From: Acidimicrobiales bacterium
GTDB lineage: Bacteria > Actinomycetota > Acidimicrobiia > Acidimicrobiales > SZUA-35
Direction of reading: 5' to 3'
Length of the DNA stretch: 61,178 nt
Assembly: GCA_038212405.1 (NCBI GenBank)
Contig: JBBQUN010000002.1
Span: 1-61,178 of the forward strand
A model generated the notes under the pieces. It saw only the letters and a list, made by a program, of their open reading frames with translations. It ran no database searches and had not been told where the DNA came from. This document shows positions 1-61,178 of this stretch, piece after piece (positions within the stretch are counted from its first letter, which is position 1; the number at the start of each line of letters is the position of its first letter). A program made the translations under genes and the position numbers.

Positions 1-2
1 AG

Positions 3-239
3 CGTCGACAACCCGCCCGCTTCGCCAACATCTACTTCGACGCGCCCCGACCACCGGTCCAGGCCGTCCTCTGGCCCCCAGGCATCGAACACCACTGCAT
101 GCAACGACCTTCAGAAGCCGATCGGTGGATCGAGGCTAAGGTGGAACCATGCGTGGCCTGGAATCGAAGTCAGATGAAGTGTCGAAGCGAACCTACCAGT
201 CGCCGAAGCTGGAAGTCCTTGGCTCGGTCTCTGCGTTGA
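3..239 (+). CDS. Possible 3' end of an upstream gene entering from the left edge (function unknown)
   Basis: Frame 3 is open from the window edge, with clear G/C third-position bias over about nt 3-100 (..FANIYFDAPRPPVQAVLWPPGIEHH..). There is no stop until TGA 237-239, which would overlap the precursor gene. The bias fades after about nt 100, so the real end is unclear. Confidence 0.2.
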   Translation, partial: RRQPARFANIYFDAPRPPVQAVLWPPGIEHHCMQRPSEADRWIEAKVEPCVAWNRSQMKCRSEPTSRRSWKSLARSLR

Positions 240-319
240 CCGCGAGCGGTTCGGCCAACCAAATGGAGAATGACATGTCAAATCCGCCGCGGGTTGGGCC
301 TACCTTCAACATGGCCTAG
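149..319 (+). CDS. Lasso-peptide precursor A1 (56 aa)
   Basis: Not in the ORF track because it is under 60 aa. ATG 149 follows an AAGGTGGA Shine-Dalgarno; stop is TAG 317-319. Translation: MRGLESKSDEVSKRTYQSPKLEVLGSVSALTA / SGSANQMENDMSNPPRVGPTFNMA. The leader fits YxxPxLxxxGxxxxxTx exactly (Y16 to T31, Thr at -2). Core Ser1..Glu8 allows an 8-residue macrolactam. Third-position G/C bias supports this frame. Confidence 0.8.
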   Translation: MRGLESKSDEVSKRTYQSPKLEVLGSVSALTASGSANQMENDMSNPPRVGPTFNMA

Positions 320-373
320 CGGCAGGCCCGGTTCCGACCTTCCGGTGGTGGTCTTCCGAAATCCGGTGCGTGA

Positions 374-985
374 TTGGTTATCAACATGTTGGGCAACTTG
401 AGTGTGCACGGAGCTGCAGTTGTCGTTAGCCGAAGGGCTTTGGTCTTTCTCGCCCCTTCCGGATGGGGAAAGTCGACCATTGCGGCTGCATTTCATCGTC
501 GCGGGTTCGAGATTCTGACTGACGATCGGTTGCGGCTCGAGGTCACGGCCGAAGGTCAACTTGTGGCAACCCCGATCGATCGCTGCCTGAGGTTGTGGCC
601 CGAAACCGCTTCGCAACTCATGCCGGGCGGGGCCTTCGCTGCAGTCACGGGCGAGAAGCATCGGTTGGAACTGGACATTGCAGGCAACCGATCGGCTGGG
701 CAGTCGGTGGCCGCAATCTTCACGTTGGGGAGCCCATGCTCGACTGTTTCATGCGAGTTCCGGCCGCTCTCGGCGTCGGTAGCGGTGGCGACGCTTGTCG
801 CGAACTGTTTCCGGCCCGATCCATACGACGCTGACACCGTTCAGCAAATCTTCCAAGCTTGCGTCGAGGTTGTGAACGTCGTGCCCGTCATCGAGCTCGA
901 CTACAAACGTGATCTGGCGTCGCTCGATCATGTGCATGGACGCGTGCTCGAATACGTCGATGCGCTGCTGGGGGCAACTCCCTGA
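374..985 (+). CDS. HPr-kinase-like (HprK C-terminal domain family) putative peptide kinase, copy 1
   Basis: 203-aa ORF (TTG 374, or ATG 386). Motif pattern: SVHGAAVVV..ALVFLAPSGWGKSTIAAAF..G..ILTDD (P-loop GxxGxGKST followed by DD). It starts 55 nt downstream of precursor A1 on the same strand. Confidence 0.8.
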   Translation: MVINMLGNLSVHGAAVVVSRRALVFLAPSGWGKSTIAAAFHRRGFEILTDDRLRLEVTAEGQLVATPIDRCLRLWPETASQLMPGGAFAAVTGEKHRLELDIAGNRSAGQSVAAIFTLGSPCSTVSCEFRPLSASVAVATLVANCFRPDPYDADTVQQIFQACVEVVNVVPVIELDYKRDLASLDHVHGRVLEYVDALLGATP

Positions 986-989
986 AAGA

Positions 990-1277
990 TCAGGAATGAG
1001 AAGACCCGTCAATTTCGAGCAAGCCATGCCCCATTAAGCTGCCGGCCAGTTCCAGAACATCTGAGTGGATCTGGTCGAGGGGGGCATCGAACTCGGCCTC
1101 GACGGCGGCGACGGCGGCGTCGACGGTGCCACCCTCCTGCCACACGCCGAACGCACACGCGGCAACAGGGTTGAGGCCGATGTAGGACTCCGACGCCATG
1201 TCGAGCAGCACGGTCTCGTCGGCCACGCGTCGGGCCGTCACCGAGTCTGGAATCCGAAATCGGGTTGTGCCGTCCAC
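990..1277 (-). CDS. PqqD-family RRE protein, copy 1 (candidate lasso B1)
   Basis: This is the C-terminal 95 codons of the 222-aa ORF 990..1658. GTG 1277 is preceded by GAAGGTGGAAC. Sequence RFRIPDSVTARRVADETVLLDMASESYIGLNPVAACAFGVWQEGGTVDAAVAAVEAEFDAPLDQIHSDVLELAGSLMGHGLLEI matches the PqqD pattern. The upstream part of the long ORF overlaps the methyltransferase start region and is rejected. Confidence 0.7.
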   Translation of the reverse strand: MDGTTRFRIPDSVTARRVADETVLLDMASESYIGLNPVAACAFGVWQEGGTVDAAVAAVEAEFDAPLDQIHSDVLELAGSLMGHGLLEIDGSSHS

Positions 1278-1322
1278 GTTCCACCTTCGATCGACGAGTG
1301 CGCCGAGGGTAGTGTGCCACCG

Positions 1323-2498
1323 ATGAGCCAGAGCGAGTTGACCGAGCACGCCTCGTACGTGGCCGACGAAGTGAAGGTCGAGGCCTACCGCCGAGCTCTC
1401 ACCAACCTGGTGAAGCCGGGTGACGTCGTGATCGACCTCGGGTGCGGCAGCGGACTGCTCGGACTCCTTGCGCTCGAAGCTGGGGCCGGGTGCGTCATCG
1501 CCGTCGACTCCGGACCGATCCTCGAGGTGGCCCGAGACACCTTCGCCGCCAACGGCGTGATCGATCGAGTGCGCTTCCACCGAGGCGACTCGTCCACACT
1601 CGGGCTGAGCGAACCGGCCGACGTGGTGGTGTGTGATCAGATCGGTGGGTTCGCCCACGAAGTCGGCCTCACCAAGGTCGTCCGTGATCTGTTCGATCGT
1701 GGGGTCGCGAAGCCCGACGCCATCGTCGTGCCCGGCGGCTTCGAACTGTTCGTTGCCCCGGTGGCGCTGACAGCGGGCGATCCTCTCACGCCGTGGTCCG
1801 ACAACTCGACCGGTTTCGACTTCTCGCCCTTCGGTCGTTCCGCCGCGAACACACCGTTCCGGCTGACGGTCGATGCCTCGTCATTGCTCGGACCCGGGGT
1901 GATGGCCTGGGAACTCGACGCAACCGACACGTCGGCGATCTCGTTCGAGCTCGACCTCCCGATTGCCCGCGGCGGCAGATTCACGGGCCTCGTCGGCTAC
2001 ATGCGGGCCCACCTCGACCGGCACAACGGTGTCGTGCTGACCAACGACCCGAACGACCCCGGGCGATTCCGGAGATGGCACCTCTACCACCCCCTGGCGA
2101 CACCCATCGACGTCGCAGCGGGGGAGCGGGTGCACGCTTCGTTCGTCATCAACCAGCTCGGTCAGATCACCAAGTGGACCGTCGAAGTCGCCGATCACCG
2201 GCAGTCGATGTCCTCGTTCATCGGCGACTTCATCGATCCACTCGTCATGTTCGACCCACCGGCGGAGCGGCTGCTCACACTCAACCGGCCGGGTTTGGCC
2301 CGCCGCACCGCTCTCGATGCAATCGGCGATGGTGTGCTGTTCCCCGAGCTCGTCGAGCGGTTGGCCGTCGAGTTCCCCGATCAGTTCCCTACGCCCGACG
2401 AAGCCCGGAGGTTCGTTCGCGATCTGATCGGGCGCTACTGCGAACCCGGTCAGGACGCAGTGTCGAGCCCGGATGGTCGCAAGGGGAGCAGCGGGTGA
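1323..2498 (+). CDS. Class I SAM-dependent methyltransferase with PRMT-like core and a PqqD-like C-terminal extension
   Basis: ATG 1323 lies inside ORF 1065..2498. Motif I is VIDLGCGSGLLGLLALEAGAGCVIAVD. The motif II / acidic-loop region ADVVVCDQIGGFAHEVG resembles the PRMT double-E loop, and VVPGGFELFVAPV follows as in PRMTs. The last ~75 aa (LTLNRPGLARRTALDAIGDGVLFPELVERLAVEFPDQFPTPDEARRFVRDLIGRY) have the PqqD/RRE pattern. Confidence 0.7.
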   Translation: MSQSELTEHASYVADEVKVEAYRRALTNLVKPGDVVIDLGCGSGLLGLLALEAGAGCVIAVDSGPILEVARDTFAANGVIDRVRFHRGDSSTLGLSEPADVVVCDQIGGFAHEVGLTKVVRDLFDRGVAKPDAIVVPGGFELFVAPVALTAGDPLTPWSDNSTGFDFSPFGRSAANTPFRLTVDASSLLGPGVMAWELDATDTSAISFELDLPIARGGRFTGLVGYMRAHLDRHNGVVLTNDPNDPGRFRRWHLYHPLATPIDVAAGERVHASFVINQLGQITKWTVEVADHRQSMSSFIGDFIDPLVMFDPPAERLLTLNRPGLARRTALDAIGDGVLFPELVERLAVEFPDQFPTPDEARRFVRDLIGRYCEPGQDAVSSPDGRKGSSG

Positions 2499-2920
2499 TC
2501 GAAGGGTGGATGCACGGCGGCAACGTCGATCGGCTCACCGATCGGAACGCCATCCAGCTCGACCCAGGCATGGGCCCGCCCGCCCGAACCAAACCCCGAT
2601 CCGGCCCCGAGCCACAGTCGAGGTGATCGGCCCGACGAGGCCAGCATCAGCCACACGAATTGGGAACGGGCGAGGCACGACGAATCGTGCCGCCCGATCA
2701 GATGCCCTGCCCGCTTGGCCGCTCGAGCGACCGCCTCGGCATCCGGGCGCAGGCGGCCCCGAGTGAGATCGATCGCGGCGAGGGTCGACACCGCCGTCGT
2801 CGTCCGGCGCAGTGACCAGCGATTGGCGAGATGCAGAACCGGCACGATCACGACCGCCAGCGTCGTCAGCACGATGTCCGACACGAGACTCGAGCGTTCG
2901 AAGGTCGAAGGACGCCGCAT
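2450..2920 (-). CDS. Lasso-peptide B2 leader peptidase (transglutaminase-like cysteine protease), copy 1
   Basis: 156 aa. It carries the Cys...His signature of lasso B2 proteins: SSCLARSQFVWLML ... GRAHAWVELDGVPIGEP. Its 3' end overlaps the converging methyltransferase gene by 49 nt. Confidence 0.8.
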   Translation of the reverse strand: MRRPSTFERSSLVSDIVLTTLAVVIVPVLHLANRWSLRRTTTAVSTLAAIDLTRGRLRPDAEAVARAAKRAGHLIGRHDSSCLARSQFVWLMLASSGRSPRLWLGAGSGFGSGGRAHAWVELDGVPIGEPIDVAAVHPPFDHPLLPLRPSGLDTAS

Positions 2921-3027
2921 CGGTTCAGTGTGGTTCCCCGGCGATCGGTCTGCACCTTCGTCGAGAGCGCAGCGGTCGAATGACCCACGTCGTTGTGACT
3001 GGGCCGGCGGTGCACCATCATGACGGC

Positions 3028-4731
3028 ATGAGGCGTGTCCTGGTCACCGCATTCCAGGTCACGTTTGCTTCCGCTCGCCGGCTGGTCGTCGTCTCCTTTG
3101 CGCTCGAAGTCGTCTCGGCGCTGGCGCTCGCCGTCCAGCTGTACCTGTTGTCGGTGTTGCTGCGCCGGGTGCTCGACACGGCGACTCCGTTCGATCGACT
3201 CGGTCTCGTGGTCTGGCCACTCTTGGGGGTCGTCGCCACGTTCCTCCTGAGCCGGGTGGCATCGGCCATCGTGCGGGAACTGCGGTGGACGATTTCCGAA
3301 ACGGTCGCCGCCGACATCGAACGGGGTGTCATCGCCAGAGCGGCCGCCGCACCGCTGATCGAGTTCGACGACCCCGAGTTCCACAACCGCATCGAACGAT
3401 GCCGCAACGATGCCGCAGACCAGGTGTGGATGGTCGTCTCGGGCTTCGTTGGGCTCACCCGAGGGCTGCTGTCGTCGATTGCGGTCGCCGTCGTGATGGC
3501 GAGCATCGCCATCGAGCTCCTTTTCATCGGTGCGCTGGCGTTGGTTCCGACCGCGCTCACGCTGTCGCTGGTCTCTCGTCGACGCTACGCCCTCTACACC
3601 GATCTGACGGAGAACCAGCGGGAGCGCGGCTACCTGGTCGATCTCCTCACACAGCGTGCCGGCGCCAAGGAAGCCCGCATCTACCGGACGGCGTGGTCGC
3701 TTCGACCGCGATACGACGCGCTGGTCACGAGCCGCATCGCGCAGCTCCGAGCCGACACACGCCGCCGGGTCGTGCTCATCGCCGCAGGCGACGTGATGGC
3801 CGTCGTCATTCTCACGGTCGCCTTGCTGGTCGCCCTCGGCTTCGTAGCCGACGGTCGCATCAGCACCAGTGACGGTGGTGTCGCCGTGGCTGCGCTGTTC
3901 CAGCTCGTCGGATTGCTCACCGCAGCGGGTTCGGGCGCCGCGTCACTGAGGGGATCCTCCTTCCACGTCGCCGACTACCAGGCCTTCATCGACGGCGCCC
4001 CACCTGCCCCCGAGCTGGAAAGGGGCGGCACATTCGAGACGCTCGAGTTCCGAGACGTGTCGTTCACCTACCCCGGTCGTGATCGGTCGGTCTTCCCGCC
4101 GCTGTCCTTCACACTGCGCCGGGGTGACCTGCTCCTCGTCCGCGGGCCCAACGGGTCTGGCAAGAGCACCCTCGTTGCCATGCTGTGTGGGCTGCTCGAA
4201 CCGAGCGAGGGCATGATCGTGCTCGACGGTGAACCTGTCGACGACCCCACCGAACTCGCACGACGGTGTTCATTGCTGTTTCAGGACTTCATCCGTTTCG
4301 AACTCGAGCTCGGGCACGGCATCGGCATCGAAGACCAGCAACCGGACCCGGCGCGACTGGCGTCCGCGCTCGAACGATCAAGAAGCGAAACGATCGTCGA
4401 CGCCTTTCCCGACGGCGTCCATCAGCGCCTCGGTCGCACCTTCGCCAGCGGCCAGGAGCTCTCGGGTGGGCAGTGGCAGCGGCTCGCGCTGGCCCGAGCC
4501 CTCTACCATCCGACCACCCCGGTGCTCGTTCTCGACGAGCCGACATCCATGCAGGACCGTGACAACACCGAGGTCATCCACGGCCTGATTCGCCGATTGA
4601 GCGGGGAACGGACGGTCGTTCTCGTCTCGCATCGAGACGTTGGCGAACTCCAAGCCGATCTCACCATCGAACTCGGTGTCGACGGTACCCGGGCTCGAAT
4701 GATCGAGAACGATCGGGGCGGGACGGCATGA
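3028..4731 (+). CDS. ABC transporter, fused permease/ATPase (lasso-type exporter), copy 1
   Basis: The N-terminal TM region is followed by Walker A GPNGSGKST, ABC signature LSGGQWQRLALARAL and Walker B VLVLDEPTS. I prefer start ATG 3028 (or 2980). The ORF-track start at 2812 overlaps the divergent B2 gene. Confidence 0.85.
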   Translation: MRRVLVTAFQVTFASARRLVVVSFALEVVSALALAVQLYLLSVLLRRVLDTATPFDRLGLVVWPLLGVVATFLLSRVASAIVRELRWTISETVAADIERGVIARAAAAPLIEFDDPEFHNRIERCRNDAADQVWMVVSGFVGLTRGLLSSIAVAVVMASIAIELLFIGALALVPTALTLSLVSRRRYALYTDLTENQRERGYLVDLLTQRAGAKEARIYRTAWSLRPRYDALVTSRIAQLRADTRRRVVLIAAGDVMAVVILTVALLVALGFVADGRISTSDGGVAVAALFQLVGLLTAAGSGAASLRGSSFHVADYQAFIDGAPPAPELERGGTFETLEFRDVSFTYPGRDRSVFPPLSFTLRRGDLLLVRGPNGSGKSTLVAMLCGLLEPSEGMIVLDGEPVDDPTELARRCSLLFQDFIRFELELGHGIGIEDQQPDPARLASALERSRSETIVDAFPDGVHQRLGRTFASGQELSGGQWQRLALARALYHPTTPVLVLDEPTSMQDRDNTEVIHGLIRRLSGERTVVLVSHRDVGELQADLTIELGVDGTRARMIENDRGGTA

Positions 4732-4761
4732 GCCCGGTCACCGTTCCGACGCCATGAGCCG

Positions 4762-5505
4762 ATGATCGCTCAGCCGTTCCTGCTCATCGTCCTCGTTGTG
4801 ATCGGTATCGCGGCCGGATGGCTCGACACCCGTCGTGCGCCGACCCGAGGGTTCACGGGCCTGATCACCGCGGTTGCATTCGGGCTCGGATTCGTGCTCA
4901 CCCGAAAGGCATTCCGTCTGTCGTTGATCGGGTTCCCCGTCATCGGTCTCGGTGCGTCGATGGTGGGCGGTCGGTGGCGGTGGGGCGGAATCCTCACGGC
5001 CGTCGCAGGTGTCGGCGTGGTGACTTTCGTGTTGGGGAACGAAGTGTCGCCCGCGGTGACCGTCCCCGGCTTCGCCGTCCTCCTCATCGTGGGCTCGGGT
5101 AGTCGGGCGGAGACCGGCCGCGCCCTTGGCCCGCTCGTCGCTTTCTCCCTGATTTGCAGCCAGCTCGGTCTCTATGTCGCCGTTCCCGACACCGAGGCCG
5201 CGGTTGCCTCGGGTGGTGTGGCCATCGGCCTTGCCATTGCCGCAGTGCTCTTCAAGAGCGAGTCGCCCACCATCACTGCGGTCTCGGTGATCATGCTGAC
5301 GGCAATGCTCGGCTCGGCACGATCCACCGAGACGCTTCTCGGGACGTCGCCAGTATTGGGGGTCTTCGCGGTGCTTGCGATGCCTTCGATCGGCGTACGG
5401 CTCGAAGCACGCTTGGTGGCGGACCGACGCAAGCAGATGGTTGCGGCCATCGTCCATCTCGCCGCTTGCTCGCTGCCCCGGTGGCTCATCGTTGGTCACG
5501 TCTGA
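4762..5505 (+). CDS. Integral membrane protein, unknown function
   Basis: 247 aa, almost entirely hydrophobic Gly/Ala/Val/Leu-rich segments forming several predicted TM helices. It starts 30 nt after the ABC gene on the same strand. I recognise no family motif. Confidence 0.5.
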   Translation: MIAQPFLLIVLVVIGIAAGWLDTRRAPTRGFTGLITAVAFGLGFVLTRKAFRLSLIGFPVIGLGASMVGGRWRWGGILTAVAGVGVVTFVLGNEVSPAVTVPGFAVLLIVGSGSRAETGRALGPLVAFSLICSQLGLYVAVPDTEAAVASGGVAIGLAIAAVLFKSESPTITAVSVIMLTAMLGSARSTETLLGTSPVLGVFAVLAMPSIGVRLEARLVADRRKQMVAAIVHLAACSLPRWLIVGHV

Positions 5506-5509
5506 CGGC

Positions 5510-5794
5510 TCATTCGTTGGAGACCACCGCACCGAGATCGACGAGGTCGGCCATCACCTGTTCCATGTCGCTTCGGACAACATCGAGCGTGACATCAAAG
5601 ATCTCGACCAGTTCCTCCGCCAATTGCTCGACCGACACCGGTCGCTCGAGAGACGACCACACGATCGCCATCGGCGCTCCGAAGTGATTGACCTGGTCTT
5701 GCCCCGGTGGAATGAGAGCGACACCCTCGAGGACACGACGCCACAACACGTCGACCCGTCGTTGATACAACGGCGGTGCGTCTCGCTCAGTCAT
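5510..5794 (-). CDS. PqqD-family RRE protein, copy 2
   Basis: Start at MTERDAPPLYQRRVDVLWRRVLEGVALIPPG..VSVEQLAEELVEIFDVTLDVVRSDMEQVMADLVDLGAVV (PqqD pattern). Its ATG overlaps the stop of the upstream nucleotidyltransferase gene by 8 nt. Confidence 0.7.
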   Translation of the reverse strand: MTERDAPPLYQRRVDVLWRRVLEGVALIPPGQDQVNHFGAPMAIVWSSLERPVSVEQLAEELVEIFDVTLDVVRSDMEQVMADLVDLGAVVSNE

Positions 5795-6959
5795 CGAGCT
5801 GACCCCGTAGCTGCCTGACAGCTCGGCGAAGGTGACCTCGCTCGGTCCAACCTCGACTCTCGAGGTACTCCGGGCTGGGCCTGACGAGGGCATGAAGGTA
5901 CCGAGCCCGAGTCCGGACGCCGGGAATCACTGCCAGGGACGCGAACTGCGGCCAGTAGCCGCGTCCCTGGGTCGTGTAGCTACGAAGGAAGAGGACTTGG
6001 CGCCACGGCACCGACACGTCTGCGAGCCGTCGGATCGGATGATCGTCGGCCAGATCGAACGCCGCGATCGTTTCGACGGCGGCACGCCGGATCACGGCCT
6101 GGGCCTGCCAACGCCCACCCATCTCGATCAGGTCGTCCAGATGTTCGGGCCACCGTTCGACCAACAGCATCAAATCGCGCAACGAACCGAGCCGTGGCGG
6201 ATGGTTGCCGAGCGCCGCATCGAAGCATCCATGGATCAGCAGCCCCGTCGGGGTCAGCGTCGGGAGGGCTGTCCCGCCAATCGAGAAAATGTCAGATCCC
6301 AGGAAGAGTTCCTCGGGATCCATCGTCAGACCAAAGGGGCCCCGAGCGAACGTTCGGTGCACATCGACCTCGAGATCATCGACGCGGATCGTCACGTCTT
6401 TCGCGAACTCGAGATCGAAGCCAGTACGAACCTGGGCCTCTGGGCGAACACCGTCGAGATCGGACAGCAGGACCCGGATCGCTTCGTCGAGGTCATCGGA
6501 TCGGATGAGGATGTCGAGATCGACGAAGATCCGGTGTGATGGCTCCCCATACAGAAAATGGGCGAGTGCCACACCTTTCAGCATTCGGAAAGGAATGCTT
6601 GCCGAACCGAGCGCAGCAGCAACACGAAGGGTGGTCCGCTCCAGACGGAGCGAATGCGAGAGCCAGATGAGCAGCCGGTCGGACAAGCGGTCCATCAGGT
6701 CGTCGTCGAGTTCCCATTCCCCCCGCTCGATCGCGTCGCCGAGCGCGCCAAGGGTGCGGCTCCGTTCACACCGGTCGAGCAATTCGTCGAACTCGGCTGC
6801 GGTGAACTTCGCCGGTGGCTCGGGTACACCGCCTTGCAGTGGCATGGCGGCGATTGCGAGGAGCAGGCGATCGAGATCAGACCGCGCTGCGGGCGATCGT
6901 GTTCCTCGGATGGTCGAGGCGCCCATCCGGTCGATCATACTCGTGTCAATTGGGACCAC
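5787..6959 (-). CDS. Nucleotidyltransferase family protein (NTP_transf_5-like), copy 1
   Basis: 390 aa. Signature FRMLKGVALAHFLYGEPSHRIFVDLDILIRSDDLDEAIRVL (KG..a...Y....R...D.D.L), as in the uncharacterised nucleotidyltransferase family found in lasso clusters. Confidence 0.75.
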   Translation of the reverse strand: MVPIDTSMIDRMGASTIRGTRSPAARSDLDRLLLAIAAMPLQGGVPEPPAKFTAAEFDELLDRCERSRTLGALGDAIERGEWELDDDLMDRLSDRLLIWLSHSLRLERTTLRVAAALGSASIPFRMLKGVALAHFLYGEPSHRIFVDLDILIRSDDLDEAIRVLLSDLDGVRPEAQVRTGFDLEFAKDVTIRVDDLEVDVHRTFARGPFGLTMDPEELFLGSDIFSIGGTALPTLTPTGLLIHGCFDAALGNHPPRLGSLRDLMLLVERWPEHLDDLIEMGGRWQAQAVIRRAAVETIAAFDLADDHPIRRLADVSVPWRQVLFLRSYTTQGRGYWPQFASLAVIPGVRTRARYLHALVRPSPEYLESRGWTERGHLRRAVRQLRGQLDD

Positions 6960-7010
6960 TCCTCAGACTCGCCTCGGACCAGCGAGTCCTGCCACCGACA
7001 TCACAACGGC

Positions 7011-7928
7011 TCAGAAGAGTTCGAGCGATCCGAGGCTGAGCGCCAGGTTGTCCAAGCTGGGCGTGTTCGCATTGGCGAGTGTCCGCCATGTGAGTCTCGG
7101 GCCCAGTGGTGGTGCGGGCACGAATCCGTCTCGGAGGCCGAGACCGGCACCGATGGCCACGTCCGCTCGTGCCTCTCGGAGTAGCGAACCGATCGGCAGC
7201 GACGGAGCAAACACATCGCAGATCGAGAGTTCTCGCACCGAACCCCGAGTGCGCAACCGCACCACGGCTTCATCGGTGAACCGGTAGCCAAGAGGAGAGA
7301 AGCCGTAGCGCCAAGCCAGGTAGTCAGCCGAGATGGGCGTATGCCACCCGCTCGGAGGGTTCCACCTGTCGGCCAGGGCGGCAAGGTCAGGCGAGTCGGT
7401 TCCGATGCCCGACGGTTCGCCCCACTTGCCAGCGGCGACTCTGCTTCGAAGCAGTCGTGGCAGGGCGGTGGCGCTGCGAGGCCGTACGGCGATCGGTGCC
7501 CGCCCGACATCGGTCCAGCCCATCTTCAGATAGCCGGGCCGAGACTGATCGTTCGGCGTGTTGAAAACGCCATCGAAGCCCTCGGCCGTCAAGCTCTCCA
7601 CTGCTGCCCTCGTGAGCTTCGTGAATATGCCCTTGCCCTGATGCGAGGGCAGTGTTGCGGTGTCGACGGCACGAACCATCTGGAGCGTTTGAGCTCCACG
7701 TGCGAGCTGCCAACGCATCATCACCCGCACGCCGACGATGTCATCGTGATCGACAGCGACCCAGATCGGCGAGGGCCCGAAGTGATTGTCGCGATGCTTC
7801 CACCGAAAGAAGTCGACGTTGGGGTCGCCCGGCTTCCAGCCGAGAGCAGCGCCACAGCAAGCGACAACTGCCTCGAACTCGTGGTCTTCGGCTTGTCGGA
7901 TCTCAACGTCGTCGGTCACGACCACCAT
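7011..7928 (-). CDS. GNAT-family N-acetyltransferase
   Basis: 305 aa. The acetyl-CoA binding region reads MVRAVDTATLPSHQGKGIFTKLTRAAVESL (Q/RxxGxG/A motif). It lies on the same strand upstream of nucleotidyltransferase 1. Confidence 0.7.
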   Translation of the reverse strand: MVVVTDDVEIRQAEDHEFEAVVACCGAALGWKPGDPNVDFFRWKHRDNHFGPSPIWVAVDHDDIVGVRVMMRWQLARGAQTLQMVRAVDTATLPSHQGKGIFTKLTRAAVESLTAEGFDGVFNTPNDQSRPGYLKMGWTDVGRAPIAVRPRSATALPRLLRSRVAAGKWGEPSGIGTDSPDLAALADRWNPPSGWHTPISADYLAWRYGFSPLGYRFTDEAVVRLRTRGSVRELSICDVFAPSLPIGSLLREARADVAIGAGLGLRDGFVPAPPLGPRLTWRTLANANTPSLDNLALSLGSLELF

Positions 7929-8064
7929 TCTCGCAGCAGACGAGGCAACCCTGCTCGCGTTGAGGTTCTCGTTCCGGTGCGGTTACGAGCAGAGCAAGCC
8001 ATGCCCTCGGTGCCAGCTCACTCGCTACCGGCGAAGCGAACCTCGAGCTGCATGTAGGGGATTC

Positions 8065-8616
8065 CTAGATCGGGGTACAGACCGCTACGTCGTCGTCGTC
8101 GGTACAGATGACGGTGAATCGGAACTGCGAGCTGGCGTTGCCACTCGACTTCAGCACGGTCGGCACGCTGATCGACACCGTGCCACCGGCGGGGTTGATT
8201 ACGGTATTCGTGGCAATCACCGAGCCGGCGCCGTTCCCCCCGGCCCGCTGGTAAATGCGGAGAATACAGCTGGCGTTCACGAAGCCAGTGGTGACGGTGA
8301 TGGTCGAGACCCCGTCTGCGCAGATACCGGAGGTCGTGACACCGGTAAGCCCATTCAAGTTTGCCATCAGCTTGGTGATCGTTGTGGTTTCGCTTGCGCC
8401 GCTGCCACAACTTCCTCCCTGATTGCTGGGCTCCCATGTCGAGTCGAACGACTGCACGGTGCCACTGCACACAGCGGCGTAGGCCGGACTGGTTCCGAGG
8501 ATTCCGACCCCGGGACCTGCCCATGCTGCAACGCCGACACCGGTTGCAACACCGAGTTTGAGTATCGACCGGCGGTCGGTCTGCTTCGCGTTCGATGACT
8601 CTGTCATTTCGTCCAC
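8065..8616 (-). CDS. Tat-signal secreted protein with six Cys, unknown function
   Basis: The N-terminus has the twin-arginine motif TDRRSILKLGVATGVGVAAWA and a likely AYA cleavage site. The mature part of about 135 aa is Thr/Ser/Gly-rich and beta-like, with 6 Cys. I recognise no family motif. Confidence 0.6.
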   Translation of the reverse strand: MDEMTESSNAKQTDRRSILKLGVATGVGVAAWAGPGVGILGTSPAYAAVCSGTVQSFDSTWEPSNQGGSCGSGASETTTITKLMANLNGLTGVTTSGICADGVSTITVTTGFVNASCILRIYQRAGGNGAGSVIATNTVINPAGGTVSISVPTVLKSSGNASSQFRFTVICTDDDDVAVCTPI

Positions 8617-8706
8617 CCCAGATTCTCCCGCCAGGCACAGCCACCTAGAGTGGCAAAGCTACTGCAGGAACAGTGGGGATGCAACGATCGGCTAGCGTCA
8701 AGCACA

Positions 8707-8994
8707 ATGACTCATGAGTATCGGCGAGTTGCCTCGCCATTTCGAGCGATCGACTCGATGGTCCTCGTCTACAGCCCCTCGCAACAAGAGGTCGTGGTTC
8801 TCTCTGAACTCGCCGCAGCAGTGTGGCAGCTGCTCGAAGTACCGCGAAGCAGCGAGCAGCTTGTCGCAGCAATCGACGGCGGCGGCATCGCCGGCCCCAC
8901 TACGCAGAGCGTCGGGTTGGTGCTCAATACCATCAAGTCCCAAGTCGATGGCGCGTTGAGGAACCTTCGGAAGGTCGGACTTGTCCACCCGTGA
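8707..8994 (+). CDS. PqqD-family RRE protein, copy 3
   Basis: ATG 8707 lies inside ORF 8650..8994. Sequence: MTHEYRRVASPFRAIDSMVLVYSPSQQEVVVLSELAAAVWQLLEVPRSSEQLVAAID...ALRNLRKVGLV. Its 3' end overlaps the next gene by 14 nt. Confidence 0.65.
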   Translation: MTHEYRRVASPFRAIDSMVLVYSPSQQEVVVLSELAAAVWQLLEVPRSSEQLVAAIDGGGIAGPTTQSVGLVLNTIKSQVDGALRNLRKVGLVHP

Positions 8995-10060
8995 ACAGCT
9001 CTTCGCCCTGGCGGCTCGAGCGGCGGTAGGTCATGTTGACCTGCCGATCTCGATCGATGACGCTGCGATACCGGCAATCGTCGCGCTGGCAGGAAACGAG
9101 CGGTTGCTGCCGCTCGCCGCTCACGGGTTGCAGCACCTTCCCGACGAGTGGAAGCCCGACGGCTGGGACGAGCTCGTGTTTGCAACAGCTCGTGATGCGG
9201 TCCTCATCGAGGCGAGCATGCTCGAAGCGCACGGCCTCTTGAGCGCCGACGGCATTCGGGTCATGGCGATCAAAGGCATCGCCACTGCGCATCTCGACTA
9301 CGACGACCCTGGTCTGCGCCAGGTCGGCGACGGCGATATCCTCGTCCCGTACCAGCAGCATCTCGATGCCATCGACATCTTGAGCGGTGCCGGATGGATT
9401 GCGCCATCGGCAACGCTGCCGAGTCACCGCGACGCAGTGCACGCCGTTCCGATGCGAGGCCCACTCGGCCGAGACGTCGACGTTCACCAGCATCTCGCGC
9501 CACGAGCGCTCGGTGTGCTTCTGGATCAAGCCGATTTTTTCGCCCACGCAACGACCTTCGAGTTGGGCGACACCCGACTCGGGGCGCCATCGGTGGCCCA
9601 TCGCCTCCTCCACGCCGCCGTGCATTACGAGGCATCGCCGGGTCGTTACAAGCGACTCTCCGGGCTGGTCGATGTCCTCTTGATAGCCCACCGTCACGCG
9701 GTCAACTCAAGCGAACTATGTGCGACCGCCGACGAGTTGGGATTGAGGTTCCTCCTCGAGCGTGCTCTGCGGCGAGCGTCGGCACTCAGCGGGCTCGCCC
9801 TGCCCGCCGAATGGGTCGACGCATTTGCTCGTCCGTGCGCAAAGCCGGATCGGCTCCTCGTCGCCGCTTACAACGGCGAGACACGGCGACCGGTACTTGA
9901 AGAACTGGCGTACATACGACTCGCCGGCGGTCCGGTCGACAAGGTCCGTTACCTCTCGGGCTACTTTCGAACCGATGCCGCCTACCGGGAACGATTCCAG
10001 CGAGGCGGGCTGTGGTCACAAGCTCGCTACCTGGCTTCTCGTGTGCGATCACGGTCTTGA
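8981..10060 (+). CDS. Nucleotidyltransferase family protein (NTP_transf_5-like), copy 2
   Basis: 359 aa with a TTG start. Signature VMAIKGIATAHLDYDDPGLRQVGDGDILVPYQQHLDAIDIL. Confidence 0.75.
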   Translation: MSTREQLFALAARAAVGHVDLPISIDDAAIPAIVALAGNERLLPLAAHGLQHLPDEWKPDGWDELVFATARDAVLIEASMLEAHGLLSADGIRVMAIKGIATAHLDYDDPGLRQVGDGDILVPYQQHLDAIDILSGAGWIAPSATLPSHRDAVHAVPMRGPLGRDVDVHQHLAPRALGVLLDQADFFAHATTFELGDTRLGAPSVAHRLLHAAVHYEASPGRYKRLSGLVDVLLIAHRHAVNSSELCATADELGLRFLLERALRRASALSGLALPAEWVDAFARPCAKPDRLLVAAYNGETRRPVLEELAYIRLAGGPVDKVRYLSGYFRTDAAYRERFQRGGLWSQARYLASRVRSRS

Positions 10061-10717
10061 ACCCGAGTTCGGGCGGAGCGCACCGTAGAGGTCCGGACCG
10101 AACTCGACCAGCGGTTCGAGCAGTGTCGCTGCGTCGATGCGGTGCTGGTGATCGCCATTGCTGATGCGCCTGGCGATGAGCCATATCCGTTGAGCCAGCG
10201 ATGCCGGGGCAGACAAAGGCACACCGGTGAGCAGCACGATCCTCGTCAACTCCAGATCGAGTCGGTGGAGTCTCATGTTCGGGTCGATGTCGAGCACGGT
10301 CGTCGGAAGCAACGCTGCACCCAACGAGGCCAGTCGACGCTCCGACGCCACGAAGTCCGATCCCACGGGCTCGAACCCCACGGCTCGATCACGCCACCGA
10401 ACCGAGCGCATCGCCAGCCTCGCATCAGGAGGTTGCGGCGGATCGGCGAGAACGTGCTCGACCAGCGATGCGAGCGTCATCCCGGCAGCAACGGCGTCTC
10501 GTTCCCTGGCTACCACGCGCCCGCGCCAGTCGAGGATCAAGAGCATCGCTGAGCGGCCGGATCCCGATCGCTGTACCGCGAAGGCGGTGAAGGCATCGTC
10601 ATCGATTCGTGGCGTCGCCTGCCCCTCGAGCCATATGGGTGCAGCCGTGTCGAACACTGCCGGATCCTCCGACACGACCTTGAGCGAGCCATTGGCGAGC
10701 TCGATTCGTTGCTGCAT
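10049..10717 (-). CDS. Hypothetical protein (last gene of the HprK2-PqqD4 operon)
   Basis: 222-aa ORF with good third-position bias and no recognisable motif. It starts 27 nt downstream of PqqD copy 4. Its 3' end overlaps converging nucleotidyltransferase 2 by 12 nt. Confidence 0.45.
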   Translation of the reverse strand: MQQRIELANGSLKVVSEDPAVFDTAAPIWLEGQATPRIDDDAFTAFAVQRSGSGRSAMLLILDWRGRVVARERDAVAAGMTLASLVEHVLADPPQPPDARLAMRSVRWRDRAVGFEPVGSDFVASERRLASLGAALLPTTVLDIDPNMRLHRLDLELTRIVLLTGVPLSAPASLAQRIWLIARRISNGDHQHRIDAATLLEPLVEFGPDLYGALRPNSGSRP

Positions 10718-10744
10718 GGACCCGACCGGGCCCTTCGCCAGCAG

Positions 10745-11095
10745 TCAAGGACTCGGCGGGTCGAAGAACGTCGGGTTGTCGGGCCACGCCCCTTCGATCG
10801 TTTCAGCGTCGGCGAGCAGACCTTCGAGACGGAGGAGTTGCTCCACACGAAGAACCTCGCCGATCGCCACATCTCTCATCACTCCTACCTCGGCGACGAC
10901 ATCGTTGACGAGGTCGCCCATTTGTCCTTCGCCGTCGAAGCAACGGGCGAGGATGGATGCGACAGGATCGAGAAGGACGGGCGCCGGTCGATTCGACGCC
11001 CACGCGATCGACTCGGTGTCGAACGCGCGCACCAGCACGTCCGTTGCCAACGTTGGAACAGCTCGATCCTCGAAGTTCGGTTTTCGGCGGTTCAT
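10745..11095 (-). CDS. PqqD-family RRE protein, copy 4
   Basis: 116 aa. Sequence ..VLLDPVASILARCFDGEGQMGDLVNDVAEVGVMRDVAIGEVLRVEQLLRLEGLL.. fits the PqqD pattern. It has an ATGA start/stop overlap with the upstream kinase gene (11092-11095). Confidence 0.6.
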   Translation of the reverse strand: MNRRKPNFEDRAVPTLATDVLVRAFDTESIAWASNRPAPVLLDPVASILARCFDGEGQMGDLVNDVVAEVGVMRDVAIGEVLRVEQLLRLEGLLADAETIEGAWPDNPTFFDPPSP

Positions 11096-12261
11096 CCTGT
11101 GCGCAATCCCTTCTGCTCGAGTTCGACGAGGAGTCGCTCTGTCCGTTCATCGGCCCCGCCGTCGCAGAACCTGACCCAATCACGTGTATGTTCCGCGTCG
11201 AGCGCAACGAACTGCATCGACGAGTCGATGAGGAGACTCGCCCCATCGATCTCGAGCATCGAGACACCCGCAGTTCGGCCGGTGGTCGAGGCCGCTCGCC
11301 ATTGGAGGGCTCCCGGGCGTCTCGGGCCAGACAGGTGGATCTCGAGCGCTTTCTCCACCGATTCGAGTGCACCTGAGCGAAGACGGATTGCGGTAGCCGC
11401 AGCCAAGAGACGACCGAGTGACAGCACACCGCCGAGGCCGGCGCGCTCAGCGTCCATCACGTGGTCCCGCATCACCTCGACCAACGCATCGATTGGGTGC
11501 GCGATCGACAGCTCCAAAGAATCAACACTGCCGGGCCCCGGTTGGAGTAGCACGATCAGCCCAACCGGGTGGTCATCGGCGCTGACGCGTCCCAGTGCAG
11601 AAGCTCGAACGAGTCGGCCCGCCCCGTGCTGTCGGATGGGAAGACCGTGATCGGCAAGTGTCGGCAGCAGATCGAGGGTGCCGGAGCGAAGGGCGACGGG
11701 TTTCGGGTAGGTCGAGATCTGCGGACTGTCCGAATCGATCGCCACCATCTCGTCCGACAGATAGCACCAGCCGGACTGGAGAAGGTGAGCGGACAGCGTC
11801 GACTTTCCCGTGCGCCGCTTGCCGAGCACCAGAGCGGCGGCGCCGCCACGAGCAAGCGCGGCGGCGTGAAGATGCATTCGCCCCTCATCAGATGCCAAGG
11901 AAAGGCGATTCACCTCTCGCGCAACAGCCCAGAGCGCGTCGGCAATCGAATCGACTTGACGCCAACACCCGTCGAACAAATCGACCATGACGGCCGAGTC
12001 GGCGACGTCGATCGTGGCCGTCGCCAACGGTTGCCGACTCATTGTGTCGGGGTGGCTCACGAGGTCACCGAATACGGCGATCGCCACCTCGACCACCGCT
12101 TGGTCGTTCGACGCAATCTCGAAGACGAACGCGGTCGACGCAAATGCCGGTGTGCGGCTCGGCCGGCTGTCAGGGGGCCTCATGGACCCAGCAATCGCTC
12201 GCAATAGTGTGCGACCATCGATGTCCCTGGCCGGTAGGTCCGAGCCCGGTCGCACGCACAA
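11092..12261 (-). CDS. HPr-kinase-like putative peptide kinase, copy 2 (long form)
   Basis: 389 aa. Motif pattern: LHAAALARGGAAALVLGKRRTGKSTLSAHLLQSGWCYLSDEMVAID (P-loop plus acidic pair). Confidence 0.75.
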   Translation of the reverse strand: MCVRPGSDLPARDIDGRTLLRAIAGSMRPPDSRPSRTPAFASTAFVFEIASNDQAVVEVAIAVFGDLVSHPDTMSRQPLATATIDVADSAVMVDLFDGCWRQVDSIADALWAVAREVNRLSLASDEGRMHLHAAALARGGAAALVLGKRRTGKSTLSAHLLQSGWCYLSDEMVAIDSDSPQISTYPKPVALRSGTLDLLPTLADHGLPIRQHGAGRLVRASALGRVSADDHPVGLIVLLQPGPGSVDSLELSIAHPIDALVEVMRDHVMDAERAGLGGVLSLGRLLAAATAIRLRSGALESVEKALEIHLSGPRRPGALQWRAASTTGRTAGVSMLEIDGASLLIDSSMQFVALDAEHTRDWVRFCDGGADERTERLLVELEQKGLRTG

Positions 12262-12268
12262 TCACCCG

Positions 12269-12871
12269 TCACAGCCGTCGACGAGACGCCATGAGTCCAC
12301 CGTACGTCCCAACCTCGGGGTACTCCATACCCGTATCCATACCCGTATCCCCTCTGGCGTCGAAGCGAAGACCCTCACCGCAGGCGTCGACCTTGCTGCG
12401 CTCGGATCGCGAGGCCGGCCCGCCTTCGGTCAAATCGATCACGTCGGGGAGGTGAACCATGGTCGAGCGGGTTCCTGCGCGATGAGTCGGCACCGTTGAT
12501 ATCCAGCCACTGCGGCCGGCGGGTCGGAGGGAGACCGACCCGATAGCCAGATCGAACACCAACAATGGCAGGAGTCGACGGGGAAACTGGAGCGGCACAC
12601 CACGTGTCGGTGTTCGTCCGAGCCACCCGATTCGATGGTCGCCGAGGGCGGGTTGCGTGGCAGCAATGCGGTGATAGCGGCCGATAGCCCTCAGGATGAT
12701 CACGATCGGCACAAGTAGCCAACCGGCGACGATGAGGCCGGCGGCGGCCACGGCAGCGTCGAAGACCGTCCAGAACGGCTTCGGTCGAGAGGGTGGAGTC
12801 TCCGCATGGGCGCGCAGCGTTATGACGACGCGGTCAGATACCTTTTGGGCTTGGTCTGGGCTCGGTTGCAC
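12269..12871 (-). CDS. Hypothetical membrane-anchored protein
   Basis: 200 aa with one clear hydrophobic helix (AAVAAAGLIVAGWLLVPIVIIL). It lies 7 nt upstream of kinase copy 2. It contains an in-frame 12-bp perfect tandem duplication (12326-12349, encoding DTGMDTGM). Confidence 0.45.
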   Translation of the reverse strand: MQPSPDQAQKVSDRVVITLRAHAETPPSRPKPFWTVFDAAVAAAGLIVAGWLLVPIVIILRAIGRYHRIAATQPALGDHRIGWLGRTPTRGVPLQFPRRLLPLLVFDLAIGSVSLRPAGRSGWISTVPTHRAGTRSTMVHLPDVIDLTEGGPASRSERSKVDACGEGLRFDARGDTGMDTGMEYPEVGTYGGLMASRRRL

Positions 12872-13063
12872 AACGCCTCTCCTCCGTTCCGCAAGCTAGC
12901 AAAGCCTCCCAGATATCGTGCGGATCGCATCGTGGTGGCACGGGCCTGCACGAGTGTTTCATTCAGCGACAACGACCAGAGGGCTCACAAGACAAACGAG
13001 CCCGCTCACGATCTGTCAGCGTCGACGCAATGTCTGGGATTTGGAGAATGAAGCACTCAACGC

Positions 13064-13092
13064 TTGATTGCGACCACGGAGCGTAGTACGGT
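13064..13092 (+). promoter_or_regulatory. Candidate sigma-70-type promoter for precursor A2
   Basis: TTGATT (13064-13069), a 17-nt spacer, then TACGGT (13087-13092, fits TANNNT). It sits about 30 nt upstream of the GGAGGG RBS and ATG 13124, in a comparatively A/T-rich intergenic region. Confidence 0.3.
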
Positions 13093-13123
13093 GCGTCAAA
13101 CCCAGAGCGGGAAGTTGGAGGGT

Positions 13124-13279
13124 ATGTCTATGAACTACGAATCACCATCAATCCGTGAGCTCGGCCGAATCGCCGAACTCACGCTTGGCCAAAACGGAAC
13201 ATCACTCGACGGCAATCGGTCGTACACGCAAACGGGTGGCGGCAACAATGAGGACGATCCGACGGACGACACGCCCTGA
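13124..13279 (+). CDS. Lasso-peptide precursor A2 (51 aa)
   Basis: ATG 13124 sits 3 nt after GGAGGG; the track shows a longer TTG-started 71-aa version. Translation: MSMNYESPSIRELGRIAELTL / GQNGTSLDGNRSYTQTGGGNNEDDPTDDTP. The leader fits YxxPxIxxxGxxxxxTx with the same spacing as A1. Core Gly1..Asp8 allows an 8-residue macrolactam. Confidence 0.8.
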   Translation: MSMNYESPSIRELGRIAELTLGQNGTSLDGNRSYTQTGGGNNEDDPTDDTP

Positions 13280-13287
13280 TCGCCGTC

Positions 13288-14982
13288 TCATGTGGCTCTG
13301 AGCCAACGATCGATCGAGACTAGCGAAGATGCCGGGATCACTGATCCCGGCATCTTCGCTTTTGCCGCATCGACGAGTCGATCCACCGCCTCGCCATCGA
13401 CCTCAGCAAGCTCGCGTACCGGGCCGTGTCGCGCCAACTCCAGCGTCCCCCCGGGCAGAGAAGCCCACGCCGTCGCCGAAAACTCGGCCTTCGTGGTGCG
13501 ATTACGGACGTTCTCGGGCAGCCGAGGACCAAAGGCAACGCGTTGGAGTGAGCGATCGGCGCCACACCTCCTCGGCCAGCCGGGAGGGAGACCGTAGGTC
13601 GCTTCGATGAGATCGATATCGAAGAAGGGGTGCGTGAGTCTGATGTCGAGGGGATCGGTGACGACGGCGAGGTCCTCCAATAGCCGAGTGATCCACCCAT
13701 CTCGAAGCATCTCGGACCGCCGGTCGATCGCGGGGTCACTCGTGTCACGGACCGCCGGACCGATCACCCGGCGCTCGATGCCGAGGTCTCGGCGGTACGC
13801 CGGCTCGAGCAGCGACAAGCCGAACGACGCGCTTCGTCGGCGCCACGCCAGCTCGGCGACCACCGGTCGTACCAGCAGGGGCCAGGTGGCTCGAGGGTGA
13901 GCGGTGATCCACCGGCCAAGCCGAGCGAGTTCCGCACGGTCGCCGGTACGAAGGGCGGAGAGAACTCGAGGGCCGACGAGTTGTGCGCCGAACGCATCGT
14001 CACCCCCCAAACCCGTGACCACCGTGGTGGCGCCCTGTTCTCGAAAACCGGAATGCAGCGATCGAGCCATCAAGCCGTTCGGTGGTGGAGGCGGTACTCG
14101 CCACTCAGCTACGAAAACATCGAGCCACGCCGGGCCGGCGAGAAACGGCGGAGCGTCGAGCAGCGGAAGGCCAAGGTGTCGGGCGACGGCATCGGAGTAC
14201 TTCCGCTCGTCCGCACGTTCGTCGTCGAAGACGATCCGGCCCAGGATCATGGCATCGGTCATCGAACTCGCGGTTGCCGCGACACTCGACGAGTCGAGTC
14301 CGCCGCTCACCTCGAATGCGGTCGTCTCGCCGATCGCCAGCCGCATGCGCACGGCGTCGTCGAGCAGGGAGCGGACTTCCTCGATGGCCTTCTCCCAGGA
14401 GATCGATCGTCGCTGGATCCGGGGTCGACGGGTTGCGCGGACCGATGGGATCGCGCTGCTGGGGACGGTGAGGGCGGTGCCCGGCAAGAGCCGCGTCACA
14501 CCGAGGTGGACGGTTCGGTCCTCGTGGCCGAGCGGGCCGGCCAGCATCTCGGCGATCGTGTGATGATCGGGACGTCGATCCACCCACGAGTTGGCGAGGA
14601 TGTCTCGTTGGAGGGGACTGGCGACCATTCGACCGCTGCCGGCAGCGAAGAAGCAGGGGCGAGCGCCGATCGGGTCTCGGGCAATCGTGATCGTCTCGGC
14701 GCGCCGGTCGGCGACGATCAGAACGAAGTCGCCCTTGATCGACTCGAGCCACGCACGTCGCCCGCAGACGCTCGACACCCAGGTGGCGTCGTCCGACGCA
14801 GCACCCGTCCGATGGATCGAACCGTCGACCAGAACCCATCGCTCGTCGTCCGCCGCAACATGAATCCATTTCGATGTCGAACGCCACGCAATGGTGGCCC
14901 AGCCGAGATCGATCGTTTCGTCGAGCCCGTCGGGAATGCGGTGCGTCCGGTCAGGTCCGACCTGGACGTACCAATCGCTCAT
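13288..14982 (-). CDS. Lasso-peptide cyclase (asparagine synthetase B-like, lasso C)
   Basis: Start MSDWYVQVGPD at 14982, an ATGA overlap with the B2 stop. The PP-loop motif is FEVSGGLDSSSVAA. The N-terminal glutaminase-like domain lacks the N-terminal Cys, as in lasso cyclases. This is the only such gene in the window. Confidence 0.85.
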   Translation of the reverse strand: MSDWYVQVGPDRTHRIPDGLDETIDLGWATIAWRSTSKWIHVAADDERWVLVDGSIHRTGAASDDATWVSSVCGRRAWLESIKGDFVLIVADRRAETITIARDPIGARPCFFAAGSGRMVASPLQRDILANSWVDRRPDHHTIAEMLAGPLGHEDRTVHLGVTRLLPGTALTVPSSAIPSVRATRRPRIQRRSISWEKAIEEVRSLLDDAVRMRLAIGETTAFEVSGGLDSSSVAATASSMTDAMILGRIVFDDERADERKYSDAVARHLGLPLLDAPPFLAGPAWLDVFVAEWRVPPPPPNGLMARSLHSGFREQGATTVVTGLGGDDAFGAQLVGPRVLSALRTGDRAELARLGRWITAHPRATWPLLVRPVVAELAWRRRSASFGLSLLEPAYRRDLGIERRVIGPAVRDTSDPAIDRRSEMLRDGWITRLLEDLAVVTDPLDIRLTHPFFDIDLIEATYGLPPGWPRRCGADRSLQRVAFGPRLPENVRNRTTKAEFSATAWASLPGGTLELARHGPVRELAEVDGEAVDRLVDAAKAKMPGSVIPASSLVSIDRWLRAT

Positions 14983-15440
14983 CGCAGATCCGATGGCAAC
15001 GTACCCAGGTCGGCGCCCGTCGCAATCACCGTGTAGCTGCCAACTGCTTCCGGATCGTCGTTGACCACGGTCGTACCGATCTGGACCCATGCGTGGGCTT
15101 CGACGCTGCCGGAAGTGTTTCGAACTCCGATGACCAGCTCGGCAGCGCTGCCGTGGCGTTCCAATTCGCGCAGTAGCGTCACGGAACGTCGCAGACAGGT
15201 CGGGTGCAGCGGCAGCAACGCGAACGCGCCGTCAATCCGCTCGGCCAGCTCGACGCCCTTGGCGGTCGTGCCGGGCGGCAGGGTCTCGTCGAGCTTCTCG
15301 AGGATCGGGCGCAGGCCTCCGCGCCGTAGCTCGAGCGACGTGCGGCCGGCCCTCCACGCCAACCGGAGCGTCTGCCGGTCGACGAAGGCTGCTGCGATCA
15401 GCGCCCGGAGAGTGGCAGGCAGCCCTGCCTCAGCTCCCAA
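14979..15440 (-). CDS. Lasso-peptide B2 leader peptidase (transglutaminase-like), copy 2
   Basis: 153 aa. Signature PTCLRRSVTLLRELERHG...GSVEAHAWVQIGTTVVND (Cys/His). Confidence 0.85.
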   Translation of the reverse strand: MGAEAGLPATLRALIAAAFVDRQTLRLAWRAGRTSLELRRGGLRPILEKLDETLPPGTTAKGVELAERIDGAFALLPLHPTCLRRSVTLLRELERHGSAAELVIGVRNTSGSVEAHAWVQIGTTVVNDDPEAVGSYTVIATGADLGTLPSDLR

Positions 15441-15690
15441 TCGCGAGTCCTCTCGCCAGTAACTCGGCGACGAGTTTGTCGAAGTCGGCGGCGAGGCGTT
15501 CCGGGTCGACGTCGGGAAAGCGCCCGGTGATGGTCGCGAGCGCTGTTTGACGATCGACGTGGGTCGTTCCGACTTCCCACATGAAGGCCGCAGTCGAGTT
15601 CAGTTCGAGATACATCTCGTTGTTGGAATCGAGTACGACCATCTCGTTGTTCACTCGCCGGGCAAAAACGCCTCTCGGTGCCGAAATCAT
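15430..15690 (-). CDS. PqqD-family RRE protein, copy 5 (lasso B1 of the C/B2 operon)
   Basis: Sequence: MISAPRGVFARRVNNEMVVLDSNNEMYLELNSTAAFMWEVGTTHVDRQTALATITGRFPDVDPERLAADFDKLVAELLARGLAI. ATG 15690 lies 8 nt after GGAGGGA; the maximal ORF reaches 15729. It overlaps the B2 start by 11 nt. Confidence 0.75.
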   Translation of the reverse strand: MISAPRGVFARRVNNEMVVLDSNNEMYLELNSTAAFMWEVGTTHVDRQTALATITGRFPDVDPERLAADFDKLVAELLARGLAIGS

Positions 15691-15768
15691 CGTTGTTCCC
15701 TCCATGTCTCCACCCGTCGGCCGTTTCACCCATCCATCAAGGAGTCACATGCCAGTATTCTCCGCCCT

Positions 15769-17556
15769 GTGACCGAGCACCAGACGACCAGTGTGTTCGA
15801 TGCGCTTCGGATGGCCTTGGGTTTCGTCTGGCGGAGCGCTCGCTGGACGCTGGTCATGCTCGCGCTTGCCCAGGTGCTCGCGGCGCTGGCGCTCCTCATG
15901 TTGCTGCTGTCGGTTCGATCGCTGATCGCCGGGCTCGAGGCCGGTGACCAACTGAGTTCGGTCACCTCGTCGGTCGTCGTCTCGTCGCTTGCGTTCCTCG
16001 TGATCGGTGTGGTGGGTGTCGGCTCACAGTCGCTGCAGCTCCTCATGGCGGAGAAGACGAACCGCATCGTGCAGCATGACATCATGCAGATCGCCGTTGG
16101 CGTGCCCTACTCGAGCTACGAAGATCCGGGCTTCCACGATCTGCTCGAGCGGACGACGCAGCGGACGGGAAACAGCTCCCTCCGACTGGTCGGCGGTGTG
16201 CTGACCATCCTCGAGTCGGTCGCCGGGATGTGTGCCGTTGCCATCGCGCTGGCGCGTACCGTGCCGGCGCTGCTTCCGATTCTGCTCGTGGTTGCGCTGC
16301 CGCTGCTCGTCGCTTCCCGAGTCGGCGCACGCATCAACTACCAGATGGCGCTCGAAGTGACCACCGACGATCGGCTGCGTCGATCGATGTTGCTTGCGCT
16401 CACGAGCAAACAGACGGCGCGGGAGGCCCGGACGCTCGGGTTGGGGGCATCACTCGGCACGCGGTGGGATCGGCTCTGGGATCAGCGCATCGCCCTCGTG
16501 CGATCGTTCGCGCTGCGCCGCATGTTCGTCTTGGCCGCGGCCGCCACGCTGTCGGCCTTGATGACCGGCGGCGTGCTCTTCGTGCTGGTGCGAGCAACGG
16601 CGAACGGGACGATCGGTCTCGCCGACGCCTCGGTGGCGGTGTTGGCGTTCCAGCAACTGCTGCAGCGCACCCGCTCCACCGCTCAGGCGACAGGGAACTT
16701 GCGGGAGTCCGCCCTCTTCCTCAGCGACTTCGAATCCCTCGACCAGTACCGGCGGCCCGCTCTTGACGACGGTCTGGCGCTCCCGACGCCCGAGGTGGTG
16801 TCGTTCGAGGATGTCTCGTTTCGATATCCGGGTGGACGGGGCGATGTGTTGGTCGGGACGAGCTTCGAGCTGCGCAGAGGCGAGATGACGGCGCTGGTGG
16901 GTGCCAGTGGGGCTGGCAAGTCGACCCTCGTCCACCTCTTGGCCGGCCTGTATCAGCCGATGACGGGACGGATCCTGTGGGACGGCGCCGACCTTGCCGG
17001 TGTGGACGATCGTGATCGTTGGCGGTCCACCGCGGTGACGTTCCAGGATTTCGGTCGCTTCGACCTCACCGCCAAGGAGAACGTCGAATTGGGAGACGCC
17101 GCTCGCAACGATGCCGAGGCGCTCCGGCACTCGATGGCGGTCGCCGGGATCAGCGACGTGGTCGAGCGTCTCCCCAGCGGCTTGGACACGTTCCTGAGCC
17201 GACTCTTTCCCGGGGGAACCGAGCTCTCTGTGGGGCAGTGGCAACGGCTGGCCGTGGCGCGAGCGCTGTATCGGCGCGCCGCGCTGTTGATCCTCGACGA
17301 GCCCTCGGCGGCCCTGGATGCCGAGTCCGAGGTCGAGTTGATCGATGCGTTGCGGGCCGAGTGCGACGAGCGAGTCGTGCTCGTCGTCTCTCATCGATTC
17401 AGCACGGTGCGTCGAGCAGACCGCATTCTGGTGCTCGACGCTGGTCGCATCGTGGAAGACGGCAGCCACGATGACTTGATGGGCCTCGACGGTCGCTACG
17501 CCCGACTGTTCCGACTCCAGATGGCCGAACCGCCGGCTGCAGTCGACCCTGGCTGA
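15769..17556 (+). CDS. ABC transporter, fused permease/ATPase (lasso-type exporter), copy 2
   Basis: GTG 15769 is in frame with ORF 15547..17556. TM domain, then Walker A GASGAGKST, signature LSVGQWQRLAVARAL and Walker B LLILDEPSA. Confidence 0.85.
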   Translation: MTEHQTTSVFDALRMALGFVWRSARWTLVMLALAQVLAALALLMLLLSVRSLIAGLEAGDQLSSVTSSVVVSSLAFLVIGVVGVGSQSLQLLMAEKTNRIVQHDIMQIAVGVPYSSYEDPGFHDLLERTTQRTGNSSLRLVGGVLTILESVAGMCAVAIALARTVPALLPILLVVALPLLVASRVGARINYQMALEVTTDDRLRRSMLLALTSKQTAREARTLGLGASLGTRWDRLWDQRIALVRSFALRRMFVLAAAATLSALMTGGVLFVLVRATANGTIGLADASVAVLAFQQLLQRTRSTAQATGNLRESALFLSDFESLDQYRRPALDDGLALPTPEVVSFEDVSFRYPGGRGDVLVGTSFELRRGEMTALVGASGAGKSTLVHLLAGLYQPMTGRILWDGADLAGVDDRDRWRSTAVTFQDFGRFDLTAKENVELGDAARNDAEALRHSMAVAGISDVVERLPSGLDTFLSRLFPGGTELSVGQWQRLAVARALYRRAALLILDEPSAALDAESEVELIDALRAECDERVVLVVSHRFSTVRRADRILVLDAGRIVEDGSHDDLMGLDGRYARLFRLQMAEPPAAVDPG

Positions 17557-18416
17557 CGCCGGAACACCCGGTCGAGCCCTGCCCTGACATCGCTCGGCGG
17601 CAGGAAGGCCAGGACGGCCACGATCATGATCGGCGTGAAGATGCCGACTCGGAGAAAGATCGCAAAGACGAGATGGAGCGCCACCGAGGTGGCGACGCCT
17701 ACACGTGGTCGAGTCACGAGCAGGATCGGCAGCACCAACTCGGTGAGCAGCACCAGGTAGGTCAGGGCGGTGGTGCCGAGGACGGTCTCACTGAGCAACG
17801 AGGGCATCGGCACCGACGCGACGCTCGGGTTGTGCAGCGCGGCATACACCGCTTCGCCCTGTCGCCACGTCGATCCTTGGAGCTTCCAGATCACGCTCGT
17901 GCAATAGACCACGATGACCTGGAGCCGGACCGATGCGACGAACAGCCGTGGTCGCTCGCGACCGGGAGCGGAGAGATTCCCGGTCAGGGTGGAGTGTGAA
18001 CCCAGGAACAGGGCAACGACGGCCCACATCAGGATCAGGCGGAGGAGCTGGTCGCCGGCGTTGATCGCGGCGGGCTGGAGTCGTTGGATCGACGTCACAC
18101 CGATGAACGCGATGACCACGCCGATCCGCGATGCTCGCCCGAGGGTCAGCGAGACACCGACGGCGGCGATGCCGAGGAGCACCAGAGTCACCCACCAGGC
18201 TGGGGAGCCGGCGAAGAACAGGGTCCAACTGAATCGACGGCCGGCTTCGGTGGGGAAGATCGACGAGTCGGAAAGGAGGGAGCGGGCGTCGAGGAGCCAC
18301 GAGAGTGACCACCAGCAGATCAACGCACCGAGGAGCGTTCTGACGAGCACCTCGGTATCTGGCTGCTCGGCGGCGAAGAATCGGCGGTGGAGCTGGCCGA
18401 GGATCGTGGTCGTCAC
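17496..18416 (-). CDS. HTTM-domain (vitamin-K-dependent gamma-carboxylase-like / SdpB-like) membrane protein
   Basis: 306 aa, polytopic. Pattern: LVRTLLGALICWWSLSWLLDARSLLSDSSIFP ... RLQVIVVYCTSVIWKLQGSTWRQGEAVYAAL ... LTELVLPILLV...ALHLVFAIFLRVGIFTPIMI, as in HTTM/SdpB-family proteins. Confidence 0.65.
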   Translation of the reverse strand: MTTTILGQLHRRFFAAEQPDTEVLVRTLLGALICWWSLSWLLDARSLLSDSSIFPTEAGRRFSWTLFFAGSPAWWVTLVLLGIAAVGVSLTLGRASRIGVVIAFIGVTSIQRLQPAAINAGDQLLRLILMWAVVALFLGSHSTLTGNLSAPGRERPRLFVASVRLQVIVVYCTSVIWKLQGSTWRQGEAVYAALHNPSVASVPMPSLLSETVLGTTALTYLVLLTELVLPILLVTRPRVGVATSVALHLVFAIFLRVGIFTPIMIVAVLAFLPPSDVRAGLDRVFRRQPGSTAAGGSAIWSRNSRA

Positions 18417-18991
18417 CCGTCGAACCCTCCCGCCGCCGGTTCCGCCTGCGAGTCGGTGGCCAGGATGCCCTCGTCGAGAGAGAAGATCGGTGTCGTGATT
18501 TCTGTCGGCTCACCATCGTTGCCTCGGCCAGGATCGAGGTTGGTGACTCGCACCAGGACGACGTCGACGACGTCCATGCCACGGTCCTCGGCATCGCTTG
18601 CCAGGTTCTCGGCCAACGGTTGCCAGAGCTCGTAGTTCTCGTTCGACACCATCTCCTTCGAGACCTTCTCCCAACGTCGGTCTCTCAAGAGCTGCCACTG
18701 CGGCGGAACGAGCGGTTCGTAGATCTCGATGGTGCCGTCGCTCGCGTGGAGCTCGACACGGAGATGTGGTGCGGTGGTTCCGGGGTTGGGAGCGAACATC
18801 GCCCAGCCCTGCACGCCGGCGGTCAGGTCGTAGAGCGGAGCCAGTCGGGCTTGTGCGGGGCGACCTACCCGCGGGTGAGGAAACGCGGCGAGGAGAGCTC
18901 CGACGACGAACGCCGCGTACACCAGTACCCGAAGACGGTCAGTCCTGGGCAACGAGTTGCTCCAGCAGACGACGGGCCGACTCCAATCCAT
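18413..18991 (-). CDS. Membrane-anchored protein, possibly SdpA/DUF5819-like partner of the HTTM protein
   Basis: It has an ATGA overlap with the HTTM gene start, one N-terminal TM helix (VLVYAAFVVGALLAAF) and the motif VQGWAMFAPNP. Start ATG 18991 is uncertain; GTG 18922 would avoid overlapping the upstream kinase gene. The family assignment is from memory and position only. Confidence 0.4.
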   Translation of the reverse strand: MDWSRPVVCWSNSLPRTDRLRVLVYAAFVVGALLAAFPHPRVGRPAQARLAPLYDLTAGVQGWAMFAPNPGTTAPHLRVELHASDGTIEIYEPLVPPQWQLLRDRRWEKVSKEMVSNENYELWQPLAENLASDAEDRGMDVVDVVLVRVTNLDPGRGNDGEPTEITTPIFSLDEGILATDSQAEPAAGGFDG

Positions 18992-19802
18992 CACGGCCCC
19001 GCCCGACGCAGAGTCGAACAGGGATTGTTTGCTCGACAACGGCACCGAGATGATCGAAGACGGCCGGTAGGGAGCCGCCCGCGTCGAGATCGGCATGAAA
19101 GGTGGCTCCGAAGAGCAACGCGTGGGCCCGGCCCCGACCGAGTTCGATCAGGCGAGACACCGAGGTGTCGTTCGGCTCGACGAAGACCAGTGCACCCAGC
19201 TCGATCGGTGCGTCGAGGAGGTCGAAGGTTCCGAGCCTGAGCCGGGACTTTCCGGCAATCGGCGTCGTGTCGGCAGCGCCCAGCAGCGCGACGCTTTGGT
19301 CGGTCAGTCGAATCGATGGGTAGGTGGCGTCGGCAAGCGGTGGTTTGTCGGCACTGATGACGATGCCATCGTCACCGCCGACCTGCCAGCCGCAGTAGGC
19401 GAGATGCGACACCAGAGTGGACTTTCCCGAGCCGGAGGGTCCGATCAGGGCAAAACCCTTCCCCGCCTTGGCTGCCAAGGCTGCGTGCACCACGAGGTGG
19501 TTGGTCCAGGCAAGCCAGAGCGGGAGGATGTGGTCGAGGACGATGTGCTCGAGCGACTGCTCGTCGAGCGTTCGGTTGAAGCGGACCTGGTTCCCGATGA
19601 CTTCGGCGCAGCCTGCCTCCATGAAGTCGACCACGAGGCGATCGCCGTCGGTCCAGTGGCGGCGCCACAGCGTTCCATCGAGGCGGCGGGACTCCACACC
19701 AGGCGGGTCCGGCACGACGATCGGACCGGGTGCGAGTACCTCGAGCTGACGCTCGCTGCGCACCTGGGTCCAGATGTCGGTGAAATTGCTGGATGTCGGC
19801 AT
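18939..19802 (-). CDS. HPr-kinase-like putative peptide kinase, copy 3
   Basis: 287 aa. Motif pattern: VVHAALAAKAGKGFALIGPSGSGKSTLVSHLAYCGWQVGGDDGIVI. Confidence 0.75.
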   Translation of the reverse strand: MPTSSNFTDIWTQVRSERQLEVLAPGPIVVPDPPGVESRRLDGTLWRRHWTDGDRLVVDFMEAGCAEVIGNQVRFNRTLDEQSLEHIVLDHILPLWLAWTNHLVVHAALAAKAGKGFALIGPSGSGKSTLVSHLAYCGWQVGGDDGIVISADKPPLADATYPSIRLTDQSVALLGAADTTPIAGKSRLRLGTFDLLDAPIELGALVFVEPNDTSVSRLIELGRGRAHALLFGATFHADLDAGGSLPAVFDHLGAVVEQTIPVRLCVGRGRDGLESARRLLEQLVAQD

Positions 19803-19889
19803 GACCCCTCCCTCCGAGCGAGCTTAGGGTTCCACCGATGTTTGGTACATGGGCATCGATCCCACCTCGATGCCGGTACAGGAGTGTGG

Positions 19890-20891
19890 TCAGCTGACGA
19901 TGAGCCTGCGAGATTGGTAGGCGAGATAGCGGAGTCGGTTTCGGGTGCTCGTCTGATTGGCGAGAACCGCGATGGTCTCGCGGGCGACGCTCCGACTCGT
20001 CCGCAGGTAGGCGCGGTTGATGGCGGACTTGGAGATTCGTGGCGGCGGTGGAGGCTCGGGGTTTCCGATGGCCACCGCCAGCCACCGAGCCACCGAGACC
20101 AGGTCGATGATGCCGAACAGGCGCGCCAGATCGTCGACGCGATCTTCGTCGAGGTCTTGGCGTGTTTGGATGAGGGCGACGTCGACCAGCGACGAAAGCC
20201 GTCGGTGCTCGGGCGGTGACAAGAAGAGGTGCCCGGCTGCGTGGACGAGCCGGCCTGCAGGGTCGAGCGCATGGCCCAACTCGTTCGGTAGCGGCATCAA
20301 CTGACCGTACAGCTCCTTCGAGCCGTGAGGCCCGAAGCGGAACAGGCGATGGTGCACATCGAGTTCGATGCCGCTCGGCGTTCGAAAGGTCTGCTCGACG
20401 AGGAGGTCGGTCGGTTCACCCGCCTTCAAGGGTTCGTAGTGTTGGCCGAGTGTCTGGCACGCCCGAGCGAAATCGCCGTCAGGCACGAGGAGGTCGACAT
20501 CACCAGTGTGGCGAACCGCGCCGGCGGGGTAGTCGAGGTGTGACGTGGCGAGACCCTTGAGGATCACTGCGTCGACGCCGATTTCCGCGAGTTGGTTGAC
20601 GGTTCGGCGGGCAGCCGAGGTGAGGTGGAGAGCGAGGACGGTGACGTTGTGGGCTTCGTCGGCGGTGTCACCGAGAGCGGTCAACAGCGATCGGATCCTG
20701 TGCCGTTCGGCAAAGGCGAGCAGAGGCGGTGTGAGCTGGAGGTCGAGCGTGGTCGCACCCGCCAGGTGATCGATGCAGGCGCGCACCAACTCTGCGCCGC
20801 CAACCGGGGCGGCCTCGTCGACGAGTCGGATTGGGTCGGTACGTATCTGCGGCGAAAGATGCACACTGCCAGGTCTTGTCGAGGAGGTCAT
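19890..20891 (-). CDS. Nucleotidyltransferase family protein (NTP_transf_5-like), copy 3
   Basis: 333 aa. Signature AVILKGLATSHLDYPAGAVRHTGDVDLLVPDGDFARACQTL. Its ATG overlaps the stop codon of the upstream sugar phosphotransferase gene (ATGA at 20888-20891). Confidence 0.75.
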   Translation of the reverse strand: MTSSTRPGSVHLSPQIRTDPIRLVDEAAPVGGAELVRACIDHLAGATTLDLQLTPPLLAFAERHRIRSLLTALGDTADEAHNVTVLALHLTSAARRTVNQLAEIGVDAVILKGLATSHLDYPAGAVRHTGDVDLLVPDGDFARACQTLGQHYEPLKAGEPTDLLVEQTFRTPSGIELDVHHRLFRFGPHGSKELYGQLMPLPNELGHALDPAGRLVHAAGHLFLSPPEHRRLSSLVDVALIQTRQDLDEDRVDDLARLFGIIDLVSVARWLAVAIGNPEPPPPPRISKSAINRAYLRTSRSVARETIAVLANQTSTRNRLRYLAYQSRRLIVS

Positions 20892-21526
20892 CGCCTTGGC
20901 GATTCGGCGCCCATGAACTCCTCGGCGCCGATGGACATGCCTTCAGCCGCAACGCCTTCGCCCTTGAGCACGACCTTCACGGTCTTGATGATGATCTGAA
21001 GGTCGAGTCGCAGGCAATGGCGCTCGACGTACTCGACATCCAGCGCGAAGCGGTCGTCCCACGACAAGTGGTTGCGGCCGCTCGTCTGCGCCAAACCGGT
21101 GAGACCGGGGCGAACCTCGTGGCGCCTTGCTTGTTCGGGTGTGTAGCGGTCGAGGTAGCGCATCAGTAACGGCCGGGGTCCAACGAGGCTCATGTCGCCC
21201 CGAAGGACGTTCAACAGCTCCGGCAACTCGTCGAGGCTCGTGCGACGCAATCGTTCGCCGAAGGGATGGGTTCGTTCGGCGTCGGGAAGTAGCTCACCGT
21301 CGGGTGCGACGGCCGAGGTCATGGTGCGGAACTTGAGGAGTTCGAAGGGTTCACCGTGCAGCCCCGGGCGGGTCTGGCGGAACAGCACCGGCGAGCCGAG
21401 CCGAGTTCGCACGAGTAGCCCTACCACCATCAGCACTGGCGCAGCAATCACGAGCGCTGCGCCGCTGACGACGATGTCGATCGCTCGTTTGAAAGCACGT
21501 TGTGCTGTTCGACCGGGTGACGACAT
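20888..21526 (-). CDS. Small monotopic phosphoglycosyl transferase (bacterial sugar transferase, PglC/WbaP-C-terminal type)
   Basis: ATG 21526 (MSSPGRTAQRAFKRAIDIVVSGAALVIAAPVL..). Motifs present: PVLFRQTRPG, LLKFRTM, RRTSLDELPELLNVLRGDMSLVGPRP and RPGLTGLAQ. The 94 Arg-rich codons upstream in the 306-aa ORF overlap the next gene and are rejected. Confidence 0.85.
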   Translation of the reverse strand: MSSPGRTAQRAFKRAIDIVVSGAALVIAAPVLMVVGLLVRTRLGSPVLFRQTRPGLHGEPFELLKFRTMTSAVAPDGELLPDAERTHPFGERLRRTSLDELPELLNVLRGDMSLVGPRPLLMRYLDRYTPEQARRHEVRPGLTGLAQTSGRNHLSWDDRFALDVEYVERHCLRLDLQIIIKTVKVVLKGEGVAAEGMSIGAEEFMGAESPRR

Positions 21527-21531
21527 CGGGG

Positions 21532-23484
21532 TCAGAGTATCTCGACGTTGTTGCCGACGAGTTTGACGTTGACGAAGGACTTGTTGCGATTCAGTGTGTC
21601 GACCTTGGCTTTCGAGGTGTCGAATCCCAGGATGTCGAAACCGTCTTCGACAGCCCGAATGGCGGCGGGAAGACTGACGTAGCCCCGACCGACGCTGAGG
21701 ATGCCCTCGGTGTCGCGCGCCTGAAGCAGTGCGTGTACGTCGAGCGTGCCGGTAGGCAGTTCCGAGCGGGTATGGGTGATTCGTTTGTGCTCGCGGTGCT
21801 CGACGCACTCCGAGGCAGCGACGAGGATTTCATGCATTTTCTCACCGGGCCGAAGGCCGGTGAACACGATCTCCACGTCGGTTCCCGAGTGGTCGATGAG
21901 TTGTTGCGCCAGGTCGAGGATCTTCACTGGCGATCCCATGTCGAGAATGAGGACTTCGCCCGGACGGCCGATCGCACCGGCCTGCAAGACGAGACGGACC
22001 GCTTCGGGGATCGTCATGAAATAGCGGGTGACGCCGGGGTGGGTGACGGTGATCGGGCCACCGAGTTCGATCTGTTGGCGGAAGGTGGGGAGCACGGATC
22101 CTCGTGAGCCGAGGACGTTGCCGAAGCGAACAGAGACGTATTTTCTCCCGGTCTCGGCCGCAAATCGGGCGGTTTCACGTTCAGCCAGGAGTTTGGTGGC
22201 GCCCAGCACGCTGGTGGGGTCGGCGGCCTTGTCGCTCGACACGTTGACGAAGTGCGAACATCCAACGTCGGTGGCCGCCTCGAGGAGGTTGCGCGTACCG
22301 AGCGTATTGGTCTTGACAGCCTCGCCGGGGTGCAGTTCGAGCAAGGTCAGGTGCTTCAAAGCCGCGGCGTGGAAGACCACCTGCGGTTTCCATCGGGCGA
22401 ACACTTCGCGCATGCGCTCGGCGTCGCGGATATCGGCAACGACCAGGTGGGGATCATCGAGCAGTGCCTTTCCCTCGATGGAGAGCTGCACGCTGTGTAG
22501 TGCTGTCTCGTCCCGGTCAAGCATGATCAAGTCGCTCGGGCCGAGCTGGTGCAGCTGTCTCGCCAGTTCGGAGCCGATCGACCCTCCGGCTCCGGTGACC
22601 AACACTCGCTTGCCTGCGATGTAGTCGAGAATTGACGGGAGGTCGACGTCGACCTCGGCCCGGCCCAGTAGGTCGGCTTCGGTGAGTTCTCGAATGTCGC
22701 CAACGCTGAGCTGGCCCATCATTTCGGCGGTAGTTGGCACGACCCGAATGTCGAGGCCCGCATGACGACCCAACTCGTCGACCTCCATCACGAGGGCGGC
22801 GCTGGCGGTCCGAATGGCGATGAGCAAGATCGACGCGTCGAGTGATTCCGCCCTGGCCGCGATTGTGGAACGGTTCCCTACGACGGCAACGCCGCAAAGG
22901 CGACGCTTCGACTTGTAGGGATCGTCGTCGATGATGCCGACGGGAAGATAGGGCGAGAGCGGATCGGTGAGCATGGCTCGCACCATTTCTGCGCCGGTGT
23001 CGCCGGCACCGAAGACGAGCACTCGGGTTCGATCGTCGTTCGATTGCAGCAGGCGGTAGTGCTCCGACACCATCCACCAGATCTGGCGAACACCGATCAT
23101 CGCCAGGCCGGCCATTGGCGCTCCGAGCACCAAAGCGGCGCCGGCCGAGGGGCGAGTGACGAGCGCCAGTTCGAGGGTCAGGGTCGACAGCAGCCACGAA
23201 CTGAGCAGCAGCGTTTGCTCGTCTCGGCTGCCGATGCGATGTCGCCCCAGATAGAGATCACGTGAGACACCGAAGAGGAGCTGCATACCAGCAGCGCCAC
23301 CGGCGATCGCAGCCACGAACTGCATCGAAGCACCAGGAGAAAGCACCAACGCCGCTATGGCTACCCCCGCGATCCACGAGAGTCCATCGAGGGTTGCCAA
23401 CGTGGCTCGGCGCCACCGCACCACGAAGTTGGGCACGGGCACGTGGGTTTGCAAGAAGTGTTCCGGAACGGTGGCTGCCGCCAT
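21532..23484 (-). CDS. Membrane-bound nucleotide-sugar 4,6-dehydratase (CapD/PglF/WbpM-like polysaccharide biosynthesis protein), copy 1
   Basis: 650 aa. N-terminal TM helices, a CoA-binding-like domain (VLVFGAGDTGAEMV) and an SDR domain (VLVTGAGGSIGSELARQL, FHAAALKHL, STDKAADPTSVLGATK). Confidence 0.85.
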   Translation of the reverse strand: MAAATVPEHFLQTHVPVPNFVVRWRRATLATLDGLSWIAGVAIAALVLSPGASMQFVAAIAGGAAGMQLLFGVSRDLYLGRHRIGSRDEQTLLLSSWLLSTLTLELALVTRPSAGAALVLGAPMAGLAMIGVRQIWWMVSEHYRLLQSNDDRTRVLVFGAGDTGAEMVRAMLTDPLSPYLPVGIIDDDPYKSKRRLCGVAVVGNRSTIAARAESLDASILLIAIRTASAALVMEVDELGRHAGLDIRVVPTTAEMMGQLSVGDIRELTEADLLGRAEVDVDLPSILDYIAGKRVLVTGAGGSIGSELARQLHQLGPSDLIMLDRDETALHSVQLSIEGKALLDDPHLVVADIRDAERMREVFARWKPQVVFHAAALKHLTLLELHPGEAVKTNTLGTRNLLEAATDVGCSHFVNVSSDKAADPTSVLGATKLLAERETARFAAETGRKYVSVRFGNVLGSRGSVLPTFRQQIELGGPITVTHPGVTRYFMTIPEAVRLVLQAGAIGRPGEVLILDMGSPVKILDLAQQLIDHSGTDVEIVFTGLRPGEKMHEILVAASECVEHREHKRITHTRSELPTGTLDVHALLQARDTEGILSVGRGYVSLPAAIRAVEDGFDILGFDTSKAKVDTLNRNKSFVNVKLVGNNVEIL

Positions 23485-23808
23485 TTGGCTCTCCTGGTAT
23501 TCGGTTGCTCCTGAGCCGATCGGCCCACGACCGACGCACTTGAGTACTCCGCCAACTTCCTGTGATCATCGAAGTGCCGAGAGTGAGGTCGTGCCCGACG
23601 ACCGACGCTCGATCCCCGAAAAGGGAAGACTCTGCGTTTGGTTGGCTATCGTTCTGCTCGCGGGTTTGTAGTCGAACAGGACCTTGGTCAAGGAGGCGTT
23701 GCGCGGCGGCTCAATTCTGCGGTCGTGGTGTCGATAGGCAATAGGTCGACCGATTCATCCGCAGCAGCGGCGCTCCACCGCTTACTCTCACCCTCAGCTC
23801 AGGACGAC

Positions 23809-25029
23809 ATGACGAATCTGAACAACGATCGGTCAAGAGTTGCGAGCCGGTCGAACGGCGATGTCGTGGCCGGCTCGTCCGTGAGCCCGGACCAGAACCG
23901 GGTCCTACTCTCGGCTCCCGACGTCGGCCCGGCCGAACGCGAAGCCTTGCTACGGGCGTTCGACAGCGGATGGATTGCTCCGCTTGGCCCCGAGGTCGAT
24001 GCGTTCGAGGCTGAGCTTGCCGGCTACGTGGGTGCGGAATCGTGCGTTGCCCTGGCCAGCGGTACCGCAGCGCTCCAGCTTGCGCTGATCGCGGTCGGCG
24101 TCAAGCCGGGCGACGAGGTGGTCGTGCAGTCAGCCACCTTCGCCGCATCCGCCTTTGCCGCCGTGCACGCCGGTGCCGTTCCTGTCTTCTGTGACAGCGA
24201 TCGCGCCACCTGGAACATGGACCCCGACGCTCTCGAATCGCTGCTCGAACAGCGTGCAGCGAGTGGTCGACTTCCTGCTGCCGTGATGCCGGTCGACCTC
24301 TATGGGATGCTGGCCGACTACGAGCGAATCGAAGCCATCTGTGCCCGGTTCGACGTGCCTCTGGTGGAGGATGCGGCCGAAGCGCTGGGATCGATCGGAA
24401 ACGATGGTCGCTTTGGCGGAACGTACGGGAACTGCGGCGCGGTGTCGTTCAACGGCAACAAGATCATCACCACGAGTGGGGGAGGAGCGCTCTTCGGCCC
24501 GCCCGAGATCACCGAACGTGTCCGGTTCCTCGCCACCCAAGCGCGTCAACCCGAGCTGCACTACGAACACCTCGAGATCGGTCACAATGCTCGGCTCTCG
24601 AATCTGCTTGCTGGTATCGGCCGAGCGCAGCTCGTCAGCCTCGAGAGCAAGATCGAGCGCCGGACTGCTGTCTTCGACACATACCACGAGGCCTTTCCCC
24701 AGATCGAGTGGATGCCCGCGGGTGTGACGAGTCGCCCCAATCGTTGGTTGAGCGTCGGATTGTTGCCCGAGGGCATCAGCCCCGCGGCAGTTTGCAAGGC
24801 TTTGGAAGAGCACGATGTCGAGGCTCGACCGGCTTGGAAGCCAATGCACGCACAACCGATTTTTGCTTCCAACCAGGCCGAAGTGTTGGCGGTTGCCAAC
24901 GAGATCTTCGCCCGCGGCATCTGTCTTCCTTCTGGCTCGGCGATGACGGATACCGATATCGAGCGAGTCGTCGTTGCGCTCCGGCTTGCCCTCGAAGCTG
25001 CTCCACAACGCGTGTCTGCGGCGTCATGA
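23809..25029 (+). CDS. DegT/DnrJ/EryC1-family PLP-dependent sugar aminotransferase (PglE-like)
   Basis: ATG 23809 lies inside ORF 23638..25029. Pattern: LSAPDVGPAEREALLRAFDSGWIAPLGPEVDAFE..., SGTAALQLAL, GAVSFNGNKIITTSGGGAL (catalytic Lys region). Confidence 0.85.
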   Translation: MTNLNNDRSRVASRSNGDVVAGSSVSPDQNRVLLSAPDVGPAEREALLRAFDSGWIAPLGPEVDAFEAELAGYVGAESCVALASGTAALQLALIAVGVKPGDEVVVQSATFAASAFAAVHAGAVPVFCDSDRATWNMDPDALESLLEQRAASGRLPAAVMPVDLYGMLADYERIEAICARFDVPLVEDAAEALGSIGNDGRFGGTYGNCGAVSFNGNKIITTSGGGALFGPPEITERVRFLATQARQPELHYEHLEIGHNARLSNLLAGIGRAQLVSLESKIERRTAVFDTYHEAFPQIEWMPAGVTSRPNRWLSVGLLPEGISPAAVCKALEEHDVEARPAWKPMHAQPIFASNQAEVLAVANEIFARGICLPSGSAMTDTDIERVVVALRLALEAAPQRVSAAS

Positions 25030-25265
25030 CGCAGGATCACACCATCGGCTATCTCGACTTCCTCGGGCTTCAGGCTGAAGCACGCGTGGTGCTCCCCGAT
25101 TCGGGTGGCCTCCAGGAGGAAACGACCGCTCTCGGTGTGCCGTGTCTCTCCTTGTGGCCAAGCACCGAGCGGCCCATCACGATCACCGAGGGCACGAATC
25201 GTCTCGTCGTTGCTGCAGCACTCTTCAAGCTGGAGAGCCTGCACCCGACCGACCTCACGAACTGA
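25026..25265 (+). pseudogene. wecB: C-terminal fragment of UDP-N-acetylglucosamine 2-epimerase (about the last 80 aa only)
   Basis: Translation MTQDHTIGYLDFLGLQAEARVVLPDSGGLQEETTALGVPCLSLWPSTERPITITEGTNRLV matches the conserved WecB block YL.F..L...A..vLTDSGGiQEE...LG.P.L..R..TERPE....GT..LVG. The N-terminal ~260 aa of a normal epimerase are absent. ATGA overlap with the aminotransferase stop. Confidence 0.65.
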
Positions 25266-25268
25266 ACG

Positions 25269-25913
25269 ATGGACTCAAACCCCATGAGCTCGGTGACGAT
25301 TCTCGGTGGCGGCGGACATGGCAGCGATGTACTTGCGGTGATCGAAGCGCTGGCCGGTGGCAGCCGCTTCGATCACGTGCTCGTCGCCGACGATCAGTTC
25401 GCCAGACGTGAGCGATTCGAGGACCGATCGGTGGAGTTGGTCGACGGATTGGCCAATGCACTCGACCGCTGCCCTCGATTCGTCTCCGGCATCGGTGATC
25501 CGAGCCTGCGCCGTCTGACATGCGAGAAGGTCGGTGCTTCCGGCCTCGCAGTCGACGTCCTCGTGCATCGTTCGGCCGACATCGGTGCCGGGTTTCGTGC
25601 GGGCGCGGGCTCGGTGGTCTTCGGGCAGGTATGGGTTTCGCCACGAGTCCAGATGGGGATGCACGTTCACGTGTCTTACGGAACGACGATCGGGCATGAC
25701 TCGCTGATCGGCGACTTCACGGGCGTCATGCCGGGGTGCGGAATCGCCGGCGACGTCGACATCGGCACCGGTGTGATGGTGGGTGCGGGAGCGATGATCT
25801 TGCAAGGCCTGCGTCTTGGTGATGGTGCGGTGATCGGCGCAGGCGCCGTGGTGACCAAGAATGTTGCGCCGGGTGCCACCGTCGTTGGTGTGCCTGCTAG
25901 GCAAGTGGGATGA
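25269..25913 (+). CDS. Sugar N-acetyltransferase, NeuD/PglD family (left-handed beta-helix)
   Basis: 214 aa. N-terminal ILGGGGHGSDVLAVIE, then C-terminal hexapeptide repeats GVMPGCGIAGDVDIGTGVMVGAGAMILQGLRLGDGAVIGAGAVVTKNVAPGATVVGVPAR. Confidence 0.8.
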   Translation: MDSNPMSSVTILGGGGHGSDVLAVIEALAGGSRFDHVLVADDQFARRERFEDRSVELVDGLANALDRCPRFVSGIGDPSLRRLTCEKVGASGLAVDVLVHRSADIGAGFRAGAGSVVFGQVWVSPRVQMGMHVHVSYGTTIGHDSLIGDFTGVMPGCGIAGDVDIGTGVMVGAGAMILQGLRLGDGAVIGAGAVVTKNVAPGATVVGVPARQVG

Positions 25914-27094
25914 GTCGCCGTGTGCTCGTTCTCAACCAGTTCGCCCTGCCGCTCAGCGGCGGTGGTGGGACCCGTCATGTGGAAATCTTCGGTCGTTTGA
26001 GGGATTGGGACGTAGAGATCGTTGCGGCCGACAAGCACTACTTCGACCAGAGCCCCGTCCGGTCAGAGGGAATCCTGCACACCGTTCCCGTCACTCGGTT
26101 CAGCGGAAACGGACTGTCTCGCATCATCAACTGGGCCAGCTTCTCCGGGATGGCCTTGGTCTACGGGCTTTGGCGGCCCAAGCCCGACGTGGTCTACGGC
26201 TCATCGCCGCACCTCGGTGCGGCACTTGCCGGTCTCATCATCGCCAAGCTCCGTCGGGCTGGTGTCGTGCTCGAGGTTCGTGACCTGTGGCCACAGATCC
26301 TGGTTGACTCGGGGATGATGTCAGCCGAGTCGAAGGTCTTTCGGCTGCTCCGGTGGCTCGAGCGCTTTCTTTACTGCTCAGCCGATCGCATCGTGATTCT
26401 TGCCGAAGGGAGCCGGGGGCCGATCGTCTCTCTCGGTATCGCCGATGACAAGATCGTCTTCATCCCCAATGGTGCCGACCCCGACGATTTCATTCCGACT
26501 GCCGATCGGGTCGTTCTGCGTGAACGCTACGGATTCGATTCGTTCACTGCCGTCTATGCGGGAGCGCACGGCCCGGCCAATGGGCTTGACCTGGTCCTCG
26601 ATGCCGCTGCCGAGCTCAAAGTGATGGGTAGTGACATCACGATTTGCCTCGTCGGCGATGGTGTCGTCAAGGCCGACCTCGTCGATCGAGCAAGGCGCGA
26701 TGGGCTGAGCAACGTGAAGTTCATGGATCCGATACCGAAGACCGAAATGGCCGACCTACTCGGCGCGGCCGATGTTGGGCTTCACAGTCTCGCCGATATC
26801 GAACTCTTCAAAACGGGAGTGAGCCCGAACAAGTTGTACGACTACATGGCGGCCGGACTGCCGGCATTGACCAACACCGGCGGCGACGTTGCCGGGATGG
26901 TCCGAGAAGCCGGTTCTGGAATCGCCGTCGAACCAACGGGCATCGCTGAGGGTTTGATGGAGCTGTCGTCGATCGATGACGAAGCCCGAGCGGCCATGTG
27001 CTCGAACGGGCGAGCCTTCATGGAAGCCGAACGTTCGAGATCGGCGATGGCCCAAAGAGTTGAGACCGTTCTCGACGCCGTGTCGAAACGATGA
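25910..27094 (+). CDS. GT4-family glycosyltransferase (WbuB-like)
   Basis: 394 aa. N-terminus VLVLNQFALPLSGGGGTRHVEIF. The C-terminal GT-B domain has SPNKLYDYMAAGLPAL. ATGA-type overlap with the neighbouring genes. Confidence 0.75.
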   Translation: MSRRVLVLNQFALPLSGGGGTRHVEIFGRLRDWDVEIVAADKHYFDQSPVRSEGILHTVPVTRFSGNGLSRIINWASFSGMALVYGLWRPKPDVVYGSSPHLGAALAGLIIAKLRRAGVVLEVRDLWPQILVDSGMMSAESKVFRLLRWLERFLYCSADRIVILAEGSRGPIVSLGIADDKIVFIPNGADPDDFIPTADRVVLRERYGFDSFTAVYAGAHGPANGLDLVLDAAAELKVMGSDITICLVGDGVVKADLVDRARRDGLSNVKFMDPIPKTEMADLLGAADVGLHSLADIELFKTGVSPNKLYDYMAAGLPALTNTGGDVAGMVREAGSGIAVEPTGIAEGLMELSSIDDEARAAMCSNGRAFMEAERSRSAMAQRVETVLDAVSKR

Positions 27095-28956
27095 GCGCTT
27101 TGATTCGGCGAATCAAACTGCTGCCGTTATACGTGGACGTCGTACGCCGACTCGGTATCGGGTGGGTGCTCTTTCGCATTCGCTACGCACTCGAGCTTCG
27201 AACCGGTGTGCATGTTCGACGATCGCCGATGAAACCGTGGCCGGTGTCCATTCCTACGTCGGACCGTCCACCCAGCGTGATCTCGCCCGAAACACTCGCG
27301 CCATGGCTTCGCGAGCACTACACCGATGAGCAGAAGGCCGAACTGCAGCAGCACGTGGACGACCTCCGCGTACGGCGCTTCGACGTGTTCGGTACGAAGG
27401 TCGACCTCGCATCGTGGCACGACGACCCTTACTCCGGGGTCACGTACCCAAGGGGTCTGCACTGGTCAAGGGTTCCCGAATTCGAAGAGGCTGACATCAA
27501 GCGGGTATGGGAACCGAGCCGCTTCGGCTGGGTGTTCGACCTCGTTCGAGCCCACCACCTCCTACCCGAGAGTGGCGCCGGCGAGCTCTTCTGGGAGCTC
27601 TTCGGGGAGTGGTGTGAGCAGAATCCGCCGAATGAGGGAGTCAATTGGAAGTGTGGCCAGGAAGCCAGCATCCGCCTCATGGCCATCACTTGCGCGGTCC
27701 AGGGAATGCCGGAAACGCTCACTGATACTCGCGCCGGAATGATTCGCACATTTGCCGAGGTGACGGGAGCACGAGTCGAGTCCAACATCGCCTACGCCAG
27801 GAGCCAGAAGAACAACCACCATGCCAGCGAAGCGGTTGGGCTTTTGACGGCGGGCTACTGGACTGGTGAGCGGATCGGCCAACGGCGGATCAAACTAGGC
27901 CTTCACCACATGATCGACGTTTCAGAGACGTTAATCTTTTCCGATGGTGGATCATCGCAGTACTCGCTGAACTATCACCGGGTCTTTGTGCATAACTTGA
28001 TGTGGGCAGTTCTTCTCATCGAGACACTTCCGTCACTGGTCCCTACGGAAATCGCAGGTGCGCTAGAACGAGCGGCTGGATTCATGGCAGCGATGGTCGA
28101 ACCAATTTCGGGTGAGGCTCCGTTCTTTGGACCCGATGACGGCACCCGTCTCCTCCCTCTCGATCGAGTGACGCATCGACATTTGAATGAGGACGCTTTG
28201 GTTGCGCTCGCCGTCGGAGCACCGACAAAGATGCCTGCGGGTCTGAAAGCTATGCAGGTTGAAGGAACACATTGGTTCGACAAGCAGGGCCCATCCGAGA
28301 CTGATGACAAGATCCCAGAAGTCGTCGCCCGGTCTTTCCCTGATATGGGAATCCACCTCCTTGCTGTCGGGGCGAATCGGGCATACGTCCGTTGTGGATC
28401 TTATAGATTTAGGCCTCACGAAGAGGACCAACTTCATTGCGATATTTGGGTCCACGGATCCAATATCGCACCTGACGCGGGAACCGGCAGCTACAAGCCA
28501 CAAGATGGCCAGACTGCAAAGGGTGACACGGTCGCTGAACACAACTCTGTATCGTGCTCGGGAAAGGGTCAAATGCAACATCTGGGACGATTTCTCTGGG
28601 CGCGATGGCCAACAGGAATTGGTCGAGTCAGCGGCGAACCGTTGAGAGCCACAGGTCAGTTTACCGCCAGTAGGTTTGGGGTCTATTCACTCAACCGAAG
28701 AGTGTCGATCACCCCAGGTGAAATCCGGGTCACGGACTCAGAGGACTTTGGCCGACCGTTAGAAATTCGATGGAACCTTTCATCAGATTCTCTACCAGAG
28801 GTGAGTTCTCCGAACCCGACTTCAGTCATAGTAAGGCCCGCCAGCCTCCGCAGCCTCGGCTACGGAACGGGTCAATTGTCCGTGCAACTAGCTGCATCGG
28901 GCTTGGGACCGATCAGCGCCGTCTTTTGCCCGACTCTGCCCGGGCCACGAACGTGA
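27091..28956 (+). CDS. Heparinase II/III-like family protein
   Basis: 621 aa. Blocks WEPSRFGWVFDLVRAHHLL, NPPNEGVNWKCGQEASIRLMAI and KNNHHASEAVGLLTAG resemble the heparinase II/III-like proteins commonly found next to WbuB-type GTs in O-antigen and EPS loci. Assignment is from memory of the family. Confidence 0.55.
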   Translation: MSALIRRIKLLPLYVDVVRRLGIGWVLFRIRYALELRTGVHVRRSPMKPWPVSIPTSDRPPSVISPETLAPWLREHYTDEQKAELQQHVDDLRVRRFDVFGTKVDLASWHDDPYSGVTYPRGLHWSRVPEFEEADIKRVWEPSRFGWVFDLVRAHHLLPESGAGELFWELFGEWCEQNPPNEGVNWKCGQEASIRLMAITCAVQGMPETLTDTRAGMIRTFAEVTGARVESNIAYARSQKNNHHASEAVGLLTAGYWTGERIGQRRIKLGLHHMIDVSETLIFSDGGSSQYSLNYHRVFVHNLMWAVLLIETLPSLVPTEIAGALERAAGFMAAMVEPISGEAPFFGPDDGTRLLPLDRVTHRHLNEDALVALAVGAPTKMPAGLKAMQVEGTHWFDKQGPSETDDKIPEVVARSFPDMGIHLLAVGANRAYVRCGSYRFRPHEEDQLHCDIWVHGSNIAPDAGTGSYKPQDGQTAKGDTVAEHNSVSCSGKGQMQHLGRFLWARWPTGIGRVSGEPLRATGQFTASRFGVYSLNRRVSITPGEIRVTDSEDFGRPLEIRWNLSSDSLPEVSSPNPTSVIVRPASLRSLGYGTGQLSVQLAASGLGPISAVFCPTLPGPRT

Positions 28957-29177
28957 GCAGGTGCAGCCAGCCCGGTAAGACGTGCGGCATCGTTCCACTC
29001 CTGCCTTCCGCTGATGCGGGATTGAGTCCGTACGGTCGGGCTGGGGTTGCTTGGATGATCACTCGCCCCTGTTCCGGGACACATGTAGACCCAAGTAGTG
29101 CATAGCGCTCGAATTCCGAGCTATGAGTCGATCATTTGAGCACATGGTGTCGGAGGCCAAGCAATCGAACCGTCGAT

Positions 29178-30401
29178 TCAATCTGAGCGGTGCTGTCGAC
29201 GTAAACGCCAGGCAAGAACGAACGCTATTATCGACTCCGATACCACCGTCGTGAGAGCCGCTCCAGGCGCGCCCCAATTCGGGATTGCCACCAAGTTGAG
29301 AGGGACATTGACTAGAGCTCCGCTGAGGACGGCGGCAGAGCGGTAACCCGCTCCTCCGTCGGCCACCACTGCCCAGCCCAGGATCCTCCATTGAATCCCT
29401 ATCACGAGCGAGAGCGACAGGAGTAGCGAAGTCGAGACTACGGCCTCCGCCTCGCCCAGACCGGAGTAGTGACTAACCGCCGCCAGCCCGACACTCGCAA
29501 ACAGGCAACCAACAGCGGTCTGTTTTGTCACGCGACGTCGCAAATGTCTTCGATGGCGAGATCGGTTGTGCCAATTTAGATCCAGTTGCCCGGCGATATT
29601 TCTGTCTAGAGCAGCCCCTGGAATTAGTAAAACAAATGAGAAAACCCTGACAGCAATGGCGTAAAATCCGAGTTCATTGACTCGACCAAGCCGTTCAAAC
29701 ATTAGTTGGTCGGATGTGGAGTTGACCGACTCAGCGAACGTGCCCGCGGAGTACTTCCAGCCCACCTTACTACGATCTGCTATCGAGGCCAAAGAGGGTA
29801 GCATCCAGCCAACATGGATGCGGTGAATAGCAATCATCGCTATCGCCGACGCCAATGCACCCGTTCCGTAGAGGGCACTGGCAGAGAGGAAATCCGCCGG
29901 CTTGTCTATCACACCAATTAATAGCAAAGGAGACAATCCGAAGGCGCGAGAGACCTCGTACGAAGCAGCCCGGAGCTCATGGTCTGCCGCAAGTGCGCAA
30001 GAAGCCACCGCTGTGTGCACCGAATTCAGCAACAGTCCGGTAGTGAGGACCATTGCCAGACCAGCAAATTGTGCTCCGGGCAGAAGGTAATTGGCAAGGA
30101 GTAGTGCGGGCGTACCTAGGAATAGAGCAGTCACGAGCATCGTTCCCATGGCGAGCCCACTCGCCTCTCGGGCGGCGTTATCGGACTTCTCGGGTTGACC
30201 AAGAAGTTGAACGGTTAGCGGATAAGTTCCCATGTTGACCACGCCAGCAATCAAACCCGTCATTGCAACCATCGCTGAGAAACGTCCTATATCGCTTCCT
30301 GTGAGAATCCGAGCGAGATTTAGAAAAACCAGGCCTTGGAGACCTGCTCGAAAAAACGAAGCAAGGCTGAGCCAACGGGCGGGCTTAATTTCTGGCGACA
30401 C
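29178..30401 (-). CDS. Wzx-like flippase (MOP-superfamily polysaccharide biosynthesis protein), copy 1
   Basis: 407 aa, polytopic. N-terminus WLSLASFFRAGLQGLVFLNLARILTGSDIGRFSAMVAM is typical of Wzx-type proteins. It lies in the A/T-rich core. Confidence 0.6.
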   Translation of the reverse strand: MSPEIKPARWLSLASFFRAGLQGLVFLNLARILTGSDIGRFSAMVAMTGLIAGVVNMGTYPLTVQLLGQPEKSDNAAREASGLAMGTMLVTALFLGTPALLLANYLLPGAQFAGLAMVLTTGLLLNSVHTAVASCALAADHELRAASYEVSRAFGLSPLLLIGVIDKPADFLSASALYGTGALASAIAMIAIHRIHVGWMLPSLASIADRSKVGWKYSAGTFAESVNSTSDQLMFERLGRVNELGFYAIAVRVFSFVLLIPGAALDRNIAGQLDLNWHNRSRHRRHLRRRVTKQTAVGCLFASVGLAAVSHYSGLGEAEAVVSTSLLLSLSLVIGIQWRILGWAVVADGGAGYRSAAVLSGALVNVPLNLVAIPNWGAPGAALTTVVSESIIAFVLAWRLRRQHRSD

Positions 30402-31455
30402 GAAGATGGTGAAGAAGAAGATCGATCACGGGCTGGCCAAGACCAGATCCATCACTGACGAGGCCGCCAAGATTGATCGCTTCCGCGATCGACACAGCAT
30501 CGCGCCCTGCTAATTCAACTCCCAAAGGGCGTGGTGAAACGTCAGATGCAACTACCCGCAAGCCCGCAGTCAGTGCTTCTCGGACAAACATCGAGTCACC
30601 ATCAGTTGATGTGGCGCGGATCAACAAATCGTAGGCGCTTAGTCTCGTGATTGAATCTGCGGGAGCCCACTGGCTGACGAACTGGACCCAACCCTCGGCG
30701 AACGCATCAGAGTGCCCTGATGGGTACTGTGCGGAGGGCCGAACCGGGAGGTCAGCCAATGAGGATATTGAGCCCACTTCTCCAGGCCAGCCATATGCAA
30801 CTATGTCGAGCGAGGCCTCCCCGCCCTTCGAGCGAACATGTCTTACAGCTTGAATTGCATAGTCCAGTCCGTAAACTTCAACTGCGTTCTTATTGCCAAG
30901 ATACGCAGAAGTTATGCATCTAATATTGGCACCATAGTTCGGCTCCCTAGCTACTGATGCCCTCCGGGGCGTGGCGCTCGATACAGGCGTGAAACAAGAT
31001 GCCTCTATCGACTCTATCCGAATGTCGTCGAGCGCCTGGCGAACTTTGCTGCCGTTGGAGTACACGATCGGGAAAACATGTTGAGATATGTGATGGAGAA
31101 GCGGGAAGGGTGACCGCAGTCCAGCTCGTCCAAGTGACTCGCCCGTCGTATGCACAAAGAGGCACGACTCTCCGCGACAAATGGCAGCCAAGACAGTATG
31201 TGCCTTGGCTGATCTAATCGAGCTCGCCCAGAACACATTGTAAGGCGCAGATGTGCGATCGGTAACCGATTTCAAGACCGCTAGTGGCGAGCTCAGGTTC
31301 ACGAGCGCAACTTCGTCGACTGCGTCAGAAGCGAGGAGACCGTGGGCTAGCGAGCGAGCAGATGAGCTCACGCCCCCATCGCTTCCGAGCTTGCTCCAGA
31401 TGCGAATACTTGGTCGTGAACTCGGCGATTCTCTTCCTGAATGTTTTGCTCTCAC
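30385..31455 (-). CDS. GT-B fold glycosyltransferase (GT4-like)
   Basis: 356 aa. IRIWSKLGSDGGVSSSARSLAHGL at the N-terminus, and ATSTDGDSMFVREALTAGLRVVASDVSPRP in the C-terminal domain. Confidence 0.6.
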   Translation of the reverse strand: MRAKHSGRESPSSRPSIRIWSKLGSDGGVSSSARSLAHGLLASDAVDEVALVNLSSPLAVLKSVTDRTSAPYNVFWASSIRSAKAHTVLAAICRGESCLFVHTTGESLGRAGLRSPFPLLHHISQHVFPIVYSNGSKVRQALDDIRIESIEASCFTPVSSATPRRASVAREPNYGANIRCITSAYLGNKNAVEVYGLDYAIQAVRHVRSKGGEASLDIVAYGWPGEVGSISSLADLPVRPSAQYPSGHSDAFAEGWVQFVSQWAPADSITRLSAYDLLIRATSTDGDSMFVREALTAGLRVVASDVSPRPLGVELAGRDAVSIAEAINLGGLVSDGSGLGQPVIDLLLHHLRVARN

Positions 31456-32072
31456 AGCGAGTCGTCATGCGGATCGCGAGCGTTCGGAGCGCCGCCGAAC
31501 GCTGTTGCGAGCTGATCCGGATTCAGCCGGAAAATGTCGCCTTTTAGAATGGTTCGTCGAACATCTTCGCTCAATGTTCTTTGTCCGACGGTGCGTGCTG
31601 GGACGCCAGCTACTATCTGGAAGGCCTCCACAGGTCGAGTCACAATGGCTCCAGCTCCTATCACCGCTCCTGATCCAATACTTGCGCCCTGCAGAACCAC
31701 CGAATTTGCTCCGATCCAGACGTCGTCGCCAATCAGTGGCGGGTTGGGGAACTGCTCGTATGAAAGCGGATAGAAGCTTGAAGTGCCCACGCGACTGGAC
31801 AAGATCGGATGATTGTGAGGGTGCGTGGGCGGACCTATTATCGAGTTGTAGCCAATCGAGCAGTACCGGCCAAGTGTTCCTGAAAATACGCGAGCTCCAC
31901 CGTTGATGTAGCTATAGTCTCCGATGGCTGCGGACTGGCCAATATAAGTCCCATCCATGATCCAAACATGCATGCCAATAGTGGCACCCGGTGCGATGCC
32001 GCTACTACGAATCGTGAGATCTCGACGGATTAATCGTAGTCGTACGCTGTTGGCGAAAGTCCGGGCTCCCAT
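31452..32072 (-). CDS. Hexapeptide-repeat O-acetyltransferase (LbH)
   Basis: 206 aa. Repeats GDDVWIGANSVVLQGASIGSGAVIGAGAIVTRPVEAFQIVAGVPARTV. ATGA overlap with the downstream GT. Confidence 0.75.
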   Translation of the reverse strand: MGARTFANSVRLRLIRRDLTIRSSGIAPGATIGMHVWIMDGTYIGQSAAIGDYSYINGGARVFSGTLGRYCSIGYNSIIGPPTHPHNHPILSSRVGTSSFYPLSYEQFPNPPLIGDDVWIGANSVVLQGASIGSGAVIGAGAIVTRPVEAFQIVAGVPARTVGQRTLSEDVRRTILKGDIFRLNPDQLATAFGGAPNARDPHDDSL

Positions 32073-33457
32073 GGTGCAACTCCCTTCTCGTCAGATTTAG
32101 TGAATGCTTCGCCGGCGATTGCACCAGCGTTTTTTGGTCGACTGGCAGCGATCATGATTGTGGCCAAGGCAAATGTGTATGACGCTTCCCTGAGGCTGAA
32201 ATTGATCCTATTTAAATCGAGACTCATGAATACGAGAACTGCGCCCTGCGCTCTGAAATGCTTTCCAACACGCATGGCATCTACGGCGCAGAAGGTGAGT
32301 CCTACCAGAGCGCCACCGACAAATGCGTAGTAGATCGAAAAGTTGTAGGCAGCTTCGGCAGCAGGGTGGAAACCATAGCCGGAACCACTGGAGTTGCCGT
32401 TAACCGCGTCTGCGAAATCCCGTCCTAGCGTTGTGGGCGGGAAAGACGGAATTGCAGAGAGCAATCCCCGGATGTATGTCGTGCCGACTAGTGGAAATTG
32501 GCTGGAAAGATCACTGTTTGTGGAGCTTTTGATGGAAAAGAGAGACATTGCAGGTCCAGCGAACTCGTGGCTGCTGGGGTAATAGAGCGGTCTATCTTGC
32601 CCGGCTTCCTGAGTGGTCTGCACTGCCTGATCGATGGTGATTGAGCCATTCAAGAGTTCAGGTATCGCCCACCGATACCTAGCGAAAAGGAGTAAGACTA
32701 GGACTAGACTGCCAAGTGCCATCAGGCTTCGGACTCGCCCCAGTCGTTTTTGAAGAGATCCCCCGAAACTCCAGTCGAATGGTGTCTCTGCGATACCGAT
32801 GAGCAGGGCGAGCCCCACGAACCTTCTGTCACCATTCACTGCCGATGCTGCTGCGAGTACACCGGCGATCAGTATGACGTAGCGTTTTAGGCGCCTGCGC
32901 GCTCTCGCATCACTCGTGCCACCGAGCTCTGTTAGAGCGATTGCGAGTGCAGTCATCATCGCGCCATAGAGAAGGAAGATGCTCGACCCGTAGCCCGACC
33001 GGTCACCGCGTCTGCTTGCTAGGACAGTGGAGATACCTACCGTTGACGCCAAGTAGACAATGGCTCCGGCAGCTATCAATGATGTTATAAAGAGTAGGCG
33101 TCCAGGGCTAATGGTCGGCTGTGTCGTGCGCTTAGAGAGTTCGATTTCATTGTTGAGTTTTCTTCGGTAGGGAGCCCCGACAGTCTGAACAGTTGCTACC
33201 ACCCCGACATAGAACGACGTGGCCGCTATAGCGGCCGATGTTCTGCCAATTTGAAACCCTCCCCGATCGAGGATTTCGACAAATCGGACATTGCTGAGAT
33301 CTGTTCGCAACCCCATTTCGAGGAGGATGGGGCCTGTGTAGACAGCGTAAACTATCAAGAAAAGGTCAGCGGCCGATTTCCGACCAGAGTGTTGTTGGCG
33401 CTTGATTAAAACCAACAGTGTCATGGTGATTGTGAATCCACAGATGGCCGCAGTCAC
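32030..33457 (-). CDS. Wzy-like O-antigen/EPS repeat-unit polymerase, copy 1
   Basis: 475 aa with more than 10 hydrophobic segments and low sequence complexity. A/T-rich codon usage, and positioned next to wzx, as is typical for wzy. The call rests on architecture and context only. Confidence 0.5.
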   Translation of the reverse strand: MTAAICGFTITMTLLVLIKRQQHSGRKSAADLFLIVYAVYTGPILLEMGLRTDLSNVRFVEILDRGGFQIGRTSAAIAATSFYVGVVATVQTVGAPYRRKLNNEIELSKRTTQPTISPGRLLFITSLIAAGAIVYLASTVGISTVLASRRGDRSGYGSSIFLLYGAMMTALAIALTELGGTSDARARRRLKRYVILIAGVLAAASAVNGDRRFVGLALLIGIAETPFDWSFGGSLQKRLGRVRSLMALGSLVLVLLLFARYRWAIPELLNGSITIDQAVQTTQEAGQDRPLYYPSSHEFAGPAMSLFSIKSSTNSDLSSQFPLVGTTYIRGLLSAIPSFPPTTLGRDFADAVNGNSSGSGYGFHPAAEAAYNFSIYYAFVGGALVGLTFCAVDAMRVGKHFRAQGAVLVFMSLDLNRINFSLREASYTFALATIMIAASRPKNAGAIAGEAFTKSDEKGVAPWEPGLSPTAYDYD

Positions 33458-33532
33458 TGGGCATCAGCCTTTCGGATCGGCTGTCGTCGCGAGAGTCTGG
33501 ATGTAGTCGTGACTCGTGTGAGAATCATTGTC

Positions 33533-35608
33533 TTAGCCGAGGGCGCTAAGAGCAGCGTGAGTTGTGACACTGGCATCGTGCTGGGTTCGCAACAAACGAA
33601 GTTGGCGCATGCCTTGTTGATGCCCTTTTCCCTGATCGACCTTCTGCTTTTCACCGTTGATCGTGAGCTGGCGAAAGTTGTCGAGCACGATGGTTTGGCC
33701 TCGGCCGTTTGCTTCGATCAGTTCCTTGGGCGTCGCGGGGTTCGAGTCGGCGCAGTAGAGAATTGATGCGGTCGATCCATCCTCGTAGCCAATGAGGAGA
33801 TGGTGAGTGTCGTGATGATCGACCCCCGGAGTGAGTGAATGGACCGCGGTTACTTCTTGATCGCCGGCGAGGTAGTGGCAGGTGTCGATGAAGTGGCAGA
33901 CCTCGCCGAGGAGGCGCCCTCCCTCTCGTCGGTCGCTGTACCAGTGACTGGTTGCAAGCGGCCCCGCATTGACCCGGTAGGTCACGTGGATCGGTCCGGA
34001 CCCGGATTCGAGCGACGTGCGGGCAGCAACGGCCATGGGGGAGTATCGACGGTTGAAGCCGACGTACAGCCTGCCGTCGTTGCGTTCGATCGCTGCTTCC
34101 ACCGCCTCGAGCTGCTCCCAGGAAATGGCGAGAGGTTTCTCGCAGTACACGTGCTTGCCAGCATCGAGTCCTGCGATGACGTACTCGGCATGCGACGAGT
34201 GCGGGGTGGCGACGACGAGCACATCGACGTCGGGGTCATTGATCACGGCGTAAGCGTCACTCGAAGCCTTCGGAATCGACTCGCGTTCGGCGACACGCGT
34301 GGCGGAAACGCCGGAAGCCGAGGCGATGTGTACGACCGAGCCGTAGCCGGCTTCCTTGAGTGAAGGAATGATGACGCCACGTACGAAGTTGCCGGCGCCG
34401 AGGATGCCGACTCGGGGAGCGTTCGGCATCGGCTTCGTCGACCGCAAGGGTGCTGACGTGCGGACTGTGCGCTCGAGTTTGGCGGTGCGCGAATACGTGA
34501 GGACCACGCCGATCGGGTGCGCGTCCTTCGCGTCGAGAACGTCATAGGCCTTCTCGGCTTGGGCAATGTCGAAGCGATGCGTTACAAGATCGTCGACTGC
34601 GAGCCGAGCTGATGACATCAGGTCGATGACTGCCTCGAGGTTGCGGCCTTCGGTCCATCGGACGTGCCCGATGGGATAGTCGACGCCCCAATCCTCGTAG
34701 CTGCGGTCGTAACGCCCAGGTCCGTAGCTGCGTGCGAGTTTGAGATCGAGTTCCTTCATGTAGAAATCATTGCGATTGAGATCGAGCCCGATGTCGCCCA
34801 CAGCCACCACGGTTGCTCGGTCCCGGCAACGATCGGGAACAGCCTTGATGATGCCCGAGTTGCCGGTGGCGCCTGCCGTGATGATCACGGTGTCGGCGCC
34901 GCGCCCTCGGCTCCAGTCGATGACTGCTGCGGTGGTGTCAGACCCTCGCTCGATGCTGCCGTTCACGCCGTGCATTGCGGCCATGTCGATGAGTCGCTGA
35001 TCAAAATCGATACCGAACACGTCGCATCCGGAGGCGACCGCCATGCGGGCCGTGAGCTGACCGATGAGGCCCAATCCGACCACCAGGACCTTCGAACCCA
35101 GACGAGTGTCGGCTTGGCGAAGGCCGTGCAGCCCGACGGAGGCGACCGTGGCGAACGATGCCTGTTCGAAGCTGACGTTGTCGGGGAGCTTCGCTGCAAG
35201 AACCCAGGGGACCGTCTGGAACTCGGCGTGTGAGGCGAAACCGCCGCCGCCGGTGGCCACTCGGTCGCCGATCTGTAGGCCTCGCACTGCGGAACCGGCT
35301 TCGATGATCGTGCCGGAACCGGAATAGCCCAGTGCCAAATCGTCGGCCAGGCGGCTGCGCACGGCTGCGATGGTCGGCTTCAGGCCGTCGGTCTTCACCT
35401 TTGAAATGACCTGCTTGACCAGGTCGGGGCGAGCCTTCGCCTTCTCCAGGAGGCTTGACTGAGCCAGCTTGGTGACGGCCCGTTCGGTTCCTGCCGAGAT
35501 CAAGGTGGCCTCGGTCTGCACCAAAACCGACACGCTGTTCATGAGCGGGGCCGGAGCCTCCACCACCGCAACAGGGCCGCCGCCGGCCGATTGCACTACC
35601 TGTTTCAC
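33533..35608 (-). CDS. Bi-domain oxidoreductase (MDR zinc-ADH-like N-domain + Gfo/Idh/MocA C-domain)
   Basis: GTG 35608 (VKQVVQSAGGGPVAVVEAPAP..) is preceded by AAGGGAG. The MDR part has SAGTERA, GYSGSGTIIEAGS, VLVVGLGLIGQL. The Gfo/Idh/MocA part has RVGILGAGNFVRG..VLVVATPHSSHAEY..AGKHVYCEKPLA. The 169 codons upstream in the 860-aa ORF are rejected. Confidence 0.8.
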   Translation of the reverse strand: MKQVVQSAGGGPVAVVEAPAPLMNSVSVLVQTEATLISAGTERAVTKLAQSSLLEKAKARPDLVKQVISKVKTDGLKPTIAAVRSRLADDLALGYSGSGTIIEAGSAVRGLQIGDRVATGGGGFASHAEFQTVPWVLAAKLPDNVSFEQASFATVASVGLHGLRQADTRLGSKVLVVGLGLIGQLTARMAVASGCDVFGIDFDQRLIDMAAMHGVNGSIERGSDTTAAVIDWSRGRGADTVIITAGATGNSGIIKAVPDRCRDRATVVAVGDIGLDLNRNDFYMKELDLKLARSYGPGRYDRSYEDWGVDYPIGHVRWTEGRNLEAVIDLMSSARLAVDDLVTHRFDIAQAEKAYDVLDAKDAHPIGVVLTYSRTAKLERTVRTSAPLRSTKPMPNAPRVGILGAGNFVRGVIIPSLKEAGYGSVVHIASASGVSATRVAERESIPKASSDAYAVINDPDVDVLVVATPHSSHAEYVIAGLDAGKHVYCEKPLAISWEQLEAVEAAIERNDGRLYVGFNRRYSPMAVAARTSLESGSGPIHVTYRVNAGPLATSHWYSDRREGGRLLGEVCHFIDTCHYLAGDQEVTAVHSLTPGVDHHDTHHLLIGYEDGSTASILYCADSNPATPKELIEANGRGQTIVLDNFRQLTINGEKQKVDQGKGHQQGMRQLRLLRTQHDASVTTHAALSALG

Positions 35609-36019
35609 GAATGAGACTCCCTTGAGTTGTCGCCCCTGCGGTGAAGGCGGGACAACGCTGCTCGTATCCCAGTCGGACCGGGCAGCCCGATCGATAGTAG
35701 TTCTGACTACGCTGCTTCGGGCGATTCGACGAGGTCTGTGGCAGTTTGCCCAGGAATCCAGCACATCTGCCTGTTCTGGACGGGACGAACACCTGCGAGG
35801 ATCGGCGACCAGCCGACAACAGTGTTGGCAACGGCGACGAGATAGGGCAATGGTGGGCGACGACGAGACGATGGCGACGTACGCTCGATGCTCGCGTCCT
35901 GAGAGTTCGCGACCATTGGCGCCTCTCAAACGTCTGGGTGGCGTGGCTGTGGTCGGCGAGCTGGGTCTTGCGGACCGAACCGGTGTCACGTGAGAGCATC
36001 GAAGGAACCTGCGCAGACT

Positions 36020-37200
36020 ATGAGAATCGGCTTTTTGACATCGGTGCCGCTCACGGTCGAGGCATTTTTTCTCGATTGGCTGGCGGAGTGGCAGGAGCGC
36101 GGCTGGGACGTTCACGTTGCTGCCGGTGGTCTTCGACCGGCCGATCTGACCTGCACTCGTACACCCACTTGAAGCGGATGTCTCAGAACCCCTCGCTCGA
36201 CTCGGTTGCGGCTGTTTACGAGCTGAGCAAGTGGCGAGCTGGCAAGAATCTCGACCTGGTGATCGTCAACACCGCAACCGTCTCGGCCGCCTACCGTTTA
36301 CTGCCCAAGGACGATGATGTGGCCTCGGTGTACTTCTGTCACGGCCTGCACTTCGATGGCCACACCGACAGCATCGGCGACAAACTGCTCGCCCGAGCCG
36401 AAGAGCTGTTGACCCATCGAACTGACGCTGCGGTCTGCATGAATGGTTTCGATCATGGGTTCTTCCTGGATCGCATGCCCGGGCATCGTGTGCTCCGACT
36501 GCCTGCGGGCGTCGGCCTGAACGCTGATTCGTGGATCCCGTTCATCAGGCCGTCGCTCACGAGTAGTCGGCCGGATCGCCCACTCCGGATTGTCTGGATG
36601 GGCTACTTCGTAGGGCGCAAGCGTCCGCTCGATGCCATCCGTGTGCTTGCCCGCCTGAGGGCCACCCCAGGGGTTGGCTACTCGGTTCTCCACGCTCAGC
36701 TGGAAATGTTGGGCGAGGGGCCGTTGATGGACGAGGCCAGGGCGCTGGCCGAACAACTCGACCTCCACAACGCCGTCTCGTTCCGGGGCCACGTCGACCC
36801 TCGTTCCTCTATGCAGCACGCTGATGTACTGCTGCACACGGCGAACTGGGAGGGCTACTGCCGCACCCTCATGGAAGCGGCCTACATCAAGCTTCCTGCC
36901 GTGTCCTACGCGGTCAAAGGCTGCGTCGATGTGGATGGCACGGTGGCGGTTGGTCAACCTGGCGACATCACGGCCCTGACCAATGCGCTCGTCGCCATTG
37001 CTGACGGGGAGTGCTTCGAGCCTCGGCGAGTCGACGCGTCGTGGGAAGCAGCATTCGAAACGGTGACTGCCTTCCTGCTTCGAGAATTCGGTGACCAGAC
37101 GACGATCGACCTACGCGACATCATCGAACTCGATCGACGAATCGTTGATCTGGATCTTGTGGAATCGCAAGAACCGGAAGGCTCGAGCGGGCGCGGCTAG
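36020..37200 (+). pseudogene. GT4 glycosyltransferase interrupted by a frameshift near nt 36110-36175
   Basis: The N-terminus MRIGFLTSVPLTVEAFFLDWLAEWQERGWDVHVAAGG is read from ATG 36020 and stops at TGA 36170-36172. The rest of a typical GT4 continues in another frame to 37200: LDLVIVNTATVSA, RIVWMGYFVGRKRPLDAI, LLHTANWEGYCRTLMEAAYIKLPAV. Confidence 0.65.
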
Positions 37201-37396
37201 CACACCGGTCTGGGTTTTGTTGCGAGCACGTTGCGGTCTGGTGGTTGCGTAGCCGTCGGCGGATCTGAACCGAGCGGAGGAGATCGTGGTGTCGCAAGGC
37301 GGGGACGCCATGTTCTCTTCCAAACCTGGGTGAGGTAGACCGTTGGTTGCTGGGTGCTTCTGCTCCAGATGACGAGACATCGAGTCTCTACTATCA

Positions 37397-39361
37397 ATGT
37401 TTGATCAGCTCACCGAGAAGTCGGTGTCCATCCACCCCATGTCCATCGTTGTCGACGAAGGTGTTGGCACATGGGCGATCACCACTGCAGTGAATGAACA
37501 GCAAGAAATGATTGGCGGTCCCATGAACGAATTCCCAGCTTGGATCAAGAAGAGTCGGCCCCTCGGGCTCGGACTTCTCGGGGCCGCCGCATGGCTGGCC
37601 GCCCTCGGCATGGCAACAGCCACCCGGCTCTCCATCGCGGACACTGGCGTCATGTGGCGGCCGCTGATCGGTCTGGCCCTCATTGCGGCGCTCACCCAGG
37701 CCGCGTGTGACACCTGGCAGCGTGGCCTGCTCGGAGCCTTCCGGATCGGGTCGGTCGATGAGGCCATGTCGGTCATCAAGACCTGGTCGATCACCTCAGT
37801 GGTGGTTGCTTTCTCCAACTACTTCCTCCTCGGTCGCCCAGTTCCAACGATCGCACTGGCGCTGTCGCTGCCGCTGGCGCTCACCACCATGCTCGGTGCT
37901 CGCTTTGCCTGGAGCCTCTTCCAGCGCTCGCTGCGGCGCCCGTCGATCGATTCACGGTCGAAGAAGGTCATCGTGTTCGGCGCCGGCGAAGGCGGCGACC
38001 AGATCATTCGGGCCATGCTCAATGATCGCTCCAGCCGCTACGTGCCGGTCGCCCTCATCGACGACGACCCGGCGAAAGCCCGTCGCCAAATCATGGGCGT
38101 GCACGTGAAGGGCACCAGCAAGGACCTGGTCGCGGTCAAGAGCGTGACCGGTGCCGAGGTGTTGCTGATCGCCATTCCCTCGGCCAAGGCGTCGCTGATC
38201 TCCCAGGTCGATGAGCTCGGGCAGAAGGCCGGGCTCGACGTCCGAGTGCTGCCTTCGACAACCGAACTGGTGGGTTTGCTCTCGGCTGGTGACATCCGCG
38301 AACTCACCGAGGCCGATCTGCTCGGCCGAGACGAGGTCGACGTCGACATGGTCTCGATCCGCTCCTACCTTTCGGGCAAGCGGGTGCTGGTGACCGGCGC
38401 CGGTGGTTCGATCGGTAGCGAACTGGCCCGTCAGCTGGCCCAGCTCGACTGTGAATCGCTCATCATGCTCGATCGAGACGAGTCTGGCCTTCATGGCACA
38501 CAGCTCGCCATCGAAGGCAAGGCGCTGCTCGACACTCGCTGCCTGGTGGTAGCCGACATTCGTGACCGTGAGCGAGTGTTCGAAGTGTTCGCGGAGCACC
38601 AGCCGCATGTGGTGTTCCACACCGCCGCTCTCAAGCACCTCACGCTGCTCGAGCAGTACCCGGAAGAAGGTCGCAAGACCAACGTCGAGGGCTCACGCAA
38701 CCTGCTCGACGCCGCCGAGGCGGTCGGCGTCGAATGCTACGTGAACGTCAGCACCGACAAAGCCGCTGACCCGACCAGCGTGCTCGGTCGAACCAAGCTC
38801 GAAGCCGAGAAGCTCACCGCAGCGAAAGCGTCGACTGCCGACGGCAAGTTCGTTTCGGTCCGCTTCGGCAATGTGCTCGGTTCCCGTGGTTCGGTGCTCC
38901 CCATCTTCCGCCACCAGATCCAAAAGGGCGGACCGATCACCGTCACCCACCCTGACGTCACCCGCTACTTCATGACGATCCCCGAAGCGGTTCGACTGGT
39001 GCTCCAGGCTGGCGCCATCGGCAGACCGGCCGAGGTCATGATCCTCGACATGGGCGAGCCGGTGAAGATCGTCGATCTGGCCAACCAACTGATCCGGCAT
39101 TTCGGTGCCGACGTCGACATCGTGTTCACCGGTCTGCGCCCCGGTGAGAAGATGGACGAGATCCTCATCTCACAGACCGAGATCGCGGTCACCCGCGAAC
39201 ACCCCCGGATCATGCACGCCATGCCCCATGACGGGCGGACGGCCTCTTCTGTTGAGGCAAGCACTTCTGGCCAGGGCGCAACCGACGATGACATCGTTCA
39301 GGCCGGAACGACGGCCGGCAAGCCGCCTCCCGCTTGCACCGGGTTGACCACAGTGGTGTAG
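37397..39361 (+). CDS. Membrane-bound nucleotide-sugar 4,6-dehydratase (CapD/PglF/WbpM-like), copy 2
   Basis: Up to 654 aa; the start is uncertain and may be MNEFPAWIKK. It has the same domain order and long identical peptide blocks as copy 1: VLVTGAGGSIGSELARQL, IMLDRDE, AALKHLTLLE, VSVRFGNVLGSRGSVLP, ITVTHP.VTRYFMTIPEAVRLVLQAGAIGRP. Confidence 0.85.
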   Translation: MFDQLTEKSVSIHPMSIVVDEGVGTWAITTAVNEQQEMIGGPMNEFPAWIKKSRPLGLGLLGAAAWLAALGMATATRLSIADTGVMWRPLIGLALIAALTQAACDTWQRGLLGAFRIGSVDEAMSVIKTWSITSVVVAFSNYFLLGRPVPTIALALSLPLALTTMLGARFAWSLFQRSLRRPSIDSRSKKVIVFGAGEGGDQIIRAMLNDRSSRYVPVALIDDDPAKARRQIMGVHVKGTSKDLVAVKSVTGAEVLLIAIPSAKASLISQVDELGQKAGLDVRVLPSTTELVGLLSAGDIRELTEADLLGRDEVDVDMVSIRSYLSGKRVLVTGAGGSIGSELARQLAQLDCESLIMLDRDESGLHGTQLAIEGKALLDTRCLVVADIRDRERVFEVFAEHQPHVVFHTAALKHLTLLEQYPEEGRKTNVEGSRNLLDAAEAVGVECYVNVSTDKAADPTSVLGRTKLEAEKLTAAKASTADGKFVSVRFGNVLGSRGSVLPIFRHQIQKGGPITVTHPDVTRYFMTIPEAVRLVLQAGAIGRPAEVMILDMGEPVKIVDLANQLIRHFGADVDIVFTGLRPGEKMDEILISQTEIAVTREHPRIMHAMPHDGRTASSVEASTSGQGATDDDIVQAGTTAGKPPPACTGLTTVV

Positions 39362-39391
39362 TGGATCGGTGTCGCGGTGCGGTGTCGCGAT

Positions 39392-39414
39392 CCAAGTGGC
39401 CGCCGCACACTTGG
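39392..39414. terminator. Candidate hairpin between the convergent capD-like and regulator genes
   Basis: CCAAGTG (39392-39398), a 9-nt loop, then CACTTGG (39408-39414). It lies in the 102-bp gap between two converging stops. There is no U-tract. Confidence 0.25.
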
Positions 39415-39463
39415 ACCGCTCCCAAAAGTTAGAGACTCCAAGCAACAGCGTTGCAACGACGCC

Positions 39464-42400
39464 TCAGCGAAGGCTGATGATGCGCTTTTGCCACAACACC
39501 GAGCCTGAGCGTTGTGCCAGCTCGGCGGCGGCGTCGAGCAGGACTGAGCGTTCAGCCGAGCCCTCTGGCAGTAATCTGGCCAACGAGACGTCGGCTGGCC
39601 CACGGTCGATGACCCCGGTACCGAGAATGACGATGGTGCCCGACAGCGGCTGAAGGACGCGGGAGATTTCGTTGGCGATCGAGCGATCACCACGATCCCT
39701 GGCAGCGACAGCGATGTCGACCAACGAGGCCGCCATCGTCGGGCCGAGCGAATGCCGCCACGACTCCATCGTTGCCACCGGCGGTCGTGTGCGCTCGATG
39801 GCCTCGTCGACGCGACCAGCGCCCATCAGAGCGCTGGCGATGGCCGACTGGACTGGCCCGTGCGCCAACGCGCCGGGTACCTGGAGGAGCTTGGGGAGGA
39901 GAGACCCATGGGTCCCGTCGATCCAGTGGGCGAAGAACAACTGAGCGAGCCGGGCTTCGTCGGCGCCGACAAGGGCGAAACGCCGGCCAAGAGCGTGCGC
40001 CTCGCTCGAGCGACGTTCGGCTTCCACGCGGTCGTCGTTGGCCATGGACAGCATCGAACGAACGAGCCCGGCATGCCACTGCGCCCTCACCGATTCGAGC
40101 TTGACGCCAAGATGTTCGAAGACCTCGAGCGCTTCGACTGCCCGTTCTGTTTGCCCCAGCACATAGAGCTCGGCCATCTCGAGTTGACTGGCAACCAACT
40201 GTTGATCATCGGTCAGGGACGACGCCGAGGAGGTGAGGGCGGCTCGAATTCGGTCGAGTCGGTCGGTGGGGTGGGCGAACACATTGACGAAGTGCTCGGC
40301 CCGGGCCAATTCGTGCCGGTCGAGCGGATCGGTCGACTCGTGCGCCTCGGCCAGGTAGCGCTCGGAACAGGGCCGATCGCCGATATCGGCGGCCAGGATC
40401 GACAGGGCAATCGCTCGTTGGCCACGCGACCGTGGGCCGAGTCGATCGCTCGGAATGCGCTCGAGTAAGCCGAGCCGTTCGGGTTGGCCGTATCGGGCAG
40501 TGTCATCATGCTGACCCGCGAGCACCAGATCGAGCGCCAACTCCCAATCGTCGACCTCAGCAGCCAGCGCGAAGGCGGCGGCACGCGCCGTGTCGGCCTC
40601 GTCATGCTGGCCAACGCGACTGAGGCACACCGCCATCTGACCCCGGGCAACAGCCCCGAGCGATCCGTCAGCCAGCTTGTCGGCGGTGCGTAGATCGCTG
40701 AGCGCGTTGCTGACCGACCCGTGGCGAAGGTGATCCTGGGCCGATGCTTCCAACGCAGCCAGCACCACGGCCTCGTCGAACGCTGGCGCAGCCGCCAGGA
40801 GATGGTGGGCCCGGGCATGTGACGACGTTGCCGATGCGACGGCAGAAGCGTGCATGGTCCGAAGCTGGGAACGAGTGACGGCATTCTTGAACGCCAGCGC
40901 AGCAGGGGAGTGCTGCACTCGATAGGCATCGAACCGAGGGCCGTCGATCAACAAGCCCCGGTCGGTCAGACGGTCGAGCGATTCGAGTGTTTCGTCGATC
41001 GTGTGGCCAGAAACCGTGGCGATCGCAGACAACCGGGCAGACTCGCTGACGCCCTGTCCGAGCACCGACACCGCCGAGCCGACGAGTACATCTTGGTCGT
41101 GGAGTCCGTTCAGCAGCGAGGTCACCACGTCGTCGGGCGAACCGAGGGAGGACGGAGGTTCGAACGTCACCGGATCGGTGGCATCGAAGACCGCATGCAG
41201 GAGACTGGGGAGACCGCCCGAGAGATGCAAGGCGGCCTCGGCCAGTGGAGCGACGGCGGCTGCTGAAGCAGTCGGAAAGGCCAGCTTGACGGACTGGGTG
41301 ACGGCTTCCAGGTCGAGCGGTTCGAGCACGATGGTCGAGCGATTGTGCCCATCAGTACCGGCGAGCACCGCCGGCGTTTGGCCTCGAAGGGATGCAGTCA
41401 ACAACGTCAGATTGCGTACCGAACTTCCGCGGACGAGGAACCCGAGGAGTTGGGCACTTGGCGTGTCGAGGTGCTCGGCGTCATCCACGACCAACACCAA
41501 CGGTCGATCTGACACCGACCGTTCGACCAGGTCAGCGGCACGGCTCCATAAAACGGTCTGATGGATGGCGTACGTCGTGGAGTGGTCGTCGACACCGGTG
41601 TGTGTGGGTCCATGGTGCTCAGCCAGCCGTTCGGCCAAGGTTTCCAGGGCAGGTCGAAGTTCGGGGAGAGCGGCGAGCGCGTCTTCATAGGCAAGCGAGG
41701 AGGGGCTGGCGTTGACGAAGCGGACGGCTGCTCCTCCGTCGAACAACACTCTGGCAACCCGGGCCAGGAAGCGGCTCTTGCCTGCCGCCCAGTCGCCCTC
41801 GATCGCCAAATGTCGAGTTGAGGTGGCTGCCCTCAACCATTCGACGGCGTTGCCAAGCTGGGCGTCACGTCGCACAGCAGCTTCGGAGGCAGCGACCGTC
41901 AGCTGCTCAGGGAACCGCCGGGCGAGGTCGGCGGGTTGGGCAGAGCGACTCGTGGTCGGGAGACGACGCGCAGCAAGGGAGTCGGCGAACTCGTCGAGTG
42001 AGCGGCACGCCGCGTTACCCAGCTCGTGGCGAAGGATCGCGCTGTTGGTTTCGACCGTGGCCATGGCGCGGGCTCGCTCGCCGGCATTGGCGTCGGCGGT
42101 TGCGGACAACGTGGTGAGGTGCTCGTCGAACGGATCGGCGAGGGCGGAGGACCGCATGACGTCTCTGATCGCGACCGACACTGGACCGTGCTGCTCGGTC
42201 ACGAAGGCGTCGAGCACTCGCCTGCGTGCGGCGAGGATCTGATTGGTCGACTGGGCCAGTCGATCGCTCGGATCGACCCCTTCGTAGGGAACGGTCGGCT
42301 CCAGAAGCCAAACGAGGTCGTCGGTCCATTCGGTTGCGGTGCGTGGGGCCAGGAGCAGCCAGGCGTCGACATCGGCCGGGGCGAGATCGAGGCGGCACAC

Positions 42401-42682
42401 CCCGCCCCTGGTTGGGACCTCGGCCGGAGCCAGCATGATCCGGAGCCGGGAAAGGTGGTTGCGTAGCGAGGCCGACCACGACGTAGGCAGCGTGTCGCCC
42501 CATAACTCGTTGGCGACCGAGTCGATGGGAAGACCACTGGGGCCGGCGGCCACGAGCACAGCCAACAGATGACGGTGTACCCGAGACAGCGAATGATGGG
42601 TGCCATCTGGCCCATCAACCGCAATTGGCCCCAATACTCGTAACACCCTGCTTACTCCCTCGTCGTGATGGCGGTTGCTCAA
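39464..42682 (-). CDS. Large SARP/AfsR-like regulator (winged-helix DNA-binding + BTAD + P-loop NTPase + helical repeats)
   Basis: 1072 aa. The N-terminus LRVLGPIAVDGPDGTHHSLSRVHRHLLAVLV...SVANELWGD...SLRNHLSRLR has the OmpR/SARP pattern, followed by a BTAD-like helix region. Walker A is EGDWAAGKSRF and Walker B LVLVVDDAEHLD. The C-terminal half is long and Ala/Leu-rich, TPR-like. Confidence 0.75.
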   Translation of the reverse strand: MSNRHHDEGVSRVLRVLGPIAVDGPDGTHHSLSRVHRHLLAVLVAAGPSGLPIDSVANELWGDTLPTSWSASLRNHLSRLRIMLAPAEVPTRGGVCRLDLAPADVDAWLLLAPRTATEWTDDLVWLLEPTVPYEGVDPSDRLAQSTNQILAARRRVLDAFVTEQHGPVSVAIRDVMRSSALADPFDEHLTTLSATADANAGERARAMATVETNSAILRHELGNAACRSLDEFADSLAARRLPTTSRSAQPADLARRFPEQLTVAASEAAVRRDAQLGNAVEWLRAATSTRHLAIEGDWAAGKSRFLARVARVLFDGGAAVRFVNASPSSLAYEDALAALPELRPALETLAERLAEHHGPTHTGVDDHSTTYAIHQTVLWSRAADLVERSVSDRPLVLVVDDAEHLDTPSAQLLGFLVRGSSVRNLTLLTASLRGQTPAVLAGTDGHNRSTIVLEPLDLEAVTQSVKLAFPTASAAAVAPLAEAALHLSGGLPSLLHAVFDATDPVTFEPPSSLGSPDDVVTSLLNGLHDQDVLVGSAVSVLGQGVSESARLSAIATVSGHTIDETLESLDRLTDRGLLIDGPRFDAYRVQHSPAALAFKNAVTRSQLRTMHASAVASATSSHARAHHLLAAAPAFDEAVVLAALEASAQDHLRHGSVSNALSDLRTADKLADGSLGAVARGQMAVCLSRVGQHDEADTARAAAFALAAEVDDWELALDLVLAGQHDDTARYGQPERLGLLERIPSDRLGPRSRGQRAIALSILAADIGDRPCSERYLAEAHESTDPLDRHELARAEHFVNVFAHPTDRLDRIRAALTSSASSLTDDQQLVASQLEMAELYVLGQTERAVEALEVFEHLGVKLESVRAQWHAGLVRSMLSMANDDRVEAERRSSEAHALGRRFALVGADEARLAQLFFAHWIDGTHGSLLPKLLQVPGALAHGPVQSAIASALMGAGRVDEAIERTRPPVATMESWRHSLGPTMAASLVDIAVAARDRGDRSIANEISRVLQPLSGTIVILGTGVIDRGPADVSLARLLPEGSAERSVLLDAAAELAQRSGSVLWQKRIISLR

Positions 42683-43229
42683 ACTCCTTGCGACGCTGCC
42701 AGGCCATCAAGGCAGAGGAAGGCGGCCGCAACGCTAGCACCTGACATCGGTTGTGCGAGTTGTCTGAACGAGCAGGTCGCGACGTCCTCGAGAACCACCG
42801 TTGCCACAACGAAGTTGAGCAGTCCGCCGCCAAACGAAGACTCGATTCGACCAGATGAACGACTCGACCGTGTCCACGGAGTTGCCGAGTGGAGGAATAT
42901 CGACGATTTCTCGTTTCTCGACAGGCGTCGTATTAACGTTCGGGTATCGGACGTTTTCATTTCTTGCCTAAAAAAGAGCTGCGCTACTTGCCAGACCGGC
43001 GTGTTCCGTCTTGGGTGGCGGCCACACCTCCTGCGATCGCCGCGCCAATCGGTGCACCCCGACCTATCGAGCGAGCCGAGGCCGACTCGCTGCGAGAACT
43101 GTTGTTCGTTCCGTTCATCGACCTGCGCGATCAACGTCACACCCCAATCGCTGGTGATGCGTCGGTCAGTCCCTTCGACAGCTTCGAGTCGAGCCACGAT
43201 GCTGATCGCGCATCGACGGCCGGTCGCTC

Positions 43230-45029
43230 CTAGCTGCTCCGCAGCTTGTCCTTCGAGGCGCTCTTACCTTCGACGGCGGCGTTGCCATTGGAAGGCGCGG
43301 TCGGGCGGAGGTCGATGTCCAGCGGCTGGATGGCAACCAAACCGGGGGTCGCCTTGCTGTCACGGCTCGAGCCCAACAGTCGCCCCTTGCGCTTCTTCGT
43401 GTTCTTGCCGGCACCCTTGCCGCTGTAGTTGGAGTAGCCGGCCTCGGGCTTGGTGCCAACAAGTACGATTCCCAACACGTTGCCGCCTGCTTGGCGCAGG
43501 CTGTTGATCGCTCGGGTGAGTTCGTCGACCGTCGTGCCGCCGGCGAGCGCGGTCACGATGGTGGCGTCGCTGCGGCGGCTGAGCGCCATGGCATCCGACA
43601 CCGGCAACACCGGCGGAGCATCGAGAATGAGAAGATCGCTGGCTTCGTTCGCCATGACGAGCGCCGTGCTGAACCCATCGGAGACCACGAAGTCGGCTGG
43701 GCTCGGCGGCAAGGGTCCTGCCGGGATCACCCGGATCGTGGCCACCGGACTGGCAACGTCACATGCCAGTTCCCGCACTGGCGTGCTATCGAGCGCAGCG
43801 TTGGTGATGCCGCACTCAGTGCTGAGCCCAAAGACTTCGGCCAGGCGTGGTCGGTGGAAGTCGACGTCGACGAGGAGCACGTCTCGACCGAGCGCTGCCA
43901 TGGCCCAGGCCAGGTTCGATGCGGTGGTGGTCTTGCCCTCGGCCGGGTTGGCGCTGGTGATCACGATGGACGACACCGCCTCGCCGGCAAAGATGAACTG
44001 CAACGAGGATCGGAGCCGGTGGTAACCGTCGGCGATCTCGCTGGTCTCGGGATTGGCAGCGGCCAGGGCCGGGTCGACCGAGTCCGAGGTTGCGAGCCCA
44101 CGGGGAATGCTGGCCAGTACCGGAACGTCGAAGCTTCGCTCGATGTCTTCACGGGTCTTGATGGTCTGATCGAGGCTCTCTGCCGCCAGCGCCAGCGCCA
44201 CACCGAGAACGGAGCCGGCAACGAGTCCGAGCAGCACGGTGCGCCACAGTGGGGCGTTGCTCGACGACGCGGGAGGGGAGGCCTGCGAAATGACTCGGGC
44301 GGTACCCTCCGAAGCGAGCTGGCCGTCGAGTTGGAGTTTGGTGATGCTGGAGGAGATGGAGGTGATCTCGGCATCGATCAGGGTGAGTTCGGGAGCGATC
44401 GCCGTTTCGGTTCGCCGATACTCACGGTCGAGCTGGGTCTGGCGGGGGCTGCCTTCTTCGGCTGCGGCCAAACGGTCTTCGATGGCGATCAATGGCTCGA
44501 CAACGGCCTCTCGCTCGACTCGCAGCTCGACCAAGCGATTACGGAACTGTTCGATGGCGCTCGTGATCGAGTCTGATGCTCGTTCTTGCTTGATCTCGAC
44601 GTAGGTGGCTGCTGCTGCATTCGCATTGAGCGCAGCACGGTCGGCCTCGCTCGCTGTGCCGGTGAAGCGAAGCACATCGCTGTCGGGGGCGGCAACGACA
44701 CTGAAGCTGACACCGAAGTCGGCCCGCTCGGCGAGTCGGGTGTTGAACTCGTCGGAGGAGGTGAGGGAGATCTCGTTCTCGATGTCTCGGTTCCGCACCT
44801 GAATGTTCTGCGACGCCTGATCGACTGCCTCCTGGGCAGCTGAGTCAGCCAGAAGGACCTCGGCCGTCGCCTGGAACGATGGTGCAGCGCGCAAGGACAT
44901 CGCCGATGCGATGCCACCGAAGACGAGAATCGAAACGAGAACCCAACCCCAGCGTCGTTTCAAGATCGCCAGGTAGTCGCCGAGATCGAGTTCTTCAGGT
45001 GTGATTCTCGCCTTCGTCATGGCTGACAA
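43230..45029 (-). CDS. Polysaccharide co-polymerase / BY-type tyrosine kinase (Wzz domain + CpsD-like ATPase), copy 1
   Basis: 599 aa. Wzz N-terminus LDLGDYLAILKRRWGWVLVSILVFG, a coiled-coil periplasmic region and a second TM. Walker A ITSANPAEGKTTTASNLA and Walker A' LLVDVDFHRP. The C-terminal tail carries GYSNYS. Confidence 0.8.
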   Translation of the reverse strand: MSAMTKARITPEELDLGDYLAILKRRWGWVLVSILVFGGIASAMSLRAAPSFQATAEVLLADSAAQEAVDQASQNIQVRNRDIENEISLTSSDEFNTRLAERADFGVSFSVVAAPDSDVLRFTGTASEADRAALNANAAAATYVEIKQERASDSITSAIEQFRNRLVELRVEREAVVEPLIAIEDRLAAAEEGSPRQTQLDREYRRTETAIAPELTLIDAEITSISSSITKLQLDGQLASEGTARVISQASPPASSSNAPLWRTVLLGLVAGSVLGVALALAAESLDQTIKTREDIERSFDVPVLASIPRGLATSDSVDPALAAANPETSEIADGYHRLRSSLQFIFAGEAVSSIVITSANPAEGKTTTASNLAWAMAALGRDVLLVDVDFHRPRLAEVFGLSTECGITNAALDSTPVRELACDVASPVATIRVIPAGPLPPSPADFVVSDGFSTALVMANEASDLLILDAPPVLPVSDAMALSRRSDATIVTALAGGTTVDELTRAINSLRQAGGNVLGIVLVGTKPEAGYSNYSGKGAGKNTKKRKGRLLGSSRDSKATPGLVAIQPLDIDLRPTAPSNGNAAVEGKSASKDKLRSS

Positions 45030-45093
45030 CGGTAACCTCCCAAGCGGCTGCGCATAGTGGTCAATACACCCAACGGAATGCCCGTATGCGCCT

Positions 45094-45528
45094 ATGGTCG
45101 AGAGTTCTTCTACTCAAGAGATCGACGTGAGCGGACAGTACCGTGGTCGTCACCCGGAGCGACGGATGAAGGCGGAGATGATGAGCAGCAAGCAGCGGCC
45201 CAAGCAGAACGAAGTCATAGACCTCAAAGAAGTCCGAGACCAGGGTCGAGACGTCGATCGGACAAACAAATCAGGGCTGAGCCGCAAGAGCCCTCGCCAC
45301 TCACCGCCGCGACGCTCTGGACAGCACCTGACCATTCTCGTGGGTGAGGAGGCCGTGGAGTTACAGGACCAGGGAGCCGAGCCAATGGAGCTGCGACGCT
45401 CGATGTTCGAATCGGAACAACGGGTCATCAGCGTGAAGACCGTCGACTTCCACTCGGGGCCAGCTGATAGGTCGCTCGGGAAACCCAACGGCACGATTTG
45501 GCAGCGACTGCTGAAGCGTCGCTCGTAG
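45094..45528 (+). CDS. Hypothetical charged protein
   Basis: 144-aa ORF with moderate third-position bias, divergent from BY-kinase 1. No motif recognised. It may be spurious. Confidence 0.25.
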   Translation: MVESSSTQEIDVSGQYRGRHPERRMKAEMMSSKQRPKQNEVIDLKEVRDQGRDVDRTNKSGLSRKSPRHSPPRRSGQHLTILVGEEAVELQDQGAEPMELRRSMFESEQRVISVKTVDFHSGPADRSLGKPNGTIWQRLLKRRS

Positions 45529-45759
45529 CAATCGCATCGTGATGCACGAACGCACGCCCCCTTCCGGCGAGGATCTTGCTAGCACAAGAGCGGCCGAGCC
45601 CGTGACCGCCGACGACGTGCGCAGCGCCCTGTTCACCCAGCGACGACCGCTGATCAAGCCGCTGTTCGAGCCAAACCGGCCCGCCGGCGTTGCCTTCGAG
45701 CACCCACCAAAAGCCCCTGACTCATTCCTCGGACGGCTCATCGCGTTTTTCTCGCGCTG

Positions 45760-46181
45760 AGAGACCACATCGTGCAGATGCACCTCGGCGAATGGGCAGC
45801 CGGCAAGTCCGGACTTGGGGATCGCGGGGCCGATCTCGACGCCGGGCCGGTCCGACTCGATCAGGAACGCGGTTTGGGCCCAGACCCGATGGCCGAGCCG
45901 TTGACCAGCGACGGCATCCACCGCTCGAGTTGCTGCGCCGAACCCGCACTCTCGAGTGCACGCTGCATGGCGAACACCTGCGAAGCAATGGCGAACACGG
46001 TGCCATGCGAATCAGTGCCCAATCCCAACCCCTCGAAGGCCAGGAGCGCCTCGACGATGGATCGGCCCTGGCCGCCGTGGGCCGGATCGACCAACAGCCC
46101 GAGGATGCCGTGCGATGCCGCAAGCGCCCAGGCATCGGCATCGAACGTGACCGTGTCGGCGGGAAGCGCGAAGCAGAGCAT
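45760..46181 (-). pseudogene. Acyl-CoA dehydrogenase remnant (frameshifted and internally deleted)
   Basis: One frame reads DADAWALAASHGILGLLVDPAHGGQGRSIVEALLAFEGLGLG...GSAQQLERWMPSLVNGSAIG, the ACAD N-domain pattern. It then stops, and another frame continues HRVWAQTAFLIESDRPGVEIGPAIPKSGLAGCPFAEVHLHDV, the ACAD middle-domain pattern. The TEPxAGSD block and the C-terminal domain are missing. Confidence 0.5.
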
Positions 46182-46483
46182 CTCCCCGCGCAGCGGGCCT
46201 TGCGTGAGTTGGGCCACGTACACCCGGTCACGATCAGCGCGAGCGGGCGCGACATCGGGTTGATTGCCCGAAGTAACCCGCTCCAAGCGAAGTTCCCGGC
46301 CGCGCTGGATGCCGACACCCGAGGCTGGGACACTGCCCGAGTCGCCAGAACCCCTCAACTGGCAAAACACCGAAACGTAAGGGAAATACATTCCCGCTGC
46401 GCCCCCATTACCAGTCGTTACGCGACACCCCCCAACAAGACTCGGGGTCGAGCCTTGATTCGGGAACTCGCCCGAGCCGAGGC

Positions 46484-49189
46484 TCAGGCCCAGGGCCGCT
46501 GCTCGGTGCCGACCTCTGTCGGTTCTTCGACTGCGGCTGGCGCACGTACGCCCGGGTCGCGACGTAGTGCCACGCAGTACGACTCGAAGATCCGTTGCTC
46601 CACCTGGCCCCAAGAGAAGTGGCGAAGCACACGGTCTCGGGCTCGCGAAGCCTCTACGGCGAGCAGTGCCGGGTCCGACTGACGTTGCATCACGGCACGA
46701 AGCAGCGCCGGGATGTCGGGCACCACGGCGCCCGCCGACTGGTCGCCGATGCCGATGGAATCGATCATGCCGGCCACATCGGTGGCCACGACCGGCGTGC
46801 CGCTGGCGAGCGCCTCCAACGTGACGAGCGACAATCCCTCCCATGCCGAGGGCTGGATGACCAGGTCGGCCGCACGAAGCCAGCGTTCCGGCTCGTCGGT
46901 GGACCCCCGGTACAACACACCCTTTGGTTCCAGTGCTGCAAGTCGATGACGCGACTCGTGGGTCGCGGGACCGACGATCACCAGCTTCCAGGTGGATTCC
47001 GACAGCGGCGAGGCCGCCCATGCGTCGGCCAGCTCGAGCTGTTGTTTCTGCTGCGAGACTCTGCCGAGGCAGAGGACAAACGGCGACGGGACGCCGAGGT
47101 CGTGGAGGTCGTCGTGAGCCCGATCAACATCGGGCCGGAACCGCTCGGTATCGACGGCCGATCCCACCATGTGGAACTCGCCCCTCAGGCCGGCCGCAAT
47201 TGCCTCGCGGCGCTCGCCCTTGGAGAGTACGAGCACGTGTTGATGGCGTCGGATCGCCCAGCGTTCCGACGCCAATGCCAGTATCGACGCCGGCCCGCTG
47301 CGGTTGAACGACCACGCGTGCGGCTGATAGACGGTCTTGGCACTATGGCGCTTGTCGAAGGCAACGGCGAGACCGGCAAAGTACGAATGAGCGTGCACCA
47401 CATCTGGGCCCACCGAATCGATCACCTGCGAAAGATGCCTCGCATAGCGGCGAAGCGACACCGGCGTTCTGCGGTCGAGTGAAGCCGCAATGGTGCTGGC
47501 ACCGGTGGCGAAGTCCAGCGGGCCAGCCACATGCACGTCGAGCCCGGCGCGCATCTGCTCGACAGCGAGATCGGCCACATAGTGTGGAACGCCGCCGTTG
47601 TCCGGCTCGTAAATGTGAAGGACCGTGAGCCGTCCCGGATTGGTTCGCAGATCGATGGTCACGTTCGATGATTCGGTTATGCGACCTCCGCGGCCGTTCG
47701 ACTTGCCAAGTTGTTCCTTCACGAGGTCGTGCGATTCGGTGGCATGTCGCTGACGGACGAGGGCCCACGCTGTTTTCAGCATGATTTGGAGGTCTCCGGA
47801 CAAGGTCCACTGATCGATGTACAAGTTGTCGTACTTGACGCGTTCCTCGATCGAGGTGTCACCGCGTAGTCCAACGACCTGAGCGAGCCCGGTCAGCCCA
47901 ACCGGCATGCGATGACGATCGGCGTAGCCGGGAAGCTCCTGTGCGAATTTCTTCGCGAACTCGAGCCGTTCGGGTCGAGGACCAACCAGCGACATGTCGC
48001 CGACGAGCACATTGAACAACTGCGGCAGTTCGTCGATCGCCGTTGCCCGCATCAGTCGACCGATCGGTGTGACCCGAGACGGGTCTGTCCAGCCCTGATG
48101 TTCGATGTCCGACACCGTCATGGAACGGAACTTGTTGATGACGATCGTTTGTCCGTTCCTGCCCAAGCGCTCCTGGCGGAAGAGGATCGGGCCCCGAGTC
48201 GTGAGCTTCACTGCAAGTGCGGTCCCCACCAGCGCCGGCAGCAGAAGCACAATGGCGATGAATGACGCCACCACGTCGATCACTCGCTTGAGGACCAAGG
48301 TGATCTTGGGGTGCGCCGACGGCTGAAGTCGCACCAGGGGAAAGCCGCGAATCCGATCGGGCGACATCGAATCGAGACCCAGGCCGAGTTCGTAGAACCG
48401 CGGCACGACAAAAACGGGCAGACCGACACCATTGGCCCAGCGCAGAGCATCGACCAGTTCGGGTATCGGACGTTCGAACGGCGTTACCACCAATCGATCG
48501 GCGCCCGAGGACGCCACGGCTGCGGCGAGGTCGTCGAGGCCCTCGAAGATCGGCCACGCCGCGGAATCTCTAGAGAAGTCACCGGATGACGCGCCGGACC
48601 CTGGCGAAGTGGACGAGACAAAGCCGACGATGTCGACGCCGTAATTCGGTCGGACGGCCAACTCCAACGCGAATTCTTCGGCCAACCGGCCGGTTCCGAG
48701 CACGAGGGCCTTCGACCGGAGCCTACCCCTCAACCAGATCGAGCGGAGCACGGCTCCACTCACCATGAGCGCCAACACTGCAGCCCCGCACTGGACGAAT
48801 GCCAGGGCCACGATCGAACCCAATTCCGGCGTCTGCGCATTCACCACGGTGGCCGCTATGACGCCTCCGGCGATACCGAAGGCGGTGGCCACCGCAATCG
48901 ATGTCAGATGCGACGTGACATCGGGCACCATCCGAGTCCGCAGGACCCCTCTGGCACCCATCGACAACAGTGAGAAAAGGCCACAAGTGACTCCGAAAGC
49001 GGGACGATTCGTCCAGATGCCCCAACCGATCGAGGCGATCAGGAGACAGAGCAGCATCGCCGTCGCGTGAATGAAGCTCCCGGCCCATGCCTTACTGGAA
49101 GTCCGGAAAGACGATACCGCAACTCGGAAAATGGATTCACCGCTCAATTCGTCTCGCGCCAATGACGAGGGGCTCGTCTTCTTTGTCAC
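46484..49189 (-). CDS. Fusion protein: WbaP-type polyprenyl-phosphate glycosylphosphotransferase (N) + GT4 glycosyltransferase (C)
   Basis: One uninterrupted frame; the maximal ORF reaches 49381, and I prefer GTG 49189, 5 nt after GGAGGAA. The N-terminal part has TM helices and LVLGTGRLAEEF, then the PGT motifs KRVIDVVASFIAIVLLLP, PILFRQERLG, INKFRSM, IDELPQLFNVLVGDMSLVGPRP and PVGLTGLAQV. After a linker of about 40 aa comes a full GT4 with VLHIYEPDNGGVPHYVADLA, VVHAHSYFAG, VIQPSAWEGLSLVTLEALASGTPVVATDV. Confidence 0.8.
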   Translation of the reverse strand: MTKKTSPSSLARDELSGESIFRVAVSSFRTSSKAWAGSFIHATAMLLCLLIASIGWGIWTNRPAFGVTCGLFSLLSMGARGVLRTRMVPDVTSHLTSIAVATAFGIAGGVIAATVVNAQTPELGSIVALAFVQCGAAVLALMVSGAVLRSIWLRGRLRSKALVLGTGRLAEEFALELAVRPNYGVDIVGFVSSTSPGSGASSGDFSRDSAAWPIFEGLDDLAAAVASSGADRLVVTPFERPIPELVDALRWANGVGLPVFVVPRFYELGLGLDSMSPDRIRGFPLVRLQPSAHPKITLVLKRVIDVVASFIAIVLLLPALVGTALAVKLTTRGPILFRQERLGRNGQTIVINKFRSMTVSDIEHQGWTDPSRVTPIGRLMRATAIDELPQLFNVLVGDMSLVGPRPERLEFAKKFAQELPGYADRHRMPVGLTGLAQVVGLRGDTSIEERVKYDNLYIDQWTLSGDLQIMLKTAWALVRQRHATESHDLVKEQLGKSNGRGGRITESSNVTIDLRTNPGRLTVLHIYEPDNGGVPHYVADLAVEQMRAGLDVHVAGPLDFATGASTIAASLDRRTPVSLRRYARHLSQVIDSVGPDVVHAHSYFAGLAVAFDKRHSAKTVYQPHAWSFNRSGPASILALASERWAIRRHQHVLVLSKGERREAIAAGLRGEFHMVGSAVDTERFRPDVDRAHDDLHDLGVPSPFVLCLGRVSQQKQQLELADAWAASPLSESTWKLVIVGPATHESRHRLAALEPKGVLYRGSTDEPERWLRAADLVIQPSAWEGLSLVTLEALASGTPVVATDVAGMIDSIGIGDQSAGAVVPDIPALLRAVMQRQSDPALLAVEASRARDRVLRHFSWGQVEQRIFESYCVALRRDPGVRAPAAVEEPTEVGTEQRPWA

Positions 49190-49612
49190 AGTTTCCTCCA
49201 CTGCTGGATGCTTACCCACGCCTAGTCCCAGCCTGGACGAGTACACCACAGTTGGGCGACTTCGTCGATGAGCGCATGTGCCCTCGAGCGCGTCTGCCGC
49301 ACCGTGGCGAGATCTGGTCGCGTTCAAAGGGTGGTCGCTCCACCATTTCCAGTTGATCCAAACCAACGTCTCGAGATTCATCCCACCGTTGACTACGCGG
49401 TAGTCGGGAACTCATTTCTCAATTCAAATCGACATGTTCGTTGGGTGAAGCGGCCCTGGTGCTCCCACGATCGTGAGCTATCCTTGGCTGCTTATGTCAT
49501 CATCGTGCAAGCCTGTCGCCCTGAGGCCTCATGGGATTAGTGGAGCGGCGGGAAGCGTCGGCCGAGACGGCCGATCCATTCCCTGGCGCTTCCATGCGAA
49601 GGGTTCGGCGTC

Positions 49613-51025
49613 GTGATCGGGCCACTGGTGGCGGTTTGCCTCGTCGCCATCATGGTTTTCGGGGCGTTCAAACTGCCCCTTTCGCGGACCAATCCCATCA
49701 CCGTTCTCTTCCTGTCTTTCGGTGCCTTCTACGGCATGCGCCTGATGCTCATCGGCTTCTCGCTCGACGACCCCTTTCCCGAGAGCCAGTTTGCCGATCG
49801 CGACGTCGACGACATGCTGGCCCGCACCGGGATAGTTTTGGTGATTTTCATCGCGGCTATCTTCGTGGGTCTCGCGGTTTCACCAAGGAACTCCGGCGAG
49901 CAGCGCGACAAGAAAGGCTGGGTTTTCCTCGATCGCGAGCCGAATCCCAAGTTTCACCTCCTAGTGCTCTTGGCGATCACCGCCGTGGCATCGCTCGTGT
50001 CGTTTGCTCTCCTCGTGCGCTTCGGTGGGCCCTCGGCCATGATCCAGTCGGCGAAAGTCGACAAGCAACTGGCCGGGCTGTTCCCGCTGCGCGTCCCGGC
50101 AACGCTGGGTACGGCACTCGCCAGTGCCCTTGTGATCGATGCCGTAAGGCGGAAGAACTGGTTTCTCCTCTCTATGGCGGTTACGTCTACCGTCCTGAAC
50201 GGGTTGTCCGTCATGCTGTGGGGCGCGCGTTCCGCCATAGTCACCGGTCTGGCCATCGTTGTCATCGGCCTGATGTTCCCGCCCGGTTCACAGCAGAAGA
50301 AGACCAACAGCCGTGTGCTCCTCAAGTTCGCCGCCGTGGGCCTGCTCGTGGTCAGCGCGGCGTTTGGCCTTCGAGCTGTGAGAGAACTCTCCTTGAACGG
50401 CCAACTGCTGTTTCAGGAAGAAAGCCTCTACCGCCGGGTCTCACTGGCCACCAACTCGATCTATCTCGATGCGAGCCTGCTCGTCGTCGACGATTTCGAC
50501 GAGGTCTACGAGTTCCGCGATGGAGAGGACTTCTTGAACGGCGTCTTCGGCATGGTGCCCAGAGCCGTCTGGTCGGGCAAACCCACCTCGATCGTACCGG
50601 GCGTCTGGATCCGGCAGAACTATGAACCCGATGCGCGCAACGGCTGGCCGGTGGGCGCTCCGATCATGTGGTACGTCAACTTCGGCCTGGCTGGGGTGGC
50701 GATTGGGGGCGTGATCACCGGCATGGTGTTCCGCTGGATCGGGCTCCAGTACGAACGCGCCGCGCCCTCCGGTCTGAACATCTCGCTTTCGGTGACACTG
50801 GCCATCGGGGTCTTTCATCTCGGCGTCGAAGCAGAGACACCCTCGCGGATCGTGGTCATCGCACTGCCGTTGTTGCTCACGAGCAAGGTCATCGAACGAC
50901 TGTCTTATCCCTCCGTGCGCGACGCTGACGACGACAAGGCGCCGGTACCTCCGATCGAGCGCTCCGAAGCGGACGTAGGACGAACGGCCCTCGAGTCGTT
51001 GAGCGCGGGTCCGCACGTCATCTAG
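49613..51025 (+). CDS. Wzy-like repeat-unit polymerase, copy 2
   Basis: 470 aa with a GTG start, polytopic membrane protein. It has a large loop containing FRDGEDFLNGVFGMVPRAVWSGKP, reminiscent of oligosaccharide repeat-unit polymerases. Confidence 0.55.
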   Translation: MIGPLVAVCLVAIMVFGAFKLPLSRTNPITVLFLSFGAFYGMRLMLIGFSLDDPFPESQFADRDVDDMLARTGIVLVIFIAAIFVGLAVSPRNSGEQRDKKGWVFLDREPNPKFHLLVLLAITAVASLVSFALLVRFGGPSAMIQSAKVDKQLAGLFPLRVPATLGTALASALVIDAVRRKNWFLLSMAVTSTVLNGLSVMLWGARSAIVTGLAIVVIGLMFPPGSQQKKTNSRVLLKFAAVGLLVVSAAFGLRAVRELSLNGQLLFQEESLYRRVSLATNSIYLDASLLVVDDFDEVYEFRDGEDFLNGVFGMVPRAVWSGKPTSIVPGVWIRQNYEPDARNGWPVGAPIMWYVNFGLAGVAIGGVITGMVFRWIGLQYERAAPSGLNISLSVTLAIGVFHLGVEAETPSRIVVIALPLLLTSKVIERLSYPSVRDADDDKAPVPPIERSEADVGRTALESLSAGPHVI

Positions 51026-51049
51026 TTCGCGGGTCCGCACGTCATCTAG
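51004..51049 (+). repeat. Perfect 22-bp direct repeat (period 24 bp) duplicating the wzy copy 2 stop region
   Basis: cgcgggtccgcacgtcatctag occurs at 51004-51025 and again at 51028-51049. Both copies end in the same in-frame TAG (..AGPHVI* then FAGPHVI*). Confidence 0.9.
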
Positions 51050-51181
51050 GTGCGGATCCGTCGGTCTTCCAGGATCCGGTCGACGGGCCGAAACCGAATA
51101 CCCCTTGCACCAGATTGGACTGGGTGGCGATACCCGTGAGTCCGATCGCCCATAAGATGTGCCCGAGATGCCTATCAGCCC

Positions 51182-53002
51182 GTGACTATCCTTCTAAGGG
51201 TGAACCACGAACCAGACTTGAGCCTTAAACAGTTCCTGGCAGTCCTTCGACGTCGAATGGTGTGGGTCCTGGTGCCCGTTCTCCTCCTGAACTTGCTGGT
51301 GCTCGTTTACGGAGTGACCAAGACCTCGAATTACCGTGCCACCGCCCGAGTCCTGATCGGTAATTCCGCTGCACAGCAAGTTGTGCTCGGCTCCGACCAG
51401 AACGCCTCGCTGGCGGCTCGGCAGATTGCGAACGAAATCACCTACGCCCAGTCTGATGTGGTCGTCGCCGCCGCCAAAGACAGAATTGGCGAGTTGTGGC
51501 CCGTCAGGGTGGTTGCCGGTGCTTCCGGTGACCAGCTTGAGTTCGTTGCCACTGCCGGCAGCCCTGCGGCCGCAGCCGACGTGGCCAATGCCTGGGCCGG
51601 TGCATACGTCGAGGCCAAGCGGGTCGACGCGGCGGTGAGTATCGACGCGGCAGTCGCTGAGCTCACCGGACAACTTCGCGATCTTCGAGTCGAGCGTCAG
51701 GAATTGCGAGCGCCGCTCGACGAGATGCGCGCCGCTGCGGCGACCGAGGTCGATCCCGATAGGCGGTTCCTCGCCGACCAGCAGATCGCTTTGCTGACCG
51801 AGGACCTGGCCGCCGAGTTGAACCTGCTCGACGTTCAGCAAGAGTCCATCGGTGGTGCGGTGGCCGAACTGCAATTGCGAGGGCAATTGGCGACCACCGG
51901 TTCGGCACGCGTCGTCAACGAGGCACTCCCGCCTCTGACCCCCGCCAACGACACGCTAGCACGCGACATCATCCTGGGAATCGTGGCCGGGACGATCCTG
52001 GGCTTGACCCTGGCCTTCACCCGGGACACACTCGATTCCTCGGTGAGCGATCTCGACGAGCTTGCCCGACTGACCGGCGTGCCTGTGCTCGGCACCATTC
52101 CCGTGGTGCCGAAAGCCATGCGTGTGCCTGGCAACGAGTTGGTCACCAAGGACCGTCCGAACACCCCGTATGCCGACGCCTACACCCGTGTCCGGGCCTC
52201 GGTCGACTTCTTCAAGCTGAGTCAGAACCTTCATTCGCTCTTGATCACGAGCCCCAACCAGGGCGATGGCAAAACTGTTGTGGCGACGAACCTCGGCTGG
52301 GCGATGACGGCCCGCAACGACAACGTGATTATCGCTGACTGTGATCTGCGGCGTCCGCGAGTCGGCCGGATATTCGGACTCGAGCATGCCGACGGGATCA
52401 CCGACCACCTGCTCGACAACGTTACCGTCGACGATCTCATCAACCCGGTGTCTATCGACGAACGAACACTCGGGATCATAACGGCCGGTGACATTCCACC
52501 GAATCCTGCTGACCTCATCTTGGCCGACGCCTTCGTCGCCCTCATCGAGAAGCTGCGCACGACGGCCGATCCACTCATCCTCGACGGACCGCCCGTCTTG
52601 GCGGTTAGCGATGCGCTGCAGCTCGGCCGTATGGTCGACGGCGTCATCGTCGTTCTTCGGTGGGGATCGACCTCGCGCCAGGATCTTGTCGCCGCGATGG
52701 ACGAGCTCGCGACGGTTGGGGCCAATGTCATCGGCACCGTCGTCGTCGGGGCACGCGCCCGCGGCGCCAACGACTACTACGAGGCCGATCCGCAGAAGAC
52801 GCGTCGTCGTTCGATTCGTCGATACTCATGGATGGCGAGCGCCCGTCCGTCGGTGACTGCCAAACCATTGGCCGCACCAACGACGACGTTCACACCGTCG
52901 AAGGTTGTGGAGCCGCAGACGACGGCATCTATGGCTGTACCGTCGAAGGTCAAGTCGCCGAAGGGCGAGCCATCGCGCGATCACGACCGTGGCCGAGGCT
53001 AG
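51182..53002 (+). CDS. Polysaccharide co-polymerase / BY-type tyrosine kinase, copy 2
   Basis: 606 aa with a GTG start. Wzz N-terminus LSLKQFLAVLRRRMVWVLVPVLLLN. Walker A ITSPNQGDGKTVVATNLG and Walker A' IIADCDLRRP. The tail carries DYYEAD. Confidence 0.8.
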   Translation: MTILLRVNHEPDLSLKQFLAVLRRRMVWVLVPVLLLNLLVLVYGVTKTSNYRATARVLIGNSAAQQVVLGSDQNASLAARQIANEITYAQSDVVVAAAKDRIGELWPVRVVAGASGDQLEFVATAGSPAAAADVANAWAGAYVEAKRVDAAVSIDAAVAELTGQLRDLRVERQELRAPLDEMRAAAATEVDPDRRFLADQQIALLTEDLAAELNLLDVQQESIGGAVAELQLRGQLATTGSARVVNEALPPLTPANDTLARDIILGIVAGTILGLTLAFTRDTLDSSVSDLDELARLTGVPVLGTIPVVPKAMRVPGNELVTKDRPNTPYADAYTRVRASVDFFKLSQNLHSLLITSPNQGDGKTVVATNLGWAMTARNDNVIIADCDLRRPRVGRIFGLEHADGITDHLLDNVTVDDLINPVSIDERTLGIITAGDIPPNPADLILADAFVALIEKLRTTADPLILDGPPVLAVSDALQLGRMVDGVIVVLRWGSTSRQDLVAAMDELATVGANVIGTVVVGARARGANDYYEADPQKTRRRSIRRYSWMASARPSVTAKPLAAPTTTFTPSKVVEPQTTASMAVPSKVKSPKGEPSRDHDRGRG

Positions 53003-53257
53003 CGTAGCCAGCATCGACCTTTTTTGACCCCTATCCATGAATCGGTGAGCCTCGATCGATGGTCGAACAGAACGATTCGATTACCTCGCCGATCTATCAT
53101 CGCTGCCGCACCCATACCGGCAGCAAACACCGGCGAGGGTTGCAGCCCAGGCGCTCGAACTCCAGCAAACAGTCAAGCACGGTCCGATCCGTCTGGAACC
53201 GCTCGCCGATGTCATATAGGGCCTCGCTATCCAGAGATCCCCGACGGCGAGAAGGGC

Positions 53258-53440
53258 ATGAGATGGTGGCCACAGACAAACGGCGAGGCCGAGCGGTTCA
53301 TCCGGACTCTGCACGAGGAGTGCGCCTGCGCGAAGGCGTTTCTGTCAGACGATGAACGCTTTGCAGCGCGAGACGAGTTACTTCGTCTCTGCGATCATCG
53401 TCGGCATTCCACCTTTATCCGCAGCCGCCAGCGAGCAGAG
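53258..53440 (+). mobile_element. Remnant of a DDE transposase (rve integrase core C-terminus, IS481/IS3-like)
   Basis: MRWWPQTNGEAERFIRTLHEECACAKAFLSDDERFAARDELLRLCDHRRHSTF matches the conserved P.TNGK.ERF..TL..E......S..ER...L..W...YN..RPH block. No upstream catalytic region or terminal repeats are visible. Confidence 0.55.
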
Positions 53441-53529
53441 TGGATCAACCCTGTGCCAATTCATCGAGAGCGGGTCGTACTCGAGGAGTTGAGCCGCGTC
53501 ACCGCCAAACCCTGGTGACGACCCCACCA

Positions 53530-54717
53530 CTACGGCGGGTTCGTGATCGCTGACTCGTAGATCTCGATATGGCGATCGACGACTCGTTCGTGGCGGAACG
53601 AGCCGTCATAAGCGGCTCGTGCTGCCCGGCGACGTACCGCCGAATCGGTCGGCAACTCTTGCGCCAAGGCCTCGGCCAGACGGCGGAGATCGACGGCATC
53701 ACCGCTGCGAAAGACCTCACCGCCCCCGGTGCGGGCCCACTCGGCGAAGTCGCCGGCATCGCTCGCCAACACGGGCGTACCCGAAGCCAATGCCTCGATC
53801 CAGGTGAGCCCGAGTCCCTCGGGCCACTCGGACGGAAATACGAGGAACGCTGAGTCGGCAACGACTTGGAGAGCTTCATGGTGGGGTAGGCGCCCGAGGT
53901 GCTCGATGTTCGTATGCGCTCGTGTGGCACGCTGGACCTCGCCGGTGAGCGAGCCGTCGCCCACGATTACCAGTCTGACATCGGGTAGCCGGCCAAAGGC
54001 CTCGAGCATCGTGGCGATGCCCTTCTCCTTCTCGAGTCGGCCGACGAAACAGAACTGGTGCCGTCGGCTCGGTGCGGGATCACCCGGATCATCGACCGAG
54101 TGGGGGACGACGACGATGCGGTCGGGATCGATCCCCTCGGATTCGAGAATCGATTTGTGCATGTCGGTGAGGGCGATATGCGTGGTGATCCGCCGCGAGA
54201 ATGCCCCGCTCGCCCAGCCGACCGCCTGTCCCAGCGAAACTGCAGTGCTCCGGACGACCGACCCGTGATAGCAGCGATGGCGGATCCCGGGCGTACGCAG
54301 GGTGGACCCGACGCACATGTGGCAAGGTGCGTCGTCTCTCGTAAGCGTCCCGGCGATGCAGGACATACGGAACGCATGATGGGTCATCACCAAAGGGATT
54401 CCTTTGCGTTGCACCGCAATGATCACCGATGAGCTCAATAGGGGGAAGGGCGTGTGCAGGTGCACCACGTCGGGCTGGAACGCTGTGAGTTCGGCCTCGA
54501 GTGAACGGGCCGCGCTCCGGTTCCACACGGGTTGAGTCATCGCAGCGAGTCGTCCCCCCGGTTGCTGCGCGTCGAGCATGTCGACGGTGGACGGAGCCCA
54601 CAGGCCAACCTTCCACCCGGCGCCGGTCAGGAGTTTCGTCAATCGCTCGATCACCACGTCGGCCCCGCCGATCGCCGATTGGCGGTTGTGGACCATTAGA
54701 ACACGCAGGCCGGTCAT
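53530..54717 (-). CDS. GT4-family glycosyltransferase
   Basis: 395 aa. LRVLMVHNRQSAIGGADVVIERL, VVHLHTPFPLLS, FLVFPSEWPEGLGLTWIEALASGTPVLASD. Confidence 0.8.
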   Translation of the reverse strand: MTGLRVLMVHNRQSAIGGADVVIERLTKLLTGAGWKVGLWAPSTVDMLDAQQPGGRLAAMTQPVWNRSAARSLEAELTAFQPDVVHLHTPFPLLSSSVIIAVQRKGIPLVMTHHAFRMSCIAGTLTRDDAPCHMCVGSTLRTPGIRHRCYHGSVVRSTAVSLGQAVGWASGAFSRRITTHIALTDMHKSILESEGIDPDRIVVVPHSVDDPGDPAPSRRHQFCFVGRLEKEKGIATMLEAFGRLPDVRLVIVGDGSLTGEVQRATRAHTNIEHLGRLPHHEALQVVADSAFLVFPSEWPEGLGLTWIEALASGTPVLASDAGDFAEWARTGGGEVFRSGDAVDLRRLAEALAQELPTDSAVRRRAARAAYDGSFRHERVVDRHIEIYESAITNPP

Positions 54718-56009
54718 CGTCGTAGGGGTCCCAATCGGAAGATGTCGGCACGAACGCCGAGCTTGGTCTTGACAGTGAGGGCCAGGGCGAGACTGGAAGT
54801 GGCGGCGACGATCGTGTTTGCTGCCGCGACCCCGATGCCGCCGAACTCGTTCCCAAGAATGAAGCCCAGCGGGATGAAGCTGATGAATGCGCCGATGTTC
54901 ACCGTGACAGCGGCTCGGGCTGAACCATCGGAGTTCAGGACGAATCCGGCGATACCCGTTGTGGAATTGCTCGCGAACCCGAGGGCAAGGACGACCAGGA
55001 TGGCGAACCCGTCACGAAACGCCGGGCTGCCGAACACGGTTTCGAGCAGCCAGCCACCGAGTGCGGCGTTCAGCGACACGAGCACCACAGCGGGAGCGGC
55101 CGAAACGAAAGCAGCACGCCACAGGAGGTTGTCGAGCGCCTGGCGGTCGTGGGCTTTGAGCAGTGCCGACGCCTCTCGGGCGTGGGCCAATGAGCTCACC
55201 TGAAGGAAGAACGTGCTTTGCATGGCGAGGAGCCGAGCCGCGCTGTAAGCGGCGAATTCACTGGGGTCGAGAAGCCAGCCGGCCACGGCGATGTCGACGA
55301 ATTGCATCAGCTGCGAGACCAGTTGACTGGCCCACAACCATCGGCTCCGAAGGAACAACACGAGGAAGGACTGAGACGCGGGGCGGATCACGAAATCGCG
55401 GCGGCGTCGCATCGTCGCCGCCATGCCGATGCTCGCGATCACGACGAATGAGGTCAGCACGGCGCCGAGGCTGCGCTGCAGGTTCCAGTCGACCGGTGCG
55501 AACAACATCATGCTCGCAAGCAGCAGAGCCGCTGGCCCGCCCATGCGCCCGGTGAGAGCCTCGGCCGTCACGACGTGACCGTCGGCGCGGGCTGCGTCGC
55601 CGAGAAAAGTGATGACGGCCCCCGCCACGCCGGACAGGCCGAGTACGGCGGCGGCCGTGCCATTTTTGGTCTGCAGGGCGAAGTAGCCACCGGCAGCGAG
55701 GGCGATGATCGTCGCGAATCCCGTGACCAACCCAAGACGGGACCGGTAGTCACCGACCGCAGCCTCGAAGCTTGCATCCGCGAGCGCCAGCCGTCCCTGT
55801 CCCGCAGAACCCACCACCGCCGCCAGGCCAATGATGGCCAGCGCCAAGTTGAACTCGCCGAATTCCTCGATCGACATCCGCCGGCCAGCGAGGGCACTCA
55901 GCCCGATGACGAGCAGGCTTTGCGCCACGCGGCCGGAGGCGGCGACCAGCAAGGAGCGATGGGATCGGACGAGTGAACGCCCTCGCCCGTCCGTCGACAT
56001 CACCTTCAT
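54714..56009 (-). CDS. Wzx-like flippase (MOP superfamily), copy 2
   Basis: 431 aa, polytopic. N-terminus LLVAASGRVAQSLLVIGLSALAGRRMSIEEFGEFNLALAI. ATGA-type overlaps with both neighbouring genes. Confidence 0.6.
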   Translation of the reverse strand: MKVMSTDGRGRSLVRSHRSLLVAASGRVAQSLLVIGLSALAGRRMSIEEFGEFNLALAIIGLAAVVGSAGQGRLALADASFEAAVGDYRSRLGLVTGFATIIALAAGGYFALQTKNGTAAAVLGLSGVAGAVITFLGDAARADGHVVTAEALTGRMGGPAALLLASMMLFAPVDWNLQRSLGAVLTSFVVIASIGMAATMRRRRDFVIRPASQSFLVLFLRSRWLWASQLVSQLMQFVDIAVAGWLLDPSEFAAYSAARLLAMQSTFFLQVSSLAHAREASALLKAHDRQALDNLLWRAAFVSAAPAVVLVSLNAALGGWLLETVFGSPAFRDGFAILVVLALGFASNSTTGIAGFVLNSDGSARAAVTVNIGAFISFIPLGFILGNEFGGIGVAAANTIVAATSSLALALTVKTKLGVRADIFRLGPLRR

Positions 56010-56947
56010 ACGAGGTCGCCCGATGGCATCACTCCGGCGGCATCGATCTTTCCCATGAGGTCGAGCTCGCGCTCGAACGACGACCGCAAGTGGTTGCGTG
56101 TTTCTGCAGAAGCCGAGGCATCGGCCAGGTTCATACCGCGAATGCGGTCACGGACGTGCAGGGGGAGCGCCTGCTTCACCAGCTTCTGCACTGGTGCTAG
56201 TTGCGCGGCCCCGGCGATCGCCCGTTGCACGATGGCCGACCGGGGCGCACCCGACGCATTCAGTTTCCGGTTCGTAGTGAAGGTCGCCGCCGGTAGGTGC
56301 ATCCACTCGCAGATCTGGTTCATCACGAATTCGGGTTCAGCGGTGAGCCGCCGAAACGACACGCAGAGCAGGCGGTCGCCGAGGTGGCCGACCCCGAATG
56401 CTTGGTGAAAGGCGTCGAGCTGTGTTCCGTACCGGCTCATGGCCTCGTAGTGCCACAGGTGCTGCCATCCGTCGGTGATGCGCTGCGGCTCCTCAGCCAG
56501 TGCCAGCTCGAACGTGCTGGCCGTCTCGAATCCCCGGTTGGACAAGTAGGTGTAGGCGCTGTGGGCCCGATCCACGGGATCGCGTAGTACGGCGACGAGG
56601 CGCACATCATCGGTGCAGTACTGCCGGATGCGCCGGATCGACCGCTCGTGGAAGTACATCGTCGACACCGACGACTCGAGGACGAACAGCTCGGGTCCCT
56701 CACCCAGCGACGCCCACCACTCCGCAGGCGTCCGGCGCATTTCGCGGCCGATCGTCGAGGCATCACCCGGACCCGTCGGTGCGAAGTCGTGCTCGCCGAG
56801 CCCAAGAAAATGCGTCTCCTTCGGAACCGACAACCGCACCTGTGGGTGCTGGCCCAGCAGATCGGCGAGGTAGGTGGAACCGGCGCGAGCGGCGCCGATG
56901 ATCAGTACGTTTGGTTGCGTCACGCGTATCCGTTCAGGATCGTCCAT
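56006..56947 (-). CDS. PAPS-dependent sulfotransferase
   Basis: 313 aa. The 5'-PSB-like loop is VLIIGAARAGSTYLADLL and the 3'-PB-like motif is VAVLRDPVDRAHSAYTY. Confidence 0.75.
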   Translation of the reverse strand: MDDPERIRVTQPNVLIIGAARAGSTYLADLLGQHPQVRLSVPKETHFLGLGEHDFAPTGPGDASTIGREMRRTPAEWWASLGEGPELFVLESSVSTMYFHERSIRRIRQYCTDDVRLVAVLRDPVDRAHSAYTYLSNRGFETASTFELALAEEPQRITDGWQHLWHYEAMSRYGTQLDAFHQAFGVGHLGDRLLCVSFRRLTAEPEFVMNQICEWMHLPAATFTTNRKLNASGAPRSAIVQRAIAGAAQLAPVQKLVKQALPLHVRDRIRGMNLADASASAETRNHLRSSFERELDLMGKIDAAGVMPSGDLV

Positions 56948-56953
56948 CGGATG

Positions 56954-58378
56954 TCAAGCGCCTCGCTCAGAAGCCTGAGGGCGATGTCGATCTGCCAAGT
57001 CGACGAGGTCGTCGAGGAGCGAGCTCGTGACGACGCGGGCATCGAACACGTCGAGGAAGCGCTGCCTTGCAGCGCGACCCATGGCGATTCGGCGGGCGTC
57101 GTCGGTCAGCAGGCCCCGGCAGTGCTCGACGAAGTCGTCCATCGAATCGGCGACGTAGCCCGTGACCCCGTCGTCGATCACCTCGTTGGCGCCGCCGGGG
57201 CATCTCGTCATGACGGTCGGAATGGCCACCGCAGACGCCTCGATGCCGACGATGGACGAGTGATCGAACCGCGTGGGGTGGACCAGGAGGTCCATCTGCG
57301 GCAGCAGTTCCTCGACGAGTTGGCGATTGTCGACCGCTCCGTGGACGTAGACCGACTCGTGTGCGATGGCCGGGGCGTTTGCCGACACGATGTGGAGGTC
57401 ACATATGTCTCGGAGCTCGGCGAGGTAGTGCTCGAGTAACCGGTCTCCGCCCTTGCGATGCCAGTCGGTGCCAATGAAAATGATCTGGCGTCGATTACGG
57501 GAGTTGCGCAGGACCGACGTACGTTCCACTGTCTCCTCGTTGGGTCCATAGACGTTGAAGGGACGTATGGAGATGGAGCTCGGCCGGAGGTCGTACTCTT
57601 GGAGAGCGGCGTTGCGGGCCCATTCACTGGTTGCCCCCAGCAGCGATGCCGATTCGAAAATGGAACGCTCGGCGCGAAGTTTGCGCTGTCGTTCGGAGTC
57701 CATTCCGTGGATATCGATGGCTTGAGAGGCGGTCCCATCGAACATGATGGACAACGGGAGATGCCCGAGGTACCGCATCGCACCCATTGCGACCAGGTGT
57801 CCAGCAGCATGGACCACTTCGACGCCGCCGTCGTTCTGGAGCGCTCGACCAACTCGGCGGCTCTCCCGCGCCAAATTGATGCGCCGGAGCGGCACCCTCA
57901 AACGGGGACTGGATACCGTGCGCATGACCCCGCCCCCCTGGGTGACGTGAAGCCGTGCTAGGACATCTGGGCGTTCGGCGAGCGCGCGAACGACGGTCGA
58001 AACGTTCGTCGACCAGCCGAGCTGGCCGCGTAAAAGGAACGCGACCCTGGCTGTGCGATCAGAAATTGTCCGGTCCAAGATCTCGTAACCCCGCAATTGA
58101 CTCGTCTGACGACTGTAGGTGCCCACCACCAGCCATCGCGATGGGTAGATCGACCAGCGTTGGGCCGAATGGGTGATGAGTGCTTGTCGAAGCACGCACA
58201 ACGCCGGGCGGCGACCAGTCGGGTCGGCCGGGACGAGCAGGGTGGGGATCCGGTAGTTACGGAACGAGTCGGACCCGAACGCGACACGCTTGACCCTCTT
58301 GTTCAGATGATCGCGCCCCGGGTCGGGCAATTCGAAATGTGCGCCGGATGCCATGCCGCCGAGGGTCTCGTTCTGCAC
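56954..58378 (-). CDS. Glycosyltransferase (GT-B, GT4-like C-terminal domain) with a non-canonical N-terminal region
   Basis: Up to 474 aa. The C-terminal domain reads IIFIGTDWHRKGGDRLL..LLVHPTRFDHSSIVGIEASAVAIPTVMTRCPGGANEVIDDGVTGY. The start is uncertain. Confidence 0.65.
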   Translation of the reverse strand: MQNETLGGMASGAHFELPDPGRDHLNKRVKRVAFGSDSFRNYRIPTLLVPADPTGRRPALCVLRQALITHSAQRWSIYPSRWLVVGTYSRQTSQLRGYEILDRTISDRTARVAFLLRGQLGWSTNVSTVVRALAERPDVLARLHVTQGGGVMRTVSSPRLRVPLRRINLARESRRVGRALQNDGGVEVVHAAGHLVAMGAMRYLGHLPLSIMFDGTASQAIDIHGMDSERQRKLRAERSIFESASLLGATSEWARNAALQEYDLRPSSISIRPFNVYGPNEETVERTSVLRNSRNRRQIIFIGTDWHRKGGDRLLEHYLAELRDICDLHIVSANAPAIAHESVYVHGAVDNRQLVEELLPQMDLLVHPTRFDHSSIVGIEASAVAIPTVMTRCPGGANEVIDDGVTGYVADSMDDFVEHCRGLLTDDARRIAMGRAARQRFLDVFDARVVTSSLLDDLVDLADRHRPQASERGA

Positions 58379-58572
58379 TCGGGCGACGGACTTCGTCGAG
58401 TCGCTGGTTGGCGAGCTTCAACAGATGAAACGCTCGGCGGTGTGAGCGACTCGACATGGCTACCGAGGTCCATGCTCAATCAGGTCCACGCTCAATTGGT
58501 GGTACGACACCGTTGACTCGTCCCTGGACTGAACCTAACGTGCGCTCCGTGCGGTCGGAACGAGGCGGAAAA

Positions 58573-61178
58573 ATGAGAACAGGGCTGTTTTCGATGTGGG
58601 CAAAGGACGACGTTCGAGAGTCCTTCGGAGCCCGAGGAACACTTTGGCCCGAAGCTCCAAGTGGTGGGGTGGCAATTCGACCTTGGGTTGCCTTCGTGGC
58701 AACGCTCGTCGCCGCGGCCATGCTCGTCGCAATCCCGGTCCGGCCGGCGGCGGCGGCCGAATCGGTGTCGTTCGGGTCGAGCGGGTTGACGGGAACCTCG
58801 CTGTTCCGGCCAACATCGCTCCAGTGGGGACCGGATGACCGTCTCTACGTGGCTCAGCAGGACGGCACCATCCAGATCTACTCCGTCCAGCGAAACGGCG
58901 CCAACGACTACTCGGTAACCAACTCCGAGGTCATCACTTCCGTCAAGCAGATGGCCAACTACAACGACGACGGCTCGCTGGTAAACCTCGGCAAGCGGCA
59001 GGTGACGGGCATCTACGTCACCGGCACCGCAACCCAGCCCGAGATCTACGTGGCCTCGAGCGATCCCCGCATCGGTGGAGGCGCTGCCGCCAACGACACC
59101 AACCTCGACACCAACTCGGGGATATTGTCGGTGCTCACCAAGACTGCCGGCGGCTGGACCAAGACCGACCTCATCCGGGGCCTACCCCGCAACGAGGAGA
59201 ACCACGCCAGCAATGGAATCGTCATCGACGGCACCACTCTTTACCTCGCACAGGGTGGCCACACCAACATGGGTGGCACTTCGAACAATTTCGCGTTCCA
59301 GCAGGAGTACGCCCTCTCCGCCGCGATCTTGGCCATCGACCTCTCGTCCATCACCTCACCGCCCTACGACCTGCCTACGCTCGACGACCCAGGTCGTGCC
59401 GGCGTCGCCGACGCCAACGATCCCTTCGGTGGTAACAACGGGTTGAACCAGGCGATCCTCGACCCCAACGGCCCCGTGCAGATCTACTCGCCAGGCTATC
59501 GCAACGCCTACGACGTGATCATCACCGAGTCGGGCCGGATGTACACGTTCGACAACGGCTCCAATGCCGGCTGGGGTGACATCCCGATCGGGAACGGGCC
59601 TGACGGCCTGTGCACCGCCGAGATCAGCGAGCCGGGGGTGACCCACCCCGACAGCCTGCACCTGGTGACCGGACCCGGCTACTACGCCGGGCACCCGAAC
59701 CCGACCCGCGGCAACCAGGCGAACACGTTCAACGGTGTCTCTCCTGTTCCCGCAGCGAACCCCGTGGAGTGCGACTACCGGACACCCGGTGTCGACAACG
59801 GCGCACTCATGACGATCAACTCATCGACCAACGGGCTTGCTGAGTACACCGCCTCGAATTTCGGTGGTGCCATGAAAGGCGACATCCTCGCCGCGGCATG
59901 GAGCGGCTGGGTGCACCGCATCAAGCTGAATGCTTCCGGCGACGCCGTCATCTTCGACGAGAAACTCTTCTCGAACTTCGGCATCAAGCCCCTCGACGTG
60001 GTGGCCCAAGGCGACAACGATCCCTTCCCGGGAACGGTCTGGGCAGCCGTCTACGGCGCACAGACGTTCGAACCCGCCATCCAGATCTTCGAACCGAGTG
60101 ACTTCGGCGGCGCCACCGGCCCCACCTGCACCGGAGCCGATGATGCCAGCCTCGACGAGGACGGCGACTTCTACGACAACGCCGACGAAATCCTCAACGG
60201 TACGAATCCGTGCTCGGCCGCCGACCAACCGCCCGACAACGATGGCGACTTCGAGTCCGATCTCGTCGATGCCGACGACGACAACGACGGCCTCGCCGAC
60301 ACTGTCGATCGCTTTGCCGTCGACCCTGCCAACGGCACCACGACCCGCCTCCCCGTCTCCTACACCTGGGACAATGACGCCGCCAACCCCGGCGGTCTGC
60401 TCGAACTCGGATTCACCGGGCTCATGACCAATGGTGTCGACGACTACCTGAACCTCTTCGATCCCGGCAACATGACCGGTGGTGGCGCTGCGGGTGTCAC
60501 CACCGTCGACATCGTGCCGACCGGTGATGCGATCGGGGCACAGAACGACCAGCAGTACGGGTTCCAGTTCGGCGTCGACCCCGGCAACAACGACATCTTC
60601 ACTGCTCATACGGTCATCCAGGCGCCGTTCGCCGGGGTGCCGTCGCTGGCCGGTCAGTCGATGGGTCTTTTCATCGGTACCGGTGACCAGGACGACTACG
60701 TGAAGATCGTGACGTCCGCCGCCAACGGTGGAGCCATCGTGGCGCAGATCGAAACAGGCGGCATCGCCGCCACCCCGATCTCGGCTCCGGTGGCACTGCC
60801 CGGTCCATCGAGGGTCGACCTGTATCTCACCGTCGATCGGACTGCTTCGACCGTGGTGGCGAATTACTCCATCGACGGCGGCCAGTTGATTCCGGTGGGA
60901 ACCCCCCAATCGGTGCCCGCCTCTTGGTTCGACGGTCCCGAGGCCGTTGCCGTCGGCGTCATCTCCACCGCAGGTCCCGACGGAGCGTCGTTCCCGGCGA
61001 CCTGGGGACTCATCGAGGCGCAACCGGGGTTCCCGACCCCGCCCGTGCCGGGTGAGGTGTTGTATCGGGTGAATGCTGGTGGTGCGGCGCTGGGTTCGTT
61101 GGATGCTGATATGGGCTGGTCGGCGGATCTGAAGGGTTCGCCGTCGCCGTATGTGAACGCGGCTGCGACGGGTGACAA
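58573..61178 (+). CDS. Large secreted protein, 5' partial: signal peptide, GSDH-like beta-propeller, TSP3-like Asp-rich calcium repeats, start of a malectin-like domain
   Basis: Not in the track because it runs off the right edge. ATG 58573. Signal peptide VAFVATLVAAAMLVAIPVRPAAAAES. The propeller-like region has PTSLQWGPDDRLYVAQQDGTIQIY, NHASNGIVIDG, GYRNAYDVIITESGRMYTFDNG. The Asp repeats read DEDGDFYDNAD and DNDGDFESDLVDADDDNDGLADTVD. The final segment VLYRVNAGGAALGS..W.AD resembles a malectin domain start. Confidence 0.7.
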   Translation, partial: MRTGLFSMWAKDDVRESFGARGTLWPEAPSGGVAIRPWVAFVATLVAAAMLVAIPVRPAAAAESVSFGSSGLTGTSLFRPTSLQWGPDDRLYVAQQDGTIQIYSVQRNGANDYSVTNSEVITSVKQMANYNDDGSLVNLGKRQVTGIYVTGTATQPEIYVASSDPRIGGGAAANDTNLDTNSGILSVLTKTAGGWTKTDLIRGLPRNEENHASNGIVIDGTTLYLAQGGHTNMGGTSNNFAFQQEYALSAAILAIDLSSITSPPYDLPTLDDPGRAGVADANDPFGGNNGLNQAILDPNGPVQIYSPGYRNAYDVIITESGRMYTFDNGSNAGWGDIPIGNGPDGLCTAEISEPGVTHPDSLHLVTGPGYYAGHPNPTRGNQANTFNGVSPVPAANPVECDYRTPGVDNGALMTINSSTNGLAEYTASNFGGAMKGDILAAAWSGWVHRIKLNASGDAVIFDEKLFSNFGIKPLDVVAQGDNDPFPGTVWAAVYGAQTFEPAIQIFEPSDFGGATGPTCTGADDASLDEDGDFYDNADEILNGTNPCSAADQPPDNDGDFESDLVDADDDNDGLADTVDRFAVDPANGTTTRLPVSYTWDNDAANPGGLLELGFTGLMTNGVDDYLNLFDPGNMTGGGAAGVTTVDIVPTGDAIGAQNDQQYGFQFGVDPGNNDIFTAHTVIQAPFAGVPSLAGQSMGLFIGTGDQDDYVKIVTSAANGGAIVAQIETGGIAATPISAPVALPGPSRVDLYLTVDRTASTVVANYSIDGGQLIPVGTPQSVPASWFDGPEAVAVGVISTAGPDGASFPATWGLIEAQPGFPTPPVPGEVLYRVNAGGAALGSLDADMGWSADLKGSPSPYVNAAATGD

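Follow-up and report, generated by a model that had tools for sequence, protein, structure and literature searches.

A 56-codon open reading frame in an Acidimicrobiales contig very probably encodes a new lasso-peptide precursor beside kinase and methyltransferase genes

The window analyzed here (61 kb; 61,178 nucleotides) is an entire contig of an Acidimicrobiales bacterium, and a short open reading frame, A1, lies near its 5' end at positions 149..319 of the plus strand. A1 starts with ATG, comprises 56 codons, ends at a TAG stop (317-319) and translates into the 56-aa product MRGLESKSDEVSKRTYQSPKLEVLGSVSALTASGSANQMENDMSNPPRVGPTFNMA, exactly as a sequence-only reading of this DNA had written it. 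That reading had noted that A1 was missing from its six-frame track of open reading frames; the default cut-off of the lister is 60 aa, which may explain the omission, and A1 was listed once the minimum was set to 30 aa. The good ribosome-binding site claimed for A1 is present as a Shine-Dalgarno-like AAGGTGG, read from the sequence at 138..144 (+), 4 nt 5' of the ATG. An identical string, AAGGTGGAAC, is shared by the region upstream of A1 and the region upstream of the GTG start of the B1 gene described below.

A1 is followed by a gene for a short-form HprK-related kinase of 199 aa (386..985, +; weak matches to Hpr_kinase_C and TIGR04352), for which an alternative TTG start lies at 374. On the opposite strand, B1 (990..1277, -; GTG start at 1277) encodes a PqqD-like RiPP recognition element (RRE) of 95 aa, matching PF05402 at 4e-11 and NF033530 at 2.9e-11. 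The next gene, at 1323..2498 (+), encodes a SAM-dependent methyltransferase of 391 aa with a protein arginine methyltransferase (PRMT) fold and matches to PrmA, Methyltransf_25 and PRMT_C, and B2 (2450..2920, -) encodes a transglutaminase-like leader peptidase of 156 aa (PF13471, 5.9e-11; NF033537, 47.3 bits against a cutoff of 33). An ABC exporter gene (D) occupies 3028..4731 (+); its product matches ABC_tran at 5e-24 and is MsbA-like over its full length, and its start is uncertain within 2980-3028. Thus, A1 is encoded beside both B1 and B2, and the kinase, B1, B2 and exporter genes all lie with A1 inside 4.7 kb. The sequence-only reading of A1 did not mention the kinase or the methyltransferase.

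A second lasso cluster lies farther along the contig. A small open reading frame, A2 (~13112-13263), encodes a second precursor beside C2 (13288-15090, -), which is the only Asn-synthase-like cyclase gene on the 61 kb contig. B2' (14979-15440; NF033537, 68.9 bits) and B1' (15430-15729) belong to the same cluster, which, with A2, C2 and a second ABC gene, is self-contained.

Upstream of A1, +3 is the only plus-strand frame that is open (3..239, +); it runs in from the contig 5' end to a stop at 237-239 and overlaps A1 by 91 nt. The GC content of A1 by codon position is 0.53/0.47/0.72, a pattern like that of the bona fide genes nearby, while the frames that overlap it (99-239 on the plus strand and 111-281 on the minus strand) have third-position values (GC3) of 0.51-0.53; this is the third-position bias that had been claimed for A1. 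A scan of positions 1-1400 found no promoter-like site, and the terminator scan of the same region returned one terminator-like site, within chance. The spacer between A1 and the kinase gene does not fold better than its shuffles do (z = +1.26), and an attenuator hairpin is therefore not supported.

The first 32 residues of A1, MRGLESKSDEVSKRTYQSPKLEVLGSVSALTA (149..244, +), form a leader that was recognized by a regular expression, by the NCBIfam model NF033521 (lasso_leader_L3) and by a profile of related precursors. The leader is in the canonical lasso register, with Tyr-17, Pro-14, Leu-12, Gly-8 and Thr-2 (YQSPKL...LTA, then the Ser of the core). The strict expression Y..P.[LIVM]...G.....T. 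matches A1 at 194-244, so the residue-for-residue fit to the lasso recognition motif reported by the sequence-only reading is exact. In the six-frame translation of the window, this expression had two matches, A1 and A2, both of which are small open reading frames beside lasso genes; the chance expectation was 0.1 matches when mononucleotides were shuffled and 0.04 when residues were. With NF033521, A1 scored 20.4 bits, above the cutoff of 19, and A2 scored 23.8. Tyr-17 and Pro-14, together with Leu-12, have a role in B1 binding, and Thr-2 has a role in processing (PMC10368454). The YxxPxL register and the Thr-2 rule independently place the cleavage site at one point, before Ser1.

The core predicted by this cleavage is SGSANQMENDMSNPPRVGPTFNMA (245..316, +; 24 aa), directly followed by the stop at 317-319. 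As had been stated from the sequence, it carries Ser1 and Glu8 (codon 266-268) behind a Thr at -2; its 16-residue tail ends in FNMA, and Arg16, Phe21 and Met23 are candidate plugs by sequence. For the dehydrated core, a monoisotopic mass of 2533.078 Da was calculated ([M+2H]2+ 1267.547), to which each phosphate would add 79.966 and each methyl 14.016. Ser at position 1 is uncommon in lasso peptides and is known, for example, from caulonodins IV-VII. In lasso peptides, the acidic residue (Asp or Glu) on which the macrolactam ring closes occupies position 7, 8 or 9 (PMC8498205), and the 8-residue Ser1-Glu8 ring predicted for A1 falls within this rule, both Ser1 and an acidic position 8 being present. 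A word-index homologue search of A1 against 5.8 billion proteins matched A1 alone and returned no close relative, and neither the core nor the leader string had a match in the literature searched, in agreement with the earlier statement that the core was not recognized as any described lasso peptide. Taken with its context, the sequence supports A1 as a precursor of the class II type (no cysteine), with the lasso peptide as its predicted product.

Most of the context for related loci came from contigs that encode relatives of the methyltransferase; a profile scan with the methyltransferase alignment gave one locus among metagenome contigs and three among genome contigs. In the related loci, three of which are from Ilumatobacteraceae MAGs (class Acidimicrobiia), B1 and B2 flank the methyltransferase orthologues, which are approximately 60% identical to that of the window. 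The block of kinase, B1, methyltransferase and B2 is syntenic in 10 related loci. The conserved order is ABC (-), cyclase (+), small open reading frame (+), kinase (+), B1 (-), methyltransferase (+) and B2 (-), and two loci have the alternative order kinase, small open reading frame, cyclase, B1, methyltransferase and B2. Between the window and these loci, identity is ~31-40% for the kinase, 42-61% (mostly 50-57%) for B1, 42-49% for B2, 31-35% for the ABC genes and 51-63% for the methyltransferase (45% on one short fragment).

Wherever the region is covered, in 10 distinct loci, a small open reading frame with a lasso leader occupies the position of A1, and in three of these loci (L012, L014 and L015) it was already annotated by gene callers as a gene of 46-53 aa. 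The sequence-only reading had pointed to homologous loci in which A1 might be unconserved while the overlapping frame-3 open reading frame was kept. The outcome was the opposite: the small open reading frame is present in 10/10 loci and no overlapping frame is conserved, because the upstream cyclase genes stop 37-110 nt before the precursor start in the seven loci with an upstream cyclase whose end was examined. The precursor copy in L004/L005 looks frameshifted relative to that in L006, which we take to be an assembly error.

The cores of this family begin with [G/S]-G-S-x-x-x-M-E in most loci and otherwise end this stretch in ...M-A-D. Position 8 is Glu or Asp in 10/10 family cores, which supports the Ser1-Glu8 ring predicted by the sequence-only reading. 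Ser3 is present in 8/10 cores and a C-terminal Ser in only 3/10, Arg is missing from about half, and several cores end in very short tails with few bulky residues, such as NMGDA, GASGMGMT and GGSGMGKP. In the leader, the LEVLG of A1 departs from the family consensus LQRLG. Among these loci, L003 (JGI metagenome 3300076002, contig Ga0645779_00826) resembles the A1 locus in its gene order (cyclase, precursor, kinase, B1, methyltransferase, B2), in its short-form kinase of 208 aa and in its precursor, which has the leader YAKPSLQRLGTVKGLTA and a core starting SGSIAGME, the same Ser1...Met7-Glu8 ring frame as the SGSANQME of A1. It differs in its tail, VGSMATTEMG, which is shorter than that of A1 and unrelated to it; L003 is uncharacterized.

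To compare A1 with the family, a profile HMM was built from nine related precursors, with A1 excluded, and was run against every stop-to-stop segment of the window with 25 aa or more, 1187 in total. A1 was the top match (E = 3.3e-11), with an alignment extending from the leader up to and including Glu8; A2 was second (E = 8.7e-6), and no other segment fell below 0.5. The invariant leader residues (Y, P, L, G, L and T) are each encoded by 2-3 synonymous codons across the loci, which indicates selection on the protein, and substitutions across the precursor loci numbered 715 at third, 566 at first and 487 at second codon positions. These results bear on the alternative that A1 is a chance, untranslated frame and that the true coding lies in the overlapping +3 frame (3-239) or in minus-strand frames. 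The +3 frame is indeed open across the first 91 nt of A1, and no close homologue of A1 turned up in the protein database. However, GC3 past approximately position 135 tracks the A1 frame and not the +3 frame, and A1 passes the curated NF033521 model, matches a family profile made independently of it and has a syntenic counterpart in every locus covering the region, where the upstream cyclases stop short of the precursor. We therefore regard this alternative as highly improbable. The 56-codon open reading frame is very probably a real gene for a new lasso-peptide precursor, lasso peptides being knotted bacterial peptides of ribosomal origin.

The gene that is missing from the block beside A1 is an Asn-synthetase-like cyclase: none adjoins A1 on the contig, which ends 148 nt upstream of it. 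In all of the related loci that cover the region, a cyclase gene directly flanks the precursor gene. In the window, coding-like GC periodicity is seen at ~1-120, and the +3 frame contains R-x6-W-I-E at 105-134, which resembles the R-x6-WLE found 2-16 residues before the cyclase stop in 6/7 related loci examined; the seventh, L013, has LWLE without the Arg. In the 148 nt upstream of A1, neither tblastn of six family cyclases nor an HMM of cyclase C-termini gave a significant match, and tblastn of the translated upstream fragments against all related loci gave none either (a minus-strand fragment not counted). The motif and the periodicity are suggestive only, and the first ~135 nt of the +3 frame may be the 3' end of the cognate cyclase gene. 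This frame has no stop until 237-239 and would thus overlap A1 by 91 nt, which speaks against this assignment. Synteny makes it most probable that the A1 cyclase gene lies a short distance upstream, past the 5' end of the contig.

C2 was considered as the orthologous cyclase and rejected, because its identity to the family cyclases is just 25-29% and it comes with a B1' and a B2' of its own. The wider possibility is that A1 is real but is cyclized by the distant C2, or is an orphan that has lost its own cyclase, with no cyclase gene beyond the contig end. C2 is the sole gene of its kind on the contig, A1 and A2 both predict 8-residue rings, their leaders share Y-x-S-P...L-G...L-T, and positions 1-148 gave no significant cyclase match. 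Against this, the cyclase flanks the precursor wherever the region is covered, C2 is distant from the family cyclases and is provided with its own A2 as well as B1' and B2', and the frame upstream of A1 carries the R-x6-WIE described above. We consider a shared or lost cyclase unlikely. Since the A2 cluster has its own B1', B2' and C2, and C2 is so little related to the family cyclases, A1 is expected to have a cyclase of its own.

We favor the interpretation that A1 is translated and specifies a class II lasso precursor, because four independent lines agree: the match to NF033521, the neighboring B1, B2, kinase and ABC genes, the synteny in 10 loci and the HMM built without A1. This explanation as a whole, including the assignment of A1 to a small, uncharacterized precursor family in Acidimicrobiia-type (Ilumatobacteraceae-like) genomes, appears to us well founded and likely to be correct; its biochemical steps, the threading, the modification sites and the cyclase position are inferred. 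In the proposed pathway, B1 would bind the A1 leader, and the co-transcribed HprK-like kinase would probably phosphorylate the precursor before leader removal, with Ser3 as the likeliest site by analogy with the lasso kinase BsfK. The PRMT-fold methyltransferase would add a methyl group or groups to the peptide. The cysteine protease B2 would cut after Thr-2/Ala-1 and expose Ser1, and the Asn-synthetase-like cyclase would adenylate the Glu8 side chain and join it to the Ser1 alpha-amine around the tail. The predicted product combines a ring of 8 residues with a tail of 16, in which Arg16 and/or Phe21 would serve as plugs, and would be exported by the ABC transporter (~3028-4731).

The A1 peptide might instead be made and processed but remain unthreaded, as a branched-cyclic or linear peptide of which phosphate and methyl groups are the main features. 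The short tails of several family members, NMGDA among them, seem poorly suited to locking an 8-residue ring, and the extra tailoring genes (kinase, methyltransferase and NTP_transf_5) are conserved. However, the tail of A1 itself has 16 residues and includes Arg16 and Phe21, B1, B2 and the cyclase form the canonical lasso set, and known lasso cyclases carry out folding and ring closure in one step, all of which makes an unthreaded product quite unlikely in our view. A threaded class II lasso peptide remains the preferred prediction for A1.

The kinase and the methyltransferase probably modify the peptide. The kinase has 7902 relatives at E<=1e-3 and lacks an N-terminal region of ~110 residues that most of them possess. 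Its catalytic motif is intact, with H8, G28-K29-S30-T31 and D46-D47 invariant in 19 aligned relatives. A word-index search with the kinase had one match only; the contig in question, of 1.5 kb, begins with the gene and so provides no upstream sequence. An exact-match look-up of the kinase product from the 374 start found nothing. BsfK, an HprK-like lasso kinase, phosphorylates Ser3 of a Gly1-Asp8 precursor that has no C-terminal Ser (PMC10368454), and paeninodin-type kinases phosphorylate a conserved C-terminal Ser (PMC9266682). The C-terminal Ser was rejected as the phosphorylation site in A1, since A1 ends in Ala. By analogy, Ser3 would be the most likely site, as our best guess: BsfK targets Ser3 of a precursor with an 8-residue ring, and Ser3 is present in A1 and in most of its family.

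The methyltransferase profile matched PRMT1, PRMT3 and PRMT6 in the PDB (E about 4e-21, positions 2-272). Its AlphaFold2 model has a pLDDT of 76, and Foldseek aligned the model to PRMT6 and PRMT3 at E 1e-24 with a target TM of 0.76-0.81. By these matches, the enzyme has the complete two-domain type I PRMT fold (Rossmann and beta-barrel domains), to which a three-helix region is added at the C-terminus. The HMMER alignment shows that the double-E loop is not conserved: the first Glu corresponds to an invariant Asp105 and the second to Val, with Glu113 one position earlier; loop 107-112 is a low-confidence region of the model. The THW loop is likewise not conserved and aligns with G-R-F. Because these loops, which hold the guanidinium group in PRMTs, are not conserved, we do not classify the enzyme as an arginine methyltransferase. 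Methylation of an Arg in the core was also rejected as the conserved role of this enzyme, on the grounds of these loops and of the family cores that lack Arg. The literature searched contained no PRMT-type enzyme linked to lasso peptides; the sole paper with both "lasso peptide" and "arginine methyltransferase" concerns, by its title and abstract, an unrelated compound.

Our analysis adds to the known lasso peptides an unreported core, predicted to form a Ser1-Glu8 ring of a minority kind, from an actinobacterial lineage that is poorly represented in culture, and illustrates that a gene below common thresholds of open reading frame length can be recovered from motif and context. Lasso precursors turn up routinely in genome mining, and the uncharacterized tailoring enzymes are the more unusual content of this locus. 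The related loci form a coherent, little-studied cluster family (cyclase, precursor, kinase, B1, methyltransferase, B2) in which the PRMT-fold methyltransferase and the HprK-like kinase are constant components and most precursors lack the C-terminal Ser of the paeninodin type; with its fixed PRMT-fold enzyme, this family may represent a new tailoring variant. Two questions thereby become directly testable: the site of action of lasso kinases that are not of the C-terminal-Ser type, and the target on a RiPP of a bacterial PRMT-like enzyme. For heterologous expression, the 10 orthologous clusters, together with the predicted masses, form a ready set.

A broader proposal can be put forward tentatively, and we hold it somewhat more likely to be wrong than right. 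A1 and its relatives may constitute a distinct Acidimicrobiia subfamily of lasso peptides with Met-rich cores and an 8-residue [G/S]-G-S-x-x-x-M-E ring. An obligatory PRMT-fold methyltransferase, encoded between B1 and B2, would provide a methylation chemistry new to lasso peptides, possibly on an acceptor other than arginine, and a truncated HprK-like kinase would phosphorylate Ser3. If so, a bacterial PRMT-fold enzyme would be acting as a RiPP tailoring enzyme.

Several known systems share parts of this arrangement. Caulonodins IV-VII are reportedly class II lasso peptides with a ring that starts at a residue other than Gly (Ser or Ala) and closes on Glu. They are said to differ from A1 in being proteobacterial, with fused B proteins, no tailoring enzymes, a ring from Ser1 to Glu9 rather than Glu8, and unrelated core sequences. 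A paper on them (Zimmermann et al. 2014, Chem Sci 5:4032) is listed among the references of PMC7549694. Lassomycin/StspM (C-terminal O-methyl ester) and cellulonodin-2/lihuanodin (PIMT-derived aspartimide) resemble the A1 locus in that an in-cluster SAM-dependent methyltransferase acts on the peptide (PMC9266682). Those enzymes are small-molecule O-methyltransferase-like or PIMT-like (PMC9266682), whereas the window enzyme has the two-domain type I PRMT fold.

The paeninodin/ThcoK type has a split B1/B2 cluster with an HprK-related tailoring kinase, whose substrate is the linear precursor, and in many cases a nucleotidyltransferase as well (PMC9266682). In contrast to A1, which ends in Ala, and to its family, in which a terminal Ser is the exception, the Ser phosphorylated in that type is strictly conserved at the C-terminus (PMC9266682). 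Judged by its sequence, A1 is not a paeninodin-type substrate.

The bsf cluster of Bradymonas sediminis (PMC10368454), which encodes BsfA and BsfK, belongs to another phylum, and the text available to us for that cluster reports no PRMT-like methyltransferase. In BsfA, the -2 residue is Ile and the ring is Gly1-Asp8 (PMC10368454), whereas A1 has Ser1-Glu8 and, at -2, Thr rather than the Ile/Val of the BsfA type. The window kinase is the short form (199 aa), and its comparison with BsfK is by motif and spacing: it keeps H8, K29, S30, D46 and D47 of the H...GxxGxGKS...DD motif of the HprK-like kinase, and its spacings (21 from H to K and 17 from K to D) equal those of H148, K169/S170 and D186/D187 in BsfK (PMC10368454). 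A further feature in common with the bsf cluster (PMC10368454) is the presence of NTP_transf_5-type "N" genes nearby. A1 itself resembles BsfA in its YxxPxL leader, its predicted 8-residue ring, its Ser3 (SGS) and its lack of a C-terminal Ser (PMC10368454).

Our analysis revealed that the window contains a second, self-contained lasso cluster, comprising a precursor (A2), a cyclase (C2), a leader peptidase (B2'), a PqqD/RRE protein (B1') and a second ABC exporter. The A2 precursor (13112-13263, + strand), MSMNYESPSIRELGRIAELTL followed by GQNGTSLDGNRSYTQTGGGNNEDDPTDDTP, scored 23.8 bits with the lasso-leader model NF033521. Its sequence predicts a ring between Gly1 and Asp8 and an acidic tail of 22 residues. 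A2 and C2 (13288-15090, - strand) are convergent, and C2 is preceded by B2' (14979-15440, - strand; NF033537, 68.9 bits) and B1' (15430-15729, - strand), while the second ABC exporter lies at about 15800-17556 on the + strand.

The stretch between the two lasso clusters carries two gene pairs encoding a PqqD-like protein and an NTP_transf_5 protein (5510-6959, - strand, and 8650-10060, + strand), a GNAT acetyltransferase gene (7011-7928, - strand) and a second HprK-related kinase gene (11092-12261, - strand; TIGR04352, 1.3e-14). The NTP_transf_5 genes and the GNAT gene both have homologues that recur in the related loci. The two pairs, the second kinase and the GNAT gene may be further tailoring genes. 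The window also carries an HTTM/SdpB-like gene (17496-18416, - strand) and, approximately 4 kb downstream of the second cluster, an ORF (about 20888-21808, - strand) whose translation, read by eye, resembles a bacterial sugar transferase. Polysaccharide or envelope genes repeatedly surround lasso clusters of the methyltransferase type, as in the flanks of L002, L003, L009, L013 and L015, where Wzz/ParA-type, DUF4012, glycosyltransferase and Polysacc_synt genes were observed.

The +3 frame (3-239) is already open as it comes in over the contig edge, and its coding-like periodicity is confined to approximately the first 120 nt. Its first stop, at 237-239, gives a 91-nt overlap with the start of the first precursor gene, A1. 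The frame may be the 3' end of a cyclase gene whose stop codon was lost or shifted.

The precursor cores of the related loci L002-L015 are markedly rich in Met and Gly (e.g. GMGMGMGEG, AAMTAMMRN and GGMRMD), and several of their tails have only 5-8 residues, without aromatic residues; such tails would seem ill suited to keeping the peptide threaded. The L004/L005 precursor (GCA_942492715.1, CALOFW010000002.1, about 8560-8733) has a core beginning GGSLGDDGGDGDGG, whereas the near-identical L006 (412-576) has GGSLGQMEGMGMGMG at this position, and the cyclase adjoining the L004/L005 precursor is split into two separate ORFs. Both the core difference and the split look like indel errors of assembly, not biology.

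The methyltransferase gene (1323-2498, + strand) encodes the two-domain PRMT fold and has counterparts at the matching position in L002-L015; in the related loci that cover this position, it is flanked by B1 and B2. In the lasso-cluster methyltransferase, the double-E loop of PRMT is replaced by an invariant DQxGGxAHE loop and the THW of PRMT by GRF, and the C-terminus carries a helical extension of roughly 70 aa.

Follow-up and report, generated by a model that had tools for sequence, protein, structure and literature searches.

Does the 21-kb region at the left end of this contig, with its two lasso precursors and its surplus of kinases and nucleotidyltransferases, work as a single biosynthetic unit? 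The window, i.e. the whole stretch of DNA which we have analysed, has 61,178 nucleotides and is an entire contig of an Acidimicrobiia-like actinobacterium, in which the region is embedded in a polysaccharide locus. A preliminary description had counted 2 precursors, 2 B2 peptidases, 1 cyclase, 5 stand-alone PqqD proteins, 3 HprK-like kinases, 3 NTP_transf_5 nucleotidyltransferases, 1 GNAT and 2 ABC exporters, and we have found the same numbers. It had interpreted them as one supercluster. The region is probably formed instead by three adjacent units placed in the polysaccharide locus: a complete lasso cluster (unit R), a second lasso cluster cut by the contig end (unit L) and a lasso-independent cassette (unit M). 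Their order on the contig is L (149–5505), M (5510–12183) and R (13124–20891). All features are given in Table 1.

Table 1. Features of the 21-kb region and its right flank, with their family matches and closest relatives
Unit	Feature	Position	Strand	Matches and remarks
L	Precursor A1	149–319	+	leader ...YQSPKLEVLGSVSALT-A; core SGSANQMENDMSNPPRVGPTFNMA; predicted Ser1-Glu8 ring
L	K1, short HprK-like kinase, 203 aa	374–985	+	Hpr_kinase_C 2.5e-4, TIGR04352 1.1e-8, both below cut-off; P-loop and DD pair present; 35–36% identical to L024 and L026 kinases
L	B1/RRE (Pq5)	990–1277	-	Pfam PqqD 7.4e-12, 45.9 bits; 52–57% identical to B1 of L023, L024, L026
L	PrmA/PRMT-like SAM methyltransferase (MT)	1320–2498	+	PrmA 2.2e-10; conserved C-terminal tail
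L	B2a leader peptidase	2450–2920	-	NF033537 47 bits; Cys82 and His118 present; 45–47% identical to B2 of L023 and L024
L	ABC exporter D1	2812–4731	+	ABC_tran 5e-24; true start probably near 2980–3025
L	Predicted membrane protein, 247 aa	4762–5505	+	membership of unit L uncertain; no match in family searches, no homologue in related loci
M	PqqD Pq1	5510–5794	-	PqqD 1.6e-6, 28.8 bits; start overlaps N1 stop by 8 nt
M	Nucleotidyltransferase N1	5787–6959	-	NTP_transf_5 9.4e-25
M	GNAT acetyltransferase	7011–7928	-	Acetyltransf_9 1.4e-13; specific to the window, outside the conserved cassette
M	TAT183, Tat-signal secreted protein, 183 aa	8065–8616	-	Cys/Thr/Gly-rich
M	PqqD Pq2	8650–8994	+	PqqD 3.3e-5, 24.5 bits; end overlaps N2 start
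M	Nucleotidyltransferase N2	8981–10060	+	NTP_transf_5 8.1e-31; 26–31% identical to N1 and N3; no clear orthologue found in relatives
M	U222	10049–10717	-	syntenic with and weakly homologous to L005 234-aa and L009 258-aa proteins; only 5 matches at E<=1e-3 among 1.84 billion representative proteins
M	PqqD-like Pq3	10745–11095	-	PqqD 0.0075, below cut-off; start overlaps K2 stop by 4 nt
M	K2, HprK-like kinase	11092–12183	-	TIGR04352 1.3e-14, below cut-off; homologues P0014–P0018
	Spacer between units M and R	12184–13123		940 bp; sole content is an orphan ORF, 12269–12871 (-), with no match in family searches and no homologue in related loci
R	Precursor A2	13124–13279	+	leader ...YESPSIRELGRIAELT-L; core GQNGTSLDGNRSYTQTGGGNNEDDPTDDTP; predicted Gly1-Asp8 ring; 80% identical to L001 precursor
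R	Lasso cyclase C	13288–14982	-	Asn_synthase 3.6e-24; 42% identical to L001 cyclase
R	B2b leader peptidase	14979–15440	-	NF033537 69 bits
R	B1/RRE (Pq4)	15430–15729	-	PqqD 1.4e-11, 45.0 bits; 59% identical to L001 B1
R	ABC exporter D2	15547–17556	+	ABC_tran 7e-28; 62% identical to L001 exporter
R	HTTM-domain membrane protein	17496–18416	-	HTTM 6e-8; 61% identical to L001 neighbour
R	U227, paired with HTTM protein	18413–19096	-	66% identical to L001 180-aa protein; no match in family and PDB searches
R	K3, HprK-like kinase	18939–19802	-	TIGR04352 9e-9; conserved with unit R cyclase clade
R or edge of polysaccharide locus	Nucleotidyltransferase N3	19890–20891	-	NTP_transf_5 1.4e-20
Flank	Bac_transf sugar phosphotransferase	20888–21808	-	Bac_transf 7e-59; first gene of the ~40-kb polysaccharide locus

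HMM searches uphold the family assignments, at different levels. In a six-frame reading of all 61 kb, the leader pattern Y..P.L...G.....T is found in A1 and A2 only. Both B2 peptidases pass the NF033537 cut-off of 33 bits and keep the catalytic Cys and His; the motif SGG[LIVM]DS occurs once in the window, in the cyclase. The nucleotidyltransferases score 88, 108 and 74 bits and all keep the D.D motif. Pq3 reaches only 17 bits, below the Pfam PqqD cut-off of 23.4, but a local profile and its orthologues back the assignment. The top NCBIfam match of all three kinases is TIGR04352, with 34–54 bits against a cut-off of 200 bits, so that they are assigned at the superfamily level only; in our family searches none of them passes a curated family cut-off. 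Their P-loop GKST and DD/DE pair are intact, as are all the catalytic motifs when the sequence is read directly. A PqqD-like tail had also been proposed for the methyltransferase; our searches do not support it, with no Pfam match and an hhalign probability of 17%.

The paralogues inside the window share just 26–33% identity, which is too low for recent duplicates. In either lasso unit there is, as usual, a single kinase, and the surplus of kinases and nucleotidyltransferases therefore comes from unit M.

Unit R is a complete lasso cluster with a split B (B1 and B2), and the whole block is found again in locus L001, with the order N-K-U227-HTTM-D-B1-B2-C-A and one kinase and one nucleotidyltransferase. 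The gene-for-gene identity reported is 42–80%, except for N3, which has its closest match in the L001 nucleotidyltransferase at 33%. K3 has 54% identity to the L001 kinase, 40% to that of L002 and 44% to that of L004; in the last two loci, too, its orthologues accompany the unit R cyclase clade. In this unit B1 would bind the A2 leader, B2 would cleave after Thr-Leu (leader positions -2/-1), the cyclase would link Gly1 to Asp8 and D2 would export the product, with K3, N3 and the HTTM/U227 pair as putative partners of the core genes. N3 may belong to the polysaccharide pathway and not to unit R, because its translation is coupled to that of Bac_transf, the upstream gene whose stop its start overlaps by 4 nt.

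Unit L is a second lasso cluster of a different type. A1, K1, its own B1, the PRMT-like methyltransferase, B2a and D1 would form a separate pathway. The layout PqqD(-)/MT(+)/B2(-) is identical in three related loci, L023, L024 and L026, at 63% identity for the methyltransferase, which has more than 20 homologues at 57–63%. The A1 core and the core of the L026 precursor, SGSIAGMEVGSMATTEMG, have in common the ring SGSxxxME; the L023 core contains neither Arg nor Lys.

As had been noted, the A1 sub-cluster has a B2 and a PqqD protein but no cyclase in the window: the only cyclase is that of unit R. For this absence an effect of the contig end, and not biology, is the simplest explanation. All three syntenic relatives have their own cyclase. 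In L024 and L026 the gene order is C-A-K-B1-MT-B2, with the cyclase immediately upstream of the precursor, and here only 148 nt separate A1 from the contig end. The lack of an A1 cyclase is therefore most likely an assembly artefact, and from the gene order of the relatives we infer that the gene lies just past the left end. These first 148 nt do not significantly resemble the C-A junctions of L024 and L026. The exporter is found downstream of B2a in the window and upstream of C in the relatives, which indicates that the locus has been rearranged.

This displacement of D1, the common leader pattern, the 8-residue rings predicted in both cores and the single cyclase in 61 kb would also agree with the loss of the unit L cyclase, the enzyme of unit R then serving both A1 and A2. 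We find such a loan unlikely: unit L retains its own B1, B2, kinase and exporter intact, the contig ends exactly where L024 and L026 have their cyclase, and the L-type cyclases of the relatives are just 25–29% identical to the enzyme in the window.

The third of the three adjacent units, M, is a rare lasso-independent cassette. It contains one kinase, two nucleotidyltransferases, three PqqD proteins, the GNAT, U222 and a Tat-signal protein. K2-Pq3-U222 is kept in L005/L008, L006/L007 and L009, which represent three Acidimicrobiia lineages; the 4-nt overlap of kinase and PqqD is identical in L005, and Pq3 is 33–36% identical to the post-kinase PqqD of L005 and L009. The N1-Pq1 pair is also conserved, with an identical 8-nt overlap in L009: N1 and the nucleotidyltransferase of this locus share 48% identity over 363 aa, and Pq1 is 37.5% identical to the PqqD which likewise follows that nucleotidyltransferase. 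Asn_synthase and Transglut_core3 are absent around the L005–L009 cassettes, in the 3.7–10 kb sequenced on each side. This synteny in lasso-free loci fits one part of the earlier interpretation, namely that some modules of an RRE and an enzyme have targets that are not lasso peptides. K2 has a C-terminal tail which is a degenerate PqqD-like domain (hhalign against PqqD: 90% probability, E 1.5e-6); its AF2 model has a pLDDT of 72.8 and Foldseek matches it to HprK/P and PEPCK at about 1e-4. In L023 and L026, cassettes with kinase, PqqD, nucleotidyltransferase and Tat-signal genes also adjoin lasso clusters of the L type, a recurrent linkage which could represent a functional tie to lasso peptides.

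In unit M the HprK-like kinase and the NTP_transf_5 enzymes are each translationally coupled to a PqqD/RRE protein. The chemistry we infer, by analogy with PsmK and PsmN of pseudomycoidin (reviewed in PMC8498205), would be an RRE-guided phosphorylation, followed by a transfer onto the phosphate. Its target would be something other than a lasso peptide, and the best candidate is the co-encoded TAT183, with its conserved N-terminal region. Tat-signal proteins homologous to TAT183 adjoin kinase or PqqD genes in every cassette locus, L005–L009, with a mean identity of 47% in the N-terminal region and 21% in the mature part. This conservation may merely reflect signal-peptide constraints.

A different target for unit M and N3 would be a polysaccharide or a cell-surface glycoconjugate, with the PqqD proteins as mere scaffolds. 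Every Acidimicrobiia-type locus is found in or beside polysaccharide genes (CapD, UGDH, Wzz, Bac_transf, glycosyltransferases), N3 overlaps Bac_transf, and in the rumen, lasso clusters that contain both a kinase and a nucleotidyltransferase have glycosyltransferase family 2 (GT2) and EpsH genes as well (PMC7533575). We give this proposal a low probability: PqqD/RRE domains are peptide-binding modules, here translationally coupled to the enzymes, and a crude search gave no polysaccharide genes around the distant nucleotidyltransferase-PqqD-kinase triads L010–L022, which are found in Planctomycetota, Myxococcota and Azohydromonas.

It is equally improbable that all the kinases, nucleotidyltransferases and extra RREs tailor both lasso precursors in several steps: the genes lie close together and no unrelated gene separates them, cassettes accompany the L-type clusters of L023 and L026, and in L024 and L026 a nucleotidyltransferase immediately follows B2, but the cassette orthologues of L005–L009 have no lasso genes nearby, relatives of either lasso unit manage with a single kinase, and the characterised lasso kinases phosphorylate a C-terminal Ser (PMC8498205), which they need and which A1 and A2 do not have. 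The idea of a single supercluster thus gives way to three juxtaposed units, with one kinase per lasso unit as in the relatives. Nor is the region unique: multi-kinase juxtapositions are common in the lineage, with 3 kinase-like genes and two cyclases in L002 and 2 kinases each in L023 and L026. The preliminary description would have been refuted by two ordinary, independent lasso clusters of a kind commonly duplicated in relatives too, and this is in part what we find.

The nearest known systems differ for each unit. In NCBIfam the 'HPr-rel-A system' comprises HprK-related kinase A (TIGR04352) and a PqqD family peptide chaperone (TIGR04353); a literature search gave nothing on its function. 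This system and the L010–L022 triads resemble unit M by a kinase of the same superfamily with PqqD, usually with PF14907, and by the absence of lasso genes. However K2 has 54 bits against the 200-bit cut-off and the PqqD proteins are below the cut-off of 35 bits. Additional in the Acidimicrobiia cassette are U222, Tat-signal proteins and a second kinase or nucleotidyltransferase; in the window there is also the GNAT.

Unit L resembles the methylated clusters of the lassomycin/StspM type by a SAM methyltransferase inside the lasso cluster, but its enzyme is PrmA/PRMT-like, whereas the C-terminal carboxyl methylation is reported for an O-methyltransferase. Clusters of the paeninodin/pseudomycoidin type consist of lasso core genes and an HPr-kinase homologue, and some also have an NTP_transf_5 nucleotidyltransferase. 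They share with the lasso units described here the split B1/B2, the Asn-synthetase-like cyclase, the ABC exporter and one HprK-like kinase per unit; in unit R the PF14907 nucleotidyltransferase also adjoins its kinase. They differ in that here the C-terminal residues of the precursors are ...FNMA and ...DDTP instead of Ser, the kinases are far below the curated cut-offs, unit R has an HTTM/U227 pair and unit L a PRMT-like methyltransferase as extra partners, and the host is an actinobacterium, whereas the known clusters of this type are found in Firmicutes or Proteobacteria.

The left 21 kb of the contig consist of two juxtaposed lasso variants, units L and R, and a rare uncharacterised cassette, unit M, which lies between them and has a testable substrate hypothesis. 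Their positions are given in the table. The window has a high GC content (about 63%) and abounds in spurious ORFs; genes were therefore chosen by composition and then confirmed with Pfam and NCBIfam. The gene counts of the preliminary description are essentially right. We have found two precursor peptides; the lasso leader motif occurs nowhere else in the six frames of the 61 kb. There are two B2 peptidases, both above the NF033537 cut-off. There is a single Asn-synthetase-like cyclase, with the only SGG[LIVM]DS motif of the window, together with one GNAT and two ABC exporters. The three NTP_transf_5 nucleotidyltransferases match the profile over its full length and have the D.D metal-binding motif (PF14907: N1 88, N2 108 and N3 74 bits, cut-off 31.2). 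Five stand-alone PqqD proteins are present: four are obvious and the fifth, between K1 and the methyltransferase, was found with an iterated local profile and then gave 45.9 bits in Pfam. One of those in unit M scores below the Pfam cut-off, but its orthologues back the assignment. A further PqqD-like domain had been proposed as a tail on the methyltransferase; neither hhalign nor Pfam supports it and it was rejected. We did not find any tRNA gene or Rfam family in the window.

Features of the window and of related loci (A, precursor; B1 and B2, lasso B proteins; C, cyclase; D, ABC exporter; K, HprK-like kinase; N, NTP_transf_5 nucleotidyltransferase; Pq, PqqD protein; L001–L026, related loci)
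Feature	Sequence	Positions	Strand	Content
Unit L	Window	149–5505		A1, K1, B1 (Pq5), methyltransferase, B2a, D1
Fifth PqqD gene	Window	990–1277	-	Between K1 and methyltransferase
Unit M	Window	5510–12183		K2, N1, N2, Pq1–Pq3, GNAT, U222, TAT183
PqqD gene below Pfam cut-off	Window	10745–11095
K2–A2 interval	Window	12184–13123		940 bp
Orphan ORF	Window	12269–12871		200 aa
Unit R	Window	13124–20891		A2, C, B2b, B1 (Pq4), D2, HTTM, U227, K3, N3
HTTM protein and partner	Window	17496–19096
Bac_transf stop/N3 start overlap	Window	20888–20891
Polysaccharide locus	Window	20.9–61 kb		40 kb
Segment of low G+C	Window	28000–34000		Flippase and two ORFs
ORF with no Pfam match	Window	30385–31455
ORF with no Pfam match	Window	32030–33457
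AAA_16 protein	Window	39464–42682	-	1072 aa
HTTM protein and partner	L001	2746–4148
Two lasso clusters	L002	2295–11734
Cassette, two Tat-signal subtypes	L005	9272–15188
Cassette, two Tat-signal subtypes	L009	2389–10602
Thr/Pro-rich surface protein	L023	829–2189
Thr/Pro-rich surface protein	L026	16194–17340

The three kinases have the P-loop GKST and a DD/DE pair. Their best match is TIGR04352, 'HprK-related kinase A', with 54 bits for K2 and about 35 bits for K1 and K3 (34–54 bits against a cut-off of 200); their Hpr_kinase_C matches are also below the cut-off. In the case of K2, the only one submitted to fold matching, the PDB folds which best match an AF2 model (pLDDT 72.8) are those of HprK/P and PEPCK (E about 1e-4). 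The kinase label is therefore valid at the superfamily level only. K2 ends in a degenerate PqqD-like domain (hhalign 90%). K3, N2 and U227 were also compared with PDB sequences, which gave only P-loop noise or nothing. Kinases and nucleotidyltransferases are only 26–33% identical to their paralogues, so a recent duplication is ruled out. The interval between K2 and A2 holds a single orphan ORF, with no family match and no homologue in related loci; it may be a non-coding stretch or a decayed gene. A 247-aa membrane protein also has no homologue in any related locus.

Both lasso units have precursor, B1 and B2 genes. A1 and A2 show a Thr at position -2 of the leader, Gly/Ser/Ala/Cys at core position 1 and Asp/Glu at positions 7–9. 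Each unit has a B1 and a B2 protein (Pq5 with B2a, Pq4 with B2b), all of them above curated cut-offs, and the Cys and His are kept in B2a and B2b. The cyclase is found in unit R. The core steps of the two units would follow established lasso biochemistry.

The cyclase of unit R is rare: it has five relatives at E<1e-70 among 5.8 billion proteins. The closest relative is L001, which contains a nucleotidyltransferase, a kinase, a U227-like protein, HTTM, exporter, B1, B2, cyclase and precursor, 42–80% identical gene for gene. Only a single kinase and a single nucleotidyltransferase are present in this block. Orthologues of K3 are also found alongside the same cyclase clade in L002 and L004. The HTTM membrane protein is kept with a partner of 180–227 aa in the clusters of the window and L001. 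It is related to the vitamin-K carboxylase/SdpB family; our literature search gave no paper connecting HTTM proteins to lasso peptides. At the end of unit R the stop of a Bac_transf gene overlaps the start of N3, which could thus act in the polysaccharide pathway.

Unit L has no cyclase in the contig, which stops 148 nt upstream of A1, the place of the cyclase in its relatives. Its core, PqqD(-)/methyltransferase(+)/B2(-), is also found in L023, L024 and L026, with identities of 52–57% for B1, 45–47% for B2 and 35–36% for K1. All three have their own cyclase. L024 and L026 are both arranged as exporter(-), cyclase, precursor, kinase, B1(-), methyltransferase and B2(-): the window matches this order exactly from the precursor on. 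The A1 core SGSANQME... also resembles that of L026, SGSIAGME... The methyltransferase is PrmA/PRMT-like, with many homologues at 57–63% identity; a metagenome scan with its alignment gave one locus only, of 1.5 kb. As the relatives have their own cyclases and A1 starts at nt 149 of a window which spans the contig, the simplest reading of these gene orders is that the cyclase of unit L probably lies just beyond the left contig end. The 148 nt upstream of A1, however, are not significantly similar to the junctions of the relatives and show no direct trace of a cut cyclase: the DNA alignment of nt 1–200 with the cyclase–precursor junctions of L023, L024 and L026 scores within the range of shuffled sequences. 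Loss of the cyclase from unit L we consider improbable. Less probable still is that the only cyclase of the window serves both units, being just 25–29% identical to those of unit L relatives. A fragment of K2 with 100% identity (P0013, 261 aa) is present in the protein collection on a separate contig of 1023 nt, so the same strain has been assembled at least twice; reads for extending the contig may exist.

The preliminary description had interpreted the region as one oversized lasso supercluster. This holds in part only: the enzymes are there, but the excess traces to unit M and not to the lasso units. The surplus from unit M is made up of the kinase K2, the nucleotidyltransferases N1 and N2, Pq1–Pq3 and the GNAT. 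The apparent 3:3:6 stoichiometry resolves to one kinase per lasso unit and an independent cassette; enzyme counts in a fixed window can mislead genome mining for RiPPs.

Homologues of K2 are very few, in L005/L008 (an Acidimicrobiia contig of 4.87 Mb, GCA_033344795.1), L006/L007 and L009. The cassette in these loci has two Tat-signal proteins, a kinase with its PqqD, a U222-like protein, a nucleotidyltransferase with its PqqD, and another kinase, to which a PqqD-like domain is fused. A PqqD gene overlaps the kinase by 4 nt, and the nucleotidyltransferase is followed by a PqqD gene with an overlap of 8 nt, as in N1/Pq1, to which the L009 proteins are 48% and 37.5% identical. No Asn_synthase or B2 gene is found in the 3.7–10 kb sequenced on each side of L005–L009. 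More distant triads of kinase, PqqD and nucleotidyltransferase in Planctomycetota, Myxococcota and Azohydromonas also lack lasso genes, among them L010, L011, L012, L019, L021 and L022. CapD, UGDH, Wzz/BY-kinase, glycosyltransferase and heparinase-like genes flank the cassette loci; these are the same polysaccharide genes that make up the remainder of the window. No orthologue of N2-Pq2 or of the GNAT is found in the relatives; they look like additions peculiar to the window locus. U222 is rare, with 5 matches at E<=1e-3 among 1.84 billion representatives. Its AF2 model, from a single sequence, is unusable (pLDDT 39), and a relationship with the kinases was discarded (hhalign probability just 27% against the kinase profile).

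Each enzyme of unit M is tightly coupled to a PqqD, which suggests that a peptide or protein is modified under the guidance of a leader. To judge from the kinase PsmK and the nucleotidyltransferase PsmN of pseudomycoidin, a phosphorylation would come first and then a transfer onto the phosphate. The Tat-signal protein is the sole conserved candidate for a substrate gene. Tat export calls for a twin-arginine motif, a hydrophobic stretch and an AxA cleavage site. In TAT183 the sequence DRRSILKLGVATGVGVAAWAG...PAYA is visible, but Pfam TAT_signal gives it only 13 bits, with the cut-off at 22.7. Its homologues are 47% identical in the N-terminal region and 21% in the mature part: this conservation is leader-like, yet the composition of a signal peptide could produce the same pattern. 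As a tentative proposal, unit M might carry out an RRE-guided modification of a secreted protein of about 180 aa. The PqqD would read the Tat-signal N-terminus, the HprK-like kinase would phosphorylate, and NTP_transf_5 would then glycosylate or nucleotidylate, in the cytoplasm before Tat export. If true, RiPP-style leader-directed chemistry would act on a folded exported protein, tied to a cell-envelope polysaccharide locus. Cassettes with PqqD, Tat-signal protein, short kinase and nucleotidyltransferase also adjoin the lasso clusters of L023 and L026, so that the cassette may still have a functional link to lasso peptides.

The lasso-free cassettes of L005 and L009 each have two Tat-signal subtypes, ...GPQIGVLGxxPAYA and ...APKVSVxPAYGLT. 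The two subtypes each go with a different kinase: they lie upstream of it in one gene run, and in L005 they directly adjoin it. The window has the first subtype only.

The region from 20.9 kb to the end is one large polysaccharide locus. It has two CapD paralogues, DegT, glycosyltransferases, a heparinase-like gene, a flippase, an ADH-GFO fusion, two Wzz/BY-kinases and a Bac_transf-GT4 fusion. The segment around the flippase has a G+C content of 55–57%, against about 63% elsewhere; it resembles a serotype-type part of the locus that varies and may have been exchanged horizontally. The 1072-aa protein, with AAA_16 as its sole family match, is possibly a regulator of the STAND/LuxR type. In L023 and L026 the lasso and cassette loci are flanked by Thr/Pro-rich surface proteins with LPxTG-like anchors at the C-terminus, which again points to a cell-surface theme of the neighbourhood.

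Adjacent lasso clusters are ordinary. Loci with several kinases are also frequent in our small sample, with three kinase-like genes in L002 and two each in L023 and L026; with three nucleotidyltransferases the window has the highest number of the sampled loci. In L002 (Actinomycetota MAG GCA_030154825.1) two lasso clusters are found back to back, each with cyclase, B1 and B2. One of its kinase-like genes has no Pfam match and is seen only with a local profile.

The tailoring of lasso peptides by a kinase and a nucleotidyltransferase is already known (PMC8498205; PMC7533575). In paeninodin the C-terminal Ser is phosphorylated by its kinase (PMC8498205). Such a Ser, the site of the paeninodin/pseudomycoidin type, is absent from A1 and A2, which end in Ala and Pro; in their relatives the last residue is Pro, Gly, Glu or Thr. 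The kinases of the lasso units therefore cannot act as in paeninodin and must use another site. The precursor cores related to unit R have a common G-x-x-G-(T/S)-(S/C)-x-D, then a Gly-rich acidic tail, and none has a terminal Ser. Conserved Ser/Thr residues would be candidate sites, at position 5 of the cores in unit R and its relatives and at position 3 in those of unit L; the sites predicted are Thr5/Ser6 in A2 and Ser3 in A1. The two lasso types also have extra partners, a PRMT-like methyltransferase in one and an HTTM-domain partner in the other.

The literature search gave nothing on the lasso-free cassette or on HPr-rel-A systems. The cassette orthologues share with HPr-rel-A, a system defined in NCBIfam, the grouping of kinase, PqqD and nucleotidyltransferase without lasso genes. 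They differ in their scores: the window reaches neither the kinase cut-off (TIGR04352, 200 bits; K2 has 54) nor that of PqqD (TIGR04353, 35 bits; Pq2 has 14.8). The kinases and PqqD proteins of the relatives are also below these cut-offs; nonetheless the distant triads resemble the system. The cassette and its candidate Tat-signal substrate offer a testable entry to HPr-rel-A-like systems, which have been catalogued but are uncharacterised.

Follow-up and report, generated by a model that had tools for sequence, protein, structure and literature searches.

Tailoring enzymes diversify lasso peptides, and the known modifications make a short list. Among the methyltransferases of lasso clusters, StspM and LasF resemble mitomycin O-methyltransferases and methylate the C terminus, with StspM working on the leader-bearing precursor (PMC9266682), and TceM and LihM are PIMT-type enzymes that O-methylate an Asp residue, leading to an aspartimide (PMC11285071). 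LopH, which has an MTHFR-regulatory-domain-like fold, is the putative Met S-methyltransferase of longipeptin A and provides a precedent for a lasso sulfonium (PMC10664482). In the literature that we searched, no lasso or other RiPP pathway had an enzyme of PRMT fold, queries on RiPPs and PRMTs returning mostly unrelated papers; nor did that literature contain any Arg methylation of a lasso peptide or any product of the methyltransferase-lasso cluster family described below. Searches on ScmC, methionine-rich lasso peptides, Nitrospira lasso peptides, and PrmA/L11 methyltransferases in connection with lasso peptides found nothing relevant.

A large family of lasso gene clusters has the methyltransferase as a constant component

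The methyltransferase gene lies near one end of the window, by which we mean the whole 61,178-nucleotide stretch of DNA that was analyzed (Table 1). We took the ATG at 1323 as its start codon, over a GTG at 1065, because the N termini of homologues align at M1 (MS.SEL.EH). We collected 89 homologues, which cover 93 to 96% of the length of the protein. The B1 gene is divergent from the methyltransferase gene and the B2 gene is convergent with it, overlapping its 3' end at the stretch that encodes the C-terminal extension, as seen in the list of open reading frames.

The window holds a second precursor and a second lasso set, whose cyclase is the only one in the window. The convergent arrangement of A2 recurs in three other loci (L012, L020, and L088). 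The cluster on the methyltransferase side has no cyclase of its own, and the contig begins 148 bp upstream of A1; the cyclase expected there, as in L001 and L002, is absent from the window, probably because the contig starts at that point. A tblastn search of bases 1 to 148 with the cyclases of L001, L002, and L007 gave nothing significant for the end of a cyclase gene. The cluster adjoins a large polysaccharide locus, as do those of L001, L002, L004, and L086.

We found about 85 to 86 homologous loci spread over many phyla, all or nearly all of them in metagenome-assembled genomes. The hosts belong to the Acidobacteriota, the Nitrospirota (Nitrospira included), the Acidimicrobiia, and other phyla and are almost exclusively uncultured soil and water bacteria. 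The conserved gene order is B1-B2-cyclase-precursor-methyltransferase-HprK-like kinase, often followed by a gene for an NTP_transf_5 protein. Of 86 loci with the methyltransferase, 77 also have a cyclase, 79 an HprK-like protein next to the methyltransferase, 69 a PqqD protein, and 62 a B2 protein. The precursor gene usually ends less than 100 bp upstream of the methyltransferase gene, and in nearly every locus the kinase gene adjoins or overlaps that of the methyltransferase. The precursors share the leader consensus Y-x-x-P-x-L-x3-G-x5-L-T-x; the leader motif of A1 is common to 83 related precursors, and an acidic residue falls at position 7 to 9 in 80 of the 83 related cores. A1 fits the lasso pattern of Thr at -2 in the leader, Gly or Ser as the first core residue, and Asp or Glu at position 7 to 9, with S1 and E8 in its core. 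The methyltransferase is a fixed member of this large family of lasso gene clusters.

Table 1. Coordinates of features in the window
Feature	Position	Strand	Details
Lasso precursor A1, 56 aa	149..319	+	Leader ends ...YQSPKLEVLGSVSALTA; NCBIfam lasso_leader_L3 (NF033521) 20.4 bits vs cut-off 19
A1 core	245-316	+	SGSANQMENDMSNPPRVGPTFNMA; predicted S1-E8 ring, three Met, one Arg
HprK-related kinase-like protein	374..985	+	Pfam Hpr_kinase_C E 2.5e-4; TIGR04352 HprK_rel_A E 1e-8, under cut-off
Lasso B1 (PqqD/RRE)	990..1292	-	Pfam PqqD E 8.6e-12; NCBIfam lasso_PqqD E 3e-11; start codon approximate
Methyltransferase gene	1323..2498	+	391 aa plus stop; real, intact ORF (translation)
PRMT-fold core, residues 1-297	1323..2213	+	N-terminal helix pair, Rossmann SAM-binding domain, beta-barrel (AF2, pLDDT 91)
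SAM-binding motif I, VIDLGCGSG, residues 36-44	1428..1454	+	Aligns to VLDVGAGTG of PRMT6
Double-E-position loop, CDQIGGFAHE, residues 104-113	1632..1661	+	PRMT6/PRMT1 alignments, column counts
Segment in place of PRMT THW loop, RFRRW, residues 248-252	2064..2078	+	Alignments, column counts
Low-confidence linker, residues 298-317	2214..2273	+	pLDDT <50 for residues 304-312
Three-helix winged-helix-like tail, residues ~318-372	2274..2438	+	Helices 322-335, 340-350, 358-372 (AF2 model)
C-terminal extension, residues 373-391	2439..2495	+	Last ~16 residues without counterpart in aligned homologues
Lasso B2 leader peptidase	2450..2920	-	Transglut_core3 E 5.9e-11; NCBIfam lasso_biosyn_B2 47 bits vs cut-off 33
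ABC transporter, probable exporter	3025..4731	+	ABC_tran E 4e-24; ORF may begin as early as 2812
Second precursor A2	13124..13279 (about)	+	Leader motif YESPSIRELGRIAELTL; core 13187-13276 = GQNGTSLDGNRSYTQTGGGNNEDDPTDDTP
Second lasso set B1-B2-C	13288..15744	-	Asn_synthase E 3.6e-24; Transglut_core3 E 2.6e-21; PqqD E 1.6e-11
Genes of second set	B1 15433-15744; B2 14982 to about 15440; cyclase C 13288-15090	-	

A PRMT fold and an intact SAM site in the catalytic core

The original prediction had described the catalytic core as resembling protein arginine methyltransferases (PRMTs) rather than the O-methyltransferase and PIMT families known from lasso clusters, and both sequence and structure comparisons bore this out far beyond chance. 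A phmmer search of PDB sequences returned only PRMTs, with PRMT6, PRMT3, and PRMT1 as the best matches (E 6e-18), and a profile built from the methyltransferase family matched the PRMTs in the PDB with an E of 1e-42, aligned through residue 278. Foldseek, which had been proposed as a check of the fold on an AlphaFold model, gave PRMT6, PRMT3, and CARM1 exclusively among its best 50 matches to the AF2 model (E 8e-25), with a TM of about 0.8 normalized to the target (PRMT3, PRMT6) over some 300 to 320 columns and the beta-barrel packed on the Rossmann domain. Pfam matched PrmA and Methyltransf_25 and gave a weak match to PRMT_C (E 0.003, under the gathering score). PF00891 and PF01135 were absent from the Pfam matches, and neither O-methyltransferase family 2 nor PIMT appeared among those or among the best 25 NCBIfam matches at E<=1.

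The motifs named in the original prediction are all present in the translation: VIDLGCGSG (residues 36 to 44), CDQIGGFAHE (residues 104 to 113), and VVPGGFELFVAPV (residues 134 to 146). The N-terminal H..D..R helix and motif I align to PRMT6 and PRMT1, and in the phmmer alignment to PRMTs CDQIG.GFAHE falls on SEWMGYGLLHE and VVPGGFELFVAPV on LLPASAELFVAPI. Across 40 homologues H9, D15, D38, G42, G44, and S90 do not vary, and K or R occupies position 18. The fold of the core is therefore that of a PRMT, and its SAM site is intact.

Two loops depart from the PRMT pattern. An acidic pair does occupy the double-E position, as predicted, but it consists of D105 and E113 rather than two Glu residues, in a loop one residue shorter, so that the lasso clade has D105...E/D113 eight apart where the PRMT glutamates are nine apart. 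Column counts among the 40 homologues were 40 for D105 and 37 for Q106, with E at position 113 in 26 and D in 13. The THW loop was not found in the lasso-clade methyltransferases, which have R-x-x-R-W/R at that position; R251 is present in 39 of 40 homologues and R248 in 33 of 40. Both guanidinium-handling signatures are thus altered throughout the lasso clade, from E to the invariant D105-Q106 and from THW to R248-x-x-R251-W/R, whereas generic bacterial PRMT-like proteins outside lasso clusters retain SE..EE and THW. In these alignments, the active-site motifs are changed only in the lasso clade.

The C-terminal tail

The last 75 or so residues had been predicted to form a PqqD/RRE domain. 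In the AF2 model the tail does have three helices of winged-helix type, all predicted with a pLDDT of >90, but the beta-sheet of an RRE is missing, with no strands within residues 298 to 321. Pfam gave no match to the tail of this protein at E<=1. Among 27 homologous tails, PqqD was matched in 4 (best E 0.011) and PaaA-like_N in 1 (E 6e-4), and there were other weak matches to PKMT_2nd and HTH_47. An hhalign comparison of the tail profile with the PqqD proteins of the same clusters gave a P of 0.007 over 51 colinear columns, a value that came from a relaxed alignment with shuffle controls, the default settings having aligned just 24 columns; 0 of 40 column shuffles attained the score. Foldseek with the tail alone placed the lasso RRE TbiB1 second, but with an E of 2.3 neither this nor any other match was significant. 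The TbiB1 structure (PDB 5v1u) has the leader bound.

A search with the tail profile covered 1.84 billion representative proteins and showed the tail to be conserved in at least 366 clusters at 50% identity (E<=1e-10). Nearly all of the top 150 matches listed were full-length methyltransferases or fragments of them, and none was a stand-alone RRE. Two exceptions among the matches listed were P0090, a repetitive HTH protein, and P0172, an apparent methyltransferase-kinase fusion. The tail is found in essentially all lasso-linked homologues, and the PRMT-like relatives outside lasso clusters are without it: P0081 has a SEC-C tail and P0026 has no tail domain.

Judged from these profile and model comparisons, the tail may be a truncated PqqD/RRE-like domain, an assignment that is statistically weak. 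In known RREs the leader is bound by beta-strands (beta3). The part of a PqqD/RRE that the tail matches is the helices alpha1 to alpha3. That the tail would serve as a built-in leader-recognition domain is a reasonable reading.

The methyl acceptor and comparison with known systems

The homologous loci, about 85 in all, yielded 83 non-redundant cores for tabulation, 62 of these cores within 300 bp of the methyltransferase gene. Arg is absent from 48 of the 83 (58%), and 37 (45%) lack both Arg and Lys, on which grounds we rejected Arg as a conserved acceptor at the level of the family; Lys, present in just 31% of the 83, was rejected as the acceptor as well. Among the 62 nearby cores, Arg occurs in 22, Arg or Lys in 32, and Met or Cys in 61. 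The closest full homologue found (L001, 63% identity) sits by the core GASGPMADGASGMGMT, which has neither Arg nor Lys. The original prediction was right that each core in the window has a single Arg (R16 in A1, R11 in A2) and no Lys. One Arg in a core of 24 to 30 aa is unremarkable, because 42% of related cores contain Arg, and neither R16 nor R11 is conserved in the nearest related cores (L007, L011, L012, and L020). Together with the changed double-E and THW signatures, these counts argue against the predicted Arg acceptor.

In cores adjacent to the methyltransferase gene 13.5% of residues are Met, versus 1.7% in 13 cores from related clusters without the methyltransferase (Mann-Whitney p 2e-5, uncorrected for phylogeny), an association that may reflect just the shared ancestry of one clade. 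A Cys-Leu C-terminal end is found in 49 of the 83 cores of methyltransferase-linked loci versus 0 of those 13. Cys or Met is penultimate in just 54 of 83, so neither is a universal C-terminal motif. A strictly universal sulfur acceptor was also rejected: the L021 core, GVNGSNNDPGQGNQTKRGNG, is without Met or Cys in an otherwise complete-looking cluster, and the same is true of a few precursors far from the methyltransferase gene. Ser or Thr is present in 82 of the 83 cores, within the first seven residues in 81.

Our best explanation, to which we give a probability of roughly 0.5, is that the protein is a SAM-dependent peptide methyltransferase that tailors the lasso precursor, guided by its mini-RRE, on an acceptor that is not Arg as a rule and is most likely sulfur. 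The cut-down RRE tail would hold the conserved leader, or the B1-leader complex, and with the leader so held the core could reach the active site before leader cleavage. We infer that Arg is not the acceptor as a rule because the guanidinium-binding signatures are remodeled (D105-Q106...E/D113; R248-x-x-R251) and most cores are Arg-free. Sulfur is our leading guess because the cores are Met-rich and most end in Cys-Leu; methylation would then turn a Met thioether into a sulfonium or, in cores with a Cys-Leu end, fall on the Cys thiol. Since the cognate cores are Met-rich and nearly all have Met or Cys, the candidate sites in A1 would be M7, M11, and M23 ahead of R16. Against sulfur, the acidic D/E pair would also suit an amine or a guanidine, and to our knowledge no PRMT-fold enzyme methylates sulfur. 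A chemical precedent exists in longipeptin A, a lasso peptide with an S-methylated Met, although the putative enzyme there is unrelated (PMC10664482). The fuller proposal, that a PRMT fold with a fused mini-RRE has switched from guanidino nitrogen to sulfur, forming Met sulfonium and/or capping a penultimate Cys in Gly/Met-rich lasso peptides, is tentative, and we think it likelier to fail than to hold.

A true peptidyl-arginine omega-N-methyltransferase, acting on R16 of A1 and perhaps R11 of A2 with the RRE-like tail as a guide, would fit the PRMT fold and its PRMT-only neighbors in the PDB, the acidic pair D105 and E113 still in place at the double-E position, and the one Arg in each core of the window; since the literature searched describes no lasso Arg methylation, no known alternative already speaks against the idea. 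We nevertheless consider it unlikely, given the many Arg-free cores (that of L001 included) in loci where the methyltransferase gene is conserved, the lack of conservation of R16 and R11 in the nearest cores, and a Glu-to-Asp change, a shorter loop, and a loss of THW that are fixed in the lasso clade while non-lasso relatives are canonical. Methylation of another nitrogen, in the manner of PrmA, at a Lys epsilon-amine, a backbone amide, or the alpha-amine exposed by leader removal, draws on the best Pfam and NCBIfam matches by name being PrmA (Pfam E 1.6e-10), with a shared Rossmann core, and on an acidic pocket that fits an ammonium group; since backbone and terminal nitrogens are present in every core, sequence variability would be no obstacle. 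We give it little credence. The PrmA match is limited to the Rossmann segment and reaches just 45 bits with TIGR00406, whose cut-off is 183; the Lys epsilon-amine is missing from most cores, the alpha-amine freed after leader removal is required for the macrolactam, and the peptide backbone N-methyltransferases that we know of differ in fold.

O-methylation could take place at the C-terminal carboxylate (cf. StspM/LasF, lassomycin-type), at a ring Ser/Thr, or at a phosphate from the neighboring kinase. The C terminus is universal and Ser/Thr nearly so, the kinase gene adjoins or overlaps that of the methyltransferase in nearly every locus, a methyltransferase-kinase fusion seems to be represented by P0172, an anion could be bound by the conserved R248 and R251 close to the active site, and lasso precursors are known to be O-methylated at the C terminus while still linear (PMC9266682). 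Yet the protein has no similarity to known lasso O-methyltransferases or PIMT homologues, PRMT-fold enzymes are N-methyltransferases, the invariant Asp and Glu would be expected to repel a carboxylate or phosphate, and R251 may merely stand in for the structural His-Asp contact of the THW loop, which leaves this route improbable too. The lasso peptide might also not be methylated at all, the target being a small molecule (a free amino acid, for example), another protein, or the neighboring surface glycan, or the protein might be a scaffold. SznE is cited in PMC12637814 as a bacterial PRMT-like enzyme that methylates free arginine, and the polysaccharide locus lies alongside the cluster here and in the four loci named above. 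Such a role is hard to square with a gene that, in dozens of loci from different phyla, lies within the lasso operon and directly follows that of the precursor, with a winged-helix tail confined to the lasso-linked clade among the matches listed, and with invariant SAM-binding residues that argue against a purely structural function; we regard it as quite unlikely.

Returning to a precursor-tailoring methyltransferase as the preferred reading, we note the size of the family, at least several hundred sequence clusters of unstudied PRMT-fold methyltransferases in a conserved lasso operon with an HprK-related kinase. Whichever candidate holds, identifying the acceptor would extend the list of lasso modifications and would also reveal how a PRMT active site can be repurposed; functional tests of the unusual Gly/Met-rich peptides with a Cys-Leu end could follow. 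Were the sulfur reading true, the products would form a chemically new class of lasso peptides, possibly tied to metal (Cu(I)) binding. In practice, the design of mass spectrometry should not rest on arginine alone.

With StspM/LasF, TceM/LihM, and LopH the protein shares the status of a tailoring SAM enzyme encoded in a lasso cluster. It differs in belonging to an unrelated family, and those enzymes have neither a PRMT fold nor a fused winged-helix tail; LopH was ruled out as a relative by its unrelated fold. PrmA shares the Rossmann segment and is the top Pfam match (PF06325, 41 bits), but just profile positions 154 to 233 of 296 match, the substrate-recognition domain of PrmA is absent, and the beta-barrel is of PRMT type. 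With the lasso RRE/PqqD proteins (B1; TbiB1) the tail is colinear over alpha1 to alpha3 of the clusters' own PqqD proteins; unlike them it lacks a predicted beta1-beta3 sheet, the likeness is weak by both hhalign and Foldseek, and full-length B1 genes remain separately present in the methyltransferase clusters.

The generic bacterial PRMT-like proteins (for example, P0075 to P0082, often annotated as L11 methyltransferase) have a homologous catalytic core at 25 to 31% identity, but their SE..EE and THW are canonical and a SEC-C zinc motif takes the place of the winged-helix tail at their C terminus; P0081 (locus L087), the one such protein whose context was examined, has no adjoining lasso genes. 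The eukaryotic type I PRMTs (PRMT6, PRMT3, PRMT1, and CARM1) have the same Rossmann domain and short-armed beta-barrel, along with the N-terminal H..D..K/R helix, motif I, and an acidic loop that follows beta4, and are its best sequence and structure matches in the PDB. The lasso-linked enzyme differs from them in having D-Q in a shorter loop, R-x-x-R-W/R in place of THW, an extra winged-helix tail, a bacterial RiPP operon as its setting, and cognate substrates that are mostly Arg-free.

The PRMT fold and its altered motifs

The methyltransferase gene (1323-2498) encodes a 391-aa protein, and its translation contained every sequence quoted in the original prediction: VIDLGCGSG, CDQIGGFAHE, VVPGGFELFVAPV and the tail sequence. 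A GTG at 1065 provides an alternative, longer start, but on the evidence of the homologues, whose alignment begins at the Met at 1323, the latter is taken as the start. Pfam returned generic Rossmann methyltransferase families alone, with PrmA the best and a PRMT_C match below threshold (residues 142-277), and no NCBIfam model scored over its curated cut-off. As predicted, neither an O-methyltransferase nor a PIMT family was among the Pfam matches or the best 25 NCBIfam matches listed (E ≤ 1).

When we searched all PDB sequences with phmmer, the best matches were PRMT6, PRMT3, PRMT1, PRMT8 and CARM1 (E 6e-18), with CDQIG-GFAHE aligned opposite SEWMGYGLLHE and VVPGGFELFVAPV opposite LLPASAELFVAPI. 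A profile of 40 homologues improved the match to PRMTs to E 1e-42 over residues 2-278. The AlphaFold2 model made from the same alignment was confident (pLDDT 91, pTM 0.78), and its best 50 PDB matches in Foldseek, the check originally suggested, were PRMT6, PRMT3 or CARM1 only (E ~1e-24, TM ~0.8 against the target). The proposed PRMT-like core is therefore strongly supported as a PRMT fold.

Two features that define PRMTs, a canonical double-E loop and a THW loop, are lacking in the window methyltransferase. The acidic loop predicted at the double-E position does carry acidic residues (D105 and E/D113), but its first Glu is replaced by Asp in 40 of 40 homologues, followed by Gln in 37, and the second acidic residue lies 8 residues after D105, compared with 9 in PRMTs (homologue alignment, n = 40). 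At the THW position stands R248-x-x-R251-W/R, with R251 present in 39 of 40 homologues. We therefore call the protein "PRMT-fold" rather than "PRMT." Since our homologue search found SE..EE and THW kept in bacterial PRMT-like proteins with no tail or with a SEC-C tail, both guanidinium-holding motifs are, as judged from alignment, altered specifically in the lasso-linked clade; P0081, a database protein with a SEC-C tail encoded at locus L087, outside lasso clusters, is the only such motif-keeping protein whose context was examined. P0026, a homologue without the tail domain, also lies outside a lasso context.

The C-terminal tail

In the full-length AlphaFold2 model, a low-confidence linker (residues 304-312) precedes three confident helices, and the tail modelled alone gave the same helices without strands. 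The window's own tail had no Pfam match. Among 27 homologous tails, Pfam matched PqqD in 4 (best E 0.011), the PaaA RRE domain in 1 (6e-4), the PKMT C-terminal winged helix in 4 and HTH_47 in 6. In a profile-profile comparison of 79 tails with the PqqD proteins encoded at the same loci, residues 319-374 were colinear with the end of beta3 and alpha1-alpha3 of PqqD (51 columns, P 0.007). The score was 17.3, versus at most 12.3 in controls, with none of 40 column shuffles, nor the reversed profile, as high. Foldseek found nothing significant for the tail model; the leader-bound lasso RRE TbiB1 ranked second (E 2.3, TM 0.47, rmsd 3.2 Å, 54 columns). Against 1.84 billion representative proteins, the tail profile gave 1359 matches at E ≤ 0.001, 366 of them with E ≤ 1e-10, those listed being nearly all full-length methyltransferases of ~375-385 aa or their fragments.

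The predicted PqqD/RRE tail thus stands in part: the helices are weakly colinear with those of PqqD, but the beta-sheet wing is missing. An RRE-like tail is plausible, if weakly supported; the tail is most likely a winged-helix-type, RRE-derived domain minus that wing, and we infer that it binds the leader. Two other database proteins contain the tail or repeats like it. P0090 (2076 aa) has 15 tail-resembling repeats, which HxlR and PKMT winged-helix models also match, and P0172 joins, in this order, PRMT_C, the tail and an HPr-kinase domain, as a true fusion of methyltransferase and kinase or as two genes merged in annotation.

Gene clusters in the window and in other genomes

We found 89 homologues of the methyltransferase, mostly of 377-398 aa, covering 93-96% of the query. 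Scanning one genome per species yielded 80 homologous loci. Their hosts are Ilumatobacteraceae (59-61% identity), the lineage to which the window itself probably belongs, further Acidimicrobiia, and members of Acidobacteriota, Nitrospira, Burkholderiales, Myxococcales and Methylomirabilota, among others. Nearly every one of these genomes, if not every one, is metagenome assembled. In 86 loci annotated with HMMs made from the window's proteins, many of them truncated, the methyltransferase occurs together with the cyclase in 77, an HprK-like protein in 79, PqqD in 69 and the leader peptidase B2 in 62. The gene order is nearly constant (PqqD-B2-cyclase-precursor-methyltransferase-kinase), often with NTP_transf_5 next. 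The gene product is probably a lasso-cluster tailoring methyltransferase with a fused recognition-type domain. Loci L048 and L067 have tandem methyltransferase gene pairs.

Features of the window
Feature	Position	Strand	Remark
Precursor A1	149-319		passes NCBI lasso-leader model
HprK-related kinase-like gene	374-985		downstream of A1
B1/PqqD	990-1292	-	
Methyltransferase	1323-2498	+	after B1
VIDLGCGSG	residues 36-44 of methyltransferase		translation
CDQIGGFAHE	residues 104-113 of methyltransferase		translation
VVPGGFELFVAPV	residues 134-146 of methyltransferase		translation
Tail helices	residues 322-335, 340-350, 358-372		AlphaFold2
B2	2450-2920	-	after methyltransferase
ABC transporter			next after B2
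PqqD-like gene	5510-5893	-	
NTP_transf_5 gene	5787-6959	-	
GNAT	7011-7928	-	
ORF without family match	8065-8616	-	
PqqD-like gene	8650-8994	+	
NTP_transf_5 gene	8981-10060	+	
ORF without family match	10049-10717	-	
PqqD-like gene	10745-11095	-	
Second HprK-related gene	11092-12261	-	
ORF without family match	12269-12871	-	
Precursor A2	13124-13279	+	convergent to second-set cyclase
Second lasso set B1, B2, cyclase	13288-15744	-	complete, with A2
Cyclase of second set	13288-15090	-	
B2 of second set	14982 to ~15440	-	
B1 of second set	15433-15744	-	
Second ABC transporter	15547-17556	+	
HTTM-domain membrane protein	17496-18416	-	after second ABC transporter
P-loop protein	18942-19802	-	
Third NTP_transf_5 gene	19893-20891	-	

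In the Ilumatobacteraceae clade (the window and loci L001, L002 and L007), B1 and B2 lie on the strand opposite the precursor, kinase and methyltransferase, an unusual operon plan for a lasso cluster. The divergent B1 and methyltransferase starts are only ~30-50 bp apart (window 990-2920; L001, L002, L007), and in the window the methyltransferase and B2 genes converge, with an overlap of 49 bp. The contig starts 148 bp upstream of A1, where no cyclase 3' end was detectable; L001 and L002, the closest relatives, have their cyclase upstream of the precursor. The convergent layout of A2 and its cyclase, also unusual, recurs in L012, L020 and L088; in the first two of these, B2 and the cyclase are preceded by a methyltransferase-kinase pair.

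Further RiPP-type accessory genes form a dense patch at 5510-12871, and the HTTM, P-loop and third NTP_transf_5 genes fall within 17496-20942. The rest of the window is a surface-polysaccharide locus (21500-53000), which encodes two Polysacc_synt_2 dehydratases, a DegT aminotransferase, GT4 glycosyltransferases, a heparinase II/III-like protein, a Bac_transf-GT4 fusion and a Wzz/ParA chain-length regulator. At L001, L002, L004 and L086, in other genomes, homologous lasso/methyltransferase clusters have similar neighbours.

The methyl acceptor and known lasso methyltransferases

The original prediction named the single Arg of each core as a speculative substrate, which the family contradicts. 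Among 83 nonredundant cores taken via the conserved leader motif, 42% contain Arg, 31% Lys and 55% either; for the 62 cores ending ≤300 bp from a methyltransferase gene, the counts are 22 with Arg and 32 with Arg or Lys. The core at L001, the cluster of the closest full homologue found (63% identical), is GASGPMADGASGMGMT, and that at L011 is GGPVSGMENMGDA. Two methyltransferase-bearing clusters, L012 and L020, have A2-type cores with Thr or Gly at the position of R11 in A2. Because a conserved enzyme cannot need a residue that most substrates lack, we rejected Arg as the family's acceptor, and arginine methylation would be an unlikely family function.

Core composition is extreme (~22% Gly, ~12% Met, 59% ending in Cys-Leu; 83 cores), and 61 of the 62 methyltransferase-adjacent cores contain Met or Cys. 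Scanning metagenomes with a profile of the cyclase, we found related clusters with the kinase and without the methyltransferase. Their 13 cores average 1.7% Met versus 13.5% in methyltransferase-adjacent cores (Mann-Whitney p 2e-5, uncorrected for relatedness), and none ends in Cys-Leu. This association of Met enrichment and Cys-Leu ends with the methyltransferase points to sulfur as the acceptor, as a correlation that perhaps lies inside a single clade; the core of the L021 cluster has no sulfur residue. Another universal nucleophile (the C-terminal carboxylate, a ring Ser or Thr, or a backbone nitrogen) is a possible acceptor instead. Runs such as MMMMMMM and GMGMGMG occur in cores of loci L006-L085, many of whose hosts are Nitrospira and Acidobacteriota, and such Met-rich cores recall the Met motifs that bind Cu(I).

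Our literature search found nothing relevant tying lasso peptides to arginine methyltransferase, methylarginine, PrmA or Nitrospira, in agreement with the earlier statement that Arg methylation of a lasso peptide has not been described. The methyltransferases described in lasso pathways are the C-terminal O-methyltransferases LasF and StspM, PIMT-type Asp O-methyltransferases and LopH, a putative Met S-methyltransferase (PMC9266682, PMC11285071, PMC10664482). Unlike the window methyltransferase, whose cluster family is large and uncharacterised, none of these enzymes is PRMT-like.
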